A stretch of DNA of 64,000 nucleotides from Abditibacterium sp. (GTDB taxonomy: Bacteria; Armatimonadota; Abditibacteriia; Abditibacteriales; Abditibacteriaceae). The notes beneath the pieces were generated by a model. That model was not told where the DNA came from, did no database searches, and saw only the letters and a list, made by a program, of their open reading frames with translations. A program made the translations under genes and the position numbers. The first letter of the stretch is position 1. Each line of letters opens with the position of its first letter. This document shows, in pieces, positions 1 through 64,000 of the stretch. The stretch is from NCBI GenBank assembly GCA_965246885.1, contig OZ251992.1, positions 2,624,001 to 2,688,000 of the forward strand. The letters are read 5' to 3'.

Positions 1-502
1 CTATCTCCAGTCGGCGCTGGTCGCCATACGGTAGCCCGCGCGCCGTGTCGTCCGCCCGCGCGCCTAAGCCGAACACGGACAACAGCCGCGCCGTCTCGTC
101 GTTTATCGCGCTCTCGACCCGCCCCATCCGCCCCGTTTGCAACAGCGCATCCCAAAAGCCGTAACTCTGGTGGCTGGCGAACGCCGCGCGCACGTTATCG
201 GCGACCGATAAATCGCCAAACAGCCGGATATTCTGAAAAGTCCGCGCAATGCCCCGCTTCACGAGCGCGCTGGGCCGCGTCGTTTTCCCGCTCGACGCCA
301 CGCGTTGCCCATCCAGCCAAATCTCGCCCGAAGTCGGCGCGTAAACGCCCGTCAACAGGTTGAACACCGTCGTCTTCCCCGCCCCATTCGGCCCAATGAT
401 GGCCGCCAATTGCCCGCTCGGCAACGCAAACGAAAGCGGCGCGACGGCGCGCAAGCCGCCAAAGGTAATGGAAGCGTCTTTGAGTTCGAGAACGGGAGTC
501 AT
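1..502 (-). CDS. livG: Branched-chain amino acid ABC transporter ATP-binding protein (LivG-like), 3' end outside window
   Basis: Manual translation from ATG at 502: MTPVLELKDASITFGGLRAV...IIGPNGAGKTTVFNLLTGVYAPTSGEI...GIARTFQNIRLF...LPYGDQRRLEI; Walker A and LivG-type motifs. Confidence 0.9.
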   Translation of the reverse strand, partial: MTPVLELKDASITFGGLRAVAPLSFALPSGQLAAIIGPNGAGKTTVFNLLTGVYAPTSGEIWLDGQRVASSGKTTRPSALVKRGIARTFQNIRLFGDLSVADNVRAAFASHQSYGFWDALLQTGRMGRVESAINDETARLLSVFGLGARADDTARGLPYGDQRRLEI

Positions 503-543
503 AAATGCAAGAGGCGCTGCAACTTGCTGTCGCAACGAGAAAC

Positions 544-741
544 CTAACGCGGCCTTTTCAACACCGCAATCAATTGTGTCGAATACCCGTTCTTTGTCGG
601 GATGTTCGTAGATACCAACTCCCATCCCTCAGCGCCCAAAAGACTCAAAGGTTCGTCCAGTAATTCCGGTTTGAAGTCTTTAACGCCGAGCCAATTTTCG
701 TCGAAAGCCACAACGACGCTCTTATATTCCCATTTCTGCAT
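544..741 (-). CDS. Small DUF4177-like protein
   Basis: MQKWEYK...LSLLGAEGWELVS...VLKRP pattern; AAGGAGG RBS upstream. Confidence 0.8.
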   Translation of the reverse strand: MQKWEYKSVVVAFDENWLGVKDFKPELLDEPLSLLGAEGWELVSTNIPTKNGYSTQLIAVLKRPR

Positions 742-753
742 GGCGGTTCCTCC

Positions 754-1365
754 TTACGTCTGCTTCTCGCCGCGCGCAAGCACCACTAAACCCGTGCGAA
801 CGAGTTCCAGTATCTCGTAAGGCGCGAGCATTTTGGTCACGGCGTCCACTTTGTCGGCTTTGCCGGTGACTTCGAGCATCATGGTTTGCGGGTCAACGGC
901 GACGACTTGGGCGCGGAAAAGCTGGGCGATTTGCGCGACTTCGGCGCGGGTTTGGGCCGTTTCGACGCGCACCTTAATCAGCGACAGTTCGCGGCCCACG
1001 AGGTCGTCGGTGGTGTGGTCAATGACTTTGATGACGTCTATCAGCTTGAGAAGTTGGTTGCCAATCTGACGAAACGCCTCGTCGTCGCCTGCAACGACGA
1101 CGGTGATGCGCGAAACGGTGTGGTCTTCGGTGCGCGAGACGGCGAGCGATTCGAGGTTGAAGCCGCGCCGCGCGAAAACGTGGCTAACGCGCGCGAGAAC
1201 GCCGGGGCGGTTCTCCACAAGGATAGAAAGGGTATGCAGCTTTTCGTTGCCGCTCATGACGTTCACGCCTGCCGCCGAGATGATGGTGGGCACGCCGTTT
1301 TGCAGTTCCAAACCCGGCGCTTGGGCGGGGATATTCGAGACGGTCGTTCCGTTTTGTTGGCTCAT
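754..1365 (-). CDS. ilvN: Acetolactate synthase small (regulatory) subunit
   Basis: HTLSILVENRPGVLARVSHVFARRGFNLESLAV ACT domain; C-terminal ELVRTG; N-terminal extension, so true start could be later. Confidence 0.93.
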   Translation of the reverse strand: MSQQNGTTVSNIPAQAPGLELQNGVPTIISAAGVNVMSGNEKLHTLSILVENRPGVLARVSHVFARRGFNLESLAVSRTEDHTVSRITVVVAGDDEAFRQIGNQLLKLIDVIKVIDHTTDDLVGRELSLIKVRVETAQTRAEVAQIAQLFRAQVVAVDPQTMMLEVTGKADKVDAVTKMLAPYEILELVRTGLVVLARGEKQT

Positions 1366-1436
1366 AATGGATTCCAGAAGGCGTCAGTGTTCCAATTTCC
1401 CGGCGGGGCGCGGCGTTGTGGGCGAGGAGACGCAAC

Positions 1437-3500
1437 TCATGCCGGCATCAGTTGGTGCCCGGTGCGGCCTTGCCAGCCGTCTATCAGAAGCCAGAAGAGC
1501 ATCATTGCCACGTCGCCCAGCGCCAGACCGAGGAAGAAGGGCGTCGTGCGGCGCACCGTCTCGTGCCCTCCGTATTTGGACAGCAGCACTTTGCAGCCCC
1601 AGCCAATGAAGATCGAAAACCAGAAGTGCCACAGAGGATACGTGAACGCCATGATGTAGCCAATGGGATGGAGCGGGAACCAGCCAAAGCGCGAGCGCGC
1701 CAGCACCATGCCCAGCGTCAAGAGCATGCCAACTGTCATCCATACCCACGCGTTTAGGTCGGGGCTTTGCGACAGGCTCGCGTAGTTCGACACGTTGCCT
1801 GCCAAGCAATGCGGCCCCCAATCCGACAGCCAGCGCCCCAACCCCAGCCCGCCCGTCTCGTAGCCCAAGCGCACGTTCATGGCGAACGACATCACCAGAC
1901 CAATGCCGATAACGACCCCCAACAGCGCCAAGAGCGGGCGGGCCGCGATGCCCCGGTCGTGCGCCAGCTTGAAACTTTGCACGAACGAGGGCATCAGGCT
2001 CCCGCGATAATCTTGGATGGTGGCGTATTCCGTCACCGCCGCCGGATACAAGCCGTGCGCGGGCGAAATCCAAGAGTGCGGCCCCGCGCCAAGCAAACCC
2101 ATCAGGCTGCCCAATGGCATCCACGAATGGTGGACGAACAATAGGCCCCCTTCGGCCACCACGCGCGACAGCACAACGGCGATGATGAGGTAGCTCGTCC
2201 ACAGCAGAACCGACACGGGCCAACTCATCCCCGCCGCGATGCCCCACGCGACCATCAGCCCAAACGACGCCCAAAACCCCCAAAACGCGACGGGATACGG
2301 CAACGCCTCGCGCTTCTCGCCGCGCCGCGCCACGTCGCGGCCCACTGCGCGGCGCGCGATGTGCCCCAGATGCCGCCGCGCCGTCCAGAAGATCAGCCCC
2401 GCATACGCGAGGTTGGCGCCCACCTCCTGATACCCCAGAAACACCGGCGCATTCCCGCCAGTCATGTGCGGCAGTGTGTTGGGCATGTAGCCCAGCCCGT
2501 AAGACGCGAGCAATTGGAACTTTAGCAGCCAATAGAAGAACCACAGCGACAGCGAAACTTCGGTCGTCAGCAAAAACGTGATGCCGATGGCCACCGGGTA
2601 AATAAACAGCGTCGCGGTGCCCATCTGGTTCCAAGGCGCTTCCGAGAAGTAGGGCGCCATGTCGAGAGACATATTGAGCGACGGCACATCGGGGAAATAC
2701 ACGTGCAAGCCGTTGAGCAGTTGGATGCTCGCCGCCACGCCGAACCCGCCCCACATCGCCGGGGTACTGAAGAAGGAGGGCAAGCGGCCCGTGCCGGTGC
2801 CCTCGGTCATTTCGAGGGGCAGCTTAAGCAGAGGAAACGCGAGCGCTTCGTTGTCGCCCCACTGCGCGCGAAGCATGACGCTCATACACATCATCATCGA
2901 AAACGCCGCCACGAAAAACAACCCCCACGCGAGGAGCGGCACCAGCCACGCGCCCCAAGGAATTGTCCCGCCCGGCGGAAGGCCGTTATACCAGCCCTCG
3001 ACAACCGCACGATTATACGAGCCGTGCGGCCCCAGCGCGGGCGTATACCAAGGCGGCAACCCCTTGAGCAAGTCGAACCACTTGTTTTCGCGCGTCGCGT
3101 AGTAGAAGGAGCCAATAATGAACGAGACGAAGTAGTTGTTGCCCCCCATTCCCGGCACGAGCGTCGAAAACAAGCACGACAGGTAAACCGTCAGCGTCTC
3201 GTTGCGCTCCAACACGGCACGACGCGACAGCCCGCGCAATATCGGGTTGATGACCACAACCAATAGCAGAAGCGCCATGATCGCTCCCGGCGGCAAGTGC
3301 GTCGCACCCAAATAGGTGTTGGTCAGTTTGTAGTCAATGACCGGAATCGCCCAACCGAAAAACAGCGCCAACAAGAGGGACAACACCACCACGCGCCCCG
3401 TGACACCGCGCGCGCGTTTTGAAAGCGCCTCCTCAAGGGGCACTGCCGGGTTATTGGGCGCCAAAAGCGCTGATGGGGGAGAACTGCTTGGTGAGTTCAT
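1437..3500 (-). CDS. Large polytopic membrane protein (DUF6785/DUF6784-like, putative transporter)
   Basis: Many TM segments; QWGDNEALAFPL, RVVAEGG, WFPLHPIGY, PFFLGLALGD motifs; start taken at MNSPSS. Confidence 0.75.
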   Translation of the reverse strand: MNSPSSSPPSALLAPNNPAVPLEEALSKRARGVTGRVVVLSLLLALFFGWAIPVIDYKLTNTYLGATHLPPGAIMALLLLVVVINPILRGLSRRAVLERNETLTVYLSCLFSTLVPGMGGNNYFVSFIIGSFYYATRENKWFDLLKGLPPWYTPALGPHGSYNRAVVEGWYNGLPPGGTIPWGAWLVPLLAWGLFFVAAFSMMMCMSVMLRAQWGDNEALAFPLLKLPLEMTEGTGTGRLPSFFSTPAMWGGFGVAASIQLLNGLHVYFPDVPSLNMSLDMAPYFSEAPWNQMGTATLFIYPVAIGITFLLTTEVSLSLWFFYWLLKFQLLASYGLGYMPNTLPHMTGGNAPVFLGYQEVGANLAYAGLIFWTARRHLGHIARRAVGRDVARRGEKREALPYPVAFWGFWASFGLMVAWGIAAGMSWPVSVLLWTSYLIIAVVLSRVVAEGGLLFVHHSWMPLGSLMGLLGAGPHSWISPAHGLYPAAVTEYATIQDYRGSLMPSFVQSFKLAHDRGIAARPLLALLGVVIGIGLVMSFAMNVRLGYETGGLGLGRWLSDWGPHCLAGNVSNYASLSQSPDLNAWVWMTVGMLLTLGMVLARSRFGWFPLHPIGYIMAFTYPLWHFWFSIFIGWGCKVLLSKYGGHETVRRTTPFFLGLALGDVAMMLFWLLIDGWQGRTGHQLMPA

Positions 3501-3638
3501 TTGGAAGTCAAAGCGTCGGTAGTCTCCCACTTCTTCCTCTTGCGCACGCCCGATAGCGCACGCAAGGCGCCGCGCGCGTAAAATAAGAGGGCCTCGCCCT
3601 TCCCGGCGCGGGCGCATCTTCGCCGCTTTCTTCACACC

Positions 3639-4361
3639 ATGATGCACAAAATACTGGGACTGGGCGCCGCCGCGCTTTTTGGCTTTTGGGGCGCGCTCCA
3701 TCTCCGCGCCTCAGCCGACTCGCCTTGGCACACGCTCCGCAACGGCGTGCAGGCGCGTGAACTGGCCCGCTCGTCGCGCGGCTTCTCCGTTTCGATTCAT
3801 GCTTTTCGCGCGCCCGCGTCCGCCTTTCGCGTGGCGGGCCGTCATTACCTGAGCGCCGCTGACTGGCTTCGTCAAACCCGCGCCCGCGTCGTCGTTAACG
3901 GCGGCTACTTCGACGGATTGGGGCGCCCGATGGGTCTGCGGGCGGGCCGCAACACGGCGCCCTCGAAACTGCGCCGCGCGGACTGGGGTGTCTTCTGGAT
4001 CAAGAACGGCGTCGCGCACCTGTGCCACACCCGCGACTTTCCCGCCAATGCCCGCCCCGACGAGGCCGTTCAGTGCGGCCCGCGCTTGGTCGTTGGCGGA
4101 CGTCCGACCGACCTCAAGCCGCAATGGGCGCGGCGCACGGGCGTCGGCATTGACCGCCGGGGACGCGTGGTGTTAGCCGTGTGTGATGGGGAATTGTCGC
4201 TGGACGAATGGGCCAAAGTGTGGGCGTCGCCGTCTGGCTTGGACTGCCCCGATGCACTCAATATGGACGGCGGCCCCTCAACCCAACTCGCCGTGCGCGG
4301 CGAGCCAAGTTTAACAGTCGAGGGCGGCTGGCCCGTTCCCGACGTGCTGGCGTTTAAGTGA
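3639..4361 (+). CDS. Phosphodiester glycosidase (NAGPA-like) family exported protein
   Basis: Signal peptide; VNGGYF, QCGPRLV, RRTGVGI, ALNMDGGPST motifs. Confidence 0.85.
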   Translation: MMHKILGLGAAALFGFWGALHLRASADSPWHTLRNGVQARELARSSRGFSVSIHAFRAPASAFRVAGRHYLSAADWLRQTRARVVVNGGYFDGLGRPMGLRAGRNTAPSKLRRADWGVFWIKNGVAHLCHTRDFPANARPDEAVQCGPRLVVGGRPTDLKPQWARRTGVGIDRRGRVVLAVCDGELSLDEWAKVWASPSGLDCPDALNMDGGPSTQLAVRGEPSLTVEGGWPVPDVLAFK

Positions 4362-4373
4362 GGAAGCCGCGCC

Positions 4374-4468
4374 GTCGCGCTCGCCCTACTGCGCGGTCTC
4401 GGACCACAATACCTTTATCAAAGTAACGTTTATCCGTTGGTCGCGCTCGCCCTACTGCGCGGTCTCGG
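4374..4468. repeat. 29-bp perfect direct repeat pair separated by a 37-bp AT-rich spacer
   Basis: GTCGCGCTCGCCCTACTGCGCGGTCTCGG at 4374-4402 and 4440-4468. Confidence 0.9.
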
Positions 4469-4805
4469 CGAGTTCGGCGCCGCGCGTGGCGTCTTCCTCT
4501 TCGGCTTTGAGGGCGCGCTTGAAAGCGCGGCGCAGTTTGTCTTCGCTGACGGGTTCCTGAACGCGGTTGAGGCCGTTGATGGTGACGACGGGGATGTGGT
4601 CGTTGAGCTTGGCGGCGACGAGGGGGTCGTCATCTATGTTGATGCGCTCGACCCAGAAGTCGAAATCGCCGTGCAAGGTGTTGAGCAGGTGCGCGGCGTC
4701 GTTGCAAAGGTGGCAGCCGGGCCGCCCATACAAGCGGACGTGGAGCGGCTGGGTGAGGTCGAAGACATCGGCGTGCGAGGCTGGCGAGGGCGTGGTAGAA
4801 GGCAT
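4452..4805 (-). CDS. Glutaredoxin-like protein (DUF836-like)
   Basis: LYGRPGCHLCNDA CxxC motif; IPVV cis-Pro region. Confidence 0.85.
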   Translation of the reverse strand: MPSTTPSPASHADVFDLTQPLHVRLYGRPGCHLCNDAAHLLNTLHGDFDFWVERINIDDDPLVAAKLNDHIPVVTINGLNRVQEPVSEDKLRRAFKRALKAEEEDATRGAELAETAQ

Positions 4806-4829
4806 AGCGTGAGTGGCCCCAAAGGACGC

Positions 4830-5540
4830 CTATTTTGCGGGCGCGGCGTCCAAAACTTTAACCGCCGAAAGTGTATCTCCGAGCGCAAGTTTGGCGGCGA
4901 TTTCCTTTCCATCCACAATTTTGCCAAACACCGTGTATTGCCCGTCGAGGAAATGATCCTCGCCCTGCGTGATGTAGAACTGGCTACCCGCCGAGTCGGG
5001 GTCTTGGGCGCGCGCCGCCGCGATAACGTAGCGGTCGTGCTTCAAATCGGAAATTTCGAGCGGCACGTTATACCCCGGCCCGCCCAAGCCCGCGAAGTCG
5101 TTTGTTTTGGCGTCGGCAGAAAGCGGGTCGCCGCCTTGGATGATCTGCCCTTTGCCGTCGCCGCTCAAGTCGGCTTGGCGGTGGAAATGGGTGCCGTCGT
5201 AGAACCCCTTGCCCGCGAGATAGATGAACGACTTGACGGCAAGCGGCGCTTTGGTGGCGTCCAATTCGAGGGTGAATTTGCCCGCCGTCGTTTGCATTTC
5301 GACGCGCGGATGGTCGGCGACTTTGAAGTCGGCGGGCGGGGGCGCGAGAGCGACCTTCTTCATCGCCGCGATGTAAGCGGCGTTGACATCCGCCGGAGCC
5401 GCGTCGCCAAGGGTCGGCTCGACGACTTTGTAGGTCTTAGCGGGCGCGTTGGTTGCGGGTTTGGCGTGGCGCGCGTGGGCGGCTTGGGGCAGGCTCAGGG
5501 CGCACGCGAAGGCGGCGCCCAGAAGAAAAGGTCGAATCAT
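4830..5540 (-). CDS. Exported cyclophilin-type peptidyl-prolyl isomerase
   Basis: Signal peptide; GFYDGTHFHR, IIQGGDP, SAGSQFYIT, LDGQYTVFG. Confidence 0.92.
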   Translation of the reverse strand: MIRPFLLGAAFACALSLPQAAHARHAKPATNAPAKTYKVVEPTLGDAAPADVNAAYIAAMKKVALAPPPADFKVADHPRVEMQTTAGKFTLELDATKAPLAVKSFIYLAGKGFYDGTHFHRQADLSGDGKGQIIQGGDPLSADAKTNDFAGLGGPGYNVPLEISDLKHDRYVIAAARAQDPDSAGSQFYITQGEDHFLDGQYTVFGKIVDGKEIAAKLALGDTLSAVKVLDAAPAK

Positions 5541-5591
5541 GCGACATTGGGACAACCTCGCACCACAAAAGTCGCGCCCCTTACGCCCAAA

Positions 5592-5906
5592 TTACGCGGT
5601 GTAAGTATTGTCCACGAGAGGCGCGCTAAGAGACGAGGGGCCAATGGGGATGCCCGGCCCGCGCGAGTAACGCTCGGTTCCGTAGCACTCGCGGCAAGTG
5701 ATACCCGCGATAAATTGGGGCATGGTGCGCAAAGTTTTGCCGCATTGCACGCACCGGGGGCGCGCGACAACCGGGGCGGCAGGGGCCTCGCGCAGTTCGG
5801 GTTGCAGCAAATCGGGGCAGGCAGAGGGTGTAGTGGTGGGTGCGACTGCGCCCGAAGCGGCGCGGCTATGATTGACAACCAATTTGGCCATGATAATGGG
5901 ATTCAC
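5592..5906 (-). CDS. Small hypothetical protein with possible zinc ribbon
   Basis: CVQC...CREC pairs; lies in the same-strand gene run. Confidence 0.5.
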   Translation of the reverse strand: MNPIIMAKLVVNHSRAASGAVAPTTTPSACPDLLQPELREAPAAPVVARPRCVQCGKTLRTMPQFIAGITCRECYGTERYSRGPGIPIGPSSLSAPLVDNTYTA

Positions 5907-6084
5907 TCCACGAAACAGTGGCCGAAAAGCGCCGGTTTGATGACAGGCGCGCGAGGCGATGCGGTCAAAGCCCCGCGTTCGGTTGCGAGCGAGTATACCC
6001 CTCCTTGGCCAATTCTAAACCATTTGCCAGATTAAATTCAGGTTAACTGCCCCGGCCCCGCGAGCCGGCAAAAGCACGTGAAGC

Positions 6085-6252
6085 AATGGTTCATCGGCAG
6101 AAGCCAAGCGTTGGCGCGGCTCTCTCAACGACTGAAAGAGCCGCGCCGATGATTGAGCGGGTAAAATCAGTCGTTGAAAGAGCTGCGCCGATGATTGATT
6201 TATGCGGGCCGACGGTTCACGCGACTCTTTCAATGGTTCATTTGGCTGGTTC
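6085..6252. repeat. Degenerate 21-bp tandem array (8 units)
   Basis: Units begin AATGGTTCA/AAGCGTTGG/AACGACTGA/GATGATTGA/AGTCGTTGA/GATGATTGA/GACGGTTCA/AATGGTTCA at exact 21-bp steps. Confidence 0.75.
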
Positions 6253-8820
6253 AACGAGCGCCACAGCCATGCGGTTCGGGTCGAGATAGCGTTGCGCGGC
6301 GGCGCGGACTTGGTCGTTGGTCACGGCGTTGATGCGAGCGGCATAGGTGGCCGCGTCGCGGATGCCCAAGCCCAGTAGTTCCGAGGAAGCGAAGTCGCGC
6401 GCTTGTTGGTCGGGCGTTTGGAGTCCGATGGCGTGTGTGGCGACGCACATCGTTTTGGCGCGCGCTAACTCTTCGGGCGAGAAACCGCCGTCGCGGGCGC
6501 GAACTACCTCTTCGCCGATGATGGCCCGCGCGCGTAGCCGGTTAGCGGGCGTCGAGGCGGCGTAAAGCACGAACATCCCGGTCTCTATTCCCGGCCAGTC
6601 GAAGGCGTTGGCGTCATACACCAGTTGCTCCTCGCGGAGCCTACCGAAAATGCGGCCCCCCGGAAGCCCTGCGCCCGATAAACCGGAGTCCAGCACGTCC
6701 AAAGCGAAGCGGTCGGGGTCGCCGATTTTGATGCCGGAAAAGCCGATGAACTGCGCCGACTGGACGATACCTTTTTGATAGTAGGTACGCCATGTGGCAT
6801 TAGAAAGCGCGACCGTCGCGGGAGGCGCTTTAGATGCGGGGGCCGCTGCGCGGAAGGAGCCGAACAGTTGCCGTGCGAGCGCCGCGACTTGCGCGGGCGA
6901 AATGTCGCCCACGACGGACACGACGGTAGATTTGGGCTGCAAAACGCTGTTCCGATAGGCCACGACATCCTCTCGGCGGATGGAACGGACGCTCTGCGCG
7001 GTGCCGTTTTGCGGGCGACCGTAGGGGTGGGAGCCGAACACGAGCCAGCGCAAAAGTCGTCCGGCGGCGGCGGTCGGGTCGTCGTCTTGAACCGCGATGC
7101 CCGCGAGCGTTTGGGCTTTGATGTTGGCTAACTCGGCGTCGGGGAAAGTCGGGCGCAGCGTGCAATCGGCCACAAGCGTTAGTCCGCGCCGCCAGTCGGT
7201 CGCCAGCCAACTCGACGCGACGCCCCACGAGTTGTAACCCGAAAACCCATTGAGGGAGCCACCCAAGTTTTCGATGGTCTCGTTGAGTTGCCCCGCGCTT
7301 TGCCCCGCCGCGCCGCGCGTTAGGAGTTGCGCCGCGACATTCGCCACGCCCGCTTTATTCGGGTTTTCGAGGCGCACGCCGCCCAGTCCCGTCACGACAA
7401 TCGAAACTGTCGGCGCGCTCGTCGTGCGCTTGACAACGAGGCGCACGCCGTTGGGAAGCGTAATCAGTTGGGCGTTCGATGGGGGCAAGGCGCTCGCCGC
7501 TTTGGAGAGTTTTGTGGGCGCGATGGGCGGATGAACCGCCGCGACGGTGAGGCCATCGGCGCGCAGATATTGGCGGGAGACGGCTTGGATTTGGGCTGCC
7601 GTCACTCCTTGAATGCGCTCGACATAGGAGGCCGAAAAGTCGGGGTTGCCAGTCCCCATTTCGTCGAGGGCGGCGCTCTCCGCCTCGTTTTCGACGCCCT
7701 GTTTGTTGAAGATATACCGCGCGCGAATGGCGGTTTTGGCGCGCGCCAACTCGCTGGCCGTAACGGGCGCCTCGCGGACGCGCTCGATTTCGCGCCCAAT
7801 CGCCGCTTCGACGCGCGCTTGCTTGGCGGGTTCGAGTTGGGCCGAGACCGTGAACGTTCCGGCATCGTAGTTGGGCGTATCGGACGCGGCGGAAATGTCG
7901 GAGACGAGGTTTTGGTTGTCCCGGAGCGTGCGCACCAAGCGCCCAGTTTGGCCCCCGCCCATGATTTGCGCGAGAACATCGAGCGCATACAAGTCGGGCG
8001 ATTGCAAGGGCACGGTGTGCCAGCCAACTTGCAAGTAGGTCGCGCCGATTTGCTTGGTTTGCTCGGCGCGGCGGGGGGCGATTTGGCGCGGCTCCCCGGC
8101 CAAGGCGGGCGTGTGCGCGGCGCCGCGCGGCCAGTCCCCAAGCTCCTTGGCGACGGCCTGCATTATGGCGGTGTCGGACACGTCGCCCGCGACGCTCAAG
8201 ACGGTGTTTTCGGGGGTGTAGTGGTCGTGATAATAGCCGAGGATGTCGTCGCGCGACAGGGCATCGAACTGCGCGCGAAAGCCAATCACCGGGAAGCGCG
8301 CGGGGTGGACGCGAAAGGCGGTGGCTTGCCACAGTTCGGAAACGGCGGTGGCGGGGTCGTCCTCGCCGATGTTCATCTCGTTGTGAATGACGCCCTGCTC
8401 TTGCCGGACGCGCGCGTCGGGAAAATTGGCCCGCCGCATCATGTCACCGAGGACATTCAGCGCCCGCCCGAAGTAGGGCGCCGCCGTCGTAACATGATAG
8501 GCAGTCACGTCGGTGGAGGTGTAAGCGTTCGAGACACCGCCGATGGCTTGCAGTTCGTCGTCTATCTGCGGCCCGGTGCGCGTTGTCGTGCCCTCAAACA
8601 GGGTGTGTTCAAACAGGTGCGACAAACCGGCGCCCAGATACTTGTCCTCGTAAATCGAACCCGTCCGCACGTAAAACCGAACCGCCACAACGGGCGCGCT
8701 CGTATCCCCGCGCGTCAAGACGGTGAGGCCGTTGGGCAAGACGTGCTTATTTGTATTGGGCGCGGCGACGGCGGATGTGGCGCCAAGCAGGAGGGCGAGA
8801 AAAAGGGTAAGGCGGGACAT
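6238..8820 (-). CDS. M16 family zinc protease (two fused M16 units), exported
   Basis: Signal peptide; inverted zinc motif HLFEH; SNAYTS; second M16 unit lacks HxxEH. Confidence 0.93.
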   Translation of the reverse strand: MSRLTLFLALLLGATSAVAAPNTNKHVLPNGLTVLTRGDTSAPVVAVRFYVRTGSIYEDKYLGAGLSHLFEHTLFEGTTTRTGPQIDDELQAIGGVSNAYTSTDVTAYHVTTAAPYFGRALNVLGDMMRRANFPDARVRQEQGVIHNEMNIGEDDPATAVSELWQATAFRVHPARFPVIGFRAQFDALSRDDILGYYHDHYTPENTVLSVAGDVSDTAIMQAVAKELGDWPRGAAHTPALAGEPRQIAPRRAEQTKQIGATYLQVGWHTVPLQSPDLYALDVLAQIMGGGQTGRLVRTLRDNQNLVSDISAASDTPNYDAGTFTVSAQLEPAKQARVEAAIGREIERVREAPVTASELARAKTAIRARYIFNKQGVENEAESAALDEMGTGNPDFSASYVERIQGVTAAQIQAVSRQYLRADGLTVAAVHPPIAPTKLSKAASALPPSNAQLITLPNGVRLVVKRTTSAPTVSIVVTGLGGVRLENPNKAGVANVAAQLLTRGAAGQSAGQLNETIENLGGSLNGFSGYNSWGVASSWLATDWRRGLTLVADCTLRPTFPDAELANIKAQTLAGIAVQDDDPTAAAGRLLRWLVFGSHPYGRPQNGTAQSVRSIRREDVVAYRNSVLQPKSTVVSVVGDISPAQVAALARQLFGSFRAAAPASKAPPATVALSNATWRTYYQKGIVQSAQFIGFSGIKIGDPDRFALDVLDSGLSGAGLPGGRIFGRLREEQLVYDANAFDWPGIETGMFVLYAASTPANRLRARAIIGEEVVRARDGGFSPEELARAKTMCVATHAIGLQTPDQQARDFASSELLGLGIRDAATYAARINAVTNDQVRAAAQRYLDPNRMAVALVEPAK

Positions 8821-8830
8821 GATTTAATTT

Positions 8831-8940
8831 CAAGCGAATAAATTCGCAGCCAGCAGCATCGTCGGCCTTCGCCGACGGACTTCCAAGTTACCGCGTCGGC
8901 GAAGGCCGACGATGCTGCTGGCTGCGAATTTATTCGCTTG
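8831..8940. repeat. REP/REPIN-like perfect inverted repeat, 47-bp arms
   Basis: 8831-8877 is the exact reverse complement of 8894-8940; each arm holds two internal hairpins. Confidence 0.92.
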
Positions 8941-8954
8941 GATAATATGGCGCA

Positions 8955-10478
8955 CTAAGCCCGTTTCCGCCGTATCTTGCGCAGCGCCGACAGGACGCCG
9001 ATGACAATGCCCGCGAGGATCGCGCCGGTGATTTTAAGGAAGGTGGCCATGCCGCTTGCCCCGGTGTCGGGGGCAAGCGGCGCGGCGCCGTTGGGAGCTT
9101 CCCCGGTAGACGCGCCACCGGGCAACGCGAGCGGCGGAATTTGATACCAGATGGCCGTCCATTTCCAGTTCATGTCGTCGGTGTTGTTGCCCTTGCCTTG
9201 CTCGAACGAGAAATCAAGCGACCGCTTGAAGGGTATCGGGTCAACGACGTGGAAGCGGTAGGCGGACACGGCGGGCGGCGCGGGTGATTTGAAACTGAGG
9301 CCGTTGTATTGGTCGAGGAAAGGCTTATCGGGGAAATACCACGCCGACGAGAAGTAGTCCTCGGTTCCGGTGCCCTCGTAGGGAGCGCCGTCGAGGGTGA
9401 TGGTTTCGTTGCCTTCCAAGAACGAGAAGGTGCGGTGCGGGCTGCCTTTGTCCGGTTCGATACTCAGCGCCAGCCCTGCGAAGGCGCCTTGGCCTTTGAC
9501 GCGGATGATGGGAATCGGCTTGCCTTTTTGGGTGTGCGCGGACTGCTCGAGCGCACAGAAGCGGACTTTGGACGGCTCGCTGGCGAAGTTCAGCACCCGC
9601 GCTAAGACGTCGAACTTGAGGTCGTGGTCGGTCGGGTTGACGAGGCTGAACTTGGCGGTCTTGAAGGGCATGGGCCAGCGCAGCAAGAGGCGCGACCCGT
9701 CGTAATCGGCGACGGCGTTGTTGCCCAGTTCGTCGCCCTTCTCCTGCCCGCCGAGCGCAAGGAGCGGCGCGTCAACGGCGCGTTGCCCGTCGAAATCGGC
9801 GTGCAAGCGCACTTGGGAAAACACGCCCTTGGCGGGGCCGGTGTTCATGGCGATTTGCAGTTCGTAAATCAGCCCCGGCTTGGCCCACGAACCGCACTCG
9901 CGCTCGGCGCCCTTGGGAACGGAAACGGTGACCTCGCGCTTGTCGGTCTGGGTGACTTGCGGCAGAACGGGCAACAGGGCTTGGCTTTCCGGGCGCACGC
10001 TCGCTTGAAAGAACCACTTGTTCGCCTCTTTTGCGTGGTTGGTTACTAAAAGCGCCGACTCCTTATCCAAGTGCGCGAGCGGCTCGAAGTCGAAGATGGG
10101 AAACAGCGTGTAGGCCTTGTTTTGCACTGCGCCGCGCCGCTCGACGGCGTGACCCATCACCATGAGCGGCGTTCGTCTGTCGCGCGCGGTTTGGAGGGTC
10201 AAGTCGGTCTGTTCGGGGAACAGCGAGGTAGACCACAAGCGCAGCAATGTCCCCTTGGCAAGCGGCACGCGCCGCGTTTCGCCCGGCTTGAGCAAGACGT
10301 AATCGAAGTTCTGGTGCTTGGGATCGGTCGAGGCGAACCACAAGGGCGCCGGTTGAAAGGGCGCAGGCAGCAACCCCTGTAGCTCGGTCGTGACTTCTTG
10401 AGCATGCGCCGCGCCGCTCCACAAGAGCGCGGCGAGGAGCGCGAAGCCCGCGAGCGTCCGCTTAATAGATAGCGCCAT
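8955..10478 (-). CDS. DUF2961 / GH172-like protein with signal peptide and C-terminal membrane anchor
   Basis: FLEGNE, GTGTEDYFSSAWYF, SAYRFHVVDPIPF motifs; C-terminal hydrophobic stretch and basic tail; start set at MALSIKR. Confidence 0.8.
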   Translation of the reverse strand: MALSIKRTLAGFALLAALLWSGAAHAQEVTTELQGLLPAPFQPAPLWFASTDPKHQNFDYVLLKPGETRRVPLAKGTLLRLWSTSLFPEQTDLTLQTARDRRTPLMVMGHAVERRGAVQNKAYTLFPIFDFEPLAHLDKESALLVTNHAKEANKWFFQASVRPESQALLPVLPQVTQTDKREVTVSVPKGAERECGSWAKPGLIYELQIAMNTGPAKGVFSQVRLHADFDGQRAVDAPLLALGGQEKGDELGNNAVADYDGSRLLLRWPMPFKTAKFSLVNPTDHDLKFDVLARVLNFASEPSKVRFCALEQSAHTQKGKPIPIIRVKGQGAFAGLALSIEPDKGSPHRTFSFLEGNETITLDGAPYEGTGTEDYFSSAWYFPDKPFLDQYNGLSFKSPAPPAVSAYRFHVVDPIPFKRSLDFSFEQGKGNNTDDMNWKWTAIWYQIPPLALPGGASTGEAPNGAAPLAPDTGASGMATFLKITGAILAGIVIGVLSALRKIRRKRA

Positions 10479-10818
10479 CGTCGCCACCTCCCATGCCGCC
10501 CGCTTCGCCTTCGCCCGCGAGGAGGGCTTCCATCTCTTCGCCCAAGTCTTCGCCCGATTCCTCGCCCATCTGCTGGCCCATCTCGCGGGCGAAGCGGCGC
10601 AGCGCCTTGGGGTCGTCGAAATCCTGCGATTCGAGCGAGTCCGCGACGGCGTCCATGCGCGCATCGTCGGAGCGGCCCCGGCTAAAGCGCGACATAATCT
10701 TGGAAAGGTCGGCGCTTTGACACGCCGGACAATGCGGCGCGGCTTCGCCCGACACCACGCCCGTTAAAAAGGTGAAGCGCTTGCCGCACGCGCCGCACCG
10801 AAACTCAAACAATGGCAT
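10462..10818 (-). CDS. FmdB-family zinc ribbon protein
   Basis: MPLFEFRCGACGKRF...CPACQS...KIMSRF. Confidence 0.88.
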   Translation of the reverse strand: MPLFEFRCGACGKRFTFLTGVVSGEAAPHCPACQSADLSKIMSRFSRGRSDDARMDAVADSLESQDFDDPKALRRFAREMGQQMGEESGEDLGEEMEALLAGEGEAGGMGGGDDGAIY

Positions 10819-10880
10819 ACGAGCCAAGTTTAAGAGGGCGCGGCGAAAGGTTCGGCGCCCACGTTTAAACTGCGGCCCCA

Positions 10881-13238
10881 ATGCGAGTACTTTTAGAACA
10901 CGACCCCTTCGAGCGCGGCGCCGAGCGCGCTTTCGAGCAAGCCGGACTGTGGCCCGCGCGTTGGATTCACCTGCCCGACTCGGACGTGCGGCCCTTTTTC
11001 GCGGCCTATAAGTGCGCCTTTTCCCTGCCGGAAGCGCGGACGGTGCGCGTTCATGTGTCGGCGGACGAGCGGTATCGCTTGTTCCTCGACGGGCAGCGCG
11101 TCGGGGTTGGCCCGGAGCGCGGCGACGCCCTCGCGTGGTGTTTCGAGAGCTACGACCTCGACTTGGCGGCGGGCGAGCATTTGTTCGTCGCGCAAGTTTG
11201 GAGCTTGGGCGAAGGCGCGGCGTTCGCGCAGATGAGCGTGCGGCACGGCTTTTTGCTGTGTCCCGACGACGCCGAACTCGTGCCGCTTTTGGCGACGGGA
11301 TATGCGCCTTGGGCGGGCAAGGTTCTGGGCGGTCTCGAATCGCGCGACAAGCTGTGCGCGTGGGGCACGGGCGACAAACTGCGCGTGAACGGCGCGCTTT
11401 ACCCTTGGGGCTTCGAGCGCGGCGAGGGGGATTGGGGCGCGGTCGAGATGGCCGGAACGGGGGCGCGGGCCGGAGCCATTCCCAACGAGCGGCAAGTTCA
11501 TTTCCTCGTGCCCGCCATGCTGCCGCCGATGCTGGACGAGCCGCGCGTCGGATTTCGCGCCGTTCACGTCAGCGCGACCCCGGCGCCGACCTCGGAGGTG
11601 CCCTTGCGCAACGTGGACGATTTTGCCGGGGAACGCGGGGCGTGGCAGGAGTTTCTGAGCGGCGCGCGCGCGCTGGACATTCCGCCGCACACCACGCGGC
11701 GCGTGCTGGTCAAGCTCGACGATTACTTTTGCGCGTTCCCCGAACTGACGGTTTCGGGCGGGGCGGGCGCGGCGGTGCGCATCCATTGGAGCGAGGGGCT
11801 GTTCGAGAATCTGACCGACTGGAACAAGGGGCACCGCGACGAGTGGGAGGGGAAATTCTTTACCGCGATGTGGAACAAGCGCGACGGCGTGGGCGACGAG
11901 TTCCTGCCCGATGGGGGGCAAAATCGCACCTTCTCGACGCTGTGGTGGGAAGCGGGGCTGTGGCTCGAATGGCAGATAGAAACGCGCGACGAGCCGCTTT
12001 GCCTCGAACGCTTCGCGCTCCGCGAGACGCGCTATCCGCTTGAAATGGAATCGCGCTTCGCCTGCGACGACGCTGAGGTGACGGCGATGATTCCCATCAT
12101 GGTGCGCGCGCTTCAGATGTGCGCGCACGAGACTTACATGGATTGCCCGTTCTACGAGCAACTGATGTATATCGGCGACACGCGCTTGGAAGTGCTGCTG
12201 ACGTATGCCTTGACGGGTGACACGCGGCTACCGAAGAAGGCGCTGCGGGCGTTCGACCATTCGCGGGTGCGGTCGGGGCTAACCCAAAGCCGCTACCCGT
12301 CCAACGTCTTGCAAATCATCCCGCCGTTCTCGCTGTGGTGGGTGTGCATGGTTCACGACTTCGCACTGTGGCGCGACGAGCCGGAGTTCGTGGCGTCGCT
12401 GCTGCCCGGCGTGCGGGCGGTGTGCGACTATTTTGCGGGTTTGATTCGGGCGGAGGATGGCTTGATGGGCGCGCCGGACGGCTGGAACTTCGCGGACTGG
12501 GTCGGCATGACCGCTTTCCGCCGCGAAGGGGAGCCGCACTGGGAAAGCGGCATCCCGCCCGAAGGGTCGCGCGGCGTGTCGGCGATTCTCAATTTGCAGT
12601 TCGTCCTCGCGCTGCAAGCCGCCGCGCAGGTCGAGGAGTGGCACGGCGAAGCGGAGTTGGCCGCCTTGCAAAATCGCCGCGCCCTCGCGCTCTTTGAGGC
12701 GGTGCAGACGCACTTCTGGCGCGAGGAGCGCGGCCTGTTTGCCGACGACCTGAGCAGCGCGCACTGGAGCGAACACGCGCAGTGTCTCGCCGTTTTGACG
12801 GGGCTTTTGTCCGAGGAGCGCCGCGCCCAAGTCGAGCGCGGCTTGTTCGAGGCCCCCGACTTGGCGCGCACGACCATCTACTTTTCGCACTACCTCTTCG
12901 AGGCGTGCCGCGTGTTGGGGCGGATGGACAAGTTCTTCGCGCGCCTCGAAGATTGGAACACACTCGTCCACAACGGCCTCAAAACCACCATCGAATCGCC
13001 CGAACCGACGCGCTCCGACTGCCATGCGTGGGGCGCGCATCCCTTGTTCCACTTCTTCGCGTCCGTCGCGGGAGTGCGCCCGACCGCGCCGGGGTTCAAA
13101 CGCTTCCAATTCGCGCCGCAATTGGGCACGCTCGGCCACATCGAAGGCGAACTGCCGCACCCGCAAGGCACCATTTCCTTCCGCGTTTCCACGCATGAAA
13201 CGCACGTGTCCGCGCCCGCAGGCGTGGAACAGGATTAA
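10881..13238 (+). CDS. Alpha-L-rhamnosidase-like glycoside hydrolase (GH78)
   Basis: VSADERYRLF, ETYMDCPFYEQLMYIGD, RSDCHAWGAHP motifs. Confidence 0.9.
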   Translation: MRVLLEHDPFERGAERAFEQAGLWPARWIHLPDSDVRPFFAAYKCAFSLPEARTVRVHVSADERYRLFLDGQRVGVGPERGDALAWCFESYDLDLAAGEHLFVAQVWSLGEGAAFAQMSVRHGFLLCPDDAELVPLLATGYAPWAGKVLGGLESRDKLCAWGTGDKLRVNGALYPWGFERGEGDWGAVEMAGTGARAGAIPNERQVHFLVPAMLPPMLDEPRVGFRAVHVSATPAPTSEVPLRNVDDFAGERGAWQEFLSGARALDIPPHTTRRVLVKLDDYFCAFPELTVSGGAGAAVRIHWSEGLFENLTDWNKGHRDEWEGKFFTAMWNKRDGVGDEFLPDGGQNRTFSTLWWEAGLWLEWQIETRDEPLCLERFALRETRYPLEMESRFACDDAEVTAMIPIMVRALQMCAHETYMDCPFYEQLMYIGDTRLEVLLTYALTGDTRLPKKALRAFDHSRVRSGLTQSRYPSNVLQIIPPFSLWWVCMVHDFALWRDEPEFVASLLPGVRAVCDYFAGLIRAEDGLMGAPDGWNFADWVGMTAFRREGEPHWESGIPPEGSRGVSAILNLQFVLALQAAAQVEEWHGEAELAALQNRRALALFEAVQTHFWREERGLFADDLSSAHWSEHAQCLAVLTGLLSEERRAQVERGLFEAPDLARTTIYFSHYLFEACRVLGRMDKFFARLEDWNTLVHNGLKTTIESPEPTRSDCHAWGAHPLFHFFASVAGVRPTAPGFKRFQFAPQLGTLGHIEGELPHPQGTISFRVSTHETHVSAPAGVEQD

Positions 13239-13286
13239 CCCCACCGCCTTTTCCAACTGTTCTCGCGCCCGTTCGATATGCCACCA

Positions 13287-13475
13287 ATCGAGCTCGATTC
13301 ACGGCAGATCGAACTCGATGCGCGACATATCGAACTCGATGCGTGGCATATCGAACTCGATTCACGATAAATCGAGTTCGATTCATGGCACATCGAGTTC
13401 GATTCGTAAGACATCGAGTTCGATTCACGGCGAATCGAACTCGATGCGCGGCAAATCGAACTCGCGCAACGATTA
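13287..13475. repeat. 21-bp tandem array: 12-bp quasi-palindrome ATCGARYTCGAT plus 9 variable bp (9 units)
   Basis: Units at 13287, 13308, 13329, 13350, 13371, 13392, 13413, 13434, 13455. Confidence 0.95.
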
Positions 13476-13571
13476 ATCGGAGCCGATTATTGGTTGCGCG
13501 ACGGGACGGAAAAGCAGCGTGGCCCCGGTGAAGAGTTCACCAGGGCCACGCGAAAAGGGGACGAGGAGGGG

Positions 13572-14081
13572 CTACGAGCCGACGCGCTCGCTTTTGCCGG
13601 TCAGCCTGTCCCAAAGTTGGTAATCGGTGTCGGTCTTGGAAACCAGCTTTTGCCCCGCTTGCGCTTGGAGGTGCGGCGTGACGGGGTTCTCGCCGGACGC
13701 GATGATTTCCAAGCGGTCGGGGTGGTTCAAGTCCACGTATTTGGCGCCCTGCTCCAGCTTGCCGCCAACGGGCACGACGAGAATCTGCTTTAATTCGTCG
13801 GAGCCAAACTCCTTCATGGCGTCCACGAGCGCCTTGTCATCGTAGGCGCGCATCATGCGCTGCGGGCGCGCGTCGTGCGGGCCGGAGTTTTCGCCACTCC
13901 GTTCGTGCGGTCGCAGGTCGGCGTCGAAGTCGTCGCGGTCGAGGAGGTCGAGCGGCTCCTCGTTCTTGTGCCCGGTCTGCGCGTCGAGCGCGGAGTGATC
14001 CGTCTTGTGCGTAGCGGCGGAGCGCTCGTTGATTTTGCCTTTGTCTTGGCCGTCTTTCTTGTCGCGGTGTTTGTCTGACAT
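13572..14081 (-). CDS. Hypothetical protein
   Basis: Start at MSDKHRDKK; charged N-terminus then globular-looking region (LEQGAKYVDL...YQLWDRLTG). Confidence 0.7.
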   Translation of the reverse strand: MSDKHRDKKDGQDKGKINERSAATHKTDHSALDAQTGHKNEEPLDLLDRDDFDADLRPHERSGENSGPHDARPQRMMRAYDDKALVDAMKEFGSDELKQILVVPVGGKLEQGAKYVDLNHPDRLEIIASGENPVTPHLQAQAGQKLVSKTDTDYQLWDRLTGKSERVGS

Positions 14082-14231
14082 AACGACGCGCGGAGAGTCA
14101 AATCGCGGGCCAACGGGCTGCAAGAGGGGGAGATTGGGGGACGGGGAGAAAGGGAGAAGTGGCAGCGCGGCATTCTCCCGCTCTTGCCCTTTCCCCCTCC
14201 CGAAGAGCGGAGCGCCTTTAAACTGGGCGTC

Positions 14232-15476
14232 ATGCCGCTTCGTTTTCTGACCGCCGGGGAGTCGCACGGCCCCGCCTTGACCGCCATCATCGAGGGGATG
14301 CCCGCCAATGTGCCGCTTCTCGCCGAACAAATAGACCACCATCTCGCGCGGCGCCAAGGGGGATATGGGCGCGGCGGGCGCATGAAGATCGAGACCGACC
14401 GCGCCGTCATCTCGTCGGGCGTGCGGCACGGGCTGACGATGGGCGGGCCGATTACCCTCACTGTTCCCAACCGCGACTTCGAGTCGTGGGGCGACGTGAT
14501 GCGCCCCGAACCCGTCGCGCGCTACGCGCAGGATTCCGTCAAGACGCGCCCGATTCAGATTCCTCGCCCCGGCCATGTGGACTTCGCGGGCGCCGTCAAG
14601 TACGACCCGCGCGACTTCGATGGGCAGACCGACATGCGCAACATCTTGGAGCGCGCCTCCGCGAGAGAAACCACCATGCGCGTCGCGGCGGGGAGTGTCG
14701 CGCGGCGGCTGTTAGAAGAGTGCGGGATTTTCCTCGGCTCGCACGTCGTTTCGATTGGCGAAGTGAGCGTGGAGTACGGCGACGTGCCCGACGCCCGCAC
14801 GCTCAACGAGCGCGCCGACGCCTCGCCCGTTCGGGTGCTGGACGGCGACGCGCAAGGGCAGATGATTGAAGCGATAGACGCCGCGATGCGCGAGCGCGAC
14901 ACCCTCGGCGGCGTGTTCGAGGTCGTGTGCGACGGCTTGCCGGTTGGGTTGGGCAGTCACGTTCATTGGGACAGGAAGTTGGACGGCCTGCTCGCGGGCG
15001 CCTTGATGAGCATCCACGCGATGAAGGGCGTCGAGATTGGTTTGGGCTTCGAGGCGGCGCGGCGGCGCGGCAGCGAGGTTCACGACCCCTTCGAGCGCGG
15101 CACGAACGGCAAACTTTTGGGCCGCACGCGCAACAACGCGGGCGGTCTCGAAGGCGGCGTCACGAACGGCGAGCCGCTTGTCTGCCGCGTGGCGATGAAG
15201 CCGATTTCGACCTTGATGAACGCGCTGCCGAGCGTCAACCTCACCAACGGCGACCCCACCGCCGCGCACGTCGAACGCTCCGACTACTGCGCTGTTCCGG
15301 CGGCGGGCGTCGTCGGCGAAGCGATGATCGCCCTTGTATTGGCGGGCGCCCTACTCGAAAAGTTTGGCGGCGACTCGCTCGGCGAGACCCGCGAGCGCGT
15401 CGAAGCGCACCGCCAACGAACCCGCGACTTGGCCCGCCAATGGAGTGCGGCAACCGTTCAAACTGTGTCCTACTAA
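14232..15476 (+). CDS. aroC: Chorismate synthase
   Basis: LRFLTAGESHGPAL, PRPGHVD, ILERASARET, NNAGGLEGG, MKPISTL, ERSD. Confidence 0.97.
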   Translation: MPLRFLTAGESHGPALTAIIEGMPANVPLLAEQIDHHLARRQGGYGRGGRMKIETDRAVISSGVRHGLTMGGPITLTVPNRDFESWGDVMRPEPVARYAQDSVKTRPIQIPRPGHVDFAGAVKYDPRDFDGQTDMRNILERASARETTMRVAAGSVARRLLEECGIFLGSHVVSIGEVSVEYGDVPDARTLNERADASPVRVLDGDAQGQMIEAIDAAMRERDTLGGVFEVVCDGLPVGLGSHVHWDRKLDGLLAGALMSIHAMKGVEIGLGFEAARRRGSEVHDPFERGTNGKLLGRTRNNAGGLEGGVTNGEPLVCRVAMKPISTLMNALPSVNLTNGDPTAAHVERSDYCAVPAAGVVGEAMIALVLAGALLEKFGGDSLGETRERVEAHRQRTRDLARQWSAATVQTVSY

Positions 15477-15479
15477 ATC

Positions 15480-15980
15480 ATGATTCGCATGAACATCGAG
15501 GGCATCGGCTTCGACCACTACCGGCAAACCGTTGTCGTTCTCAAAGACCCCGACTCCGAAAGGTTGCTTCCGATCTGGATCGGCCCCGCCGAAGCGCGCG
15601 CCATTCAGATCGAACTTGAAGGCGCACGCCCCGGTCGCCCCATGTCGCACGACCTCATGCTCGCGCTCGTCGAAGCCCTGCGCGGGCGCGTGGCGCGCGT
15701 GGTCGTCAACGACCTGCTCGACGCCACCTTTTACGCGACCATTGACATAGATACCCCAACCGGCACGCGCCACATAGACGCCCGCCCCTCGGATGCCATC
15801 GCCCTCGCCGTGCGCGCCAAGTGCCCCATCTTCGTGGACGGCAACGCGCAGGGCGCCCTCGTGGACGCCGAAACCATCCAAGGCTCCCCCGACACCCGCG
15901 ACGACCCCGCCCAACTCCCCCCGCCCCCGGAAGAAGAAAGCGAAATCGAACGCTTCCGGCGGCTGTTGGGGGAGGATTGA
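15480..15980 (+). CDS. Bifunctional nuclease family protein (DUF151)
   Basis: LPIWIGPAEARAI, RPMSHDL, IDARPSDAIALAVR. Confidence 0.92.
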   Translation: MIRMNIEGIGFDHYRQTVVVLKDPDSERLLPIWIGPAEARAIQIELEGARPGRPMSHDLMLALVEALRGRVARVVVNDLLDATFYATIDIDTPTGTRHIDARPSDAIALAVRAKCPIFVDGNAQGALVDAETIQGSPDTRDDPAQLPPPPEEESEIERFRRLLGED

Positions 15981-15988
15981 GAGAAAGC

Positions 15989-16945
15989 CTACTTCCGCCA
16001 CAGCGATTTCCAAGTTTCCCAGTCGCTCTGGTTCATTGAGTAATCGGCGAAAAGCGCGACTCCGTCGCACCGAACAGCGTTGGGGTTTCCGTCCAAGCCC
16101 TCGCGCACGGCACGCAGGGCAACGCGCAGGTTTTCCGCGTGGAGGTGGTGACTGAGGCCGCCATCTTTGTAAGCGGGAACAGCAATTAGGACGCGGCACT
16201 TGGTTCCTTGGGTGGCGCGCGGGATACGGACGCACTGCTGGCGCACGAGCCATGAGTAATGGCGCGGGAAGTAGAAGCCCGAATCATACGCCATCACCAC
16301 GATTTGGTCGGTTCGCGCGGCGACCTGCGCGAAGTAATCCTCGCTCCAGCCATAGGAACCAAGCGGCGCGGGCAACCACATCGGCGTCGCAATGGACAGG
16401 GGATGACCGAGGGTGCGCCCACGAATGGCGTCGAGTAGAAGCAACAAATTGCCGTCGCCGTCGGGCGGAATCTCATAGTCGAGGTGAATGCCGTCGAAGC
16501 CGTCCCCAATTAGCTTCGCGCACTCGCCCGCGATGCGTTCGCGTATATCCGCTTTGCCGATGTCTACGCCCGTGATGCCGCGCGCGTTGCCAACGTAAAC
16601 CCATGCAAAGCGACGCGCGGTGGGGTCGGAGGCGCGGAATTGCGCGTTGAATTTGCGCGCCGACTTGTGTATATCGAAGCGCAGGCGCCCCGATTGGCCG
16701 ATATAACGGACATGGAAAAATAAGTCGGCGAAGCCGCTCTGTTTCATCCGTGCAGCGAGATGGGCGGGCGATTCATGCCCTCGACCGCGCGCGAAGTCGA
16801 ACGCGAGGTAGACGCCGTTTCTCCCGGCATCAAGGCGGGGCGCCGCCGTTTTGCCAAGCGGATAAAGCGCGTAGTCGAGTGTCAAACCCAACGCGACGAA
16901 ACCGACGCAAAGGAAGAGGCGACGACGGCGACGCGGACGTTTCAT
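15989..16945 (-). CDS. GH18-like glycoside hydrolase, N-terminally membrane anchored
   Basis: DGFDGIHLDYE resembles DxxDxDxE; VVMAYD. Confidence 0.7.
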   Translation of the reverse strand: MKRPRRRRRLFLCVGFVALGLTLDYALYPLGKTAAPRLDAGRNGVYLAFDFARGRGHESPAHLAARMKQSGFADLFFHVRYIGQSGRLRFDIHKSARKFNAQFRASDPTARRFAWVYVGNARGITGVDIGKADIRERIAGECAKLIGDGFDGIHLDYEIPPDGDGNLLLLLDAIRGRTLGHPLSIATPMWLPAPLGSYGWSEDYFAQVAARTDQIVVMAYDSGFYFPRHYSWLVRQQCVRIPRATQGTKCRVLIAVPAYKDGGLSHHLHAENLRVALRAVREGLDGNPNAVRCDGVALFADYSMNQSDWETWKSLWRK

Positions 16946-16959
16946 TGTGGAAGGCGGCG

Positions 16960-17682
16960 TTACTCCGCGTGGTCTTCGGCGTGATCGTTGGCGGTGGGTT
17001 CGTCGCCGCCGGTGTTGTCTGCTGCCGTGCGGTTAGAGTTGGCGGTGGCGGCGCGGCGGGCGGCTTCGAGGCGGGCTTGTTTGGACGGGTTGCGCGCGCT
17101 CTTGGCGGCTTCTTTGGCGGCGGGGTCGGGCGCGGAGTCTTTGGGAGCGCCGCCGCGTTCGTAGGTGAGGTCGTACAAGCGGAAGGCTTGATCTATGATG
17201 GTGCCCGCGTCCACGCGGCCTTTGAAGCGCTCGATGCGCACTTTTTTGTGTTCGAGTATCTTGTAGTCCTCGAAGAACCTCTGGAGTTCGTTGAGGGTGT
17301 GGTCGGGAAGCTGCGAAATATCGCGCAGGTGGTTGTAGGCCGGGTCGTGCTCGTGGATGGCGATGATTTTGTCGTCCTCTTCGTCTTGGTCAATCATCTG
17401 CATCACGCCGATGGGCCGCGCGGTGAGGATGGAAAGCGGCATGACGGGTTCTTGACCGAGGACGAGGATGTCGAGCGGGTCGGAATCGTCGCAGTAGGTG
17501 CGGGGGATAAAGCCGTAGTTCGCCGGGTAAAAGACGGCGGAGTAAAGGACGCGGTCGAGGCGCAGGAGGCCCGACTCTTTGTCGAGTTCATACTTCAAGC
17601 GCCCGCCGCGCGGGATTTCGATGATGCAGTCGAGGGTATCGGGCGTGCTTTTGCGGGGTTCGATGTCGTGCCAAGGATTCAT
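16960..17682 (-). CDS. ppa: Family I inorganic pyrophosphatase with low-complexity C-terminal tail
   Basis: [37 protein letters not shown]. Confidence 0.95.
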
Positions 17683-17901
17683 AGAAACGAGCCTCGAAGT
17701 TTGCCCGACTTGGGCGCGCAGTGCTTGGTTTGCCCGACGAAAATGGCGCTTTGACCCGCAAAAATGGGCAAATCAAGCGGGAAGCGCGGCGCGCGGTTAA
17801 AATTTCTTGCAATGCTTGGTTCGAGTCAAGGCGCTTTGCCCGAAGAGGTGGCGCCGTCGCCGTCTTCTCCTTTGCCCCCCAACGGGACAAAGGCGCGCCC
17901 G

Positions 17902-19869
17902 ATGCGCTATGAAGTGCAGGAGCGATTGGGCGCGGGCGCGCTGTGGATTGTCTACCGCGTGCGCTCGGCGCCATCGGGTCGTAACGGGCGCGCCGGAGCG
18001 GGTGCGAGCGTTGCACTCAAAGCGCTGCGCGGCGCGGCCAATCGGCATTCCCGCTTGCCCTTGGCCCTGAGCGCGGCGGCCACTCACTGGTACGACCTCT
18101 CGCATCCGCACCTCGCCCCTCCGCTCGAATGGGGCGTCGAAAGCGGCACGACCTTCTTCACCTCCAAGCTCCTGTCCGGCGGCTCCCTCCACACCCGCTT
18201 GGAACGGGGGCCACTGCCCCCCGACGAGGCGCTGCAACTGCTCCGCTCGCTCGCGGGCGCCTTGACGTATTTGCACGCCAAAGACTTCGTGCATGGCGAC
18301 GTGCGCCCGCGCCAGATTCTGTTCGATTCCAGCGGATTTCCCATCCTCACCGATGGCGGACAAGCGGGCGCTTTGGTGCAAGCGGGCTTGGTCTTGTCCG
18401 ACTTGCAACCCGATACCGCGCTCTTTCTGGCGCCCGAACGCTCGGCGGGAACGGCCCCGACGCCCGCGAGCGACGTCTACTCGCTCGGCGTCACCTTTTA
18501 CGCCGCGCTCACGGGGCGCGTGCCGTTCGAGGCGTCCTCGCCCCTCGCCATCGCCGCGCGCCACCGCCACGAAACGCCGCCTCCGCCTTCTTCCCTCAAC
18601 TCGCGCATCTCGCCCGAACTGGACGCGCTCGCCATGCGCTTGCTCGCCAAAGTCGCCGACGCGCGCCCGTCGGCGTTTGAATTGGAGCGTTTATTGGCGC
18701 CGCGCGCGGTCGCGCCAACGGCTGACGCAGTCGCGCCGACGGTTCCCGCAGTCACGCCGACCGTTGCCGTAGCTGCGCCGACGGCTGCCGCAGTCACGCC
18801 AACGGTTGCCGCAGTCACGCCAACGGTTGCCGTAGCTGCGGCGACGGCTCCCAAGCGGCGCCCGCTCGATGACTTGGTTCAGCAGACTCTGCACGCGCAA
18901 GACGAAGAAACGCGCGAAAAAGCGATGAAGAAACTGAAGCGGCGCCACGTGTGGCGCGAGTTCGGCGGCATGCTCGGCGCCATTTTCTGTCTCCTCTTGC
19001 TCGTGAGCGGTGGCGTGGGCGGCGGGCTGTGGGCGTACAACTCCGTGTTGGCGCAAATCCCCAAGCAGGTGATTGTGCCCGCGTATCTGGGCAAAACGCA
19101 AGATCAAGCCAAGCAGATACTGGCCAAAGCTGGGCTAACGCTTAAAGTCACGCGCGAGTCCTACGACCCTAAAGTGCCCGCCGGAACCGTCATGGACGGC
19201 GACCCCGCGCCGGGCCGCGACGTGCGCTCCCGCCGCGAAGTCTTCGTTACCGTGTCGGCGGGCCAAGCGCCCATCAAAATGGTGGACTTCTCGCAGCTTA
19301 CGCTCGACCAAGCGCGCACCATCATCTTGCAGCACGGCATGAAGCTTGGCTCCATCGCCGAGCAATACGACGACAAAACCCCGCGCGGCGCGGTCATCGG
19401 CCAATTCCCCGAACCGGGCGACTCGTTCTCGCGCGCGCAGGCCATTACGCTCGTCGTGTCGCGCGGCCCGCAGCCCAAAGAGTTGGACGCGCAGAACGGG
19501 GAGTTCGTCTTGCCCGACCCGCTCGCCGACGCGCCGCCCGCCCCCGCTCAGGCGCCCTTCGACACCGGCGACGCCTTTGCCCCGCTTGAACCGGCGGCGG
19601 GCGCGCCCGCTCCCAACCAAACCCAGCCCAACGGCCAAACTCTCGAAACCCGCTCAGCGCGCGTGAGCGTTTCTATTCCCAAGGGTGGCGGCACGCAACT
19701 CGTGCGCATCATCGTGCGCGACGCGGGCGGCGAGCGCACCGTTTATCAAAAAGCGCACGCGGCGGGCGACCAGTTCAAGAAAAAAGTTACCGTCTCGCGC
19801 GCGGCGGGCCAGAAAGCGTTGGTGCGCGTTTTCGTCGGCGATAATCTGGCGACCGAAGACCAGATTTAA
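17902..19869 (+). CDS. PknB/PrkC-like Ser/Thr kinase-fold protein with TM and two PASTA domains (catalytic motifs degenerate)
   Basis: VALK, HGDVRPRQ, TDGG, APE, SDVYSLG; TM; PASTA repeats VPAYLGKT and MVDFSQLT; start uncertain (17764 possible). Confidence 0.85.
   Translation: MRYEVQERLGAGALWIVYRVRSAPSGRNGRAGAGASVALKALRGAANRHSRLPLALSAAATHWYDLSHPHLAPPLEWGVESGTTFFTSKLLSGGSLHTRLERGPLPPDEALQLLRSLAGALTYLHAKDFVHGDVRPRQILFDSSGFPILTDGGQAGALVQAGLVLSDLQPDTALFLAPERSAGTAPTPASDVYSLGVTFYAALTGRVPFEASSPLAIAARHRHETPPPPSSLNSRISPELDALAMRLLAKVADARPSAFELERLLAPRAVAPTADAVAPTVPAVTPTVAVAAPTAAAVTPTVAAVTPTVAVAAATAPKRRPLDDLVQQTLHAQDEETREKAMKKLKRRHVWREFGGMLGAIFCLLLLVSGGVGGGLWAYNSVLAQIPKQVIVPAYLGKTQDQAKQILAKAGLTLKVTRESYDPKVPAGTVMDGDPAPGRDVRSRREVFVTVSAGQAPIKMVDFSQLTLDQARTIILQHGMKLGSIAEQYDDKTPRGAVIGQFPEPGDSFSRAQAITLVVSRGPQPKELDAQNGEFVLPDPLADAPPAPAQAPFDTGDAFAPLEPAAGAPAPNQTQPNGQTLETRSARVSVSIPKGGGTQLVRIIVRDAGGERTVYQKAHAAGDQFKKKVTVSRAAGQKALVRVFVGDNLATEDQI
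18709..18855 (+). repeat. In-frame 21-bp tandem array (7 units) encoding a V/A/P/T heptad linker
   Basis: GTCGCGCCAACGGCTGACGCA, GTCGCGCCGACGGTTCCCGCA, GTCACGCCGACCGTTGCCGTA and so on. Confidence 0.9.
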
Positions 19870-19875
19870 CGTTCC

Positions 19876-20481
19876 TTACTTTCGCGCCAGCCACACGCGC
19901 ACCGCGTCCAGTTCGGCGCGCGCGAGGTCGTGCCCGGCGTCTTGCCAGTGCAGTTCGACATCGGCGCCGCCCGATTGGAGCAAGCGCGCTAAGTTCTCGA
20001 CATCCGCGACGGGCACTACGGGGTCAAAGCGGCCCGCCGCCAAGTACACTCGCTTTGCAGCGAGTGGGGGCGAAGCGGACGGCGTAAACGGCGTCATGGC
20101 CCGCAATAATACGGCGCCCGCCAAAGTCGCGGGGCGTTGCAACAAGAGCGAGGCAGCGATGTTGGCGCCATTGGAATAGCCCAGCGCCCACACATTTCCG
20201 GTGTCGAAGCCGTATGTGTGGGCAGAAGCGGCAACGAACTCGGCGAGGGCGTCGGTTTGAACGCGTAAGTCGTCGAGGTCAAAGACGCCTTCGGTGAAGC
20301 GCTTAAAGAAGCGGTTGGCGCCGTGTTCGCTCACCCGACCGCGCGGAGCCAACACGTTCGCGCCGGGGAACAAATCGCGGGCGAGAGGTAACAAGTCGCG
20401 CTCACTCCCGCCCGTGCCGTGCAATGCCAAGACGGTGCGCCCCGTTGTTCCGGCGGAGTAGTGGTGAAGAAAGTTGCTCAC
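19876..20481 (-). CDS. Alpha/beta hydrolase (MhqD-like carboxylesterase)
   Basis: LHGTGG, GYSNGAN nucleophile elbow, GH; coupled to the dioxygenase gene. Confidence 0.88.
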   Translation of the reverse strand: MSNFLHHYSAGTTGRTVLALHGTGGSERDLLPLARDLFPGANVLAPRGRVSEHGANRFFKRFTEGVFDLDDLRVQTDALAEFVAASAHTYGFDTGNVWALGYSNGANIAASLLLQRPATLAGAVLLRAMTPFTPSASPPLAAKRVYLAAGRFDPVVPVADVENLARLLQSGGADVELHWQDAGHDLARAELDAVRVWLARK

Positions 20482-21392
20482 GCCGCCACCTCCGGCAAGC
20501 GAAGCGGCGGCAAGTTCGCCGCTATCTGCGCGCGATGTTTCTCGTATTGCGGCGGCAGTTGGAGCATCTGCCCCAACGCTTCGAGCGGCTCGTCAATGGC
20601 AAAACCCGGCGCGTCGGTGGCTATCTCGAACAAGACGCCGTTTGGCTCGCGGAAGTAGATGGAGCGGAAATACTCCCTGTCCATTACCGGAGACGCGCCC
20701 AAACCTGCTGCGCGCAGGTCGAGAAGCCAGTCACGCTGTTCGGCCTCGGACTGCGCGCGGAAGGCGACATGATGCACCCCGCCGCTTCCCATCCCGGCGC
20801 GCGGCGCTTTCGGGTCAACCACGAGCCGCACGAAATCGCCCGTCGGCGATGCCCATTCCCTTTCGCCGCGCGGCGTAAAGCCCAGTTCGCCTTCCAAAGT
20901 CGCCGCCGTCGCCGCGCTCGAACCGACGCGTAGCGTCACGCCACTCATGCCCGCGAGAGCGTACTCCGGCGCCACCACTTTTGTCCAAGGCGACACGTGC
21001 GCGGGCGTCGCGCCTTCGAGAATCTCATACTTCAAGCCGTCGAAGTCGGCGAACTGCACCGCACGTTCCGTTGGCTGCATCACGGCAACGCCCGCGCCCT
21101 GCAACCGCTCGAACCAGAAAGGGAGCGAGCCGTGCGGCGCGCGCAGATGGGTAATCTCGGCGGCGCCCTGCCCCACCCTTGCCCTTTGCGCCCCCGGCCA
21201 CGAGAAGAACGTCAGAATTGTCCCCGGCGCCCCCGATGTATCGCCGTAATACAAGTGGTAGCTGGACGGGTCGTCAAAGTTCACCGTGAGCTTCACCAGT
21301 CGCAGCCCCAGCACCCCCGTATAGAAGTCGAGATTGCGCTGCGGGTCGGAGGCGATGGCCGTGAGGTGATGCAAGCCGTTGGAAATGTGCAT
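20478..21392 (-). CDS. Ring-cleaving dioxygenase (MhqO/MhqA-like VOC protein)
   Basis: GLHHLTAI, TVNFDDP, VHHVAFR, DREYFRSIYFREPNGVLFEIAT. Confidence 0.92.
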   Translation of the reverse strand: MHISNGLHHLTAIASDPQRNLDFYTGVLGLRLVKLTVNFDDPSSYHLYYGDTSGAPGTILTFFSWPGAQRARVGQGAAEITHLRAPHGSLPFWFERLQGAGVAVMQPTERAVQFADFDGLKYEILEGATPAHVSPWTKVVAPEYALAGMSGVTLRVGSSAATAATLEGELGFTPRGEREWASPTGDFVRLVVDPKAPRAGMGSGGVHHVAFRAQSEAEQRDWLLDLRAAGLGASPVMDREYFRSIYFREPNGVLFEIATDAPGFAIDEPLEALGQMLQLPPQYEKHRAQIAANLPPLRLPEVAA

Positions 21393-21482
21393 GGCAGTTC
21401 GGGCGCTTGAAGCGCGGTTTCCGTTCCACCAAGCGCGCGGAATCCGGGATACGGATAGGAATTGGCGGGCCGGAGGCAAAAA

Positions 21483-21716
21483 CTACTCTTTTAACATCCG
21501 CGCCACCTCCTCTTCCCAATTCGCGCCCCACAGCTCGCGCTTTTGTTTGTCGCTGAGGAAGACGCCGTGCGAATAGTCGTCTTGATCTTCCTCATTGGTT
21601 GCTTGCATCATCGAAAGCCAATTGTTCCAGAAAGAGACGAGTTCGTTCCACTCCATATTCTGAACGTCCAAATCCTCTTCGGACAAAAAGGCATCGCGGA
21701 GTTGAAAGTCATACAT
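21483..21716 (-). CDS. Small acidic hypothetical protein
   Basis: 77 aa from MYDFQL; start overlaps upstream stop (ATGTATGA). Confidence 0.65.
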   Translation of the reverse strand: MYDFQLRDAFLSEEDLDVQNMEWNELVSFWNNWLSMMQATNEEDQDDYSHGVFLSDKQKRELWGANWEEEVARMLKE

Positions 21717-22524
21717 CGTCGTTTCCAAAAGGTAGCACTCCCTCAGCGCGTTCAACAATTATCTTATGGGCCTCACGAAGCGGCGACTGCTTTACGTCTT
21801 TTTCGATGTCGCGCCACACGAGCCGCCACGGTTGCGCCAACTGCGAGAATCGTAGCAATCGGTCTTGGTTGGCTTTAATCATCTGCCGTCGCTCTTGAAA
21901 CAGCGCCAATTCCAACTCTTCAACTCCTCGCTCCGCCGCTTCCAAGGCTGGGCGGATTACTTTGGCTTGGGCGAAAATTTCGGGGTGTTCTTGGGTCAGA
22001 CGAACGATGTCGAGCGAACTTTGACTGGACAAAAGCTGCGGCAACACGTCTAAACGTCGCGCCAGATCGCCGATTATCATATAGTCACGCCCTCGATCCG
22101 TCTTTTTGAGTTCAATTAGGCGCCGCACATCAATAGTTGGCACGGGGAGATGTTTCGCGGCTCCGGCCTTTTGTTCGCGCCAAAGGGCAGCTAACTCTTC
22201 GGGCGCCAATCGCGGTGGGCGCGTCACGAAATCGGCGCGGGCGCGGTAGCCATCGGTTTGCCAGTCGAAATGCGCGCTCCACCCGCCGCCCATCCAACGC
22301 ACATCCAAGGGCGCACCAAAGCGGTAATGGGCGCCATAAGATTCCAGCGTTGCTAAAATATGGTTCAAAGCGGCAGGAGTCTCGCGCGCAATCCAGTCGC
22401 CGTCTTTGGAAACAACGGCGAGTTTGTGAACGACTACCGCCTGTCCTGACGACAGAATCGCGCGCAGTTCTCCCGCGTTGAACTCGTTGGTCAGGTCAAG
22501 GTAGATATTACTCTGCACGCTCAC
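21709..22524 (-). CDS. Putative pol-beta superfamily nucleotidyltransferase (AbiEii-like)
   Basis: ILSSGQAVVVHKLAVVSKDGDW resembles GG/GSxA...S/TxDxD; LIELKKTDRGRD resembles K...RxKD; GTG start overlapping upstream TGA. Confidence 0.6.
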   Translation of the reverse strand: MSVQSNIYLDLTNEFNAGELRAILSSGQAVVVHKLAVVSKDGDWIARETPAALNHILATLESYGAHYRFGAPLDVRWMGGGWSAHFDWQTDGYRARADFVTRPPRLAPEELAALWREQKAGAAKHLPVPTIDVRRLIELKKTDRGRDYMIIGDLARRLDVLPQLLSSQSSLDIVRLTQEHPEIFAQAKVIRPALEAAERGVEELELALFQERRQMIKANQDRLLRFSQLAQPWRLVWRDIEKDVKQSPLREAHKIIVERAEGVLPFGNDDV

Positions 22525-23108
22525 ACAGTTTGCCGCAAGCGTTCGAGCGCGTCCGCCAACTCTTTGGGCGTGCCAAAGTTGGAGTGAACGTCCAAATGCA
22601 AGGTGTTGGACATCTCGTGCGCGCTGGATTGAAGCGTCACGATATTGGCGCCACGAAGCGGCAGGTCTTCGACGGGCACGCGATGGCCGGGGAGCAGATG
22701 CAGCGTGACGCACGGTAGGCTCGCTCCGGCAGAAGAGGCATCCGTCAGGGGAAGCGCCACATCCTCGCAACTGATGCGTTCCACCTCGCGCCAAGGGATG
22801 AACACCCCGTTCGGGTATTTGTTGCCGCGCGAGGGTTGCAACGTCAAAATTCCCTTGGAGGTCGCTTCCAGTAAGAGTGGCGGCTTGCGATATTTGCCCC
22901 ACGCCTTGCCCGCAAAGCCTAAAAACACCACCGAAAACGCGCCCAATGCGAGCGCACCGAACGGTAAAGCAACGCCTTGCGTCAGGATGCGCACGGCGAA
23001 AAAGCCTGTTGTCGCCGCAACAAGCAAACAAATGGCGAACGATACGAGCGAACTGCTCTGGGGCACGCGCGCCTCGATATGGGTGTCGGTTCGAGAAGCA
23101 GTAGTCAT
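22521..23108 (-). CDS. Hypothetical two-TM membrane protein, paralog of 23133-23768
   Basis: Two TM segments then PPLLLEATSKGI...IPWREVERI. Confidence 0.75.
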   Translation of the reverse strand: MTTASRTDTHIEARVPQSSSLVSFAICLLVAATTGFFAVRILTQGVALPFGALALGAFSVVFLGFAGKAWGKYRKPPLLLEATSKGILTLQPSRGNKYPNGVFIPWREVERISCEDVALPLTDASSAGASLPCVTLHLLPGHRVPVEDLPLRGANIVTLQSSAHEMSNTLHLDVHSNFGTPKELADALERLRQTV

Positions 23109-23132
23109 AAGGGCCGCACAGGGCGTGACCCC

Positions 23133-23768
23133 TTAATCATCACGGTTTTGACCGAAAGCAGCGCCCCGCCCGCACTTGCGCACCGTCCGGCGCATGCGCT
23201 CCAACTCCGCCGCCAAGTCCGTATACGGGCCGAAATCCGTTTTGCCATCGAGATAAAGCGCGTTCTCGTTGGAATGAGGGGACGTGCGACCTAACTTCAC
23301 CGCGAATTTATCGGGGTTGCCCAGCGACACCTCTTGCACCGGCGCGCTATGACCGGGATGCAAGCGGAGCACCACGCAATGAACCGTCACATCCCCGTCG
23401 CTCGACGGCACCCGAATCGTTTCGGCGCCTATGCTCTCGATGTCGCTCCACGTCACCAAGCGCCCGACGCGCCCCGCATCGCTTCCGCCCGCCCGCAACG
23501 ACTGATAAGTGATTATCCCTTCGCGTGTCGCTTCGAGCATAAGTGGCGGATAGAAAACGCGCCGCCCGAACGTGAGCGCGCCCGCGCCAGTAAAAACCGC
23601 AAAAAGCAGGATAACCGCCGAAATGAACAGTGGCTCCGCCCGCCCCGGCGGACGCACGACGAACCACACCAACCCCACGCACACAACGGCGCAAATGAGG
23701 AACCCCGTCAGCGAGTCGCTGCGACGCACGTGCGCCCTGAGCGCGATGTCCGAGAACGGCGATTGCAT
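23133..23768 (-). CDS. Hypothetical two-TM membrane protein, paralog of 22521-23108
   Basis: Two TM segments then PPLMLEATREGI...VTWSDIESI. Confidence 0.75.
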   Translation of the reverse strand: MQSPFSDIALRAHVRRSDSLTGFLICAVVCVGLVWFVVRPPGRAEPLFISAVILLFAVFTGAGALTFGRRVFYPPLMLEATREGIITYQSLRAGGSDAGRVGRLVTWSDIESIGAETIRVPSSDGDVTVHCVVLRLHPGHSAPVQEVSLGNPDKFAVKLGRTSPHSNENALYLDGKTDFGPYTDLAAELERMRRTVRKCGRGAAFGQNRDD

Positions 23769-23783
23769 AGTAAATTCCCGGCT

Positions 23784-24059
23784 TTACTCTTCGCCCGCGA
23801 GCCGCACATGCCCCTCGATACGAGCGACATAGCGCGGCAGTTCCAACCCTTTCGCCGCGTCCAGTAGTTCCCGCCAAAACGCAGGGCTAACCGCCGTCGC
23901 CGCCCCGCACTCTTCCAAAATCGCTGTCGCCATCCGCCAATCTTTGCGCGTGATCGCAGAGGGAAAAGCGTTCAACTCGTGCAAGTCCAGATGCTCCCCC
24001 GTCTCGATCAGAATGGCATGAGCGGCTTCGAGATGGGTTTTGATGTGGTGGTAGTTCAT
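23784..24059 (-). CDS. Small alpha-helical hypothetical protein, possibly immunity-like
   Basis: Start at MNYHHIK; W..A..ILEE.G...FW..L..AA pattern. Confidence 0.5.
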   Translation of the reverse strand: MNYHHIKTHLEAAHAILIETGEHLDLHELNAFPSAITRKDWRMATAILEECGAATAVSPAFWRELLDAAKGLELPRYVARIEGHVRLAGEE

Positions 24060-24072
24060 CTGTGTAAACGAA

Positions 24073-24198
24073 CGGTCAGCGCACATAGTTCTTTCGTTGG
24101 CATAACTAATTCCGCGTTCGCTTATGCGCGCCGACCGTTCGCCGGGTTCTATCCGTCGTTGGCGCGACTCTTTCTTTCGTTCGCCCATGCACGTCAAC
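24073..24198. repeat. Degenerate 21-bp tandem array (4 clear and about 2 decayed units)
   Basis: CGTT(C/G)GC at 24115, 24136, 24157, 24178. Confidence 0.65.
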
Positions 24199-24213
24199 CA
24201 TCCAGCGACATCT

Positions 24214-25440
24214 CTACCCGCTTAATTTAGGCAAGTCCTCGCCGCCGCCACTAAGTTGATACTTTGTTTGGGTTTGCAACGGCAAGCCGTGCAGTTTGAT
24301 AAAGCCCAGCGCGGCATCGGAATCGAAAGTGTCGCCTTCATCGTAGGTCGCCAACTCGTAGCGATACAATGATTTGGGCGACTTGCGGCCAACCACCATT
24401 GAGGTGCCTTTGAAGAACTTGAGGCGCACTGTTCCAACAACATTCTTCTGGCTCGATTGCACAAAAGCGCGCAGGTCTTGATGCAACGCCGAAAACCACA
24501 AACCGTTGTAAATCATCTCCGCTATCTGCCCCCCGACGGTGCTCTTAAAGCGCGCTTGATCGCGGCTGAGACACATGTCTTCCAAGGCATGATGCGCTTG
24601 ATGGAGGACGACGGCGGCGGGTGACTCGTAAATTTCGCGCGACTTGATGCCAATCAAACGGTTCTCCACGTGATCAATGCGTCCGATGCCGTGCTCGCCC
24701 GCCATGTCGTTGAGCTTTTGCACAAGTGTTACGCTGTCAAGAGCCTCGCCGTCAAGGGCGACGGGCAAGCCTTTGTCGAACTCGATTTCGACATATTGCG
24801 GCTTGGCGGGCGCGTCTTCGGGGTTTTTTGTCCACAGCCACACTTCGGCGGGCGGCTCGACCCAAGGGTCTTCGAGGATGCCCGCTTCAATCGAGCGACC
24901 CCACAGGTTCACGTCCGTCGAATACGGGCTGTTGACCGACGCGGGAATCGGGATGTTGTTCTGGCGGGCGTATTCGATCTCGGCGGGCCGCGACAGTTTC
25001 CACTCGCGCACGGGCGCGATGATTTTGAGGTCGGGGTCGAGGGCAGTGACGGACACATCGAGCCGCACTTGGTCGTTGCCTTTGCCGGTGCAGCCGTGCG
25101 CGACGAATTTGGCGCCGACTTCGTGCGCGACATCCACCAACAACTTGGCGATGAGCGGGCGCCCGATAGCCGTTGCGAGCGGGTATTCGCGCTCATAGAT
25201 GGCGCCGGCTTGGAGGGCGGGAAAAGCGAAGTAGCGCAGGAACAAATCGCGCCCGTCCACGATCTTGGCGTCAACGGCGCCCACGTCAAGCGCGCGCTGA
25301 CGAATGGCGGGCAAGTCGCGCTCGGAGCCAAGGTCAATGGTGAGCGCGACAACGTCGTGACCGTAGTTTTCTTTGATCCACTTGATAGCGACGCTCGTAT
25401 CGAGGCCGCCGGAATAGGCGAGAACAACTTTTTCTGGCAT
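24214..25440 (-). CDS. argG: Argininosuccinate synthase
   Basis: KVVLAYSGGLDTS, AHGCTGKGNDQVR, STDVNLWGRSIE, IKSREIYE. Confidence 0.97.
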   Translation of the reverse strand: MPEKVVLAYSGGLDTSVAIKWIKENYGHDVVALTIDLGSERDLPAIRQRALDVGAVDAKIVDGRDLFLRYFAFPALQAGAIYEREYPLATAIGRPLIAKLLVDVAHEVGAKFVAHGCTGKGNDQVRLDVSVTALDPDLKIIAPVREWKLSRPAEIEYARQNNIPIPASVNSPYSTDVNLWGRSIEAGILEDPWVEPPAEVWLWTKNPEDAPAKPQYVEIEFDKGLPVALDGEALDSVTLVQKLNDMAGEHGIGRIDHVENRLIGIKSREIYESPAAVVLHQAHHALEDMCLSRDQARFKSTVGGQIAEMIYNGLWFSALHQDLRAFVQSSQKNVVGTVRLKFFKGTSMVVGRKSPKSLYRYELATYDEGDTFDSDAALGFIKLHGLPLQTQTKYQLSGGGEDLPKLSG

Positions 25441-25503
25441 TATGGGGAACAGGTTAGCGAAACGGCGTCTCTCATCAACGGCCTCGCGCCACGCGACAAG
25501 AGG

Positions 25504-26727
25504 TCAGGGCTTGGTTTGCGGCTGTTGACTTAGCCACTCCCCAACGCCTTCACCCGACAATTTCTCGAAGGCGGCAGATCCGACAACTCCCGGTTGGCGT
25601 AGCAAGCAGTAGTCGGCGAGGGCAGGAATGGCGCTTTTGTCGCCGATGTTGGCGAGGGCTTGCGCGGCTGTATTACCGACAGCCCCCACCAGTTCTGTAG
25701 TTCGCAAGATGGTGAGTAAGCGCGGGACGGCGCGGCGCTCTTTGCGTTCGCCCAAGATTTCCATCACCGGCGTGAGGGTGTTGAACTCTCCGCGCGTGTT
25801 TAAAAGCCGGAGCAAAACGTCGTTGATGCGCGGGTCGTCGTATCTGTTGAGCGCATAAACGGCCTGACCGACGTAAGAGCCGTACAAGAAATGGGGGTCA
25901 AGCGCGGCGAAAAGCGGCTCGACCGCGCGCGGGTCGTAAAGCCACGTTCCGCCATCCGAAGCAATGATGGCGATGGCTGTCTCCCGCACTCCGGCGTCGG
26001 GGTCGTGGAGCGCGCGGAAGATCGCCTCGCGGCCCGTCGAATCGCCAATGGCCGGAAGAAAGCCGAGAATGGCTTTGCGCACGGACGGGCGTTTGTCTTT
26101 CAACACGCGCAAGAACGGCGCGATGGGAAGAATAAGGTTGACCCGCAACACCTCGCGTTGCGCGCCTCGGATACCGTTGGAAAGATTGGCTCCAAGGTGC
26201 CCCCACTGCTCGAAGATGGAGGCGGCGGCAGCGGAAACGCGGGTGTCCTTATCCTGAAGTGCGTCGAGTATCACGGGCCAGTATTTGATCTCTACAAAGC
26301 CATTGATGCCCTGATTCCATGCGTCCAATGCAGCGATGGCGTTGAGGCGAGCGACAGGCGGCCCGCTTCTTACCGCTTCGGCAAGGGCGGGTATGCTCTC
26401 TCTGCCAATGCGTCTAAGCACGTAAGCCGCCCGCTCCCCGACGCGCGTCGGGTTTCCCGATATTGGATAGTCGGAAACCGGGCCGCCAGTGTCGGAAAGC
26501 AACGCCGCGATTGCGGGGATGACGGGAACTGCCACCCCTCCCAAGTCGCCCAAAGCGTTGAGCGCTTGCACCCTGTCCAACGGTTCGGGCGAGCGTAACA
26601 GCGCCACGAGAGCGGGGACATCGTGAACAATCTTGGCATCGGGCAAGTAGGAGCCAAATTTCTTGTAAGCCTCGCAACGGAGGGCGAGAACACAGGCGAA
26701 GAGGAAAAGCAGAAGGCGTGGTAGCAT
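25504..26727 (-). CDS. Exported HEAT-repeat protein
   Basis: Signal peptide; repeated AL..LG / AIPAL / VR..A HEAT-like units. Confidence 0.8.
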   Translation of the reverse strand: MLPRLLLFLFACVLALRCEAYKKFGSYLPDAKIVHDVPALVALLRSPEPLDRVQALNALGDLGGVAVPVIPAIAALLSDTGGPVSDYPISGNPTRVGERAAYVLRRIGRESIPALAEAVRSGPPVARLNAIAALDAWNQGINGFVEIKYWPVILDALQDKDTRVSAAAASIFEQWGHLGANLSNGIRGAQREVLRVNLILPIAPFLRVLKDKRPSVRKAILGFLPAIGDSTGREAIFRALHDPDAGVRETAIAIIASDGGTWLYDPRAVEPLFAALDPHFLYGSYVGQAVYALNRYDDPRINDVLLRLLNTRGEFNTLTPVMEILGERKERRAVPRLLTILRTTELVGAVGNTAAQALANIGDKSAIPALADYCLLRQPGVVGSAAFEKLSGEGVGEWLSQQPQTKP

Positions 26728-26751
26728 AGGCAGAACTCCGGTGCGGCGGCC

Positions 26752-26946
26752 TCAACCGTCGCGCGCTTCCATTTCCGCTTGGCGGCGTTCGAGTTCGAGG
26801 CGCTGGCGCTCCAGCCGCTCATCGGTGCGCTTGAGTTCGCCATGCAGGTCGCCCAGTTTCTGATACGTTTGGCTGAGGCGCGCGACGAGGGCCATCATCA
26901 CCGCGACGGCGAAGAAAAGGATGATGACGAGGAGAATGAGTTTCAT
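26752..26946 (-). CDS. Small membrane-anchored coiled-coil protein
   Basis: N-terminal TM and charged helix; ATGA overlap with toxin stop. Confidence 0.6.
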   Translation of the reverse strand: MKLILLVIILFFAVAVMMALVARLSQTYQKLGDLHGELKRTDERLERQRLELERRQAEMEARDG

Positions 26947-27230
26947 CGGTAGACTTCCTTGCGGTCGCCAACGGCGACTACCACAACAACGAGGTGCTCG
27001 TTTTCAAGGGTGTAGACGAGGCGGTAGTCGCCAGAGCGGGCGCGGTAAAGCGCATTTCCGCTCGCGTGGCGCTCATCGGAGAGTTTCACGACGCCCGACG
27101 GTCGCGGGTTGTTCCTAAGCGCCTCGGCAAGGGCAACCAAGCGGGGCTGCACGGCGCGCGGTAGCTTCTTGAGTTGGCGCACCGACGCGGGTTCCCAGCG
27201 CAAGCTCCACTGCGGGGCATCATCGGGCAT
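26943..27230 (-). CDS. RelE/ParE family type II toxin
   Basis: LKKLP...NPRPSGVVKL...YRARSGDYRLVY...VGDRKEVYR. Confidence 0.92.
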   Translation of the reverse strand: MPDDAPQWSLRWEPASVRQLKKLPRAVQPRLVALAEALRNNPRPSGVVKLSDERHASGNALYRARSGDYRLVYTLENEHLVVVVVAVGDRKEVYR

Positions 27231-27501
27231 GTTCGACTTCCTTGTGCGACAGGCCCAAATCGGCCATCACTTGCTCTGTCGTCAAGCGTTGAGACGGGTC
27301 TGATGTCGCCAGCACCTCCAATCCCACGCGCAGGTCTTCTTCATCCTCGACGCGCTCAATGGCGCGGCGGCGCAGATACTCGTCGGCGATGGACGCGAAC
27401 AAGTCGTCGAGCGATTGGCCGCTTTCGCGGGCTTCTTGCTCTAATTGCGATTCGACTTCGGGGCGCAGTTGAACAGTCATAGCTTCAGTTTGAGCCGTCA
27501 C
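27220..27501 (-). CDS. Cognate antitoxin (RHH-like N-terminus, acidic C-terminus)
   Basis: Immediately upstream of and overlapping the toxin; MTVQLRPEVESQLEQEA...EDEEDL. Confidence 0.8.
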   Translation of the reverse strand: MTAQTEAMTVQLRPEVESQLEQEARESGQSLDDLFASIADEYLRRRAIERVEDEEDLRVGLEVLATSDPSQRLTTEQVMADLGLSHKEVEHAR

Positions 27502-28448
27502 GGGTCACTGGTGAGCGGGCGCGGCGTGAGGACGCCGATGGTGGGGTCGAGCAAGTGGAGCAGCACGGCTTTTTGGGCGTGCAAACGGTTCTCGGCTTGG
27601 GTGAAGATTTCCGCCGCGTGCTTCTCGAAGGTTTCGGCGGAGATTTCCTCGCCGCGATGGGCGGGCAAACAATGAAGCACCAAGGCGTCCGGCTTGGCGA
27701 GCGCCATCAGTTGCTCGTTGATTTGAAAGGGCGGAAAAACGGCCAAGCGGCGCGCGGCCTCGGCTTCTTGGCCCATCGAAGTCCAGACGTCGGTATACAC
27801 GCAGTCCGCGCCGCGCACGGCGAGTTTCGCGTCGTCGAAGAGTTCGACTTCGCCGTCTCGCCGCGCAGCTTCGACGAAGCGGGCGTCGGGCGCGTAGCCA
27901 ACAGGCGTGGCGCACGTGAAGCGGACGCCGACTTTGGCGCATAACAGCATGAGGGAATGGCACACGTTGTTGCCGTCGCCGACATACGCGAGGGTGCGCC
28001 CCGTCCAGCCTTTGCACTCGCACAGCGTTTGCAAATCGGCGAGGGCTTGGCAGGGATGCTCCTCGTCGCACAGCCCGTTGACGACGGGTTTGCCCGCCCA
28101 GCGCGCCAGTTCCACGACGGTTTCATGTTTGAAGACGCGCGCCACGATGCCGTCGCACATCCCGCCGAGCACCCGCGCGATGTCCTGAATCGCCTCGCGC
28201 TTACCCAAGCCGATGTCGGAGGGCGCCAGATTCACCGCGTGCGCCCCGCAATGCGCGAGGGCCGTCTCGAACGAAACCCGCGTGCGCAGCGACGGCTTCT
28301 CGAACACCATTGCGACTGTCTGCCCGCGTAGCAGTTGGAACTGCGCGCGCGGGTTTTCGAGCCGCTCGCGCTTGAGCCGCGCGGCCTCCGCCAACAAAAA
28401 CAGCGCATCATCGCGCGACAGGTCGCTAATCGAAAGCAGGTGATTCAT
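27498..28448 (-). CDS. argF: Ornithine carbamoyltransferase
   Basis: FEKPSLRTRVSFE, HPCQALAD, YTDVWTSMG, HCLPAHRGEE, AENRLH. Confidence 0.96.
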   Translation of the reverse strand: MNHLLSISDLSRDDALFLLAEAARLKRERLENPRAQFQLLRGQTVAMVFEKPSLRTRVSFETALAHCGAHAVNLAPSDIGLGKREAIQDIARVLGGMCDGIVARVFKHETVVELARWAGKPVVNGLCDEEHPCQALADLQTLCECKGWTGRTLAYVGDGNNVCHSLMLLCAKVGVRFTCATPVGYAPDARFVEAARRDGEVELFDDAKLAVRGADCVYTDVWTSMGQEAEAARRLAVFPPFQINEQLMALAKPDALVLHCLPAHRGEEISAETFEKHAAEIFTQAENRLHAQKAVLLHLLDPTIGVLTPRPLTSDP

Positions 28449-28537
28449 CGCGGGCGACAGTTTGCCCAAGCCGCGCCCTTAGCGTTCGGAGTCACAAGGC
28501 CAGCGAGAAGCGCCGTTTCCCATCAGAAATCGCTCGA

Positions 28538-28726
28538 TAGCTCACCGAAACAGGCCAAGAGAAGACCGTGACACGCCGCGAGACGACCGAATCATGCCAA
28601 TAGATAATAGCAACACGCCGCGAGAAGACCGAATCATGCCAAGAGACGACCGCGACACGCCAATAGATAATAGCAACATGCCACGAGAAGACCGAAACAG
28701 GCCGCGAGACGACTGAATCATCGGAC
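28538..28726. repeat. 21-bp tandem array (9 units)
   Basis: GAGAAGACCGAATCATGCCAA and TAGATAATAGCAACACGCCGC variants at exact 21-bp steps. Confidence 0.92.
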
Positions 28727-28812
28727 TCCACGCTCGAAGTGCGCCCGCGAGGGCGTTTTTCAGCCCCAAACTCATCGTGACGCGAGAATGCCACAGTTGG
28801 TAGAGGCTGATA

Positions 28813-29667
28813 ACCAGTGGTGCGGGTTTGCGGTGAGGCCACAGGTCAGCGTAATCTTGATGGTGACCAAACCTCAAGGAGCGACCTGTGACCCTTCAAG
28901 ATTTTACCGTGTCTCTGTTTTGCCGTGTGGACGACGCCTTGGCTGCCCTCAAACACCCCTTAGCCCATCTTCATCCCAGCGAAGTGGTGACCTTGGGCCT
29001 GCTTCACGCTTTGAAGGGCGGGGGCAATCGCGCCTTTTATCGCTGGGCTAAACGCGAGTTGAAGGAGCTTTTCCCCCGCTTGCCAGAGCGCACGCGCTTG
29101 TTCCGCTTGTTCGAGCAACACGCAGAGCAAACCCAGCATTTTCTCGCCGACCCCACCTTGTTTGGCGTGTGCGACAGCTTAGGTATCGAACTGTTGCACC
29201 CGCGCCGCCAAGGACGTAGCCCCCGCCAGATCGGGCGCAAGACCCTCTCCAACCACCGATGGATCGTGGGCGCCAAGTTCGTTGTGCTTTGCAACAGCCA
29301 AGGTCAGATCGTGAGGTGGCTTTGTGCCGGTGCCGCGTGCCATGACAGCGCCTTCCACGCGATGATTGACCGCGTGCGCGAGGAGATGATCGTGTTGAGC
29401 GACCAAGGCTTTCACGCCCACGAAGGCGACCCGGACAACTTGCTGGTGTGCAAGCGCGGCAAGTGGAACGAGCGGATGCTCATTGAGACCATCTTCTCGC
29501 TCTTCACCCGGGTGCTTGGACTCAAGAGGATGAGCAACCGCACATGGCCCGCCCTACGTGCGCGCCTCGCCTATGTGGTCGCCGCCTTCAACATCTGCAT
29601 CAACTGGACGGGCAAAGTCAAACTCCAACTTGCCGACTTCGCCCTCTGAACTACCCGCACCACTGGT
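28813..29667 (+). mobile_element. IS982-family insertion sequence, 855 bp
   Basis: Perfect 15-bp TIRs ACCAGTGGTGCGGGT (28813-28827) and ACCCGCACCACTGGT (29653-29667); TGATA duplication at 28808-28812 and 29668-29672; 5'-AC ends. Confidence 0.9.
28888..29649 (+). CDS. IS982-family DDE transposase
   Basis: FCRVDD, SEVVT, VCDS, LSDQGF, RMLIETIFS. Confidence 0.85.
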   Translation: MTLQDFTVSLFCRVDDALAALKHPLAHLHPSEVVTLGLLHALKGGGNRAFYRWAKRELKELFPRLPERTRLFRLFEQHAEQTQHFLADPTLFGVCDSLGIELLHPRRQGRSPRQIGRKTLSNHRWIVGAKFVVLCNSQGQIVRWLCAGAACHDSAFHAMIDRVREEMIVLSDQGFHAHEGDPDNLLVCKRGKWNERMLIETIFSLFTRVLGLKRMSNRTWPALRARLAYVVAAFNICINWTGKVKLQLADFAL

Positions 29668-29709
29668 TGATAAACTGCGGCGAAATCTGGCGCGTGTTGC
29701 GGAAACCTT

Positions 29710-31314
29710 ATGGGATCACTTTATCTGAATAGATTATCTTCTGATGAGCGCACTTCTCTAATTGGGAGGTTGCATTCTGCCCAAGGCGGTAAATGCTTCA
29801 TTTGCGAAGCGCCAATTGATTTAGCCGTTCATAAAGATGCGATTGACATTGATCATGTTATCCCGACCAAGTTGGGTGGTAAAGATGACCCCATCAATTT
29901 TGCTTTAACTCATGCCAGTTGCAACAGATCAAAGCAGGCTTCCAACCTCATTGTTGCTCGTGTCCTCCAACGTTTTTCCTCAATCAAAAGCTCTATTGCA
30001 TCCGAAAATCGAGGCCCTAACTTAGATGACGTTTTGAGGTATCATGGCGGCTCCAAACATGAGATTCGATTTGTGCGGGAGCAAAATAAAGTCAAATTTG
30101 CGCTGCCGGAAATCGGTCGTGAAGAGATCATAGAACTCGATATTTATAAAGATGAGTTAAGCGACTTTGAGTATGTTTTTGCCAATCTGCCCATTACTCA
30201 TATTTTTCACGATGAGAAAATAAATCCGCGCTCCATCGGACAAAACATCTCTAAAATGGTTGAAGAATTTTATTTGAAGCGCCCACAACTTCATTTGGCA
30301 CTGGGATGGATTGAGATTGACAGTGAGATTAAAACTAAGGTTCGCATCTTTGATGGACAACATAAGGCTGCTGCTCAGGTTCTATTAGGAATCAAAGAAA
30401 TACCGGTTCGCATATTTCTTAACCCCGATGCAGAAGTTTTGTTGGCGACTAACACTCGCGCCGGAACAACTCTGAGTCAAGTTGCCTTCGACAAATCGGT
30501 TCAAAGACATTTAGGTAGCGCCCTATACGTTGATCGCGTAGAGCGTTATCAGAGAGACCTCGGTTTGCCAGAAGATGACTATAGTTTTTCGGAGCAGGAC
30601 TTAGTGAGGCACTTCAAGGGCGAATCGCGCGAGATGAAACGATATATTTTGGACGCGGTTCGTGACACAATCACCCACCACCCGGATAACAAACTCAAAG
30701 ACTACATGGATTTTGGCGGTCGAGGAAAAGAAAAGCCACTGTCATACAGCACTATTGAGAAAACATTCTATTCGTTCTTCATCTACCAAGATGTCTTGGA
30801 AACATCGTTGGATTTTCAAATGGAAGAAGGCGAGAATCCGCGAGAACTTGAAAAACGACAAATTCTGGGATTGATGAACATTATTGCCGAGGAAGTCTTC
30901 GTTGGTAAATTTGATAGCGACATCGGCACTAATCGAGTTGAGAATAGAATTCAGGGAGGCGAGAACCTGCCGCTGGAACATATCCGCGCGTTCCGATTGA
31001 GCAAAGAAGAGATTCTATATAATTGGCTTGGTTATGTAGATCAAATTATTCAGAACTACTTCATCATGCAAGGTGTTCTTATCCAAAAGGAGAAGCTGTT
31101 CCAATACAGTTTCCCTGAGCCTTTATGGGAAAGAATTCGCACGTTCACCAAAAACATGAGCAATTTGCCCGTGTGGATTAATAAAGACCTTTCATCTACA
31201 GTGTTTGGAGGGAAGCAGAATTATAAATACTGGCAGGGCATTTTCGAGAAGGGAAAAACCCAACAAGGATTACAGGTTTTGGCCGAACCAATAAACCTGA
31301 TGAAGATGATCTAA
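29710..31314 (+). CDS. HNH endonuclease fused to a DGQH-motif (ParB/DndB-like) domain; candidate defence protein
   Basis: CFIC...IDHVIP...GG...[24 protein letters not shown]; visibly AT-richer than flanks. Confidence 0.8.
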
Positions 31315-31515
31315 TTCGTGACGCAACGCCCCAAAACGACCTAACAAAGCTTTGCCCCAACCTCTTACGGCTTCGCTTGTTCCTCGCTTCTCGCTTCGGT
31401 TGTCTCTGTTCGGCGCTAAGGACTTGACTTCGTGCGTTTGGCCACTTCATCGCTTCTTCGTCTCGGAACGGCGCACTTCTATTTATTCCACCGCGCCGTC
31501 AAAGGAGCCAAAACT

Positions 31516-32322
31516 ATGAATGCAGGACAGCAGCGCCGGGTGGCGCTTTTGGGGCGGGTGAGCCAGTTCGCCCTCACGCACGCGAGCGCCTTTCCCGATG
31601 GGAGTCAGGCCAAAACCTACCTCCAAGAAGTGAACAATTGCAACTACAACGCGAGTCAATTCGGCACGCAACAAACGGCGGGCAGCAAACTGAGCAAAGC
31701 CGCCACCGCGCAAAAGAAGATGGGGACAAAGCAACTGCGCGCCAACCTCGCGCAACTGGTCGGAACGGCCAAGCAAGCCTTCAAAGGACAGCCGCAAATC
31801 GCCAATCAGTTTCGGATGCCGCGCGGCGGAACACCCAAACTGTTCAACGCGGCGAACGCGCTTGTGGCGCTTTGCACGAAATACAAAGCGCAACTCGTCG
31901 CCTACAACCTGCCCGCCGACATGGAAGGGCGCATTGGCGGCAACATCTACGCGATGCAAAGCGCGATGAACACGCAAAGCGCGGGCGGCCAAAGTCGTTC
32001 GGGCGGCACGAAGACGCTCGAAATGTGTCTGCGAAAGGGCCTGTCGAGCGTGCGCTCGCTCGACCCCATCGTGAAGAACTTCTTCGCGGGCCAAACCGAC
32101 GTTTTAGCGCAGTGGGCCACCGCCTCGCGCCTTCAAGCCGCGCCCAAACGCAAGCCCAAACCCATCCCGCCCACGCCCGTGTTCACGATGCTCCCCACCG
32201 CACTCCAACCCGAACCCGCGCGCGTCGAAGCGCCCCGCGCCGCGCCGTCTCTGGTTGACCACACCCCGCTCATCCTCGGCGCCAACGGCGTCGCGCTGAA
32301 TGGCGTGAATGGGCATAGGTAG
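31516..32322 (+). CDS. Hypothetical basic alpha-helical protein
   Basis: AAGGAG RBS then MNAGQQRRVALLGRVSQF; host-like codon usage; Pro-rich tail. Confidence 0.75.
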   Translation: MNAGQQRRVALLGRVSQFALTHASAFPDGSQAKTYLQEVNNCNYNASQFGTQQTAGSKLSKAATAQKKMGTKQLRANLAQLVGTAKQAFKGQPQIANQFRMPRGGTPKLFNAANALVALCTKYKAQLVAYNLPADMEGRIGGNIYAMQSAMNTQSAGGQSRSGGTKTLEMCLRKGLSSVRSLDPIVKNFFAGQTDVLAQWATASRLQAAPKRKPKPIPPTPVFTMLPTALQPEPARVEAPRAAPSLVDHTPLILGANGVALNGVNGHR

Positions 32323-32333
32323 AAGGGCCATTA

Positions 32334-32379
32334 CCAAACCACCCCCGGCCCCCTCCTTGGGGGGCCGGGGGTGGTTTGG
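32334..32379. terminator. GC-rich 20-bp-stem hairpin between convergent genes
   Basis: CCAAACCACCCCCGGCCCCC-TCCTTG-GGGGGCCGGGGGTGGTTTGG; no clear U-tract. Confidence 0.55.
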
Positions 32380-32408
32380 GTAGTGTCGGCTTCGACGGAC
32401 GTAGATAC

Positions 32409-33287
32409 TCAGTTGAACGCGGGCAGTAGATTCGACGTGGCCCACTCGCGCAGTGTGGTGGGTGTGGTCGTCGCGGGCGTGCGCGGCTCGATGTCGTAGG
32501 CTTTGAGCGCGTCTTTGGTCAGGAGGCGCGAGTAAGCCTGTGCGAAACCGTCCGTCGTTCCAGCGCGCTTAAGGTTTTCAATGACCACTTGCGGGGGCAC
32601 TTCGACGTAGTTAATGGGCTTGCCCAAAACCTCGGTCAATATCCCCGCCATCTCGTTGAATGAGACGTGTGCTGGGCCGTGAACGCCCACGCCCTGTTGG
32701 TCGCGCCACGAACGGTCTGTCAGGTATTCCACCGCTTTGAGGGCGACATCGGGAGTGCAAACCATCGGCAACGGCACGTCGCTCGGCGCCGCCTGAAATA
32801 CCGCTCCGGGCACTTTGAGAGTAGGCAACGCTTGCATTAGGTTCTCCATGAAGAAGGACGCACGGAGGTGCCGCGCGGGAACTCCGGCGGCATTGAGAGT
32901 GTCCTCGGCGGCGGCAAACGCGGAGACAATGCCGTTGTCCTCGTAGCCGTGCCGTCCGGCAGAAGCAAAGACAAGGCGCGTGTCCGAGCCGCGCAGGGCA
33001 TCGGCGGCGGCGCGCGCAAAACGGTCGTGATATTCGTGCGCGTCCTCCCACGTGTTCCCTTTGCTGGTTTGCGGGATGCAAAAGAAAACTGACTCCGCGC
33101 CCGCGAAGCCGCGTTTGAGCGTTTCCACGTCGTCAAGCGAACCGGCGACCACTTCGCAGTTGTCTCGAACCGCTTGGGGCAGTTTGTCGGGGTTATATGA
33201 GATAACCCGCACCGTTTCGCCGCGCTCCAAGAGCATCCTCAGGACGTGTTGTCCAACTCTTCCGTTGGGTGTTGTGACTGTAATCAT
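32409..33287 (-). CDS. NmrA-like NAD(P)-binding protein
   Basis: ITVTTPNGRVG Rossmann start; LRASFFMEN; DVA...GP. Confidence 0.88.
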   Translation of the reverse strand: MITVTTPNGRVGQHVLRMLLERGETVRVISYNPDKLPQAVRDNCEVVAGSLDDVETLKRGFAGAESVFFCIPQTSKGNTWEDAHEYHDRFARAAADALRGSDTRLVFASAGRHGYEDNGIVSAFAAAEDTLNAAGVPARHLRASFFMENLMQALPTLKVPGAVFQAAPSDVPLPMVCTPDVALKAVEYLTDRSWRDQQGVGVHGPAHVSFNEMAGILTEVLGKPINYVEVPPQVVIENLKRAGTTDGFAQAYSRLLTKDALKAYDIEPRTPATTTPTTLREWATSNLLPAFN

Positions 33288-33390
33288 GTGTTGTTCCTCG
33301 CGGGCAATAGCCGCTTTTCGCTCGATCTCATCAAGGCTGGATAAAGAGGTCGCAAGCGAAAGGACTCTTCATCCTGCGGTTGACTGTTTG

Positions 33391-33411
33391 TCTATTATAA
33401 ATAATAATAGA
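33391..33411. promoter_or_regulatory. Palindromic putative PadR operator
   Basis: TCTATTAT-AAATA-ATAATAGA between divergent nmrA-like and padR genes. Confidence 0.55.
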
Positions 33412-33437
33412 GGCCGTGTCAAATACACTTGTTTTTT

Positions 33438-34010
33438 ATGGCGACTGCCTCAGTTATCACTCCTCCCGACCTCGTGGTTCTAGCTCTGCTCGTTGAAGGG
33501 CCACGACATGGTTATGAATTGATCACAGAACTCGACCGGCGGGAAATGAGCGACTGGGTGAGCATCTCGGCGCCTCAGGTTTATTACTCGTTGCGTAAGC
33601 TCGCGGGGCGCGGTCTGATTGTCTTGGTGCCAAGCGAAGGCAGCAGTGGCCCGGAACGTCAATCCTATGCCATCACTTCCGAGGGTCAAGTTGAAATGGC
33701 GACTGCGCTGGGGCGAGAAGCGTGGGCAACCGAACGCCCTCACCAGCCATTTGTAATCTGGTTGGCGATGGCCAGACATACGGATGGGATCACACGCGCC
33801 CGGATTATCGTGGCTCGCCTCAACTTCGTGAACGCCACAATCGAGCGCGAACGCGACACTTTGGAGAGATTTGGGGTGCAGCCCGGCCCTGTGATCGAGG
33901 AAGCGCGTCTCATGATCGAACTCACCATCGCCCAGTTCGAGTGCGAACGGGTTTGGCTGGAAAAGGTCGCACGTTTGCTTGTCTCAGACCACAGCACAGC
34001 AACGCAGTGA
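33438..34010 (+). CDS. PadR family transcriptional regulator
   Basis: VLALLVEGPRHGYEL...QVYYSLRKL...RQSYAITSEG. Confidence 0.9.
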   Translation: MATASVITPPDLVVLALLVEGPRHGYELITELDRREMSDWVSISAPQVYYSLRKLAGRGLIVLVPSEGSSGPERQSYAITSEGQVEMATALGREAWATERPHQPFVIWLAMARHTDGITRARIIVARLNFVNATIERERDTLERFGVQPGPVIEEARLMIELTIAQFECERVWLEKVARLLVSDHSTATQ

Positions 34011-34081
34011 CTTGGAACGCAGTAACTAAACACGCTCTGTAACTCGACTTCAATGAGTTGCTTTGCCGCTTTCGCGGCCCC

Positions 34082-34110
34082 TTGCACACCACTCTATTCT
34101 TATTCATAAT
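34082..34110 (+). promoter_or_regulatory. Possible sigma70 promoter of the methyltransferase gene
   Basis: TTGCAC-17 bp-CATAAT. Confidence 0.45.
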
Positions 34111-34181
34111 AGCCAGTTGGTTTCGTTGAGGATGGAAGGAGACGACGGTTGAACCAAAAAAAGTATGATTAAGGAAATACT

Positions 34182-34910
34182 ATGAAATCCAACACGCCCC
34201 AATATGGCTTCGACGCCCCCGGCGTTATCGCCGGACTGCTCGGAACGGGCGCCGCGTGCCTCGCTTTCGCCCGTTTGCTCCCCCAGATTCGCGTCGGAAA
34301 AGTCGCGCTTCCCATCCGCCCAACTTTGGCGCTCGTCGGTGCGGGCGCGTCGTTTTTCGGAACGCTGATGACGATTTACGGCGTGCGCGGCAAATATCGC
34401 ATGAGGGAGCGGATGCTTGGCATGGTCGAATGGCGCGGCGACGAGCAGGTTTTGGATATTGGCACAGGACGCGGCTTTCTGTTGAACGGCGCGGCGAAAC
34501 ACCTGACGGCGGGCCACGCGATTGGCATTGACATCTGGCGCCAAGAGGATTTATCGGGCAACACCCTCGAAAACGCGCTCCAAAACGCTCGACTGGAAGG
34601 CGTCGCGGACAAAATCGAGATCAAAAATGAAGACGCGCGAAAGATGAGCTTCCCCGACGCCTCGTTCGATGTTGTGCTGTCGCTTCTGTGCATCCATAAC
34701 ATCGAGGACAAAGCCGAACAAGCCGCCGCCTGCCGCGAAATCGCCCGCGTTCTCAAACCCGGCGGCAAGGCGCTCATCGCCGACTATCTGCCAACAGGCA
34801 ACTACGCCCGCGCTTTCGCCGAGACCGGGTTAACCGTCGAAAGCAACCAGACGTATTTCGCCGATGCCCTCGCGCTCATGTGGATGGTCGTTGCCTACAA
34901 GCCGTCGTAA
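34182..34910 (+). CDS. Class I SAM-dependent methyltransferase with N-terminal TM segments
   Basis: VLDIGTGRG, IGIDIW, FPDASFDVV, RVLKPGG. Confidence 0.9.
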   Translation: MKSNTPQYGFDAPGVIAGLLGTGAACLAFARLLPQIRVGKVALPIRPTLALVGAGASFFGTLMTIYGVRGKYRMRERMLGMVEWRGDEQVLDIGTGRGFLLNGAAKHLTAGHAIGIDIWRQEDLSGNTLENALQNARLEGVADKIEIKNEDARKMSFPDASFDVVLSLLCIHNIEDKAEQAAACREIARVLKPGGKALIADYLPTGNYARAFAETGLTVESNQTYFADALALMWMVVAYKPS

Positions 34911-34932
34911 GTGGGCCAAACCCCAAACATAC

Positions 34933-36135
34933 TCACCCCATCTCGCCCCACGATTTTTCCAGCACGCTCATCGCTTCGTCCACATCGCCTTCGGAAATGA
35001 TAAGCGGGGGCAAAAAGCGCAGGATGGTGTCGCCGACGGCGTTGAGGACGAGGCCGTTTTCGAGGGCGCGGAGCATCAGATGGCGCGCGTTGGGGGTGGA
35101 CAGTTCGACGGCGAGCATCAGGCCGCGTCCGCGCACATCTACCGCGCCGATTTGGGCGCCCCAGTCGCGCAGGCGCGCTTTGAAGTAGTCGCCGACGCGG
35201 GCGGCGTTGTCCATGATGTTCTCGGATTCGAGGGCTTCGAGCGTCGCCAAGGCCGCCGCGCTCGCCAGGAAATTGCCGCCGAATGTCGTGCCGTGACTGC
35301 CGGGTTTGAGGGCGAGTGCGACTTCTTCGCGCGCTAACACGGCGCCAATCGGGACGCCGTTCGCCAAGCCTTTGGCGAGGGGAATGATGTCGGGACGAAC
35401 GTCGAACCACGAGTGCGCGAAAAACTTTCCGGTGCGCCCCATGCCGCACTGCACTTCGTCCAAGGCGAGCAGGGCGCCCGCGCTGTCGCAGATGCGGCGC
35501 GCTTCTTCGATGTATCGCCACCCAAGCGGCAACACGCCCGATTCGCCCAGAATCGTCTCGAACATCACGAGCGCCGTTCGTTCCGTCACCGCTTCGCGTA
35601 GGGCCTCGATGTCGTGGAAAGCGACGTGTTTGAAGCCAAGCGGAAGCGGGCCAAAGCCTTCCTGATACTTCGGTTGCCCCGTCGCGGCGAGGGCGCCGAG
35701 TGTCCGTCCGTGAAACGATTTCTGCAGCGTCACGATCTCGACGCGCTCGGTTTCGCCCCGGTCATAAGCGTAGCGGCGCGCGATTTTGATGGCGGCCTCG
35801 TTCGCTTCGGCGCCCGAATTACAAAACACCGCGCGCATCCCGCCCGACATCTCCGACAACTTCGCCGCCAAGCGCACCTGCGGCTCGATGTAGAAAAAGT
35901 TCGAGGTGTGCATGATCTGCGACGCTTGATGGGCAATCGCCGCCGTGACTTTCGGGTGATTGTGGCCCAGAATGACAACCGCGATGCCGCCCAGAAAGTC
36001 GAGATACGCGCGCCCGTTCGAGTCCCACATCCGCGCGCCCTCGCCCTTGACAAAAGCGTAAGGGAGCCGCGTGCCGTAGTTCTGGAAAGCGTCGTGGGCG
36101 TCTAATTGTTGAAGTTCAGATAAGAGATTGGACAT
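34933..36135 (-). CDS. argD: Acetylornithine aminotransferase
   Basis: NSGAEANEAAIK, SFHGRT, DEVQCGMGRTG, LAKGLANG; adjacent to argB. Confidence 0.93.
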   Translation of the reverse strand: MSNLLSELQQLDAHDAFQNYGTRLPYAFVKGEGARMWDSNGRAYLDFLGGIAVVILGHNHPKVTAAIAHQASQIMHTSNFFYIEPQVRLAAKLSEMSGGMRAVFCNSGAEANEAAIKIARRYAYDRGETERVEIVTLQKSFHGRTLGALAATGQPKYQEGFGPLPLGFKHVAFHDIEALREAVTERTALVMFETILGESGVLPLGWRYIEEARRICDSAGALLALDEVQCGMGRTGKFFAHSWFDVRPDIIPLAKGLANGVPIGAVLAREEVALALKPGSHGTTFGGNFLASAAALATLEALESENIMDNAARVGDYFKARLRDWGAQIGAVDVRGRGLMLAVELSTPNARHLMLRALENGLVLNAVGDTILRFLPPLIISEGDVDEAMSVLEKSWGEMG

Positions 36136-36143
36136 ATTTTTTG

Positions 36144-36242
36144 ACCGCAGATGGACGCGGATAGACGCAGATGTGGCACAGATGATTTAAGTGGTTATGA
36201 AGTATTTATATTCATCTGCGTTAATCGGCGTCCATCTGCGGT
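36144..36242. repeat. About 100-bp inverted-repeat element (CAGATGGAC family), copy 1
   Basis: ACCGCAGATGGACGCGGATAGACGCAGATG ... CATCTGCGTTAATCGGCGTCCATCTGCGGT with AT-rich loop. Confidence 0.85.
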
Positions 36243-36253
36243 TCAATGAATGG

Positions 36254-37120
36254 TTACTCAACGATCATCGTGCCGCAGCCGGCGTCGGTGAAGAGTTCGA
36301 TTAATAGCGAGTGTGGCGCGCGTCCATCCACGATGTGCGCGCGTTCGACGCCGCCGTTCAGGGCGTCGAGGCAACAGGTAATCTTGGGAATCATGCCCGT
36401 CGAAACGGCGCCGGACGCGATGAGGTCTTTGGCTTCGTCGCGCGTCAGTTGCGGGATAAGACTGGTCTTATCGGCGAAGTCGCGGTAAACGCCCGCGACA
36501 TCGGTCAGCAGGAGCAGTTTGGAGGCTTTGAGTTCGCACGCGATGGCGGCGGCGGCAACGTCGGCGTTGATGTTGAAGGTTTCGCCGTTTTTGCCGCGCG
36601 CGATGGGAGAAATAATAGGCACGAAGCCGCCCGCTTGCAAGGTCTCGATAACGCCTCGATCCACGCTTTCGATTTCGCCGACCAAGCCCCAATCGTGCGC
36701 GCCTTGGAACTTCTCAGCGCGCAGCAAGCCGCCATCTTTGCCGGACAAGCCAACGGAGGGCGCGCCTTTGGCTGAGAGGTCGGCGGCGATTTGCTTTCCG
36801 ATTTGGCCCAGAACCATCTCCGTGACCTGCATCGTCGCCTCGTCGGTGACGCGCATCCCGTCGAGAAAGCGCGCTTCGATGCCCAACCGCGCGCACATCT
36901 TCGAGATTTCCGGCCCGCCGCCATGCACAACCACAGGCCGAATCCCGACATAGTGGAGCAGGGCGATGTCGCCCATCACCGCGCGCTGAAGTTCGGGAGA
37001 GGTCTGCGCCGCCCCGCCATATTTGATGACGATGGTCTGCCCGTTCAAATCGCGGATAAAAGGCAGCGCCTGCGAGATAATTCGCGCGTGTTCGGCAGCA
37101 ACAGGAAGTTCGGTGGCCAT
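36254..37120 (-). CDS. argB: Acetylglutamate kinase
   Basis: IVIKYGG, VVHGGGPEI, NINAD, LLTDVAG, GMIPK. Confidence 0.96.
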   Translation of the reverse strand: MATELPVAAEHARIISQALPFIRDLNGQTIVIKYGGAAQTSPELQRAVMGDIALLHYVGIRPVVVHGGGPEISKMCARLGIEARFLDGMRVTDEATMQVTEMVLGQIGKQIAADLSAKGAPSVGLSGKDGGLLRAEKFQGAHDWGLVGEIESVDRGVIETLQAGGFVPIISPIARGKNGETFNINADVAAAAIACELKASKLLLLTDVAGVYRDFADKTSLIPQLTRDEAKDLIASGAVSTGMIPKITCCLDALNGGVERAHIVDGRAPHSLLIELFTDAGCGTMIVE

Positions 37121-37156
37121 AGAGTTAGTTTGGTTGCCAGGGCCTAAAACGGAGTT

Positions 37157-37489
37157 TCACGGCCAGTCCAATGCCCTCTCAATCCAACGTTCAGCCCATT
37201 CACGATACCCCTGTGGGACAGGTTGTGAATCATCCAAAGCTCTAAACAACCCCTCGACGCGCAAACCGGCAGGAGACAAGTGATGTTTTCCACTTTTTAA
37301 TACAATGATTGGCTTCAGGCCATCGGCGAACCTTTTGTCCTTGTCGCCCGACTCCATCCAGTCCAAGTAACGAAAGGTGAAGCCCCACCCAAAAGGGCTA
37401 ACGACGACCTCCTCAAGGCACATATTCGGGCCGTAGTATTGCTCTGCCATCTTTTCGGCTACTTTTAAAGCCTCTTTATAGGTGATCAT
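37157..37489 (-). CDS. YrhB/Imm35-like orphan immunity protein (tentative)
   Basis: MITYKEA...PFGWGFTF...ESGD...PIIVLKSG pattern; lower GC. Confidence 0.6.
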   Translation of the reverse strand: MITYKEALKVAEKMAEQYYGPNMCLEEVVVSPFGWGFTFRYLDWMESGDKDKRFADGLKPIIVLKSGKHHLSPAGLRVEGLFRALDDSQPVPQGYREWAERWIERALDWP

Positions 37490-37494
37490 AAAAG

Positions 37495-38538
37495 TTAACT
37501 CAAAAACCGCGCCCGCTCCTCCGCCGTCCTCTCGAAAAGCGCGCGCAGGACGGCTTCTGATTCGGGGCGAAGCCGCGCGTTGCGTCTGCCGAGGGTGGCG
37601 CGGACGGTTTTGAGGGCGTCTTCTAAGCGGTGTTCGCTCCATCCGGCCAAGCCGCCCCAGCAGAACGAGGGGACGTATTTGGGGGAAACGCCGCCGCCGA
37701 AGATGTTGCACGCGGTGCCGATGACGGCGCCGGTCGTGAGCAGTTGTCCGATGCCGAGTTTCGTGTGGTCGCCGATGAGGGAGCCGAGGAACTGCGCGCC
37801 GGTGTCGAGGGTGTCGTCGCTCGACAGTTGGACTTTGATGTGGCCGTAGGTGTTCTTGAGGTTGCTCGTCGTGGCGAGGGCGCCGAAGTTCACCCAGCGC
37901 CCCGCCCAACTGTTGCCGACGAACCCTTCGTGGCCCTTGTTGACGCGCGACTGGAAGATGCTGGCGGAAATCTCGCCGCCGACTTTGCAGTTGGGGCCAA
38001 GGCTGGTGCCGGGGCGAAGGCGCGCGCCGTCCACTACGCTACCCTCGCCGACGAAAACGGGGCCTTGGATTTGGGAGAACTTCACTTCGACGCGCTCGCC
38101 GAGGATAATCGGGCCGCCCGAAACGTCGAGCACGCAGCCCGGTTGCACGAGGGCGCCCTGCCCGATATGCACGTCGCGGCGGTCGCCAACGATGTGCGCG
38201 CCGTGCATCATCGCGTGTTCTTGATGGTTTTCGTGGCGCTTCTGCCACTCGTGGAAGTCGCCCGCGATGTGCGCGTTCGAGTGCGTCAGAATCTCCCAAG
38301 GCGTCGCGGCGGGCAGGCCGGGGAACAAGTCGCCCTCGACATCCTCGTTGACGCGCAGCCCCGTCTTGGCGCGCAGATACGCCGCCAGTTCGGGCCGACA
38401 GCGCAACGCGACATCGGGCGTGACGAGCAAGGCGCGGTCGAGCGGACACAGCGCGCCGTAGCGCAGTTCAAAGGTGGCGCGCGTGTCGGCGAGCGGCCCG
38501 AATGGGCGCGCGTCCTCTTCGGCAACAATCAGTGGCAT
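37495..38538 (-). CDS. GlmU-like sugar nucleotidyltransferase / left-handed beta-helix protein
   Basis: FGPLADTRATFELRYG; hexapeptide repeats; NKGHEGFVG, SNLKNTYG, GDHTKLGI. Confidence 0.85.
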   Translation of the reverse strand: MPLIVAEEDARPFGPLADTRATFELRYGALCPLDRALLVTPDVALRCRPELAAYLRAKTGLRVNEDVEGDLFPGLPAATPWEILTHSNAHIAGDFHEWQKRHENHQEHAMMHGAHIVGDRRDVHIGQGALVQPGCVLDVSGGPIILGERVEVKFSQIQGPVFVGEGSVVDGARLRPGTSLGPNCKVGGEISASIFQSRVNKGHEGFVGNSWAGRWVNFGALATTSNLKNTYGHIKVQLSSDDTLDTGAQFLGSLIGDHTKLGIGQLLTTGAVIGTACNIFGGGVSPKYVPSFCWGGLAGWSEHRLEDALKTVRATLGRRNARLRPESEAVLRALFERTAEERARFLS

Positions 38539-38546
38539 ATATTTGG

Positions 38547-38650
38547 AGCCACAGATGGACACGGAGAACACGGATGGTTTAAAGATGTTGGAGTGGATAA
38601 ATCCTAAAACATCCCTCTCTTATCCGTGTTCTCCGTGTCCATCTGTGGCT
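38547..38650. repeat. About 100-bp inverted-repeat element (CAGATGGAC family), copy 2
   Basis: Perfect 29-bp arms AGCCACAGATGGACACGGAGAACACGGAT (38547-38575 and 38622-38650). Confidence 0.9.
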
Positions 38651-38660
38651 AATGGAAAGA

Positions 38661-39404
38661 CTACCGAATGATGCGCGGGCCGGTAATCAGGCCCGTTGGC
38701 GCGGTGAACGATTGGCCGGTGATGCGGGTGTAGTTGGCGCGCAGGTCTTGGAGGACGCGGGCCAGTTCCGCTCCGGCGCGCGGGTCAATGCGGCTTTTGA
38801 GGGTGTCGTAGAGCGCGCCGAAAGCGTCAATGGCGAGGCGGGCTTCTTTGTCGTTGCGGGCGATGAGGCCGGTGTAGGGGTTGGCGACTAACCCCATGTG
38901 GACGGCGGCGTAGCGCGGAAGTTCCGAGGCGGTCTGGATGAGGATGGGCGCGACTTCAAGGCGGCTCATGCTTTCGGCGCGCTGTGCCATCATCTGCCGC
39001 ACTTTGTCCTTTTCCTCTTCCGTCAAGGGGCGCCCGACTTCCTGTTCGAGTTGCGCGAACTGCTCGGCTTCCATTTGCGCGCCCAGCATTTCCGCTTCTT
39101 CCTCGGTTAGTTCGCGGTCGAGATCGTCGTCTTCGGCCTCATAGTCGGCGGAAGCGGGAACCGTTTCGGTCGCATCGGCGGCGTCACCGGCGGCAATGGG
39201 CGCCGACACCGCTTCGCCGGGGTTCTCATGAAGCGACGACGCACCGATGATCTGGGGCGTGGCTTGCGGCGCGGCTTGGCCGGGGACTTGGATGAGCGGG
39301 CTACTCGCGGGCGCGGTGCCTTTCCGCTCGTCGTCGCTCAGCAGTCGGTTGTCAATGATTTGAAAGCGCGGCTTGTCGTCGCGTTCTTCGGAGTTGTTGG
39401 CCAT
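38661..39404 (-). CDS. DUF1844-like protein
   Basis: AAVHMGLVANPYTG...EARLAID...LQDLRANY; acidic disordered middle. Confidence 0.75.
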   Translation of the reverse strand: MANNSEERDDKPRFQIIDNRLLSDDERKGTAPASSPLIQVPGQAAPQATPQIIGASSLHENPGEAVSAPIAAGDAADATETVPASADYEAEDDDLDRELTEEEAEMLGAQMEAEQFAQLEQEVGRPLTEEEKDKVRQMMAQRAESMSRLEVAPILIQTASELPRYAAVHMGLVANPYTGLIARNDKEARLAIDAFGALYDTLKSRIDPRAGAELARVLQDLRANYTRITGQSFTAPTGLITGPRIIR

Positions 39405-39434
39405 AGTGGATTCCTTTGCAAAAGGCGCGCGAGT

Positions 39435-40025
39435 TTAGGGCGAAACCGGCGCCAGCACACCCGCCAACCCGTGCAATTTCCGGGCGAACTCCGCATCTGG
39501 CAGGGCGGGCACGGCGCGCGCCGCAAGCGGCGTGTCCCATTCCACCCACGACTTACAGCCCAAATCCTGCGGGCGAAGCTCCAACCGGATGGGCGATTCC
39601 AGCTTCCAGAAGCGTAGCGCCGCGCACAAAAGCGGCTTCTCCTCTTGGTAAGCGAAGCGCAAATCCAGATACGCCCGCGAGTAAATATGCTCCGCCTCGC
39701 GCAGCGCCGATTCCGCATCTTCGCGCAGTTGCCACACCCGTTCCACGCGCGCGAAATGGCGTAGATAAACCACCTTCGCCGTTTCGTCCGCTTCGCGCGG
39801 CGCGGCTTGCCACAACTCCTGATGCTCCGCTTTCACCAAGCCGCGCTCCTGATGGAACCACGTCGGCATGAGAAAGAACTCCCGGTGTTCAAGCGAGAAC
39901 GCGCCGTCTTCATCGTGCAACCCGCCCTTGCGAAGCAGCAATATCTGCCGCCCCTGCGCGAGCGACTCGCACGAAATCGCCCATTCCTTCAAGGCGGCGG
40001 ACGAGGAAACTTCGATTGAATCCAT
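39435..40025 (-). CDS. DUF1802 family protein
   Basis: ALKEWA...GRQILLLRKGG...PTWFHQ...GCKSWV. Confidence 0.9.
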   Translation of the reverse strand: MDSIEVSSSAALKEWAISCESLAQGRQILLLRKGGLHDEDGAFSLEHREFFLMPTWFHQERGLVKAEHQELWQAAPREADETAKVVYLRHFARVERVWQLREDAESALREAEHIYSRAYLDLRFAYQEEKPLLCAALRFWKLESPIRLELRPQDLGCKSWVEWDTPLAARAVPALPDAEFARKLHGLAGVLAPVSP

Positions 40026-40043
40026 AGAAATAGGGACGCATAT

Positions 40044-40145
40044 TAGCCACCGATGGACACAGAAAACACGGATGATTTTAGAGAATTGGCTGGCTGGCTT
40101 CCCCAATCTTTTCCTATCCGTGTTCTCCGTGTCCATCGGTGGCTA
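40044..40145. repeat. About 100-bp inverted-repeat element (CAGATGGAC family), copy 3
   Basis: TAGCCACCGATGGACACAGAAAACACGGAT ... ATCCGTGTTCTCCGTGTCCATCGGTGGCTA. Confidence 0.9.
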
Positions 40146-40182
40146 TAACCTTGGCCCCGAAATCGAGCGGTTTCCCGTCGCC

Positions 40183-40689
40183 ATGACTTTCCCATTCCAC
40201 AACGGCGACGCCGCCCTCGACTTTGAACTCACCGACTGCCTCGACAAAACGTGGCGCCTCAGCGACCACAAGGGCAAGCTCGTCTGCCTGTATTTCGCGC
40301 GCGGTGAATACTGCCCGACGACGCGCGGCGAGTTCGCTTACTTCAACGCCTTTGCGCGCTTGTTCCCGAAGATGAACTGCGAGTTCGCTTTCGTAGTCAA
40401 CGGGGGCCGCCGCGAACACGCGAAATTCGCCCGCGACTTGCGCATCGCACTTCCCATTTTAGTGGACGACGACGGCGCGATTGGCGAGAAATACGGCATC
40501 TACGGCGTCAACCACAACGACCTAAAGCGCGACGACTACAAGAACTACATCGCCCCCGGCGTGTATCTGATTGACGTGGATGGCGACATCTCCGCCTTCT
40601 GGCTCGCCAGCGCCCCGCGCGGCCTCCCCTCACCCGAAGCGATTTTAGGGATTTTGGGCTACGCGGAGCATAACGGGGGTAAGTATTGA
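40183..40689 (+). CDS. AhpC/TSA (peroxiredoxin-like) protein
   Basis: ALDFEL...LSDHKGK...YFARGEYCPTT...PGVYLID. Confidence 0.8.
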   Translation: MTFPFHNGDAALDFELTDCLDKTWRLSDHKGKLVCLYFARGEYCPTTRGEFAYFNAFARLFPKMNCEFAFVVNGGRREHAKFARDLRIALPILVDDDGAIGEKYGIYGVNHNDLKRDDYKNYIAPGVYLIDVDGDISAFWLASAPRGLPSPEAILGILGYAEHNGGKY

Positions 40690-40704
40690 AGAATGGGGGC
40701 AACC

Positions 40705-40855
40705 TGCCCAGCGACTAAAGTCGCAGGCAACCCACAGCAAAGTCGGCCTGCGCCGACTGCACTCTGAAGAGAGGAAACGCCCAACGCTCACTGCACCTAA
40801 TAGTCGGCGCAGGCCGACTTTGCTGTGGGTTGCCTGCGACTTTAGTCGCTGGGCA
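40705..40855. repeat. REP/REPIN-like perfect inverted repeat, 54-bp arms
   Basis: 40705-40758 is the exact reverse complement of 40802-40855; same two-hairpin arm design as 8831-8940. Confidence 0.92.
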
Positions 40856-40875
40856 CATGAAGCCACCGAGACAAA

Positions 40876-41322
40876 CTACCGCGCCCTTTCCAACACCACC
40901 GAAACGCTCGCGGGTTTCACGCCCAGTATCTCGACATCCTCCCCCGTTGATTCGGCGCGGATGGGGATGTTTTGCGGGGCGTCGGTCGGTTTGGCGATGG
41001 CCGAATAATCGAGGGCGGCTGTCAACGCACCGTTGAGCACGGGCGGGGCGTCGGCGTCGGTGGTTGTGAGCGGGTTGGCGAGGGGGAGCGTCGGGCCGCC
41101 GAGGGCGCGCAGTTCGAGGTGCGGGGCGCGCACCGTGACGTGCACGGTTTTCGGGGCGTCGGAGGAAACAAGGGCAAAGCCGCGCGGCGCGCTCGTCTGA
41201 AGGCGCACGGAAAAGGTCGCAGTTTCGAGCGGGTTCGACTCGCCGCGCACATGGCTCCACAGACCAATGGAAAGCAGCAGCGCCGTCAGCTTGAGCGGCC
41301 AATTGTTGAGGAAGCGGTTCAT
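40876..41322 (-). CDS. YbbR/CdaR-like protein (short, single domain)
   Basis: NNWPLKLTALLLSIGLWSHV N-terminus; downstream of cdaA. Confidence 0.75.
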   Translation of the reverse strand: MNRFLNNWPLKLTALLLSIGLWSHVRGESNPLETATFSVRLQTSAPRGFALVSSDAPKTVHVTVRAPHLELRALGGPTLPLANPLTTTDADAPPVLNGALTAALDYSAIAKPTDAPQNIPIRAESTGEDVEILGVKPASVSVVLERAR

Positions 41323-41342
41323 CGGAGAAAGTCGGAACGTAT

Positions 41343-41452
41343 CTTACCAACGCGCCGCCGACATAAGCGACTCGTTCACCGGGTTAATTCTTCCGTCCGC
41401 GCAGCTAATTCTTCCGTCCGCCGACATAATTGGCGTAGCAGTTAGTTAATTC
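41343..41452. repeat. Short 21-bp tandem array (about 5 units)
   Basis: TAAGCGACTCGTTCACCGGGT, TAATTCTTCCGTCCGCGCAGC, TAATTCTTCCGTCCGCCGACA at 41364, 41385, 41406. Confidence 0.7.
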
Positions 41453-41475
41453 TTTCGGCGGCGCGCATGGGCGAA

Positions 41476-42429
41476 TCATCCGCGCGACTTGAGAGCCGCC
41501 CGCAAGGTGCCGATTGTTACGCGCGGGAGGGAAACGGCGGTCTTCCCTAATTGGCGGGCGAAAGGGCGCAACCGCGCGGCGCCGTCGTTGGACTGCACCA
41601 ACAAAGCGCGCAGTTCGGCGGCTAACGGTTTGGCGCCCAGAAAGGAAGTCATGGTGGCATCGCGCGCGACGGAGACGTTGCCGGTTTCTTCGGACACGAC
41701 GACGATGATGGCGTCGGTGGATTCGCTCAGGCCAAGCGCGGCGCGGTGACGGGTGCCGACGGTGCGCGGCAGTTCGGTGTTGCCCGAAAGCGGCAGGATG
41801 CACGCGGCGGCGACAATGGTTTCGCCGCGCAAGATGGCGCCGCCGTCGTGGAGCGGGTTGCCCGGTTGGAAGATGGCGCCCAACAGTTCGGCGGACAACT
41901 TGGCGCCCAAGGGCGTTCCCGTCGCGGCGATGTCGGCGAGGCCAGTTGTGCGCTCGATGGCGAGCAAGGCGCCTATTTTCTGACTCGATAGCTTCTCGAC
42001 CGCGCGAGCGATTTCGTCGGCGACGCGGTTTTGAGCTTCCAACTGCGCGGGCGAAAAGCGGATGCCGAGCAGTTCCAAGCGCCCCCGCCCCAGTTGGTCG
42101 AGCGCCGCGCGCAGTTCCGGTTGGAACAAGATAACGAGCACCAGTGCCGACGCAAAGAGGGCTTGCGAGATGAGCCAGTAGAGGGTGTCGAGTCCAAGCC
42201 ACTGCGCGCCTTTCATGACAACAAGCAGGATGGCCACGCCCTTCAAAAGCGGCATGGCGCGCGTTCCTTTGGCGAGGAGCAAAAGGTAATAAATCGCTGT
42301 AGCGACGAGGGCGATGTCCACAAGCGCGACAACATCCACTTGGCGGAGCAAGTGTTTGAAGTGGGGCCACAAAAGCGGGGCGGCGCTTTGTAAAAGGAGC
42401 ATCGTAGCGGCGAGGGCGGAAACGCCCAT
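41476..42429 (-). CDS. cdaA: Diadenylate cyclase CdaA/DacA
   Basis: Three TM segments; VILFQPELR; PLHDGG; GTRHRAA; VVSEETG; start uncertain. Confidence 0.92.
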   Translation of the reverse strand: MGVSALAATMLLLQSAAPLLWPHFKHLLRQVDVVALVDIALVATAIYYLLLLAKGTRAMPLLKGVAILLVVMKGAQWLGLDTLYWLISQALFASALVLVILFQPELRAALDQLGRGRLELLGIRFSPAQLEAQNRVADEIARAVEKLSSQKIGALLAIERTTGLADIAATGTPLGAKLSAELLGAIFQPGNPLHDGGAILRGETIVAAACILPLSGNTELPRTVGTRHRAALGLSESTDAIIVVVSEETGNVSVARDATMTSFLGAKPLAAELRALLVQSNDGAARLRPFARQLGKTAVSLPRVTIGTLRAALKSRG

Positions 42430-42434
42430 GACAG

Positions 42435-43538
42435 TTAACCCGAAGAAGTCGCCACGCGCGGTACTCGCGCGGAAACTCCACACAAAATTTCATACGCAAT
42501 CGTGTCCGCCTCGCGCGCCATCTCCTCGATGGGTAGGCCGCGCCCGAACAGCGTCGCTTCGTCGCCCAGATACACGGCGACTCCCGACACGTTCACCATC
42601 GTTTGATCCATCGTCACGCGCCCAACGACGGGACAGCGCACGCCGTTGATTAAAATCTTCGCGCGGTTGGACAAAGAGCGCCGGAAGCCGTCGGCGTAGC
42701 CGACCGACACGACGGCGATAAGCGCGGGGGTAGTCGCCTTCCATGTCGCGCCATACGAAACCGATGCGCCGCTTGGCACGGTGTAGAGGTGCGTGACGCG
42801 CGCCTTCCACGTCATGACGGGGCGCAGTTCGCCGGGCATCGTTGGGAGCGGGTTCGAGCCATAAAGCGCGATGCCTGCGCGCACCATGTCGAAGTGCGCG
42901 GCGGGATAGCGCAAGATGGTCGCGGAATTAGCGGCGTGAATGAGGGCGCCCGGTGGCACCTTCACCGCGCCCAAGACCCCCGCGAAGCGGCGCAGTTGCA
43001 AGGGCGTGAGGTCGTCGTCTTCCTCGTCCGCGCTCGCCATGTGGGTGTAAACGCCCCGCAGGTCGAGGCGGTCGAGGCTTTGCAGGGCCGCAAACTTTTC
43101 TGGCGCCGTTTCAAAGCGCGCGCCCAAGCGCCCCATACCGGTGTCCACTTTGAAGTGGTAATCGGCGCGGGCGCCCTCTTTCTCGGCGGCTTGCTGGAGG
43201 GAAAGCCCCAACTCGCGCGTCCAAATGGTGGGGGTCAGGCGCGCTCGGACGGCGGTGCGCGCTTCTTCGGGTAGCATCGCCGACAGCAATAAGATGGGCT
43301 TGGCGATCCCCAACTCGCGCAGCGCTTGCCCCTCGTCAACGGACGCGACGCCGAGCATGGCGATTTCGGGCAGGGCGTCAAGCGCGGGCGCCACCAAGCG
43401 GATGTCGTGCCCATAAGCATTGGCCTTGCACACCGCGAGGAGCGGGGTGCAGGCCACTCGCGCGAGCGTTTGGACATTGTGGCGCAAGGCCGACAAATCT
43501 ATCTCGGCCCACGTCGGGCGGGAAAACGGCACCCGCAC
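42435..43538 (-). CDS. alr: Alanine racemase
   Basis: AVCKANAYGH, HFKVDTGMGRLG, HAANS, GYADG, GRVTMDQ. Confidence 0.96.
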   Translation of the reverse strand: MRVPFSRPTWAEIDLSALRHNVQTLARVACTPLLAVCKANAYGHDIRLVAPALDALPEIAMLGVASVDEGQALRELGIAKPILLLSAMLPEEARTAVRARLTPTIWTRELGLSLQQAAEKEGARADYHFKVDTGMGRLGARFETAPEKFAALQSLDRLDLRGVYTHMASADEEDDDLTPLQLRRFAGVLGAVKVPPGALIHAANSATILRYPAAHFDMVRAGIALYGSNPLPTMPGELRPVMTWKARVTHLYTVPSGASVSYGATWKATTPALIAVVSVGYADGFRRSLSNRAKILINGVRCPVVGRVTMDQTMVNVSGVAVYLGDEATLFGRGLPIEEMAREADTIAYEILCGVSARVPRVATSSG

Positions 43539-43632
43539 AGTGTGGAGAGTTGCGCAGGCAAGGGGAAATGGCGCGGGAAATGCGGGGTTATACTTTCAGA
43601 CATTCGGGCCGGTGGCCCGCGAGGAACCAACT

Positions 43633-43857
43633 ATGCATTTACCCGGTGGAATGGAAATGGTGGTACTGCTGCTGATCGTCGTCGTACTGTTCGGCGGCGC
43701 CAAGTTGCCGCAACTGATGAAGGGCGTCGGTGAGGGTATGCGCGAGTTTAAGAAAGCGACGCGCGACGACGAGGTACATCCGCCCATCGCGGCGCCGACA
43801 ACGACCACAACGCTGAGCCAAACCCCCCGCAACCCCAACGAGCCGCGCGTGCAGTAG
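43633..43857 (+). CDS. tatA: Twin-arginine translocase TatA/E subunit
   Basis: LLIVVVLFGGAKLPQLMKGVGEGMREFKKA; GAGG RBS. Confidence 0.93.
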   Translation: MHLPGGMEMVVLLLIVVVLFGGAKLPQLMKGVGEGMREFKKATRDDEVHPPIAAPTTTTTLSQTPRNPNEPRVQ

Positions 43858-43877
43858 AAGCCGCGCGCCAAAGGAGA

Positions 43878-43905
43878 CGCCGTAGCCACTGGCTGCGGCG
43901 CTTTT
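43878..43905 (+). terminator. Rho-independent terminator after tatA
   Basis: CGCCGTAGCC-ACT-GGCTGCGGCG followed by CTTTT. Confidence 0.65.
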
Positions 43906-44010
43906 GTTTGTGTGGTAGCACGCGCCCTCAGTGATATGAAATCACCGGCATCCGGCTTCGCCAAGCGTCCTGCCGGACGCGCTGCCCTTGCTATTCCTCA
44001 AACTCATCCC

Positions 44011-45183
44011 ATGCCGCTTTCCATGCCGTCTGGCGCCGAGTTCTTCGCGTGGCGCCGCGAGCAGTTCCCGTTCTTCGCGTCCAAAATCTGCCTGACGCAC
44101 GCGTCAGTCGCTCCCCTGCCCGCGCGCACCGTTGCGGCGATTGGCGACTTTGCCGCGCGCTTGGGGGGCGAGGGGCAGTTCGAGTATTATTCCGAGCCGA
44201 TTTACCGACGCGCCAAGGAGCGCATCGCGCGCATGCTCGGCAACGGCGCGAGGGCGGATGAAGTCGCGTTTGCCGGTTCGACATCGCACGCGCTCGGTTT
44301 GGTGGCGACCTCGTTCCCTTGGCAGGTGGGCGACAACTGCGTGGTGTTCGACGGCGACTTTCCAGCGAACGTCGTCATCTGGAAGAACCTCGCCCACACG
44401 CACGGCGTGGAGGTGCGGGTCGTGCCGTTCAAGCCCGCGCGCGATTGGGTGCCCGCCGACTTGGAGGGGTTGGTGGACGAACGAACGCGCATCGTGACGC
44501 TATCGGCTGTGAACTTCCTGTCGGGCGTGGCGCTGGATGTGCGGGCGTTTGGCCAGTGGGTTCACGCGCGCGGGGCGCTTTTGTGCGTGGATGTGATTCA
44601 AGGCTTCGGCGCGGTGGAAATGGACTTGAGCGAGGCCGACTTCGCGTGCGCCGATGCGCACAAGTGGATGTTGGGGCCAAACGGCGCCGCCTTCGCGTGG
44701 TTTCGGGGCGACGTGTTGCCCCGGATGCGCCCGCAAATTCTGGGCTGGCTCGCAACCGAGAAGCGGGACAACTGGTTCGCGTATGATCTGGAGCCGCACC
44801 ACAGCGCGGAACGTTTCGAGCCGGGGGCGCGCAACTACTTGGGGATAGTCGGCATGGAAGCCTCGCTGTCTCTGCTCGAAGACGTGGGGCTGGCGGAAGT
44901 CGCGCGTCGCGTTCATGCCTTGCGCGATTACGGGGCGGCGCAGATGGCGGAGCAAGGCTGTGAACTGCGCTGGACGCCGGATGGAACCAATGCGAGCGGC
45001 ATCTTTTCCTTTCGCCCCGCGCGGGGGGACATTAAGGCGCTCAACGCGGAACTGGACAAGCGCTTCGCGTTGAGTTTACGCTCTGACCGCGACGGGCGGG
45101 AGTGGATTCGCGTTTCGCCGCACTGGATGAACTGCGAGGCCGACTTGGACGAACTCGCGGAAGCAGTCCGCGCGGCAACATAA
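44011..45183 (+). CDS. Class V PLP-dependent aminotransferase / cysteine desulfurase-like enzyme
   Basis: VDVIQ, ADAHKWMLGP (PLP lysine), IRVSPH. Confidence 0.88.
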   Translation: MPLSMPSGAEFFAWRREQFPFFASKICLTHASVAPLPARTVAAIGDFAARLGGEGQFEYYSEPIYRRAKERIARMLGNGARADEVAFAGSTSHALGLVATSFPWQVGDNCVVFDGDFPANVVIWKNLAHTHGVEVRVVPFKPARDWVPADLEGLVDERTRIVTLSAVNFLSGVALDVRAFGQWVHARGALLCVDVIQGFGAVEMDLSEADFACADAHKWMLGPNGAAFAWFRGDVLPRMRPQILGWLATEKRDNWFAYDLEPHHSAERFEPGARNYLGIVGMEASLSLLEDVGLAEVARRVHALRDYGAAQMAEQGCELRWTPDGTNASGIFSFRPARGDIKALNAELDKRFALSLRSDRDGREWIRVSPHWMNCEADLDELAEAVRAAT

Positions 45184-45324
45184 AGCGGCGGCGGTCAAAC
45201 TGAGGGCGCATCGGAACTGTTGTCCCCGTTGGAGGCGCCTCTTGGAAGAACCCCGCGCAAATCGGGGGAAATCTTCGCCTTCCCTTTCGTCTGAGGGGCG
45301 CTTCAAACTCTGTTCCCACTTCTC

Positions 45325-46527
45325 ATGGCCTTCATTCTTCTCGTAGACGACCAAAGCTCGATGCGCCTGACCCTCACGGCGCTCCTCAAACAGGCGGGGC
45401 ACACGCTCAATCAAGCCGCGACCGGCGCGGACGCACTCGATAAAATCTCCAAGAACGACTTCGACGTGGTCATTACCGACCTCAAATTAGATAGCATCTC
45501 CGGCATGGATGTCCTGAAGGCGGCCAAAGCGCAGAACCCGCAAACCGAAGTGATTATGCTGACGGGTTACGGCTCGATTGAGTCCGCCGTCGCTGCCATG
45601 AAAGCGGGCGCGATAGATTACTTGACCAAGCCCGTAGACAACGAGGAACTCACCCTTGCCCTCGAACGCGCGCAGGAGCGCCAGCAACTCAAGTCGGAAG
45701 TCGCGCGCCTCCGTTCGGTCATCGCCAAGGAACAAAAGTTCGATCCCGGCAACATCGTGGCGACCTCCCCGGCTATGCTCGAAGTGCTGGAGATGGTCGC
45801 GCGCGTCGCGCCAACGGACGCCACCGTCCTCGTGCAAGGCGAAAGCGGCACGGGCAAGGAACTTATCGCCCGCGCCATGCACCAGAACTCCAAGCGCAAA
45901 GACGGCCCGTTCATTCCCATCAACTGCGGCGCCCTGCCGGAGAACCTGCTCGAATCGGAACTGTTCGGCCACGTCAAAGGCGCCTTCACCGGCGCGCACC
46001 AGAACAAGAAGGGCCTCTTTGAGGAAGCTGACGGCGGCACGCTGTTTCTCGACGAAATCGGCGAGATGTCCCCCGTCACGCAGGTGAAGCTGCTCCGCGT
46101 CCTGCAAGACTCCGAAGTGCGGCGCGTGGGCGCCAACCTCGGCGTGAAGGTGGACGTGCGCGTCGTGGCGGCGACCAACAAGCGCTTGCAAGAGCGCATC
46201 AAGAACAACGAGTTCCGCGAGGACTTGTACTACCGCTTGCAGGTCATCCCCATTTACCTCCCCGCCCTGCGCGAACGCAAGGAAGAGATTCTGCCGCTTA
46301 TCAAGCACTATCTCCAGTCCATTTCCGAGAAGATGAACAAGCCGGTCAAGGGTCTGTCGCCCGAAGCGGAGAAAGCCTTGCTGGAGTACTCGTGGCCGGG
46401 GAATATCCGCGAACTGATTAACGCCGTCGAGCGCGCCGTGATTTTGTGCCGAGAAGACGAGCCGGTGCGCCCCGAAGACTTCGCCCTCACGCTCGGCGGA
46501 ACGATTCTGGCCGACCGCTACAACTAA
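45325..46527 (+). CDS. Sigma-54-dependent response regulator (REC + AAA+), no C-terminal HTH
   Basis: LVDD, VITDL, YLTKP; GESGTGKE, ESELFGH, GAFTGA, LFLDEIG, WPGNIREL. Confidence 0.93.
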   Translation: MAFILLVDDQSSMRLTLTALLKQAGHTLNQAATGADALDKISKNDFDVVITDLKLDSISGMDVLKAAKAQNPQTEVIMLTGYGSIESAVAAMKAGAIDYLTKPVDNEELTLALERAQERQQLKSEVARLRSVIAKEQKFDPGNIVATSPAMLEVLEMVARVAPTDATVLVQGESGTGKELIARAMHQNSKRKDGPFIPINCGALPENLLESELFGHVKGAFTGAHQNKKGLFEEADGGTLFLDEIGEMSPVTQVKLLRVLQDSEVRRVGANLGVKVDVRVVAATNKRLQERIKNNEFREDLYYRLQVIPIYLPALRERKEEILPLIKHYLQSISEKMNKPVKGLSPEAEKALLEYSWPGNIRELINAVERAVILCREDEPVRPEDFALTLGGTILADRYN

Positions 46528-46554
46528 GCAGGGCGCGTCGTCGCGCCCTCGCGC

Positions 46555-47466
46555 TCAGAATCCCGCGCCTCTGGAGTCGTGCATCTGGCGGCGGTAGTGG
46601 AGCGGACTAACGCCAAAGCGCGCCTTAAAAAAGCGGCTGAAGTGAAACTCGTTGCCAAAGCCGCACTCGCGCGCGATTTGTGCCACACTTCGTGTGGTGG
46701 AAAGCAAGTGCTGCTGGGCGCGGCGCTGCTGCTGCCCGCGCGCATAATCCCCCGGTGACAAGCCAAGTGTCGCCTTGAAGAGCAGGGCGAAGTGGGAGGG
46801 CGAGAGGTGCACCTGCCGCGCGAGTTGCGCGCGGGTCATCGGCTCGCCCAGATGCTCCTCGATGTAACTGAGCGCGGGCAACAGCCGCTCCATCGTGGGC
46901 GCGTGCGCCCAATCCGAAAGCTGCGCTTCGTTGCTTTGGCACAAAAGCGCGGCCATTTCCAGCCCCAACGCTTGCCGGCGCAGGAGGGACGGCCATTTCT
47001 GCGCATCGGACGAGGCATCCAACCGAGCCAACTCCGCGTTGATGTCGCCCAACCGCAGGGCCGCCTCGCCGCGCACGACGCCGCCCATCGGAAACAGCGT
47101 CGTGAGGCTCACCGCCCCGAAGACCCACCAATTGACGTGCGCCCAGCGACTCACGTTCAGGCGGCGCGAGGTATTTTCCGCGCGGTGCCGCCCCCCCGGC
47201 GCGATGCATACCGCCTCGCCCGCGAAGGCCGTCCATTCTTCGCCGCTTTCCAACTCAAAGCGCACCGCGCCCTCTGTCACTTGCGCGACCATCAGAAACG
47301 GCAACGTGCGGGTGGACACACGATAGTCAGCCGCAATAGGCGTGACGGCGCCTTCGGAATACTCGAAGCGCAGCGACGCGGCAGCTTGTTCCCAGAACGT
47401 AGGCGGTGGTGCAAGTGACGGCACAGAACAAGAAGAGAGCTTCCCAGAAATCGTCACATCCGTCAT
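46555..47466 (-). CDS. AraC family transcriptional regulator
   Basis: Cupin-like N-terminus; LSPSHF...FK...SVAQIARECGF...FSRFFK...GVSP; start uncertain. Confidence 0.9.
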   Translation of the reverse strand: MTDVTISGKLSSCSVPSLAPPPTFWEQAAASLRFEYSEGAVTPIAADYRVSTRTLPFLMVAQVTEGAVRFELESGEEWTAFAGEAVCIAPGGRHRAENTSRRLNVSRWAHVNWWVFGAVSLTTLFPMGGVVRGEAALRLGDINAELARLDASSDAQKWPSLLRRQALGLEMAALLCQSNEAQLSDWAHAPTMERLLPALSYIEEHLGEPMTRAQLARQVHLSPSHFALLFKATLGLSPGDYARGQQQRRAQQHLLSTTRSVAQIARECGFGNEFHFSRFFKARFGVSPLHYRRQMHDSRGAGF

Positions 47467-47560
47467 GGGGAGCGGCACCGCGTGCATGGGCAAAACGGGC
47501 AGGAACCCCCAAACCTTTCCCAGAGCCAAAGGCCACCCGGCGCTTTGCCAATCTACCACC

Positions 47561-48379
47561 ATGCAACACCTATCCGAACAACAGATCAACTTCTTCAACA
47601 CCTTCGGCTTCCTCAAGCTCGCGGGCGCCCTCCGCCCCCAAATCGAGGAGATTACCGTCGAGTTTGACGCCGTCTTCCCGCAAGTGGGCACCCAGCATGA
47701 CGGCCAGAAGCGCACCTGCATCGTGCCATTCGTTGACCAGCGCGAGAAACTCGCCGCCCTCCTCGACCATCCCGCCATCGAAGGCGCCGCCGCCAGCATC
47801 TTGGGCGCCGATTTCAACTACATCGGAGGTGACGGCAACTACTACACCGGCGACACCGGCTGGCACCGCGACGGCCTGCACAAAGTCGGCAGATACATCA
47901 AAGTCGCGTTTTATCTCGACCCCGTGCGCCGCGAAACCGGCGCCCTGCGCGTTATCCCGACCAGTCACCAAGCCGAGTGCCTGCCCTACTCCGCCGTCGG
48001 CCAAGCCCACCAAGCGGAAAGGCTCTGGGGCATCCCGCAAAGCGAAGTGCCCGCCGTCGCGCTCGATTCCGACCCCGGCGATGTCTTGATGTTCGACCAC
48101 AACCTCCTGCACGCCGCCTTTGGCGGGAGCAACCAGCGCGGCATGTTCACGCTCAACCTGTCCAAACACGCCGCAAGCGAAGCCGAAGTCGAGAGCTTGA
48201 AAACCTATTTATCGGGCATGGCGCGCTTTTGGGTAGACCGCACGCACGGCCCGATCATGCGCGACACCGCTTCGCCCGCTCGCCAAGTGCACTTGCAGCA
48301 AGTCGTCGAGAATGAAGGGCATTTGCCCGCTCTGGCCGCCATCGCCCGCCAAACCCAAAGCGAACCCGCGCGCGGCTAA
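47561..48379 (+). CDS. Phytanoyl-CoA dioxygenase (PhyH) family Fe/2OG enzyme
   Basis: QINFFNTFGFL, WHRD, GALRVIPTSH, PGDVLMFD...LHA. Confidence 0.9.
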   Translation: MQHLSEQQINFFNTFGFLKLAGALRPQIEEITVEFDAVFPQVGTQHDGQKRTCIVPFVDQREKLAALLDHPAIEGAAASILGADFNYIGGDGNYYTGDTGWHRDGLHKVGRYIKVAFYLDPVRRETGALRVIPTSHQAECLPYSAVGQAHQAERLWGIPQSEVPAVALDSDPGDVLMFDHNLLHAAFGGSNQRGMFTLNLSKHAASEAEVESLKTYLSGMARFWVDRTHGPIMRDTASPARQVHLQQVVENEGHLPALAAIARQTQSEPARG

Positions 48380-48380
48380 A

Positions 48381-48506
48381 TGGCGCACATGCGTCATTTG
48401 GCGCCGCACGTGCTCCGACGGCTGGCGCACGTCTGGCAAACGCTCACCGATGCACGCCAACCGTCGGCGTACGTCTGGCACTCCCTCACCGGTGCGGGCG
48501 CTCCGT
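48381..48506. repeat. Degenerate 21-bp tandem array (6 units)
   Basis: TGGCGCAC, CGCCGCAC, TGGCGCAC, TCACCGAT, CGGCGTAC, TCACCGGT at 21-bp steps. Confidence 0.7.
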
Positions 48507-48539
48507 TCCCAGACCCCGGCGGATGAATCGCCGCGTTAA

Positions 48540-49510
48540 TTAACTGGGCCGCGTCACCCCCAAGGCGCGCAAGCGGAGGCCGCCAAAGCGTGCCTCGCCC
48601 CGGTCAACCCACGATCCGACCTGTCCGCCCAAGCCGCGATAGCGCGAAAAAGCGAGGCGAAGCTCGTCGTTGACATACACCTCGACGTGTTCCAAACGGT
48701 TCACGATCCGCAGGTGGAGCGGCGTTTGGCGAGCGAGGGAAATTTGGCGCTTCTCGCTCCACTCGAAAGCGGGGGCCTCGACGAGCGGCGCCCACGCCCG
48801 CAACCCGGCTTCCGCCATTGCCCGCGCGTAACCGGCGTAGCGGCGGCTCAGCCACAAGCGGTTGATGGTGGCCGGTTGCAAGAACAGGGGGCGGCGACGC
48901 CCCTGCCCGATTAACCAGCGCGTCAGTTGGTAGGCTCCGGCCTCGTGGTCGAAAACCACGCGGTCGCAGCCAAACTCTTCCTCGCCAAAGACGGCAAGCG
49001 GGGCGCCGCACGAGGCGAGGTCGGCAACGGTGCGGCGCGTGTCCGCTTGGTCGCCAACAAGGGCGCGCACCACGATGCCGCGCGGCGGGGAAGTGCGGAG
49101 CAAACGCAACTCGTCGCCTATGAAGTCGTGATGCAACATGATGGCGTGGCGCCGCGCATCTCGGATGTGCCGCAATACCCCCCGTCATATGATCCTGATG
49201 GTGCCCTGCCCCCATGCGCCCCGCGTCGTGAGAATAAACCGCGATGGACGATGGAATTGGAAACCAAATTCCCGGTGCGTCCTTCCTCGCCACCTGCCCC
49301 GGCGACGAAAGTGCCCACACGCGGCACACTCCGCAAGACACCCTCCCCGACCAGCTTCTGGATCTCCTGATGCACGACGCCATTGAATAAACCGTAGCGC
49401 GCTTTCAGTTCGCCCAGTGCGGGCATCATGTCTCCCGCCTTCCACACGCCGGAGAAGCACCCCTCGCGCAAATCCTGATTCAATCGCGCCCGTTCGCTGC
49501 GTGTTGCCAT
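48540..49510 (-). pseudogene. Frameshifted GntR-HTH/LacI-type regulator fused to a beta-sandwich gene remnant
   Basis: GntR HTH in ORF 49118-49510; LacI-type DRVVFDHEAGAYQLT...RRYAGY in another frame, switching to VEVYVND-type beta-sandwich. Confidence 0.7.
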
Positions 49511-49739
49511 CGTGCTCCTACGGCCTTTCCCACTTTAAGCTGGCTAAAAATGATTAGGGCCAACAGAGCTATTCCATCCCGAAGCGCTCTTAAACATTTT
49601 CCGCCGTTTTTTGTCGGGCCGTCCGACATGCCCCCCGCTTCGGCTTTATAAAGCGCGACGGGGTTTGAAATCGGCGGGAGCGAAAACTCTTAACATTGAC
49701 GCGCCATATTTAAGAGGAGGGCACGCTCCCTCTCGATTT

Positions 49740-52304
49740 ATGCACTGCTTCTCTTCCGCTTGTGTTTCGCTGTTTCTCGTTGGCAACGGCCTATTCGCCA
49801 CGCTTCCCTGCCACGCCGCGCCTGCGCCCGCGCCGCTACCGACGGGGCGGTTCCTGTCGCCCTTGGGCGCGCAGACCGATGTCGGCAGTTTTCCGGCGAA
49901 CATGGCGCTTTCGCCCGATGGCCGCTTCGTGCTCGTCACCAATGTCGGAGCGCGCGAGTACGTCTCCGTGTTGCGCGCGGATAGTGGCGCGCTCGTGTCG
50001 CGCCTTGACTGGAACACGCCCAGCCCCGTCTTTCCTCACAAAAAGCGCGCCTTGTACTTCGGCCTCGTTTGCGGTGCGGCTCACGATGGTCAGACCCCGG
50101 TTTACGTTTCGTGCGGCGGGGAAGGCACCGTCGCCGTCTTGTCGCTTGCAAGCAACGGAACCCTGACCGATAGCGGGCGCACTCTTGGCCAACCTGCCGA
50201 TGCCAACAAGCCGCTCGCGTTCTTGGCGGGCTTATCTCTCAGCAGCGACGGCGCGCGCTTGTATGCCGCTGATAACAGTGCTAACCCTACCAACGGCATG
50301 CGCGGCGCCTTGCAAATCATTGACGTAGAAAGCGGAAAAGTCGCGGCGCGCGTTGCCCTGCCCGGTTACGCCCTCGCCGTCGCCGCCACGCACGCCGACA
50401 AGGTCTATGTCTCCAGCGAGCAGAGCGGAGTCGTCAGCGTCGTGAACGGGCGCACCGGGCGCGTCGAGTGCACAATCGCAACCGGGATGCAACCCGCCGC
50501 CCTGCTCCTCGACCGCGCGGGGGGCCGCTTGTTCGTGTCCAACGCTGGAAGCGACACGCTGTCCATCGTGGACACGCGCACCCACAGCGTGACGCAAACA
50601 CTTCTGCTCCGTCCCACTTTCGCGCGCGGCCTCCCCGGAGCGACTCCGCTTGGTATGGCGCTTTCGCCAAACGGACGGCAACTCTATATCGCCATCGCTG
50701 ACCTAAACGCCGTCGCCGTTGTTCGCTTGAACGGCTCCCCCAACGCGCCCGCGCACCTCGCTGGTTTCCTGCCCGTCGGCTGGTATCCCACGAGCGCCAT
50801 CGTTGCTCCCAATGGCCACCGCTTGTTCGTCGCCAACGCCAAAGGCGCCCGTGTCGCCAATCCGAACGCCCACCCCAAGCCCGGACTCAAAGCGCGCCCG
50901 CAATACATTCTCAATATCATCGAGGGCACCGTCTCGACGCTCGATTTGCATACCCTGCCCCAATTAAACGATACGACGGCGCAAGTTATCCACAACGCGC
51001 GCGGGATAGCGGGCGCTTCGGCGGCTCTTGCCAACCCCGGCATCAAGCACGTCTTCTATGTTATCAAGGAAAACCGCACCTACGACCAAGTGCTCGGCGA
51101 CATCCCCGGCGGCAACGGTGATCCCGCGCTGACGCTTTTCGGACGCGCGGTCACGCCCAACTTGCACGCCCTTGCCGAGCGGTTCGCGTTGCTCGACAAC
51201 TTTTATTGTTGCGCCGAGGTGTCGGGCGACGGCTGGAATTGGTCAACGGGCGGCATGGTCTCGGAGTTTTCCGCGCGCAACGTGCCGCACAACTACGGGG
51301 GGCGACAGCGCCCCTACGACTTCGAGGGCACTAACAACGGCATCGCCATCAACCTCCTCGGCATCCCCGACGCAGGACGCTTGCCGGGTGGGTATTTGTG
51401 GGATTTATGCGCCGCGCACGGCGTCAGTTACCGCAACTACGGCTTTTTCACCGACGATCTCGAACTCCCCCGCACCCTGCCCGAAGAAGGCACCAAAGGA
51501 TTCCTCAACACCCCCACCCAGCGCGCACTGATGGGCCACAGCGACGCCGATTTCCGCCAGTTCGACCTGACATACCCCGACAGCGAAGCGTGGAGCCGCG
51601 CCGGAGTCGCCCCTGCTCCCAAACAAACCAAAAGCTACGGAAGCGGCCACTACTCTTCGCGCTTTTCTGCGTGGAAACGGGAGTTCGACGACGCCATCAA
51701 GAGCGGCACCCTACCCGCGCTGACGATGCTTCGTTTTATGCGCGACCACACTTCCGGCACCGCACCGGGGTTCTCCTCGCCCAGTGCGATGGTGGCCGAC
51801 AACGACTTCGCCGTCGGGCAACTGGTCGAGGCCATCTCCCACTCGCCCGTGTGGAAGTCGTCGGCCATCGTCGTCGTTGAAGACGACGCGCAGAACGGCT
51901 TCGACCATGTGGACGCTCATCGCTCGACCGCCTATGTCATCTCGCCCTTTGTCAGGGGCGGCACTTATTCCCGCTTTGGCAACACCGACAGCGCGCTCCG
52001 CACGGTCGAAGTCTTGCTGGGCTTACCGCCGATGACTTCTTACGATGCGAACGCGGCGCCGCTTGCAGTCTTTGGCGCCCGCCCTGACAACGCCGCGCCC
52101 TACACCGCCATCCTCCCGCCGCGCGCCATCTTGTCGGAGGTGAACACCGCCAAAGCCCCGCTTGCGGCGCAAAGTGCGCGTTTACTCAACCCGCTCCGCG
52201 AAGAATCGGCGCCCGACGAGAAATTGAACGAAATCCTCTGGCGCGCCCTCAAAGGCCGTGCCCCGATGCCCCGCCGCTCCGCGCCATCAGGGGCTGACGA
52301 CTGA
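49740..52304 (+). CDS. YncE-like beta-propeller / phosphoesterase fusion, exported
   Basis: YVTN-type propeller repeats; HVFYVIKENRTYDQVLGD; EDDAQNGFDHVDAHRS. Confidence 0.9.
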   Translation: MHCFSSACVSLFLVGNGLFATLPCHAAPAPAPLPTGRFLSPLGAQTDVGSFPANMALSPDGRFVLVTNVGAREYVSVLRADSGALVSRLDWNTPSPVFPHKKRALYFGLVCGAAHDGQTPVYVSCGGEGTVAVLSLASNGTLTDSGRTLGQPADANKPLAFLAGLSLSSDGARLYAADNSANPTNGMRGALQIIDVESGKVAARVALPGYALAVAATHADKVYVSSEQSGVVSVVNGRTGRVECTIATGMQPAALLLDRAGGRLFVSNAGSDTLSIVDTRTHSVTQTLLLRPTFARGLPGATPLGMALSPNGRQLYIAIADLNAVAVVRLNGSPNAPAHLAGFLPVGWYPTSAIVAPNGHRLFVANAKGARVANPNAHPKPGLKARPQYILNIIEGTVSTLDLHTLPQLNDTTAQVIHNARGIAGASAALANPGIKHVFYVIKENRTYDQVLGDIPGGNGDPALTLFGRAVTPNLHALAERFALLDNFYCCAEVSGDGWNWSTGGMVSEFSARNVPHNYGGRQRPYDFEGTNNGIAINLLGIPDAGRLPGGYLWDLCAAHGVSYRNYGFFTDDLELPRTLPEEGTKGFLNTPTQRALMGHSDADFRQFDLTYPDSEAWSRAGVAPAPKQTKSYGSGHYSSRFSAWKREFDDAIKSGTLPALTMLRFMRDHTSGTAPGFSSPSAMVADNDFAVGQLVEAISHSPVWKSSAIVVVEDDAQNGFDHVDAHRSTAYVISPFVRGGTYSRFGNTDSALRTVEVLLGLPPMTSYDANAAPLAVFGARPDNAAPYTAILPPRAILSEVNTAKAPLAAQSARLLNPLREESAPDEKLNEILWRALKGRAPMPRRSAPSGADD

Positions 52305-52309
52305 ACGGG

Positions 52310-53743
52310 TTATGGGGACGGGGGAGTGTTTTCTACATCCACTTGGCGCGCGGGGACTTGATTGACCACGTTGCCGAGCGGCGCCAAAATGTGGCCGGGG
52401 TTGTTCGGCTCTTCTTGGGTGTCGGAGTTGCCTTTGAACAGAATCCCCTTGTCGGCGCTTCCGCCCACGCTGAGGAGCGAGACGGTGTGTAGCCCGTTGC
52501 GATTCCACAGCTTGGTGCCGAAGATGGCGCCCTTATCACTATCCCAAGGCCACAACACGCGGTAGGAAACGATATTGGTCAGGTCAGTGTTGGGCGTCGA
52601 GAACGGCTCCGTCGTGTCGTTCCAGTCGCCGGACTCTCCGTCTGGGCTGACCAGCTTTTGCCATTTCATTTCGCTCGCCCCGATGCCAGTGGACGCGATC
52701 AACTGGAGCACCGGGTCAACATGATTCTCGGCGTCGGGGTGTTGGTTGCCAACGAATTGCGGATCGGCGTCTTCGTGGACGCGCAGTTGCACGCTTTTGG
52801 TGCGCGGCATGAGGCGCGAAAGAGGGTAGACGTTGAACTCCATGCCCACCCACACGCGCGTATCCACCTGACGGGTAGATCCGGTGGGAGCGCCGTTGTC
52901 CACATCAATTAGCTCTGTCGTGCCACGTATCTCACCTTGGCGTTCCTTCATCACCAATAGGCGGGCCGCCCCAGAATCGCCGCCTTGGTTGACATTGATG
53001 TTATAGGCTATCCCCGCCGTGTGAAAGTGCCAGAAACCGTCGTTGTCTTTGCCCGAAGAGAAGGCGCGGAAATACCGCGACGGCAAACAGATTTTGGGCG
53101 AACGGCTGTAGTTGTTAATGATATGGGTGTAGACCGCGTGCGCCCGCTTCCAAGGGTAGTTGGGCGCGAATTCACCAACGACGAGGGTCGCGCCCGGCAT
53201 CCCCACAACAGCCTGTTGCGTCAAAACGTCGAAGGGGCGCGACAGCCCATCGGTGGAAACTTCGGCGTTGGCGAACCCCTCCTCGGTGACGCTCACGCGC
53301 GAAGGAACGGGGTCGCTTTTGAACGCGGGATTGGGCACCCAATCCAACTCACCGGTGATTGTGCCCGTGCTATCAATGAGGGTGTGCATCACCGTCGGGT
53401 CGGTGGAGATACCAACCAAGTCGGCCAGCGTGCCATTGAACAAGGCGCCCGACGTTGGGGACTCGATGATGGACGCGCCGGAAGCGAAGTGGTCGTTGAA
53501 GGGGTAAACCGGCGTTACCCACGACTGCGTGACGCCCTCAACTGGCCCCAAGGGGCCACCGGCTTTGAGAACTTCCCACGCTTTGTTGTTGGTGTTGTCA
53601 TAGCGCGTGGTGCCCGCGCAGTGAAGCACGACGACCCACTTCGCGTGCGCGGGCGCGGGGTGGAAAGTGAGCGCGGCGAGGGCCACCGCGAGGGTGACGG
53701 CGCCCGAAGCGAAGGAACGAGGATTCTTAAATAAGGAAAACAT
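52310..53743 (-). CDS. Exported hypothetical beta-rich protein
   Basis: Signal peptide ending AHA; no recognisable family. Confidence 0.65.
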   Translation of the reverse strand: MFSLFKNPRSFASGAVTLAVALAALTFHPAPAHAKWVVVLHCAGTTRYDNTNNKAWEVLKAGGPLGPVEGVTQSWVTPVYPFNDHFASGASIIESPTSGALFNGTLADLVGISTDPTVMHTLIDSTGTITGELDWVPNPAFKSDPVPSRVSVTEEGFANAEVSTDGLSRPFDVLTQQAVVGMPGATLVVGEFAPNYPWKRAHAVYTHIINNYSRSPKICLPSRYFRAFSSGKDNDGFWHFHTAGIAYNINVNQGGDSGAARLLVMKERQGEIRGTTELIDVDNGAPTGSTRQVDTRVWVGMEFNVYPLSRLMPRTKSVQLRVHEDADPQFVGNQHPDAENHVDPVLQLIASTGIGASEMKWQKLVSPDGESGDWNDTTEPFSTPNTDLTNIVSYRVLWPWDSDKGAIFGTKLWNRNGLHTVSLLSVGGSADKGILFKGNSDTQEEPNNPGHILAPLGNVVNQVPARQVDVENTPPSP

Positions 53744-53830
53744 GGCGGCAAAAGACAGGCAAAGGCCAAGCGGAAAAATAAAGGATGGCGGGCGCTTAAA
53801 GCCAAAGCGAAAGCGTCCGCCAAACGGGGG

Positions 53831-56800
53831 TTACGGAGTCGTGGGCGCAGGATGCGCGTCGTAGAAACCCAGCAGTTGCGGCCCGACTTGCGGCTCGCCC
53901 GGCTCAAGGAACACCGGCGCGGGCGCGCCGTTGAGAAGCGCGATGGCTTCCACCATCACCGGCCCTTCGCGCCCATCCGAAGCGAGCGAGATGGTGGCGA
54001 CGCCGCCCGCGTCAGTCACGGCCAAGTTGTGGTCGGCGCCACTGCCACCGAGGTTGCCCGCGCTTGTGCCGTCCGCGAAGTAAGCACGAAAACGCACGGT
54101 CATCCCGCTTTGCGTGGCGCCCGTCTCGTCGGTAACAGTGGCAGTCAGAGTAGTTTGTCCGTCCGCCCCGCCACCGATACGGAGATACGGAGTGATAACT
54201 ACCAAGTCCACGCTGTATTTATGCGGCACGTCTTGGTCGGGAATGAGCGCCACGCTGACCGTGTTGCCCGACTCGGCGCTGATGACTTGGCGATGCCCGC
54301 TCGTTTGGAGCCAATACGTTGGCCCGGTCACCGTATCGCTTCCGTTTGTCCACAACGGCTTGACCTGCGGGTCGAGCGGCCAAGGAAAGTCGGGAAGCGC
54401 CGGGACGCCGCGCAAGCCGAGAATTTGTCCGCTCTTGACCGGGATTCCGGGCTGTGTCGTCGGGTCGCCCGGCAGCAGAAGCGGTGCGGGCATCCAGTGG
54501 CCCCCATCGCACTGGCAGTCGGAATACTCGACGCCAACAATTTTCTGAAACGCCACGCCCGCCACCACCGCATCGGTGGCCGTCGGGTCAGCCACCGAAG
54601 CCGCGCTCACCAAGAAGTTGCGGAATACCTGACCGGGGTTGGCCGGGTCGGGGTCTACTTCCATATGTATCTCGTAGCCGTCGCCCGGTTGCAGAAGCGG
54701 CGTCGTCCAGCCCCCAACTCCCCCAACGCCCGTTATGGCGGCGGTGATGTCGTTGCCACCGGTGCCGCCTTGAAGCGCGTCGAAGTAGTGCACGATCCAA
54801 CCGTCGCCGCTCCCCGGAGCGGTCAATTGGAACGAGTCGGGCGCGAGGCCATCGTTTTCAACGCGCAGATTGAAAGACATCCGACGCGTGCCACCCTCGA
54901 CCTGAGAAAGTGCCACGCGCTGGTTCGCGCCCGTCGTATTGGCTATACCTTGACCAACATAAGGATGCGACAAGTCGCTGGCGATCATCAAGTCCACGAC
55001 CGAGTTGCGCGTCACGGCGATGCCGACAGCGTCGCTCGTATTGTTTTCCTGCGCCGCCGTGCCGCTTATCAGGAGGGAATCGAGCGGCGCCGTCGTGCCA
55101 ACGGCGACCGGTGTAATTTCCACGCGCAGCGTCGGGACGCGGAAGGGGGCGTAATATCCGTCTTGGAAAGTGGTAGTTGTCCAACCGGCGCCGGTAATGG
55201 CGGCGGTGACTTCGTTGCCACTCGCATCATCGAAGTAGTGCGCGTCCCAACCGGCGAGCGCGGGCGGCGCTTGCAGGATAATGGGCGCGCCCGCGATGGA
55301 AGAAAGACCGCTCACGTAAGCCGTGACTTTTTGCCCGACGTTGGTGTTAGCGGCAAAGGTTTGCCCTGCGCCCGTCGCGTTCAAAACTCCGGCCCCCACG
55401 CCCGTATCTTTGGCCGAAGTCGGGGCCACCTGCAAGTCGAGGGTCGCTTTGGCGCGCGTAACGCTCGCCGTTACGACATCCACCGAGTTCCCATCGTGAA
55501 CCGAGATGGCGCGCACCGAAGCAGGGAGCGCGCTCGTAAGCGAGGCCGCCACCGAGGGCGTGCACTCCAAGCGCAAATCCATCTCGGCGCCCGCCGCGAC
55601 GGAACGCGACTGCCAACCCGTCCCCGTGAGTTGGCTCGTGATATCGTTGCCGCCCGTCGCGGCATCGAACAGCGACACCGTCCAGCCAGCCGGAACTGCC
55701 CCGACCAGACTCAAGCGGAATGAGTCCGCCGCCAGCCCGTTGTTTTGCAGTTGGACGGTATAAGCGCGCGTCACGCCCGTTGGCGCCACGTCGGAAACGG
55801 TCTCGAACTGGTTGTAAGCGTTCGGGGCGTCCGGTAGCGGATTGTAAGAATCGGCGCCGCGCGCCGTGCCGGAAGTATTGGACACGATCCGCAAGTCGGC
55901 GAGGTACTGCGCGGTTTGTTGATACGTCACATTCGCCGCCACCGCGTCCGTCGGCGAGGTGGCGAGCGGTTGCCCCGTCGCCACGAACGCTTGGAACAGT
56001 AGCGTCGTGTTCGTCGGGAGCGGCGTCACCCAGCTTTGCGCCGCGACATTCACCTCAACCACGAGCGTGGCGCCCGGCGAGAGAGAAGGCGTTAGCCAGC
56101 CTTGGTCTGTCGTTATCTGCCAACCCGCCGAGTAATCCTGCGTGCCGTCGGCGCCAAAGACTTGGTAGTTGGTGATCCATCCATCGGAGCCGTAACCCGG
56201 CCCCAGCAGGGTGAATTGGCGCGCAACGGTGCCGGTGTTTTTCAGCTTGAGTTCAAAAAGCGCCGGAATCCCTTGGTAGGTGTTGCCATAGGTTGTGCCC
56301 GCAATGGTCTGGTCTTGGCCGGTCGCGTTCACGACGCCTTCCCCGACCCACGAAGCGCTTCCCAGCCAAGGACGCCGGATGCTCAAGTCCACTCCGTCGG
56401 CGTCGCCGCTATGCCCGCCGCCACTTTGCACATGAATGGAAATGGTCGCGGGCGCGCTGTCGGCTTGGCCGTCGTTGGCGACAAAGGTAAACGTGTCGTC
56501 GCCCACATAATCTTGCGCTGGCAGGTAGTCCACAGCCGCTCCGGAGCCGTTAAGCGTCCCGTGAGAGGGGAGCGCTGTAATACGGTAGGTGAGCGCGTCG
56601 CCTTCGGCATCGGCGGCGTGAAGCAGCAGGTGCAACAACGTGTTCTGGGGCGTGGTGAAGGTCGTCGCCGGCATCTGAATCACCGGCGGGTGGTTGACAA
56701 ACGTCACCGTGACGGGCACCGTTGCCACGTTGGACAGCGCGACCCCGTCGCTCACTTGCACGTCGAAAGAATCGTCGCCGGAATACAGCGCGCTGGGCGT

Positions 56801-58855
56801 ATAAACGAAGTGCCCGCCCGCCGTAAAGGTGCACGCGCCATGCGCGGGCGCCCGTGCCAAAATGCTGACAAGAGCGGCAGTTTCGGCGGCGCTGTCCGCG
56901 TCGTTGACGGGCAAGGTGCCCACAAGCGGCGTTTCTTCGGGGGTCGTGAAGACCGTCGAGATGGCACCGATGGTGGGCGCGTGGTTGACGTGCGCGACAT
57001 GAAGCAGAACGGGAATCGGGTTCGAGGTGCCCGCGCTGTTGGTCGCGGTGTAAAAGAAGGAGTCGTCGCCGTAATACAGCGCGGCGGGGGTATAGGTGAA
57101 ACCCCCATCGGCGCCAACGGTCACTTGACCGTGCGACGGGCCAGATAGCAGCGCGGCAGTTTGCGGCTGACCGTGCCCATCATCATTGGCGAGCAGACCC
57201 AGAGCGGGCACTGCGAGTGGCTGCTCTTCATTTAGGCTGTACTCGTCCGATGCCCCCACTGGCGCGATACCGACGGTGAAGTTGTGGCTGACGAGCGGGC
57301 TTGCATTTCCGTAGCGATCGTAGGCGCGCGCCGTCAGGGTGTATTGCCCCAACGGAAGTTGCGCACCCGTTGGCAAGCCCGTCGTGCGCGCCCAAGTGGT
57401 ATCGGAGCGTGGCGCGAGATAAGCCACGCCCGCCGCCCACGCCGTGCCGTTCCAGTACTGCGTCGCGGTGCCGACGATCCGGCTCAGCGTCACGTCCACG
57501 CGCCCGACACCGCTTGGAACCGCCACCCCAGTTGCCGCGTCGGTCGCGGTGCCCGCGACCCGGCTCAAGCTCCGAATATAGGCCCCGTTAAGCGGCGCGT
57601 CGAGCGTCACCAAAGGCTTGGTCTTGTCTATCGGAACGACCGAGAAGGTGTTCGTCACGCTCGCGGCGTTGCCACTGCGGTCAACAGCCGAAACGCGCAC
57701 GCTGTATTTGCCAGAGGGAAGGTTTGCGCCCGATGGCAAGCCGGTGTTGATGTTCCAAACCCCGTTGGGTGACGAAAGGAGCAGCTTGGTGCCCACGCTC
57801 CACGCCGTTCCGTCCCAACTCTCGGTCGCGCCCGTCCACGTCCGGTAAAGTTGCACCGTCACGCGCTGGAGACCACTTGCCCCCTGACCGGGAGCGGGCG
57901 CATCCGTCGCGGTGCCCGCCACCAGCGTCAGTTCCGTCAACGCCGCATTCGCCGCAGGAGAAGCCAGCGCGATTGTGGGCTTGGTCGTGTCGTTACCAAC
58001 CGTGATGTTCCGGGCGGCGCTCGAAGCGTTGCCCGCGCGGTCAAGGGCGGTCGCGCGCAGGGCGTACAACCCTATTGGCAAGTTCGCGCCCGTCGGCAGT
58101 TGCGTGCCGAAACTCCAACGCCCCGCGCTGATTTGACCCGGCACAAAAGCGTCTCCCACGCTCCAATCGGTGCCGTTCCACGTTTCCGTCGCGCCGCTCC
58201 ATGTGCGCGTCAAGCGCAGTTGCAGTTGGGCGATGCCGCTTCCGCTTGCGCCGTCGCTACAAACACCGCCCGCGCCCGACAAATCGGGCACCGCCGCGAC
58301 GGGCGCATCAATGGTCAGCGCGGGCGCCGTCGCGTCCACGCGAAAGTGCGACGACGCGCGGCCAGTCTGCCCCTTGTCGTCACTCACTTGAACATCGAGC
58401 GCATATGGCCCGTCGGGAAGCGTGCCCGCAGCAAACGAGAGCGGTAGCGTCCACGCGGTGCGCGCGCCGTTCAGCGTTGCAGTTAGCGGAGCCGGAGCCG
58501 CCGCCCAAGCGGTGCCCGACCAGACCAACCCATCGCCGCGCGTCAAAAGCGGCGACACACCCACGAGCGCCCGTCCGCGCCCTGCGCGCACCCCACCCGC
58601 AAGCGAGGAAAAAGAGCGCACGATCTTTCCATCGGCCACAGACGAGATGGATACGGTGGGCGGCGAAAGGGGAATCGGCGTGGCTGTGGGCAGTGGCGTC
58701 GGCGTCGGCTTGGGCGTCGCCGTTGGCCTTGGAGTTGCAGTGGGTTTTGGAGTCGGCGTGGGAGCCGAAAACGCGGGCGGAGTGGCCAAAACTGCGCACA
58801 GGGCCGCAGAGAACCCGAAAAGCACGCTCAATTTGCCAGAAGAAAGGGATGGCAT
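53831..58855 (-). CDS. Large exported multi-Ig-domain surface protein
   Basis: Signal peptide; PTPT linker; four W.GT.W Ig-like repeats; three tandem-95/cadherin-like repeats (FTYTP, GDDSF); four DIT..ITG.GW.T repeats; C-terminal Big_1-like domain. Confidence 0.85.
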   Translation of the reverse strand: MPSLSSGKLSVLFGFSAALCAVLATPPAFSAPTPTPKPTATPRPTATPKPTPTPLPTATPIPLSPPTVSISSVADGKIVRSFSSLAGGVRAGRGRALVGVSPLLTRGDGLVWSGTAWAAAPAPLTATLNGARTAWTLPLSFAAGTLPDGPYALDVQVSDDKGQTGRASSHFRVDATAPALTIDAPVAAVPDLSGAGGVCSDGASGSGIAQLQLRLTRTWSGATETWNGTDWSVGDAFVPGQISAGRWSFGTQLPTGANLPIGLYALRATALDRAGNASSAARNITVGNDTTKPTIALASPAANAALTELTLVAGTATDAPAPGQGASGLQRVTVQLYRTWTGATESWDGTAWSVGTKLLLSSPNGVWNINTGLPSGANLPSGKYSVRVSAVDRSGNAASVTNTFSVVPIDKTKPLVTLDAPLNGAYIRSLSRVAGTATDAATGVAVPSGVGRVDVTLSRIVGTATQYWNGTAWAAGVAYLAPRSDTTWARTTGLPTGAQLPLGQYTLTARAYDRYGNASPLVSHNFTVGIAPVGASDEYSLNEEQPLAVPALGLLANDDGHGQPQTAALLSGPSHGQVTVGADGGFTYTPAALYYGDDSFFYTATNSAGTSNPIPVLLHVAHVNHAPTIGAISTVFTTPEETPLVGTLPVNDADSAAETAALVSILARAPAHGACTFTAGGHFVYTPSALYSGDDSFDVQVSDGVALSNVATVPVTVTFVNHPPVIQMPATTFTTPQNTLLHLLLHAADAEGDALTYRITALPSHGTLNGSGAAVDYLPAQDYVGDDTFTFVANDGQADSAPATISIHVQSGGGHSGDADGVDLSIRRPWLGSASWVGEGVVNATGQDQTIAGTTYGNTYQGIPALFELKLKNTGTVARQFTLLGPGYGSDGWITNYQVFGADGTQDYSAGWQITTDQGWLTPSLSPGATLVVEVNVAAQSWVTPLPTNTTLLFQAFVATGQPLATSPTDAVAANVTYQQTAQYLADLRIVSNTSGTARGADSYNPLPDAPNAYNQFETVSDVAPTGVTRAYTVQLQNNGLAADSFRLSLVGAVPAGWTVSLFDAATGGNDITSQLTGTGWQSRSVAAGAEMDLRLECTPSVAASLTSALPASVRAISVHDGNSVDVVTASVTRAKATLDLQVAPTSAKDTGVGAGVLNATGAGQTFAANTNVGQKVTAYVSGLSSIAGAPIILQAPPALAGWDAHYFDDASGNEVTAAITGAGWTTTTFQDGYYAPFRVPTLRVEITPVAVGTTAPLDSLLISGTAAQENNTSDAVGIAVTRNSVVDLMIASDLSHPYVGQGIANTTGANQRVALSQVEGGTRRMSFNLRVENDGLAPDSFQLTAPGSGDGWIVHYFDALQGGTGGNDITAAITGVGGVGGWTTPLLQPGDGYEIHMEVDPDPANPGQVFRNFLVSAASVADPTATDAVVAGVAFQKIVGVEYSDCQCDGGHWMPAPLLLPGDPTTQPGIPVKSGQILGLRGVPALPDFPWPLDPQVKPLWTNGSDTVTGPTYWLQTSGHRQVISAESGNTVSVALIPDQDVPHKYSVDLVVITPYLRIGGGADGQTTLTATVTDETGATQSGMTVRFRAYFADGTSAGNLGGSGADHNLAVTDAGGVATISLASDGREGPVMVEAIALLNGAPAPVFLEPGEPQVGPQLLGFYDAHPAPTTP

Positions 58856-59056
58856 GGGAACAAATGGGCGAAAAATAGGGATGGCTCACGCCCATAATGA
58901 CAAGAAGGCGCAAACTTTCAGAGGGAGCATAGCAGGTGAAACCAACGGCGGCAAGGGGATAACTGCGCCGCGTCTCCAAAAGACTCGCTCACTCTTAGCC
59001 CTGTCTTACAGCACAAGCGGCACCGCCAAGATTTCCGCCTTTCCCGCCGCAAGGGG

Positions 59057-59224
59057 CGTCTGCCACTCGTCCACCGCCCTCCCGGAATCATCCGCCGCCC
59101 TCTGTCGTTCTCTCGCCGCCATGCGCCACCGGGCGACAAACGTCTGCCATCCCTTCACAGACGTCTGCCACTCGTCCGCCGCCCTTCCGGAGCCGCCCGC
59201 CGACGTCTGGAAGTGCATCACCAG
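59057..59224. repeat. Degenerate 21-bp tandem array (8 units)
   Basis: CGTCTGCCACTCGTCCACCGC (59057), CGTCTGCCATCCCTTCACAGA (59141), CGTCTGCCACTCGTCCGCCGC (59162). Confidence 0.8.
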
Positions 59225-59275
59225 AACCGGTCAGAAGGCAAGTGCACTTCGAGTGCGCTTTTCATGCTTCCATTT

Positions 59276-62200
59276 CTACTTCCCGCCCAGCGCGTCGGGT
59301 TCCATGCGCAATAATCGTTCGACCGTCGAGCGTAGGGTCGCGTTGTTGGAGCGGCTTTTGACAAGGGCCGCCGCGACGGAGCGCCCCGCGATGCCCTCGG
59401 CTTCTTGGGCGGAAAAGAGGGCGACGGGAACGGGCGGAGTTTGCGCGGCCAAAAGCGGCAATAACTCCAAGCCGTCCCCATCGGGCAAGCCGATATCCAA
59501 AAGCACCATGTCGAACCGCTCGGCGCGCAGCAGTTCGCGCGCTTCTTGGAGGGTGGCGGCTTCGCGGACTTCGACTTTGGAACCCAGCACCGCGCGCGTG
59601 ACGTGGCGGATGTCGGCGTCGTCCTCGACATGCAGGATGCGCGCGCGGCCATTCGGCCCGGTCTTAAGGCGCGCGAGGGCGCCCTGCAAGCTGGCCGAGT
59701 CCACCGGCTTTTGCAGCCAGTCGAGGACATCGAGCGCTTCGTTGCCCGCTTTGCGGGCGTCGGAGTAGGCCGACACGACCACGACGGGCAGGTCGAACCC
59801 CTCGCTACGCAGCTCCTCCAAGAACTCCAAGCCATCGCCATCGGAGAGCGACAAGTCCAGCGTCATAGCGTCGAAGGAGTCGCGCCCCAACGCCGCGCGC
59901 GCGGTCGCTAAGTCGGGCGCTTGCGTCACGTCGAAGCCCTGCGCTTCAAGTGTCACGCCCAAGTAAAGGGCGACGTCGAGGTCATCCTCGCAGATGAGAA
60001 GTCGCTCGCGCCGCGCGGCTTGGGCCGAAACCGAAGCGGACGTGTCGGGCGCCAATGGCAACCAGAAGTTGAACGAGTGCGGCGCTCCGGTTGCAGGGTC
60101 GGGCGGCGTATAGCGAAGCACGCCGCCCATCTTTTCGATGATGGCGCGCGAGATGGCGAGGCCCAATCCCGTCCCGCCCGTCGCGCGCGTGGCGGACGCA
60201 TCGGCCTGCGCGAACCGGGAAAACAAGCGTGGCACGAACTCCGGCGGCACACCCGCGCCGCCATCGAACACTTCGACGCATACCCAGTCGGCTTTCCCTG
60301 CCCCCAAAGCGGCCTCCGCGATACCCGCCGCGCGCACGGCATTTGCGCCTGCACCCGTTCGTGCACCGACGCGACGCGCATGGACACGCACCTGTCCTCC
60401 GGCGGGCGTGAACTTGGCCGCGTTGGACAGCAGGTTGGCCATGACCTGCCCCAAGCGCGCCTCGTCGCCCTCCATACAAAGCGCTTCGCCCTCGCCCTGC
60501 TCGAAGGCGAGCGAGACGTCCAGATTGGCCGCGTAGGGCGTGTTGGCTTGCAGGGCGGCGCGCACGATGTCGCCGAGGTCGAGCGGCGCGGACTCGAACT
60601 TGAGGCCGCCGCGCTCGATCTTCTCAATGTCGAGGATGTCGTTGATAAGTAGCACCAGCCGCTCGGCGTTCTTGTAGGCGATGGAAATCATTTGCGTCGC
60701 GCGGTCGGGCAATTGGCCCGCGACGCCGCCACTCAAAAGGCCCAGCGCGCCGCGAATGGAGGTGAGCGGCGTGCGCAGTTCGTGCGACACGACCGACACG
60801 AACTCGGACTTGAGCTTCTCGACGCGGCGCGACTCGGTGAGGTCGGTGCCGATAAAAACGAAGCCCGCGACCTCGTCGTTCTCGCCGCGTAGGGGCGACA
60901 GCGACAACTTCATCGGAAAGCGCGTGCCGTCGGAGCGAATCCCCGTCCACTCCCGCTCCTCGCGCCCCGCTTCAAGCGCGGGCAAAGTGAGCGCTTCCCA
61001 AAGCGAGACGGCGCGCTTTAGCGATTCCAACTCTTGGGCGCGCGCTTCAAGTTCCTCAGCCGCCACCAGTAGCGGAGCACGCACCAAGCCGCACACCGCG
61101 CTGGCGGGCAGGAGCAGCATCTCTTCGGCGGCGCGGTTGAATGACTGAATTAACCCATCCGCGTCGCACGAGAAGATGGCATAGGACGCGCTGCCCAAAA
61201 TGGCGCGCTGCATCTGCGTCGTCTCGCGCAAGGCGCGCTCGGCCAGATACCGCTCGGTGATGTCGGCGAGAGTGCCCGCAAACCCCTCGAACTCCCCGTC
61301 TTCGCTGGTCAGGGGTCGCACGAACACTTCCATCCAGCGCACCTGCGCACTCGCGGTCTGATAACGGGCGGTCATGCGGCGCGGCGCGTTCTCGTTTGTC
61401 GCTACGGCCTGCGCGTGCGCGTGCACGGCGTCTAAGTCGTCGGGGTGCAGGAACTCGCTGGCACTCCGGCCCAAGGACTCCTCAATGGAGTAATCCATGA
61501 TCTCGCTCCACGCGGCGTTGAGAAACACCCAGCGCGCGTCGCGGTCTGTTTGGAAGATGACCTCCGTCACCGAGTTAACGACGCCGCGATAGCGCGCCTC
61601 ACTTTGCTTGAGAGCCACCTGCGCACGAGCGCGCTCCGTCACGTCCACCAGCACACCGACCATACCCACAATGTCCCCCGCCGCGTCGCGCACCGGGCGA
61701 CGAAAGACGTCGAACTCTTGCCCGTTCAAGCGCGAGGGGCCATCGGTCATCTCACCCCGGAGAGTGCCGCGCACGCCGCGCGCGGACTGCGAGTTCTCGC
61801 CGGTAATTTGCCCGATGGTGCGCCCAACCATAGACTGCGCGGTGAACCCCAACCCGTCGAAACCGCGCCCCGCCGCGAAGGTGCAGCGTTCGTCCAAGCC
61901 CGCCGCGTAAAGGCCAATGGGCGCGTTGTTTACAACGGTCGCCAGCAGTTGCTCGTTCTGGCGCGCGCGCTCTTCCGAGCGAACCCGTTCCAACAGCGTG
62001 GCCAACAGCGACGCGAACAAGCGCCCCAATTCGGGACGCGCCTCACCGGGAGCGCCCACCCACTCCCCCGACACAAACAGCGCGCCCAACAAACGCTCCC
62101 CTGCCAGCAGCGGAAACGCCACCGGAGGCAGCGCCTCGCCCGCCCTTGCCTCGCGCGCGTCCACCAAAGGCAGAGGCACCGGCAGGATGTTCCACCGCTC

Positions 62201-63601
62201 GCCCGCGTTGGCGCGCGCGGCAGGCAGCAATTCGGGCGGAATCGCCATGTGGCGGTGCGCGATGGACTGCACGCTTCCCTCCGGTGTAAGCGCGTAGGCG
62301 CCCTGAAGCTCTGGGGGGATGGCGCCGTTTTGCGGTTCGCGCGCGTCGCTAAAGAGCGTTTGTTCTTCCTCTATAATCCACAACTGGCAATCGCGCCACC
62401 CCAAATCGGACGCCGCCAATTCGGTGGCCAAGCGCAGAAGGTCGTCCGCCGCCCGCGCTTCGATGAGCCGGTCGGCGATGCGCACCGTCGCGTGCAAACC
62501 GTCGAGCATCTCTTGACGCCGCGCTTCTTCGCGCACGCGCGCCGACACGTCGCGCGCCGTCGTGTGGAACTGCGTCACCCGCCCGCTTTCGGGGTGGACG
62601 ACCGCGTGGCCAACCAACTCCAGCCATACCCAAGAGCCATCCTTGCGCCGCGCCCGCACCGCGCGCACGCCTTTCTCCCCCGTTTCCAGCCACTCTCGAA
62701 ACGAAAGCGCGGCGGAAAAGTCGGCTGGGTGAAACAAGTCGCGCGGTGACTGGCCGACCAACTCCTCCGGCGCGTAACCCAGCATCGGAAGCGCGGCGGG
62801 CGAAAGATACAAGAACCCCCCGTCCGCCCCGTGCGCGCAAATTAGGTCGAGCGAATCGTCGGCGAGGTGGCGATACGATTCCTCGGACGCCCGCAACTGC
62901 TCCTGCGTTTGCATGCGCGCTGCGACTTCATCGCGCAAACGCCCGTTGGCGAGCAATATCTCGCGCGCCGCCAACTCCTGCGCGCGCGCGCCGCGCCACA
63001 ACAGGCCAAACAGAGCGCCCGCGAACGCGATGCCCAGCAAACTACCGAGCGTGAGCGCCTGCGTCACGGTGCGCTGCGTTTGATCTTGGGCGTGGCCCCG
63101 CACCACCAGCAGTTGCCGCTCCGTGTCGCCTATTGTCTCCAACTCGCCTTGCAGGTCGCTGAGCAACTCGCGCGCTCTTGGCGCCCCAGAGCGTAGCAGG
63201 GCCGACGGCGTCCTGATGGGCAACTCCCACGCGCGCAGGTCGGCCTCCAACTGGTAGAGCCGCTTTTGTTGAAGCGGATTATCAGCAGTCAATTCCTCGA
63301 TATGTCGCAGCAACTCGCGCGACTTGCGCCCTGCCCGCAGCGCCCTCTCGCGGTCTGGCTCCTCCTCCGAAGAAAGCGCCCGATTGCGCAGATCGCCCTC
63401 GTCGTCAAGGGCCGTTCGCAACGCCGCGATGGGCATCAGCACTTGGTAGGTATGCACATTCCACGCATTAGCGACGCCCAGCCGGTCGAGTTGTAGGCGG
63501 GACAACCACGCCAAAACCCCCATCATCGAAAGCAACAGCGCGCCCGCCAATAGCAGCGCGTTCCAACGCCCTCCAGCGCGCGCAGAAAAAGGTGAAGACA
63601 T
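59276..63601 (-). CDS. Hybrid sensor histidine kinase (CHASE3, PAS x4, GAF-like, HisKA, HATPase, two REC)
   Basis: WNVHTYQV...LTADNPLQQ CHASE3; HPAD/HPDD PAS; SHELRTPL; NLLSNAAKF; GGTGLGLAI; two receivers. Confidence 0.93.
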   Translation of the reverse strand: MSSPFSARAGGRWNALLLAGALLLSMMGVLAWLSRLQLDRLGVANAWNVHTYQVLMPIAALRTALDDEGDLRNRALSSEEEPDRERALRAGRKSRELLRHIEELTADNPLQQKRLYQLEADLRAWELPIRTPSALLRSGAPRARELLSDLQGELETIGDTERQLLVVRGHAQDQTQRTVTQALTLGSLLGIAFAGALFGLLWRGARAQELAAREILLANGRLRDEVAARMQTQEQLRASEESYRHLADDSLDLICAHGADGGFLYLSPAALPMLGYAPEELVGQSPRDLFHPADFSAALSFREWLETGEKGVRAVRARRKDGSWVWLELVGHAVVHPESGRVTQFHTTARDVSARVREEARRQEMLDGLHATVRIADRLIEARAADDLLRLATELAASDLGWRDCQLWIIEEEQTLFSDAREPQNGAIPPELQGAYALTPEGSVQSIAHRHMAIPPELLPAARANAGERWNILPVPLPLVDAREARAGEALPPVAFPLLAGERLLGALFVSGEWVGAPGEARPELGRLFASLLATLLERVRSEERARQNEQLLATVVNNAPIGLYAAGLDERCTFAAGRGFDGLGFTAQSMVGRTIGQITGENSQSARGVRGTLRGEMTDGPSRLNGQEFDVFRRPVRDAAGDIVGMVGVLVDVTERARAQVALKQSEARYRGVVNSVTEVIFQTDRDARWVFLNAAWSEIMDYSIEESLGRSASEFLHPDDLDAVHAHAQAVATNENAPRRMTARYQTASAQVRWMEVFVRPLTSEDGEFEGFAGTLADITERYLAERALRETTQMQRAILGSASYAIFSCDADGLIQSFNRAAEEMLLLPASAVCGLVRAPLLVAAEELEARAQELESLKRAVSLWEALTLPALEAGREEREWTGIRSDGTRFPMKLSLSPLRGENDEVAGFVFIGTDLTESRRVEKLKSEFVSVVSHELRTPLTSIRGALGLLSGGVAGQLPDRATQMISIAYKNAERLVLLINDILDIEKIERGGLKFESAPLDLGDIVRAALQANTPYAANLDVSLAFEQGEGEALCMEGDEARLGQVMANLLSNAAKFTPAGGQVRVHARRVGARTGAGANAVRAAGIAEAALGAGKADWVCVEVFDGGAGVPPEFVPRLFSRFAQADASATRATGGTGLGLAISRAIIEKMGGVLRYTPPDPATGAPHSFNFWLPLAPDTSASVSAQAARRERLLICEDDLDVALYLGVTLEAQGFDVTQAPDLATARAALGRDSFDAMTLDLSLSDGDGLEFLEELRSEGFDLPVVVVSAYSDARKAGNEALDVLDWLQKPVDSASLQGALARLKTGPNGRARILHVEDDADIRHVTRAVLGSKVEVREAATLQEARELLRAERFDMVLLDIGLPDGDGLELLPLLAAQTPPVPVALFSAQEAEGIAGRSVAAALVKSRSNNATLRSTVERLLRMEPDALGGK

Positions 63602-63712
63602 AACGACACAGCGCCCCAGAACGCGCCCCTCAAGCCCAGACGCCAACGGCAGAGTTCAGTGTGGCCTGTTCTTACGGCATGGCTCCAATTCATCCCGCCA
63701 CATACCCACCGC

Positions 63713-63742
63713 TTGACAGGAGGACGGGAGCGGGGCTAAAAT
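63713..63742 (+). promoter_or_regulatory. Putative sigma70 promoter for tRNA-Gln
   Basis: TTGACA-18 bp-TAAAAT about 15 bp before the tRNA. Confidence 0.6.
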
Positions 63743-63757
63743 TAAGAGCGACGAATT

Positions 63758-63829
63758 TGGGGTGTAGCCAAGTGGTAAGGCACCGGTCTTTGGATCCGGC
63801 ATTCGGAGGTTCGAACCCTCCCTCCCCAG
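63758..63829 (+). tRNA. tRNA-Gln(TTG)
   Basis: TGGGGTGTAGCCAAGTGGTAAGGCA-CCGGT-CTTTGGA-TCCGG...GGAGGTTCGAACCCTCC-CTCCCCAG; CCA not encoded. Confidence 0.95.
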
Positions 63830-63841
63830 CGATAACTGCCC

Positions 63842-63877
63842 AAAGCGCCGTAGTTCCGATGAACTGCGGCGCTTTTT
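63842..63877 (+). terminator. Rho-independent terminator after the tRNA
   Basis: AAAGCGCCGTAGTTC-CGAT-GAACTGCGGCGCTTT then TT. Confidence 0.75.
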
Positions 63878-63968
63878 CGTCGCGGTACGCTTCTCCCCCG
63901 ACTTTGGGCCGGTGTTGGCACTTCAATCGCATCTGAAGAAGGATCTCCGACTCAGGAGCACCCTTATC

Positions 63969-64000
63969 ATGGCACGACTCGAAGGCGAAAAGAAATCCCC
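63969..64000 (+). CDS. Start of an ORF running off the window
   Basis: AGGAG RBS then ATG GCA CGA CTC GAA; too short to identify. Confidence 0.4.
   Translation, partial: MARLEGEKKS

What the first reader, a model, noticed from the sequence alone, without database searches (positions are those of the whole stretch)
6085..59224. Dispersed class of 21-bp-period arrays with different sequences, mostly placed just after stop codons
Seen: eight arrays (6085-6252, 13287-13475, 18709-18855, 24073-24198, 28538-28726, 41343-41452, 48381-48506, 59057-59224) share a 21-bp period and about 5-9 units, but mostly not sequence. Six begin at or within about 55 bp of a stop codon (M16 peptidase, GH78, argG, cdaA, PhyH, histidine kinase). 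Units are mosaics of a conserved part and a variable part. Known: ordinary slippage VNTRs have no reason to converge on one period; 21 bp equals 7 codons and two B-DNA turns. Inference: one mechanism generates or selects these arrays, for example heptad micro-ORFs, phased protein-binding tracts, 3'-UTR RNA elements, or scars of an unrecognised mobile or templated-synthesis process. This is my best candidate for an undescribed system here.
Basis: partly seen in the sequence, partly recalled or inferred. Interest (0 to 1): 0.85.

Follow-up and report, generated by a model that had tools for sequence, protein, structure and literature searches.

The report
Self-avoiding 21-base DNA array ladder
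The eight repeats are real and belong to about 310 arrays with a strict 21-base beat that keep several kilobases apart along this bacterium's whole chromosome, even inside genes; they likely are docking rows for a two-fold symmetric DNA-binding protein that would organise the chromosome, and an unstudied gene family that carries such an array in front of it is the candidate.

Summary
All eight arrays are real. Period 21 is a genome-wide spike (204 windows against at most 14 for unrelated periods). About 310 arrays of 5-10 units lie on the main contig. They fit a published, unexplained class: constant-length 20-21-nt bacterial satellites. Beyond the papers read, they avoid each other: spacing CV 0.50 against 0.96 by chance, 17 gaps under 4 kb against about 87, no gap above 31 kb. 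This holds across sequence families, without shared homology, in either orientation and for copies inside genes. Seven of the eight window arrays fit one degenerate template. Stop-codon proximity is real, but divergent gaps and in-gene copies argue against 3'-UTR elements, and micro-ORFs are not supported. Two unnamed helical-plus-FN3 gene families carry their own 21-bp array upstream (18 of 24 loci); family A is predicted to dimerise. Their arrays match only about 10 dispersed arrays, and DNA binding is untested. Congeners hold 2 arrays in 580 kb. A second genus shows similar density and weak avoidance; Paenisporosarcina indica has arrays but uneven cover. Best reading: phased protein-docking platforms, one per roughly 10-kb stretch (0.5). 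The scan noted this before in other windows of this genome.

The parts
6072..6257 (.). 21-bp array, about 9 units, over and behind the stop of the M16 peptidase gene (6238-8820, minus strand); cluster 18, fits the shared template
   Evidence: crossed without differences by a run contig
13271..13488 (.). 21-bp array, about 10 units, between convergent genes (GH78 stop at 13238); singleton cluster, does not fit the template
18705..18852 (.). 21-bp array, 7 units, in frame inside the PASTA Ser/Thr kinase gene (17902-19869, plus strand); takes the place of a variable linker, about 10 residues longer than in the closest orthologues; cluster 19
24073..24201 (.). 21-bp array just behind the argG stop (best-scoring core 24115-24201); congeners have a hairpin with a T-run here and no 21-bp array; cluster 18
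28535..28721 (.). 21-bp array, about 9 units, between divergent genes (argF start, IS982 transposase); cluster 13; shares an exact 30-mer with an array about 98 kb away
41343..41452 (.). 21-bp array between cdaA and its ybbR-like partner (best core 41355-41432); congeners have 7-bp repeats or a REP-like insert in this gap; cluster 15
48381..48524 (.). 21-bp array, about 7 units, starting 1-2 bp after the PhyH stop, between convergent genes; largest cluster (26)
59057..59222 (.). 21-bp array, about 8 units, about 53 bp behind the hybrid histidine kinase stop; largest cluster (26)

Best explanation
The arrays are members of a genome-wide set of about 310 strictly 21-bp-phased, mutually avoiding DNA tracts, which likely serve as docking rows for a two-fold symmetric DNA-binding protein and would give the chromosome one organising platform about every 11 kb. 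Shown: the period, the spacing, the fixed symmetry axis, the random orientation, the in-frame copies and the restriction to this species within its genus sample. Inferred: (1) each unit binds one dimer, two helical turns from the next, so sequence can drift while the register cannot; (2) 5-10 units make one working platform; (3) a second platform within about 5 kb adds nothing or is harmful, while gaps above about 30 kb get filled, through a gene linker if need be; (4) the 21-bp geometry comes from cassettes in which a helical-plus-FN3 gene sits behind its own array, and copies spread from there by in-register recombination and local re-amplification. The binder of the main template group is not identified.
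For: Spacing: CV 0.56-0.60 on the unfiltered peak list against 0.94-0.95 +/- 0.05 for random intergenic gaps, lowest 0.79 in 1000 draws. Final ladder of 309: mean 11.3 kb, CV 0.50 against 0.96-0.97, 17 gaps under 4 kb against 87-90; largest gap 30.9 kb against at least 42.7 kb in 2000 draws. 54 weak arrays found afterwards fall into gaps: 11% within 3 kb of a known array against 42%. In-gene copies of DNA families obey the rule (1 of 22 within 3 kb of an intergenic array, 37% expected; median-distance p=0.001); other in-gene heptad repeats do not (12 of 29). One ladder for all families: same-cluster neighbours 44 against 47.7 +/- 5.1. Not homology-driven: about 85 of 93 expected pairs under 5 kb would share under 12 bp, yet only 16 pairs exist; REP-like (26 loci, CV 0.93) and prepilin repeats (43, CV 1.13) are not spaced. 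Register: identity 0.61, 0.60, 0.59, 0.56 at lags 21, 42, 63, 126; 68 phase shifts against 10,101 substitutions, control detection 218 of 238. Dyad: 81 of 260 arrays have inverted arms (mirror control 6), and 53 of 58 axes in template-like arrays coincide. Orientation is random to genes. Partner genes: 18 of 24 loci have a 21-bp array upstream, 2 a 22-bp one, 0 of 24 downstream. Family A is a long helix plus an FN3 domain; homodimer score 0.85, best of 3 controls 0.00, mark reached by 20 of 30 solved pairs and 1 of 23 single chains, contacts agree at least 88%, pLDDT at least 86. Second genome G058: 36 arrays in 500 kb, 3 pairs under 5 kb against 7.6 (p=0.011; p=0.07-0.11 at 2-4 kb).
Against: No binding is shown. 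The candidate proteins are not basic (median net charge -1 over 142 relatives) and match no known DNA-binding fold. The two cassette arrays of this genome resemble only 7 and 1 other arrays at similarity above 0.5 and score low on the main template (1.4, 1.8), so about 200 template arrays have no identified cognate gene. The cassette is not sufficient: G162 and G243 carry it and show 0 arrays in 80 kb each. It is not detectably necessary: P. indica has 29 arrays in 540 kb and no family A or B gene with these profiles. In P. indica cover is uneven (CV 1.34) although close pairs are scarce (1 against 4.5 under 3 kb, p=0.03). Congeners live without the ladder (2 arrays in 580 kb). Longer arrays do not compensate for wider gaps (rho -0.20). 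No 10.5-bp harmonic in this genome's arrays, so a gyrase-type or wrapping bend code is not supported.
Confidence: 0.5

Rival explanations
1. Selfish spread with immunity: the arrays are non-autonomous passengers copied by an unknown recombinase, and protein bound to an existing array blocks new arrivals within several kb, as in Mu or Tn7 target immunity (recalled). Even spacing would then be a by-product without host benefit.
For: Pair correlation is a hole (7 pairs under 4 kb against about 75) followed by a flat profile, not a lattice. The most perfect arrays avoid neighbours as well as old ones (0 of 18 within 4 kb). A few arrays were copied recently: 9 of 260 share an exact 40-mer, and one 169-bp element with inverted ends occurs twice, identical. 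Species-restricted.
Against: No rve-type transposase in this genome (11 of 12 congeners have one). No excess of flanking direct repeats at 5-7 bp (104/40/12 against 91/37/11); small counts at 8-10 bp are slightly high (7/3/1 against 3.8/1.7/0.1). Shared termini were not seen for most arrays (output partly cut). The kinase array replaces a linker rather than adding its full length. Large gaps are also trimmed.
Confidence: 0.2
2. Protein-free DNA structure: arrays are supercoil sinks (cruciform or slipped strands, shifted by two full turns), and one sink removes the driving force for another in the same topological domain.
For: 45% of arrays are more self-complementary than their shuffles; fixed dyad; RNA-parameter folding z median -1.5 over 60 arrays; exclusion is independent of family.
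Against: Several families are not palindromic (clusters 13, 15, 3). Diverged arrays (identity 0.4-0.6) pair poorly in slipped register yet keep phase and spacing. It does not explain why one gene family carries such arrays upstream.
Confidence: 0.12
3. Uptake or packaging tags: fragments holding an array are taken up or packaged preferentially, and one tag per fragment is enough, which evens the spacing by drive (as recalled for Haemophilus uptake sequences).
For: Orientation-free, species-specific, tolerated in genes. A roughly 42-kb island bounded by a duplicated comM 3' end already holds two arrays.
Against: Known uptake tags are single short words, not 5-10-unit phased rows (recalled). No uptake or packaging machinery was examined here.
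Confidence: 0.08
4. 3'-UTR or leader RNA elements, or heptad micro-ORFs.
For: 111 of 144 arrays between co-directional genes are nearer the stop than the next start, median 15 bp. Some fold. Cassette arrays end 2-260 bp before a start codon, so a leader role there is open.
Against: Divergent gaps are over-represented (60 of 407 against 144 of 1948), 52 arrays lie in genes in different frames and strands, orientation is random, open frames match shuffles, no Rfam match at any array. Neither idea explains kilobase spacing.
Confidence: 0.05
5. Neutral slippage repeats, thinned by deletion between nearby homologous copies.
For: Local re-amplification of single units is evident in the most perfect arrays.
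Against: One period only. Neighbours are mostly non-homologous and orientation does not matter; far more similar repeats sit within 1-5 kb of each other in this genome.
Confidence: 0.05

Closest known systems
Constant-length 20-21-nt (and 52-nt) non-coding bacterial tandem repeats of Subirana and Messeguer (PMC8161180; parts 1-3 of 5 read and word searches of the whole text)
   Same: Fixed 21-nt unit, several families per genome, short shared motifs, mostly non-coding, species-specific, short arrays. The authors note two helical turns and propose a polymerising protein and nucleoid stabilisation.
   Different: The words 'spacing', 'evenly' and 'distance' do not occur in that paper; it names no partner gene. 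Here the arrays exclude each other over kilobases, keep a fixed dyad, enter genes in frame, and have candidate partner families. Their 2020 J Bacteriol paper was not held and may cover some of this.
REP/BIME elements, GTAG and CGTC superfamilies (PMC3733652, passages; BIMEs as candidate domain barriers, PMC6907758 section 17)
   Same: Intergenic, near stops, partly palindromic, sometimes in genes; proposed as topological barriers.
   Different: REPs are stem-loops, mostly head-to-head dimers between co-directional or convergent genes. These are head-to-tail rows on a fixed 21-bp register, common in divergent gaps. This genome's own REP-like family is not evenly spaced.
Plasmid iterons and centromere-like arrays beside the gene for their binding protein (recalled, no call)
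   Same: Phased repeats about two turns apart, sequence private to each gene copy, array next to the gene.
   Different: The neighbouring gene is a helix-plus-FN3 protein with no Pfam or NCBIfam family, not Rep or ParB; hundreds of orphan arrays cover the chromosome.
BrickBuilt minisatellite MITE of Porphyromonas gingivalis (PMC4596501, abstract only)
   Same: Dispersed tandem array of about two-turn units in intergenic DNA.
   Different: One 23-nt sequence with leader, tail and inverted ends, 19 copies, always intergenic. Here 42 clusters, mostly no shared ends, about 310 copies, some in genes.

Membership tests
20-21-nt constant-length bacterial satellites | Constant 20-21-nt unit, at least four repeats | tested here: met
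   290 arrays, median 7.4 units; identity 0.61 at lag 21, 0.24 at lags 20 and 22
20-21-nt constant-length bacterial satellites | Several families of different sequence in one genome, with short shared motifs | tested here: met
   42 clusters, largest 106; GACGTC 73-fold enriched; shared template
20-21-nt constant-length bacterial satellites | Mostly non-coding | tested here: met
   238 of 290 outside my gene calls; no coding signature
20-21-nt constant-length bacterial satellites | Species-specific | tested here: met
   CAGACGTCTG 81 times here, 0-6 in 12 congeners; 2 arrays in 580 kb sampled from 9 congeners, about 47 expected
REP/BIME (CGTC or GTAG tagged) | Stem-loop units mostly as head-to-head dimers, between co-directional or convergent genes | tested here: not met
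   Head-to-tail rows; divergent gaps 60 of 407 against 144 of 1948 co-directional and 34 of 408 convergent
REP/BIME (CGTC or GTAG tagged) | Link to a RAYT transposase gene | tested here: inconclusive
   Four IS200/RAYT-like genes (label from sequence likeness, recalled); one lies directly behind the family B gene, in 1 of 24 cassette loci
MITE (BrickBuilt type) | Shared inverted ends and target duplication | tested here: not met
   No excess of flanking direct repeats at 5-7 bp; shared ends seen for a few pairs only (output partly cut)
Mu/Tn7-type ends with target immunity | Cognate DDE (rve) transposase in the genome | tested here: not met
   0 matches in G000 (92.7% complete), 11 of 12 congeners positive; other DDE families were not searched
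Iteron or centromere-like array | Phased repeats beside the gene for their binding protein | tested here: inconclusive
   Array upstream at 18 of 24 loci, binding untested; true for 2 of about 310 arrays here
Iteron or centromere-like array | Sequence-specific binding of the protein to the array | not testable with these tools
   needs EMSA, footprinting or DAP-seq
CRISPR-like guide arrays | Constant repeat with unique spacers | tested here: not met
   Variable parts recur within and between arrays; no Rfam match at the arrays
Heptamer (7-bp) tandem repeats | 7-bp sub-period | tested here: not met
   Identity 0.28 at lags 7 and 14, background level; one pure 7-bp array is in the catalogue

The most novel reading that the evidence does not exclude
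A new way to build a bacterial chromosome scaffold: a mobile cassette (helix-plus-FN3 rod dimer with its own two-turn array) was domesticated, its arrays escaped and now tile the chromosome with lateral inhibition, one platform per roughly 10-kb domain. That would give the unexplained 21-nt satellites a protein, a spacing rule and a role as sequence-encoded domain marks.
Probability: 0.25. Interest if true: 0.9.

Novelty: new variant of a known kind. Interest (0 to 1): 0.7.

Why it matters
Two open questions meet here. Constant-length 21-nt satellites occur in many bacterial groups and have no known function (PMC8161180). The barriers of bacterial topological domains are also unidentified (PMC6907758, section 17). 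A family-blind exclusion zone of about 5 kb, strong enough to push arrays into coding linkers, is a measurable rule that any model must reproduce. The partner gene family (1653 clusters at E up to 1e-10; no Pfam name) gives a direct biochemical test.

Tried and rejected
Assembly artefact: rejected; arrays are mostly intergenic and run contigs cross six of them unchanged. Expression: no RNA holder listed, so it stays untested. Strain variation: none seen at the arrays in two runs of one study. Heptamer origin: no lag-7 signal. Gyrase-type 10.5-bp bend code: not found in eight encodings. Histone (PF00808) and Lrp/AsnC (PF01037) as binders: 0 of 13 genus genomes; HU is in 13 of 13 and does not discriminate. 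Retron link: the perfect array near the retron locus follows a dehydrogenase-like gene, not the retron genes. A pattern scan of species genomes gave 111 loci, mostly with one array; Williamsia and a Verrucomicrobiae MAG had 1 array in 120-140 kb each. PQLLE-like genes here have no upstream array. No solved relative by sequence; the fold searches cover only residues 138-231, so the helical part is barely tested. Literature: eight searches of the open library found no paper on self-avoiding 21-bp arrays or on the gene cassette; subscription journals are mostly missing, and no supplements were read (the tables of PMC8161180 could bear on spacing).
Full report
1. Observation. All eight arrays are in the sequence with a 21-bp register; refined bounds and scores are. 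The window lies at C1:2624001-2688000 of a 3.56-Mb, two-contig genome. An Atlas hit points to Armatimonadota; the name Abditibacterium comes from earlier notes, not from a test of mine. Period 21 is a genome-wide spike: 204 windows at 60% identity against at most 14 for other periods up to 60 that are not multiples of 21. A statistic corrected for codon periodicity gives 290 peaks against 1-10 for seven control periods. Gene positions rest on my own gene caller (3092 genes, 88% coding), so single starts may be off.

2. Anatomy. The 290 arrays have a median of 7.4 units and cover 1.3% of the genome. Identity is 0.61 at lag 21, 0.56 at lag 126, and at background for lags 7, 10, 11, 14, 20 and 22. 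Units are thus mosaics with little decay along the array. In 238 intergenic arrays I found 10,101 differences from the column consensus but only 68 phase shifts, in 47 arrays and, in the 40 printed, mostly at the edges; an in-memory one-base deletion was detected in 218 of 238. Detection favours in-phase arrays, so this ratio is a strong hint, not a rate. Unit number peaks at 8-9 and falls sharply above 10. The arrays form 42 clusters (106, 41, 31, 15, 11 and smaller). A degenerate template fits 79% of 260 arrays against 2% of shuffles (trained on the same set), including 7 of the 8 in the window. Its strongest word is the palindrome CAGACGTCTG. 81 of 260 arrays hold inverted arms of 12 bp or more (mirror control 6), and 53 of 58 axes in template-like arrays fall on one position of the unit. 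The lattice has two-fold symmetry.

3. Position relative to genes. Contexts: 144 co-directional, 34 convergent, 60 divergent, 52 in genes. But divergent gaps are used twice as often per gap (60 of 407 against 144 of 1948), and template orientation is random to genes (32/35, 26/26, 20/24, 15/12). Avoidance of promoters and ribosome sites explains the pattern better than a 3'-UTR role (inference). In-gene copies of one DNA family appear in different frames and strands. In the window's kinase the array takes the place of a variable linker, about 10 residues longer than in orthologues at 71-73% identity. At cdaA-ybbR and behind argG, none of five congeners has a 21-bp array; they hold 7-bp repeats, a REP-like insert or a hairpin with a T-run.

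4. The main result: mutual avoidance. On the unfiltered peak list the spacing CV is 0.56-0.60 at four thresholds, against 0.94-0.95 +/- 0.05 for random choice among intergenic gaps, never below 0.79 in 1000 draws. For later counts I set aside 30 in-gene arrays outside DNA families (many are ordinary protein heptads; 29 on C1). A profile scan then added 54 weak arrays at about 2 control hits per period; only 11% lie within 3 kb of a known array, against 42% by chance. The ladder of 309 has mean spacing 11.3 kb, CV 0.50, 17 gaps under 4 kb (87-90 expected, at least 63 in 2000 draws) and a largest gap of 30.9 kb (at least 42.7 kb in 2000 draws). Pair correlation shows a hole to about 4-6 kb and is flat beyond: exclusion, not a lattice. 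In-gene family copies obey it (1 of 22 within 3 kb; p=0.001 on the median), the 29 others do not (12 within 3 kb). Among 201 template-like arrays there are 4 pairs under 5 kb against 58 expected; between template-like and other arrays 11 against 31. Neighbours are not of the same cluster more than by chance, share almost no exact sequence, and show no orientation bias; two other repeat families in this genome are random or clustered. Old and young arrays avoid neighbours alike.

5. Other genomes. Nine congeners gave 2 arrays in 580 kb, where about 47 are expected at this density; four other family members gave 0 in 140 kb. G058, another genus of the family, has 36 arrays in 500 kb (16 in 228 kb of unselected contigs) and 3 pairs under 5 kb against 7.6 (p=0.011; p=0.07-0.11 at the three shorter cut-offs tried). 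Paenisporosarcina indica has 29 arrays in 540 kb of one contig. They crowd into one 160-kb stretch, so overall CV is 1.34, yet close pairs are scarce (1 against 4.5 under 3 kb, p=0.03). Short-range exclusion may be general; even cover is not.

6. Partner genes. Earlier notes pointed to genes behind such arrays; I tested this. Two arrays here sit 45-46 bp upstream of unnamed genes: family A (231 aa, C1 525622-526317) and family B (214 aa, C1 1335829-1336473). A search of 301 phylum genomes gave 24 loci including these two. 18 have a 21-bp array upstream and 2 a 22-bp one; 4 have none (two partial matches, one weak match in a long frame, one intact B gene); none has one downstream. Ten of the 18 come from G058, so they are not independent; seven genomes are represented, and a Verrucomicrobiae MAG adds an eighth. 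Each gene copy has its own array sequence. Family A has 1653 clusters at E up to 1e-10 and no Pfam or NCBIfam family. Its model (pLDDT 94.9) is a 41-residue helix with flanking helices and a C-terminal FN3 domain (Z 12.2, rmsd 2.3 A over 89 residues). It is predicted to form a homodimer through that helix, with contacts that read as antiparallel: score 0.85, best of 3 controls 0.00; the mark was reached by 20 of 30 solved pairs and 1 of 23 single chains; runs agree in at least 88% of contacts; pLDDT at least 86. A 41-residue helix is about 60 A and 21 bp about 71 A (arithmetic from standard rise values; I did not measure the model).

7. Limits of the partner idea. The two cassette arrays resemble only 7 and 1 dispersed arrays (similarity above 0.5), and foreign cassette arrays reach 0-5 by the same measure. 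Both score low on the main template. No further paralogue was found in six frames. The proteins are near neutral in charge. G162 and G243 carry cassettes without dispersed arrays in 80 kb each, and P. indica has arrays without a detectable A or B gene. The cassette is a plausible source of the geometry and of about 10 arrays, not a proven binder of the ladder.

8. Mechanism. A fixed register, fixed dyad, free orientation, bounded length and tolerance in genes all point to double-stranded DNA read by a symmetric protein that repeats every two turns (inference). Family-blind exclusion with trimmed large gaps points to one platform per stretch of about 10 kb, the low end of the 10-400 kb range given for E. 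coli topological domains (PMC6907758, section 17). I put this at 0.5. Selfish spread with immunity (0.2) fits the hole in the pair correlation but lacks a transposase and target duplications. A protein-free supercoil sink (0.12), uptake or packaging tags (0.08), RNA or micro-ORF roles (0.05) and neutral repeats (0.05) fit less well. One feature is unexplained: pyrimidine-purine steps recur about every 3.5 bp in this genome's units, while P. indica's show a 10.5-bp harmonic instead.

9. Known or new. The arrays meet all four tested features of the 20-21-nt satellite class (PMC8161180, parts 1-3 of 5 read), whose authors already proposed a polymerising protein and a nucleoid role. They fail the tests for REP/BIME (PMC3733652, passages), MITE (PMC4596501, abstract) and CRISPR-like arrays. 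PMC6749651 (passages) and PMC8625621 (part 1 of 3) added nothing on spacing. Mutual avoidance and the gene cassette were not found in eight searches of the open library; the 2020 J Bacteriol paper could not be read. I measured the spacing before opening earlier notes; one note on this genome reports the same, and three report the partner genes. These are AI notes on the same genome, not independent evidence. Verdict: a new variant of a known, unexplained kind; interest 0.7.

Noticed in passing
window 28888-32322: Low-GC insert (48% at 30-32 kb): IS982 transposase, a 534-aa HNH protein and a PQLLE-like helical gene with a close paralogue at C1 2121768; no 21-bp array within it or upstream of the PQLLE-like gene.
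   Followed up: partly
window about 43930-43985: Half copy of a roughly 135-bp REP-like inverted-repeat element with 26 loci on C1, randomly spaced; copies flank several of the non-template arrays.
   Followed up: partly
G000 C1 668013-668181 and 672899-673067: Two identical 169-bp cluster-3 arrays with an inverted arm and inverted ends enclose four genes (LacI-like regulator to a GDSL-like gene); the only close pair of the ladder with long homology.
   Followed up: partly
G000 C1 about 2527000-2569000: Island bounded by a duplicated comM 3' end, with a 14-kb CRISPR-type array (period about 66); it already holds two 21-bp arrays.
   Followed up: partly
L265, L266, L268 (cdaA-ybbR gap) and L270-L273 (behind argG): Congeners fill the same gaps with other repeats: 7-bp tandem repeats, and a hairpin whose arm resembles the core of the G000 array behind argG. 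Arrays may be seeded on REP-like hairpins.
   Followed up: partly
G000 C1 1335092-1335535: An IS200/RAYT-like gene lies directly downstream of the family B gene; not seen at the other 23 cassette loci. The family A gene sits between a type I restriction-modification operon and an AAA-type pair.
   Followed up: partly
L215 (G003) and L218 (G008): Divergent family A genes in two congeners carry a 22-bp, not 21-bp, upstream array: a natural test of whether protein geometry sets the period.
   Followed up: no
G000 whole genome: No rve-type transposase, unlike 11 of 12 congeners; no Lrp/AsnC or histone match in the 13 genus genomes.
   Followed up: partly
L238:16723-17421 (G058): A third small protein type (232 aa, no NCBIfam match) also has a 21-bp array about 100 bp upstream.
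   Followed up: no
window 63758-63829: tRNA gene, the only Rfam match in the window.
   Followed up: no
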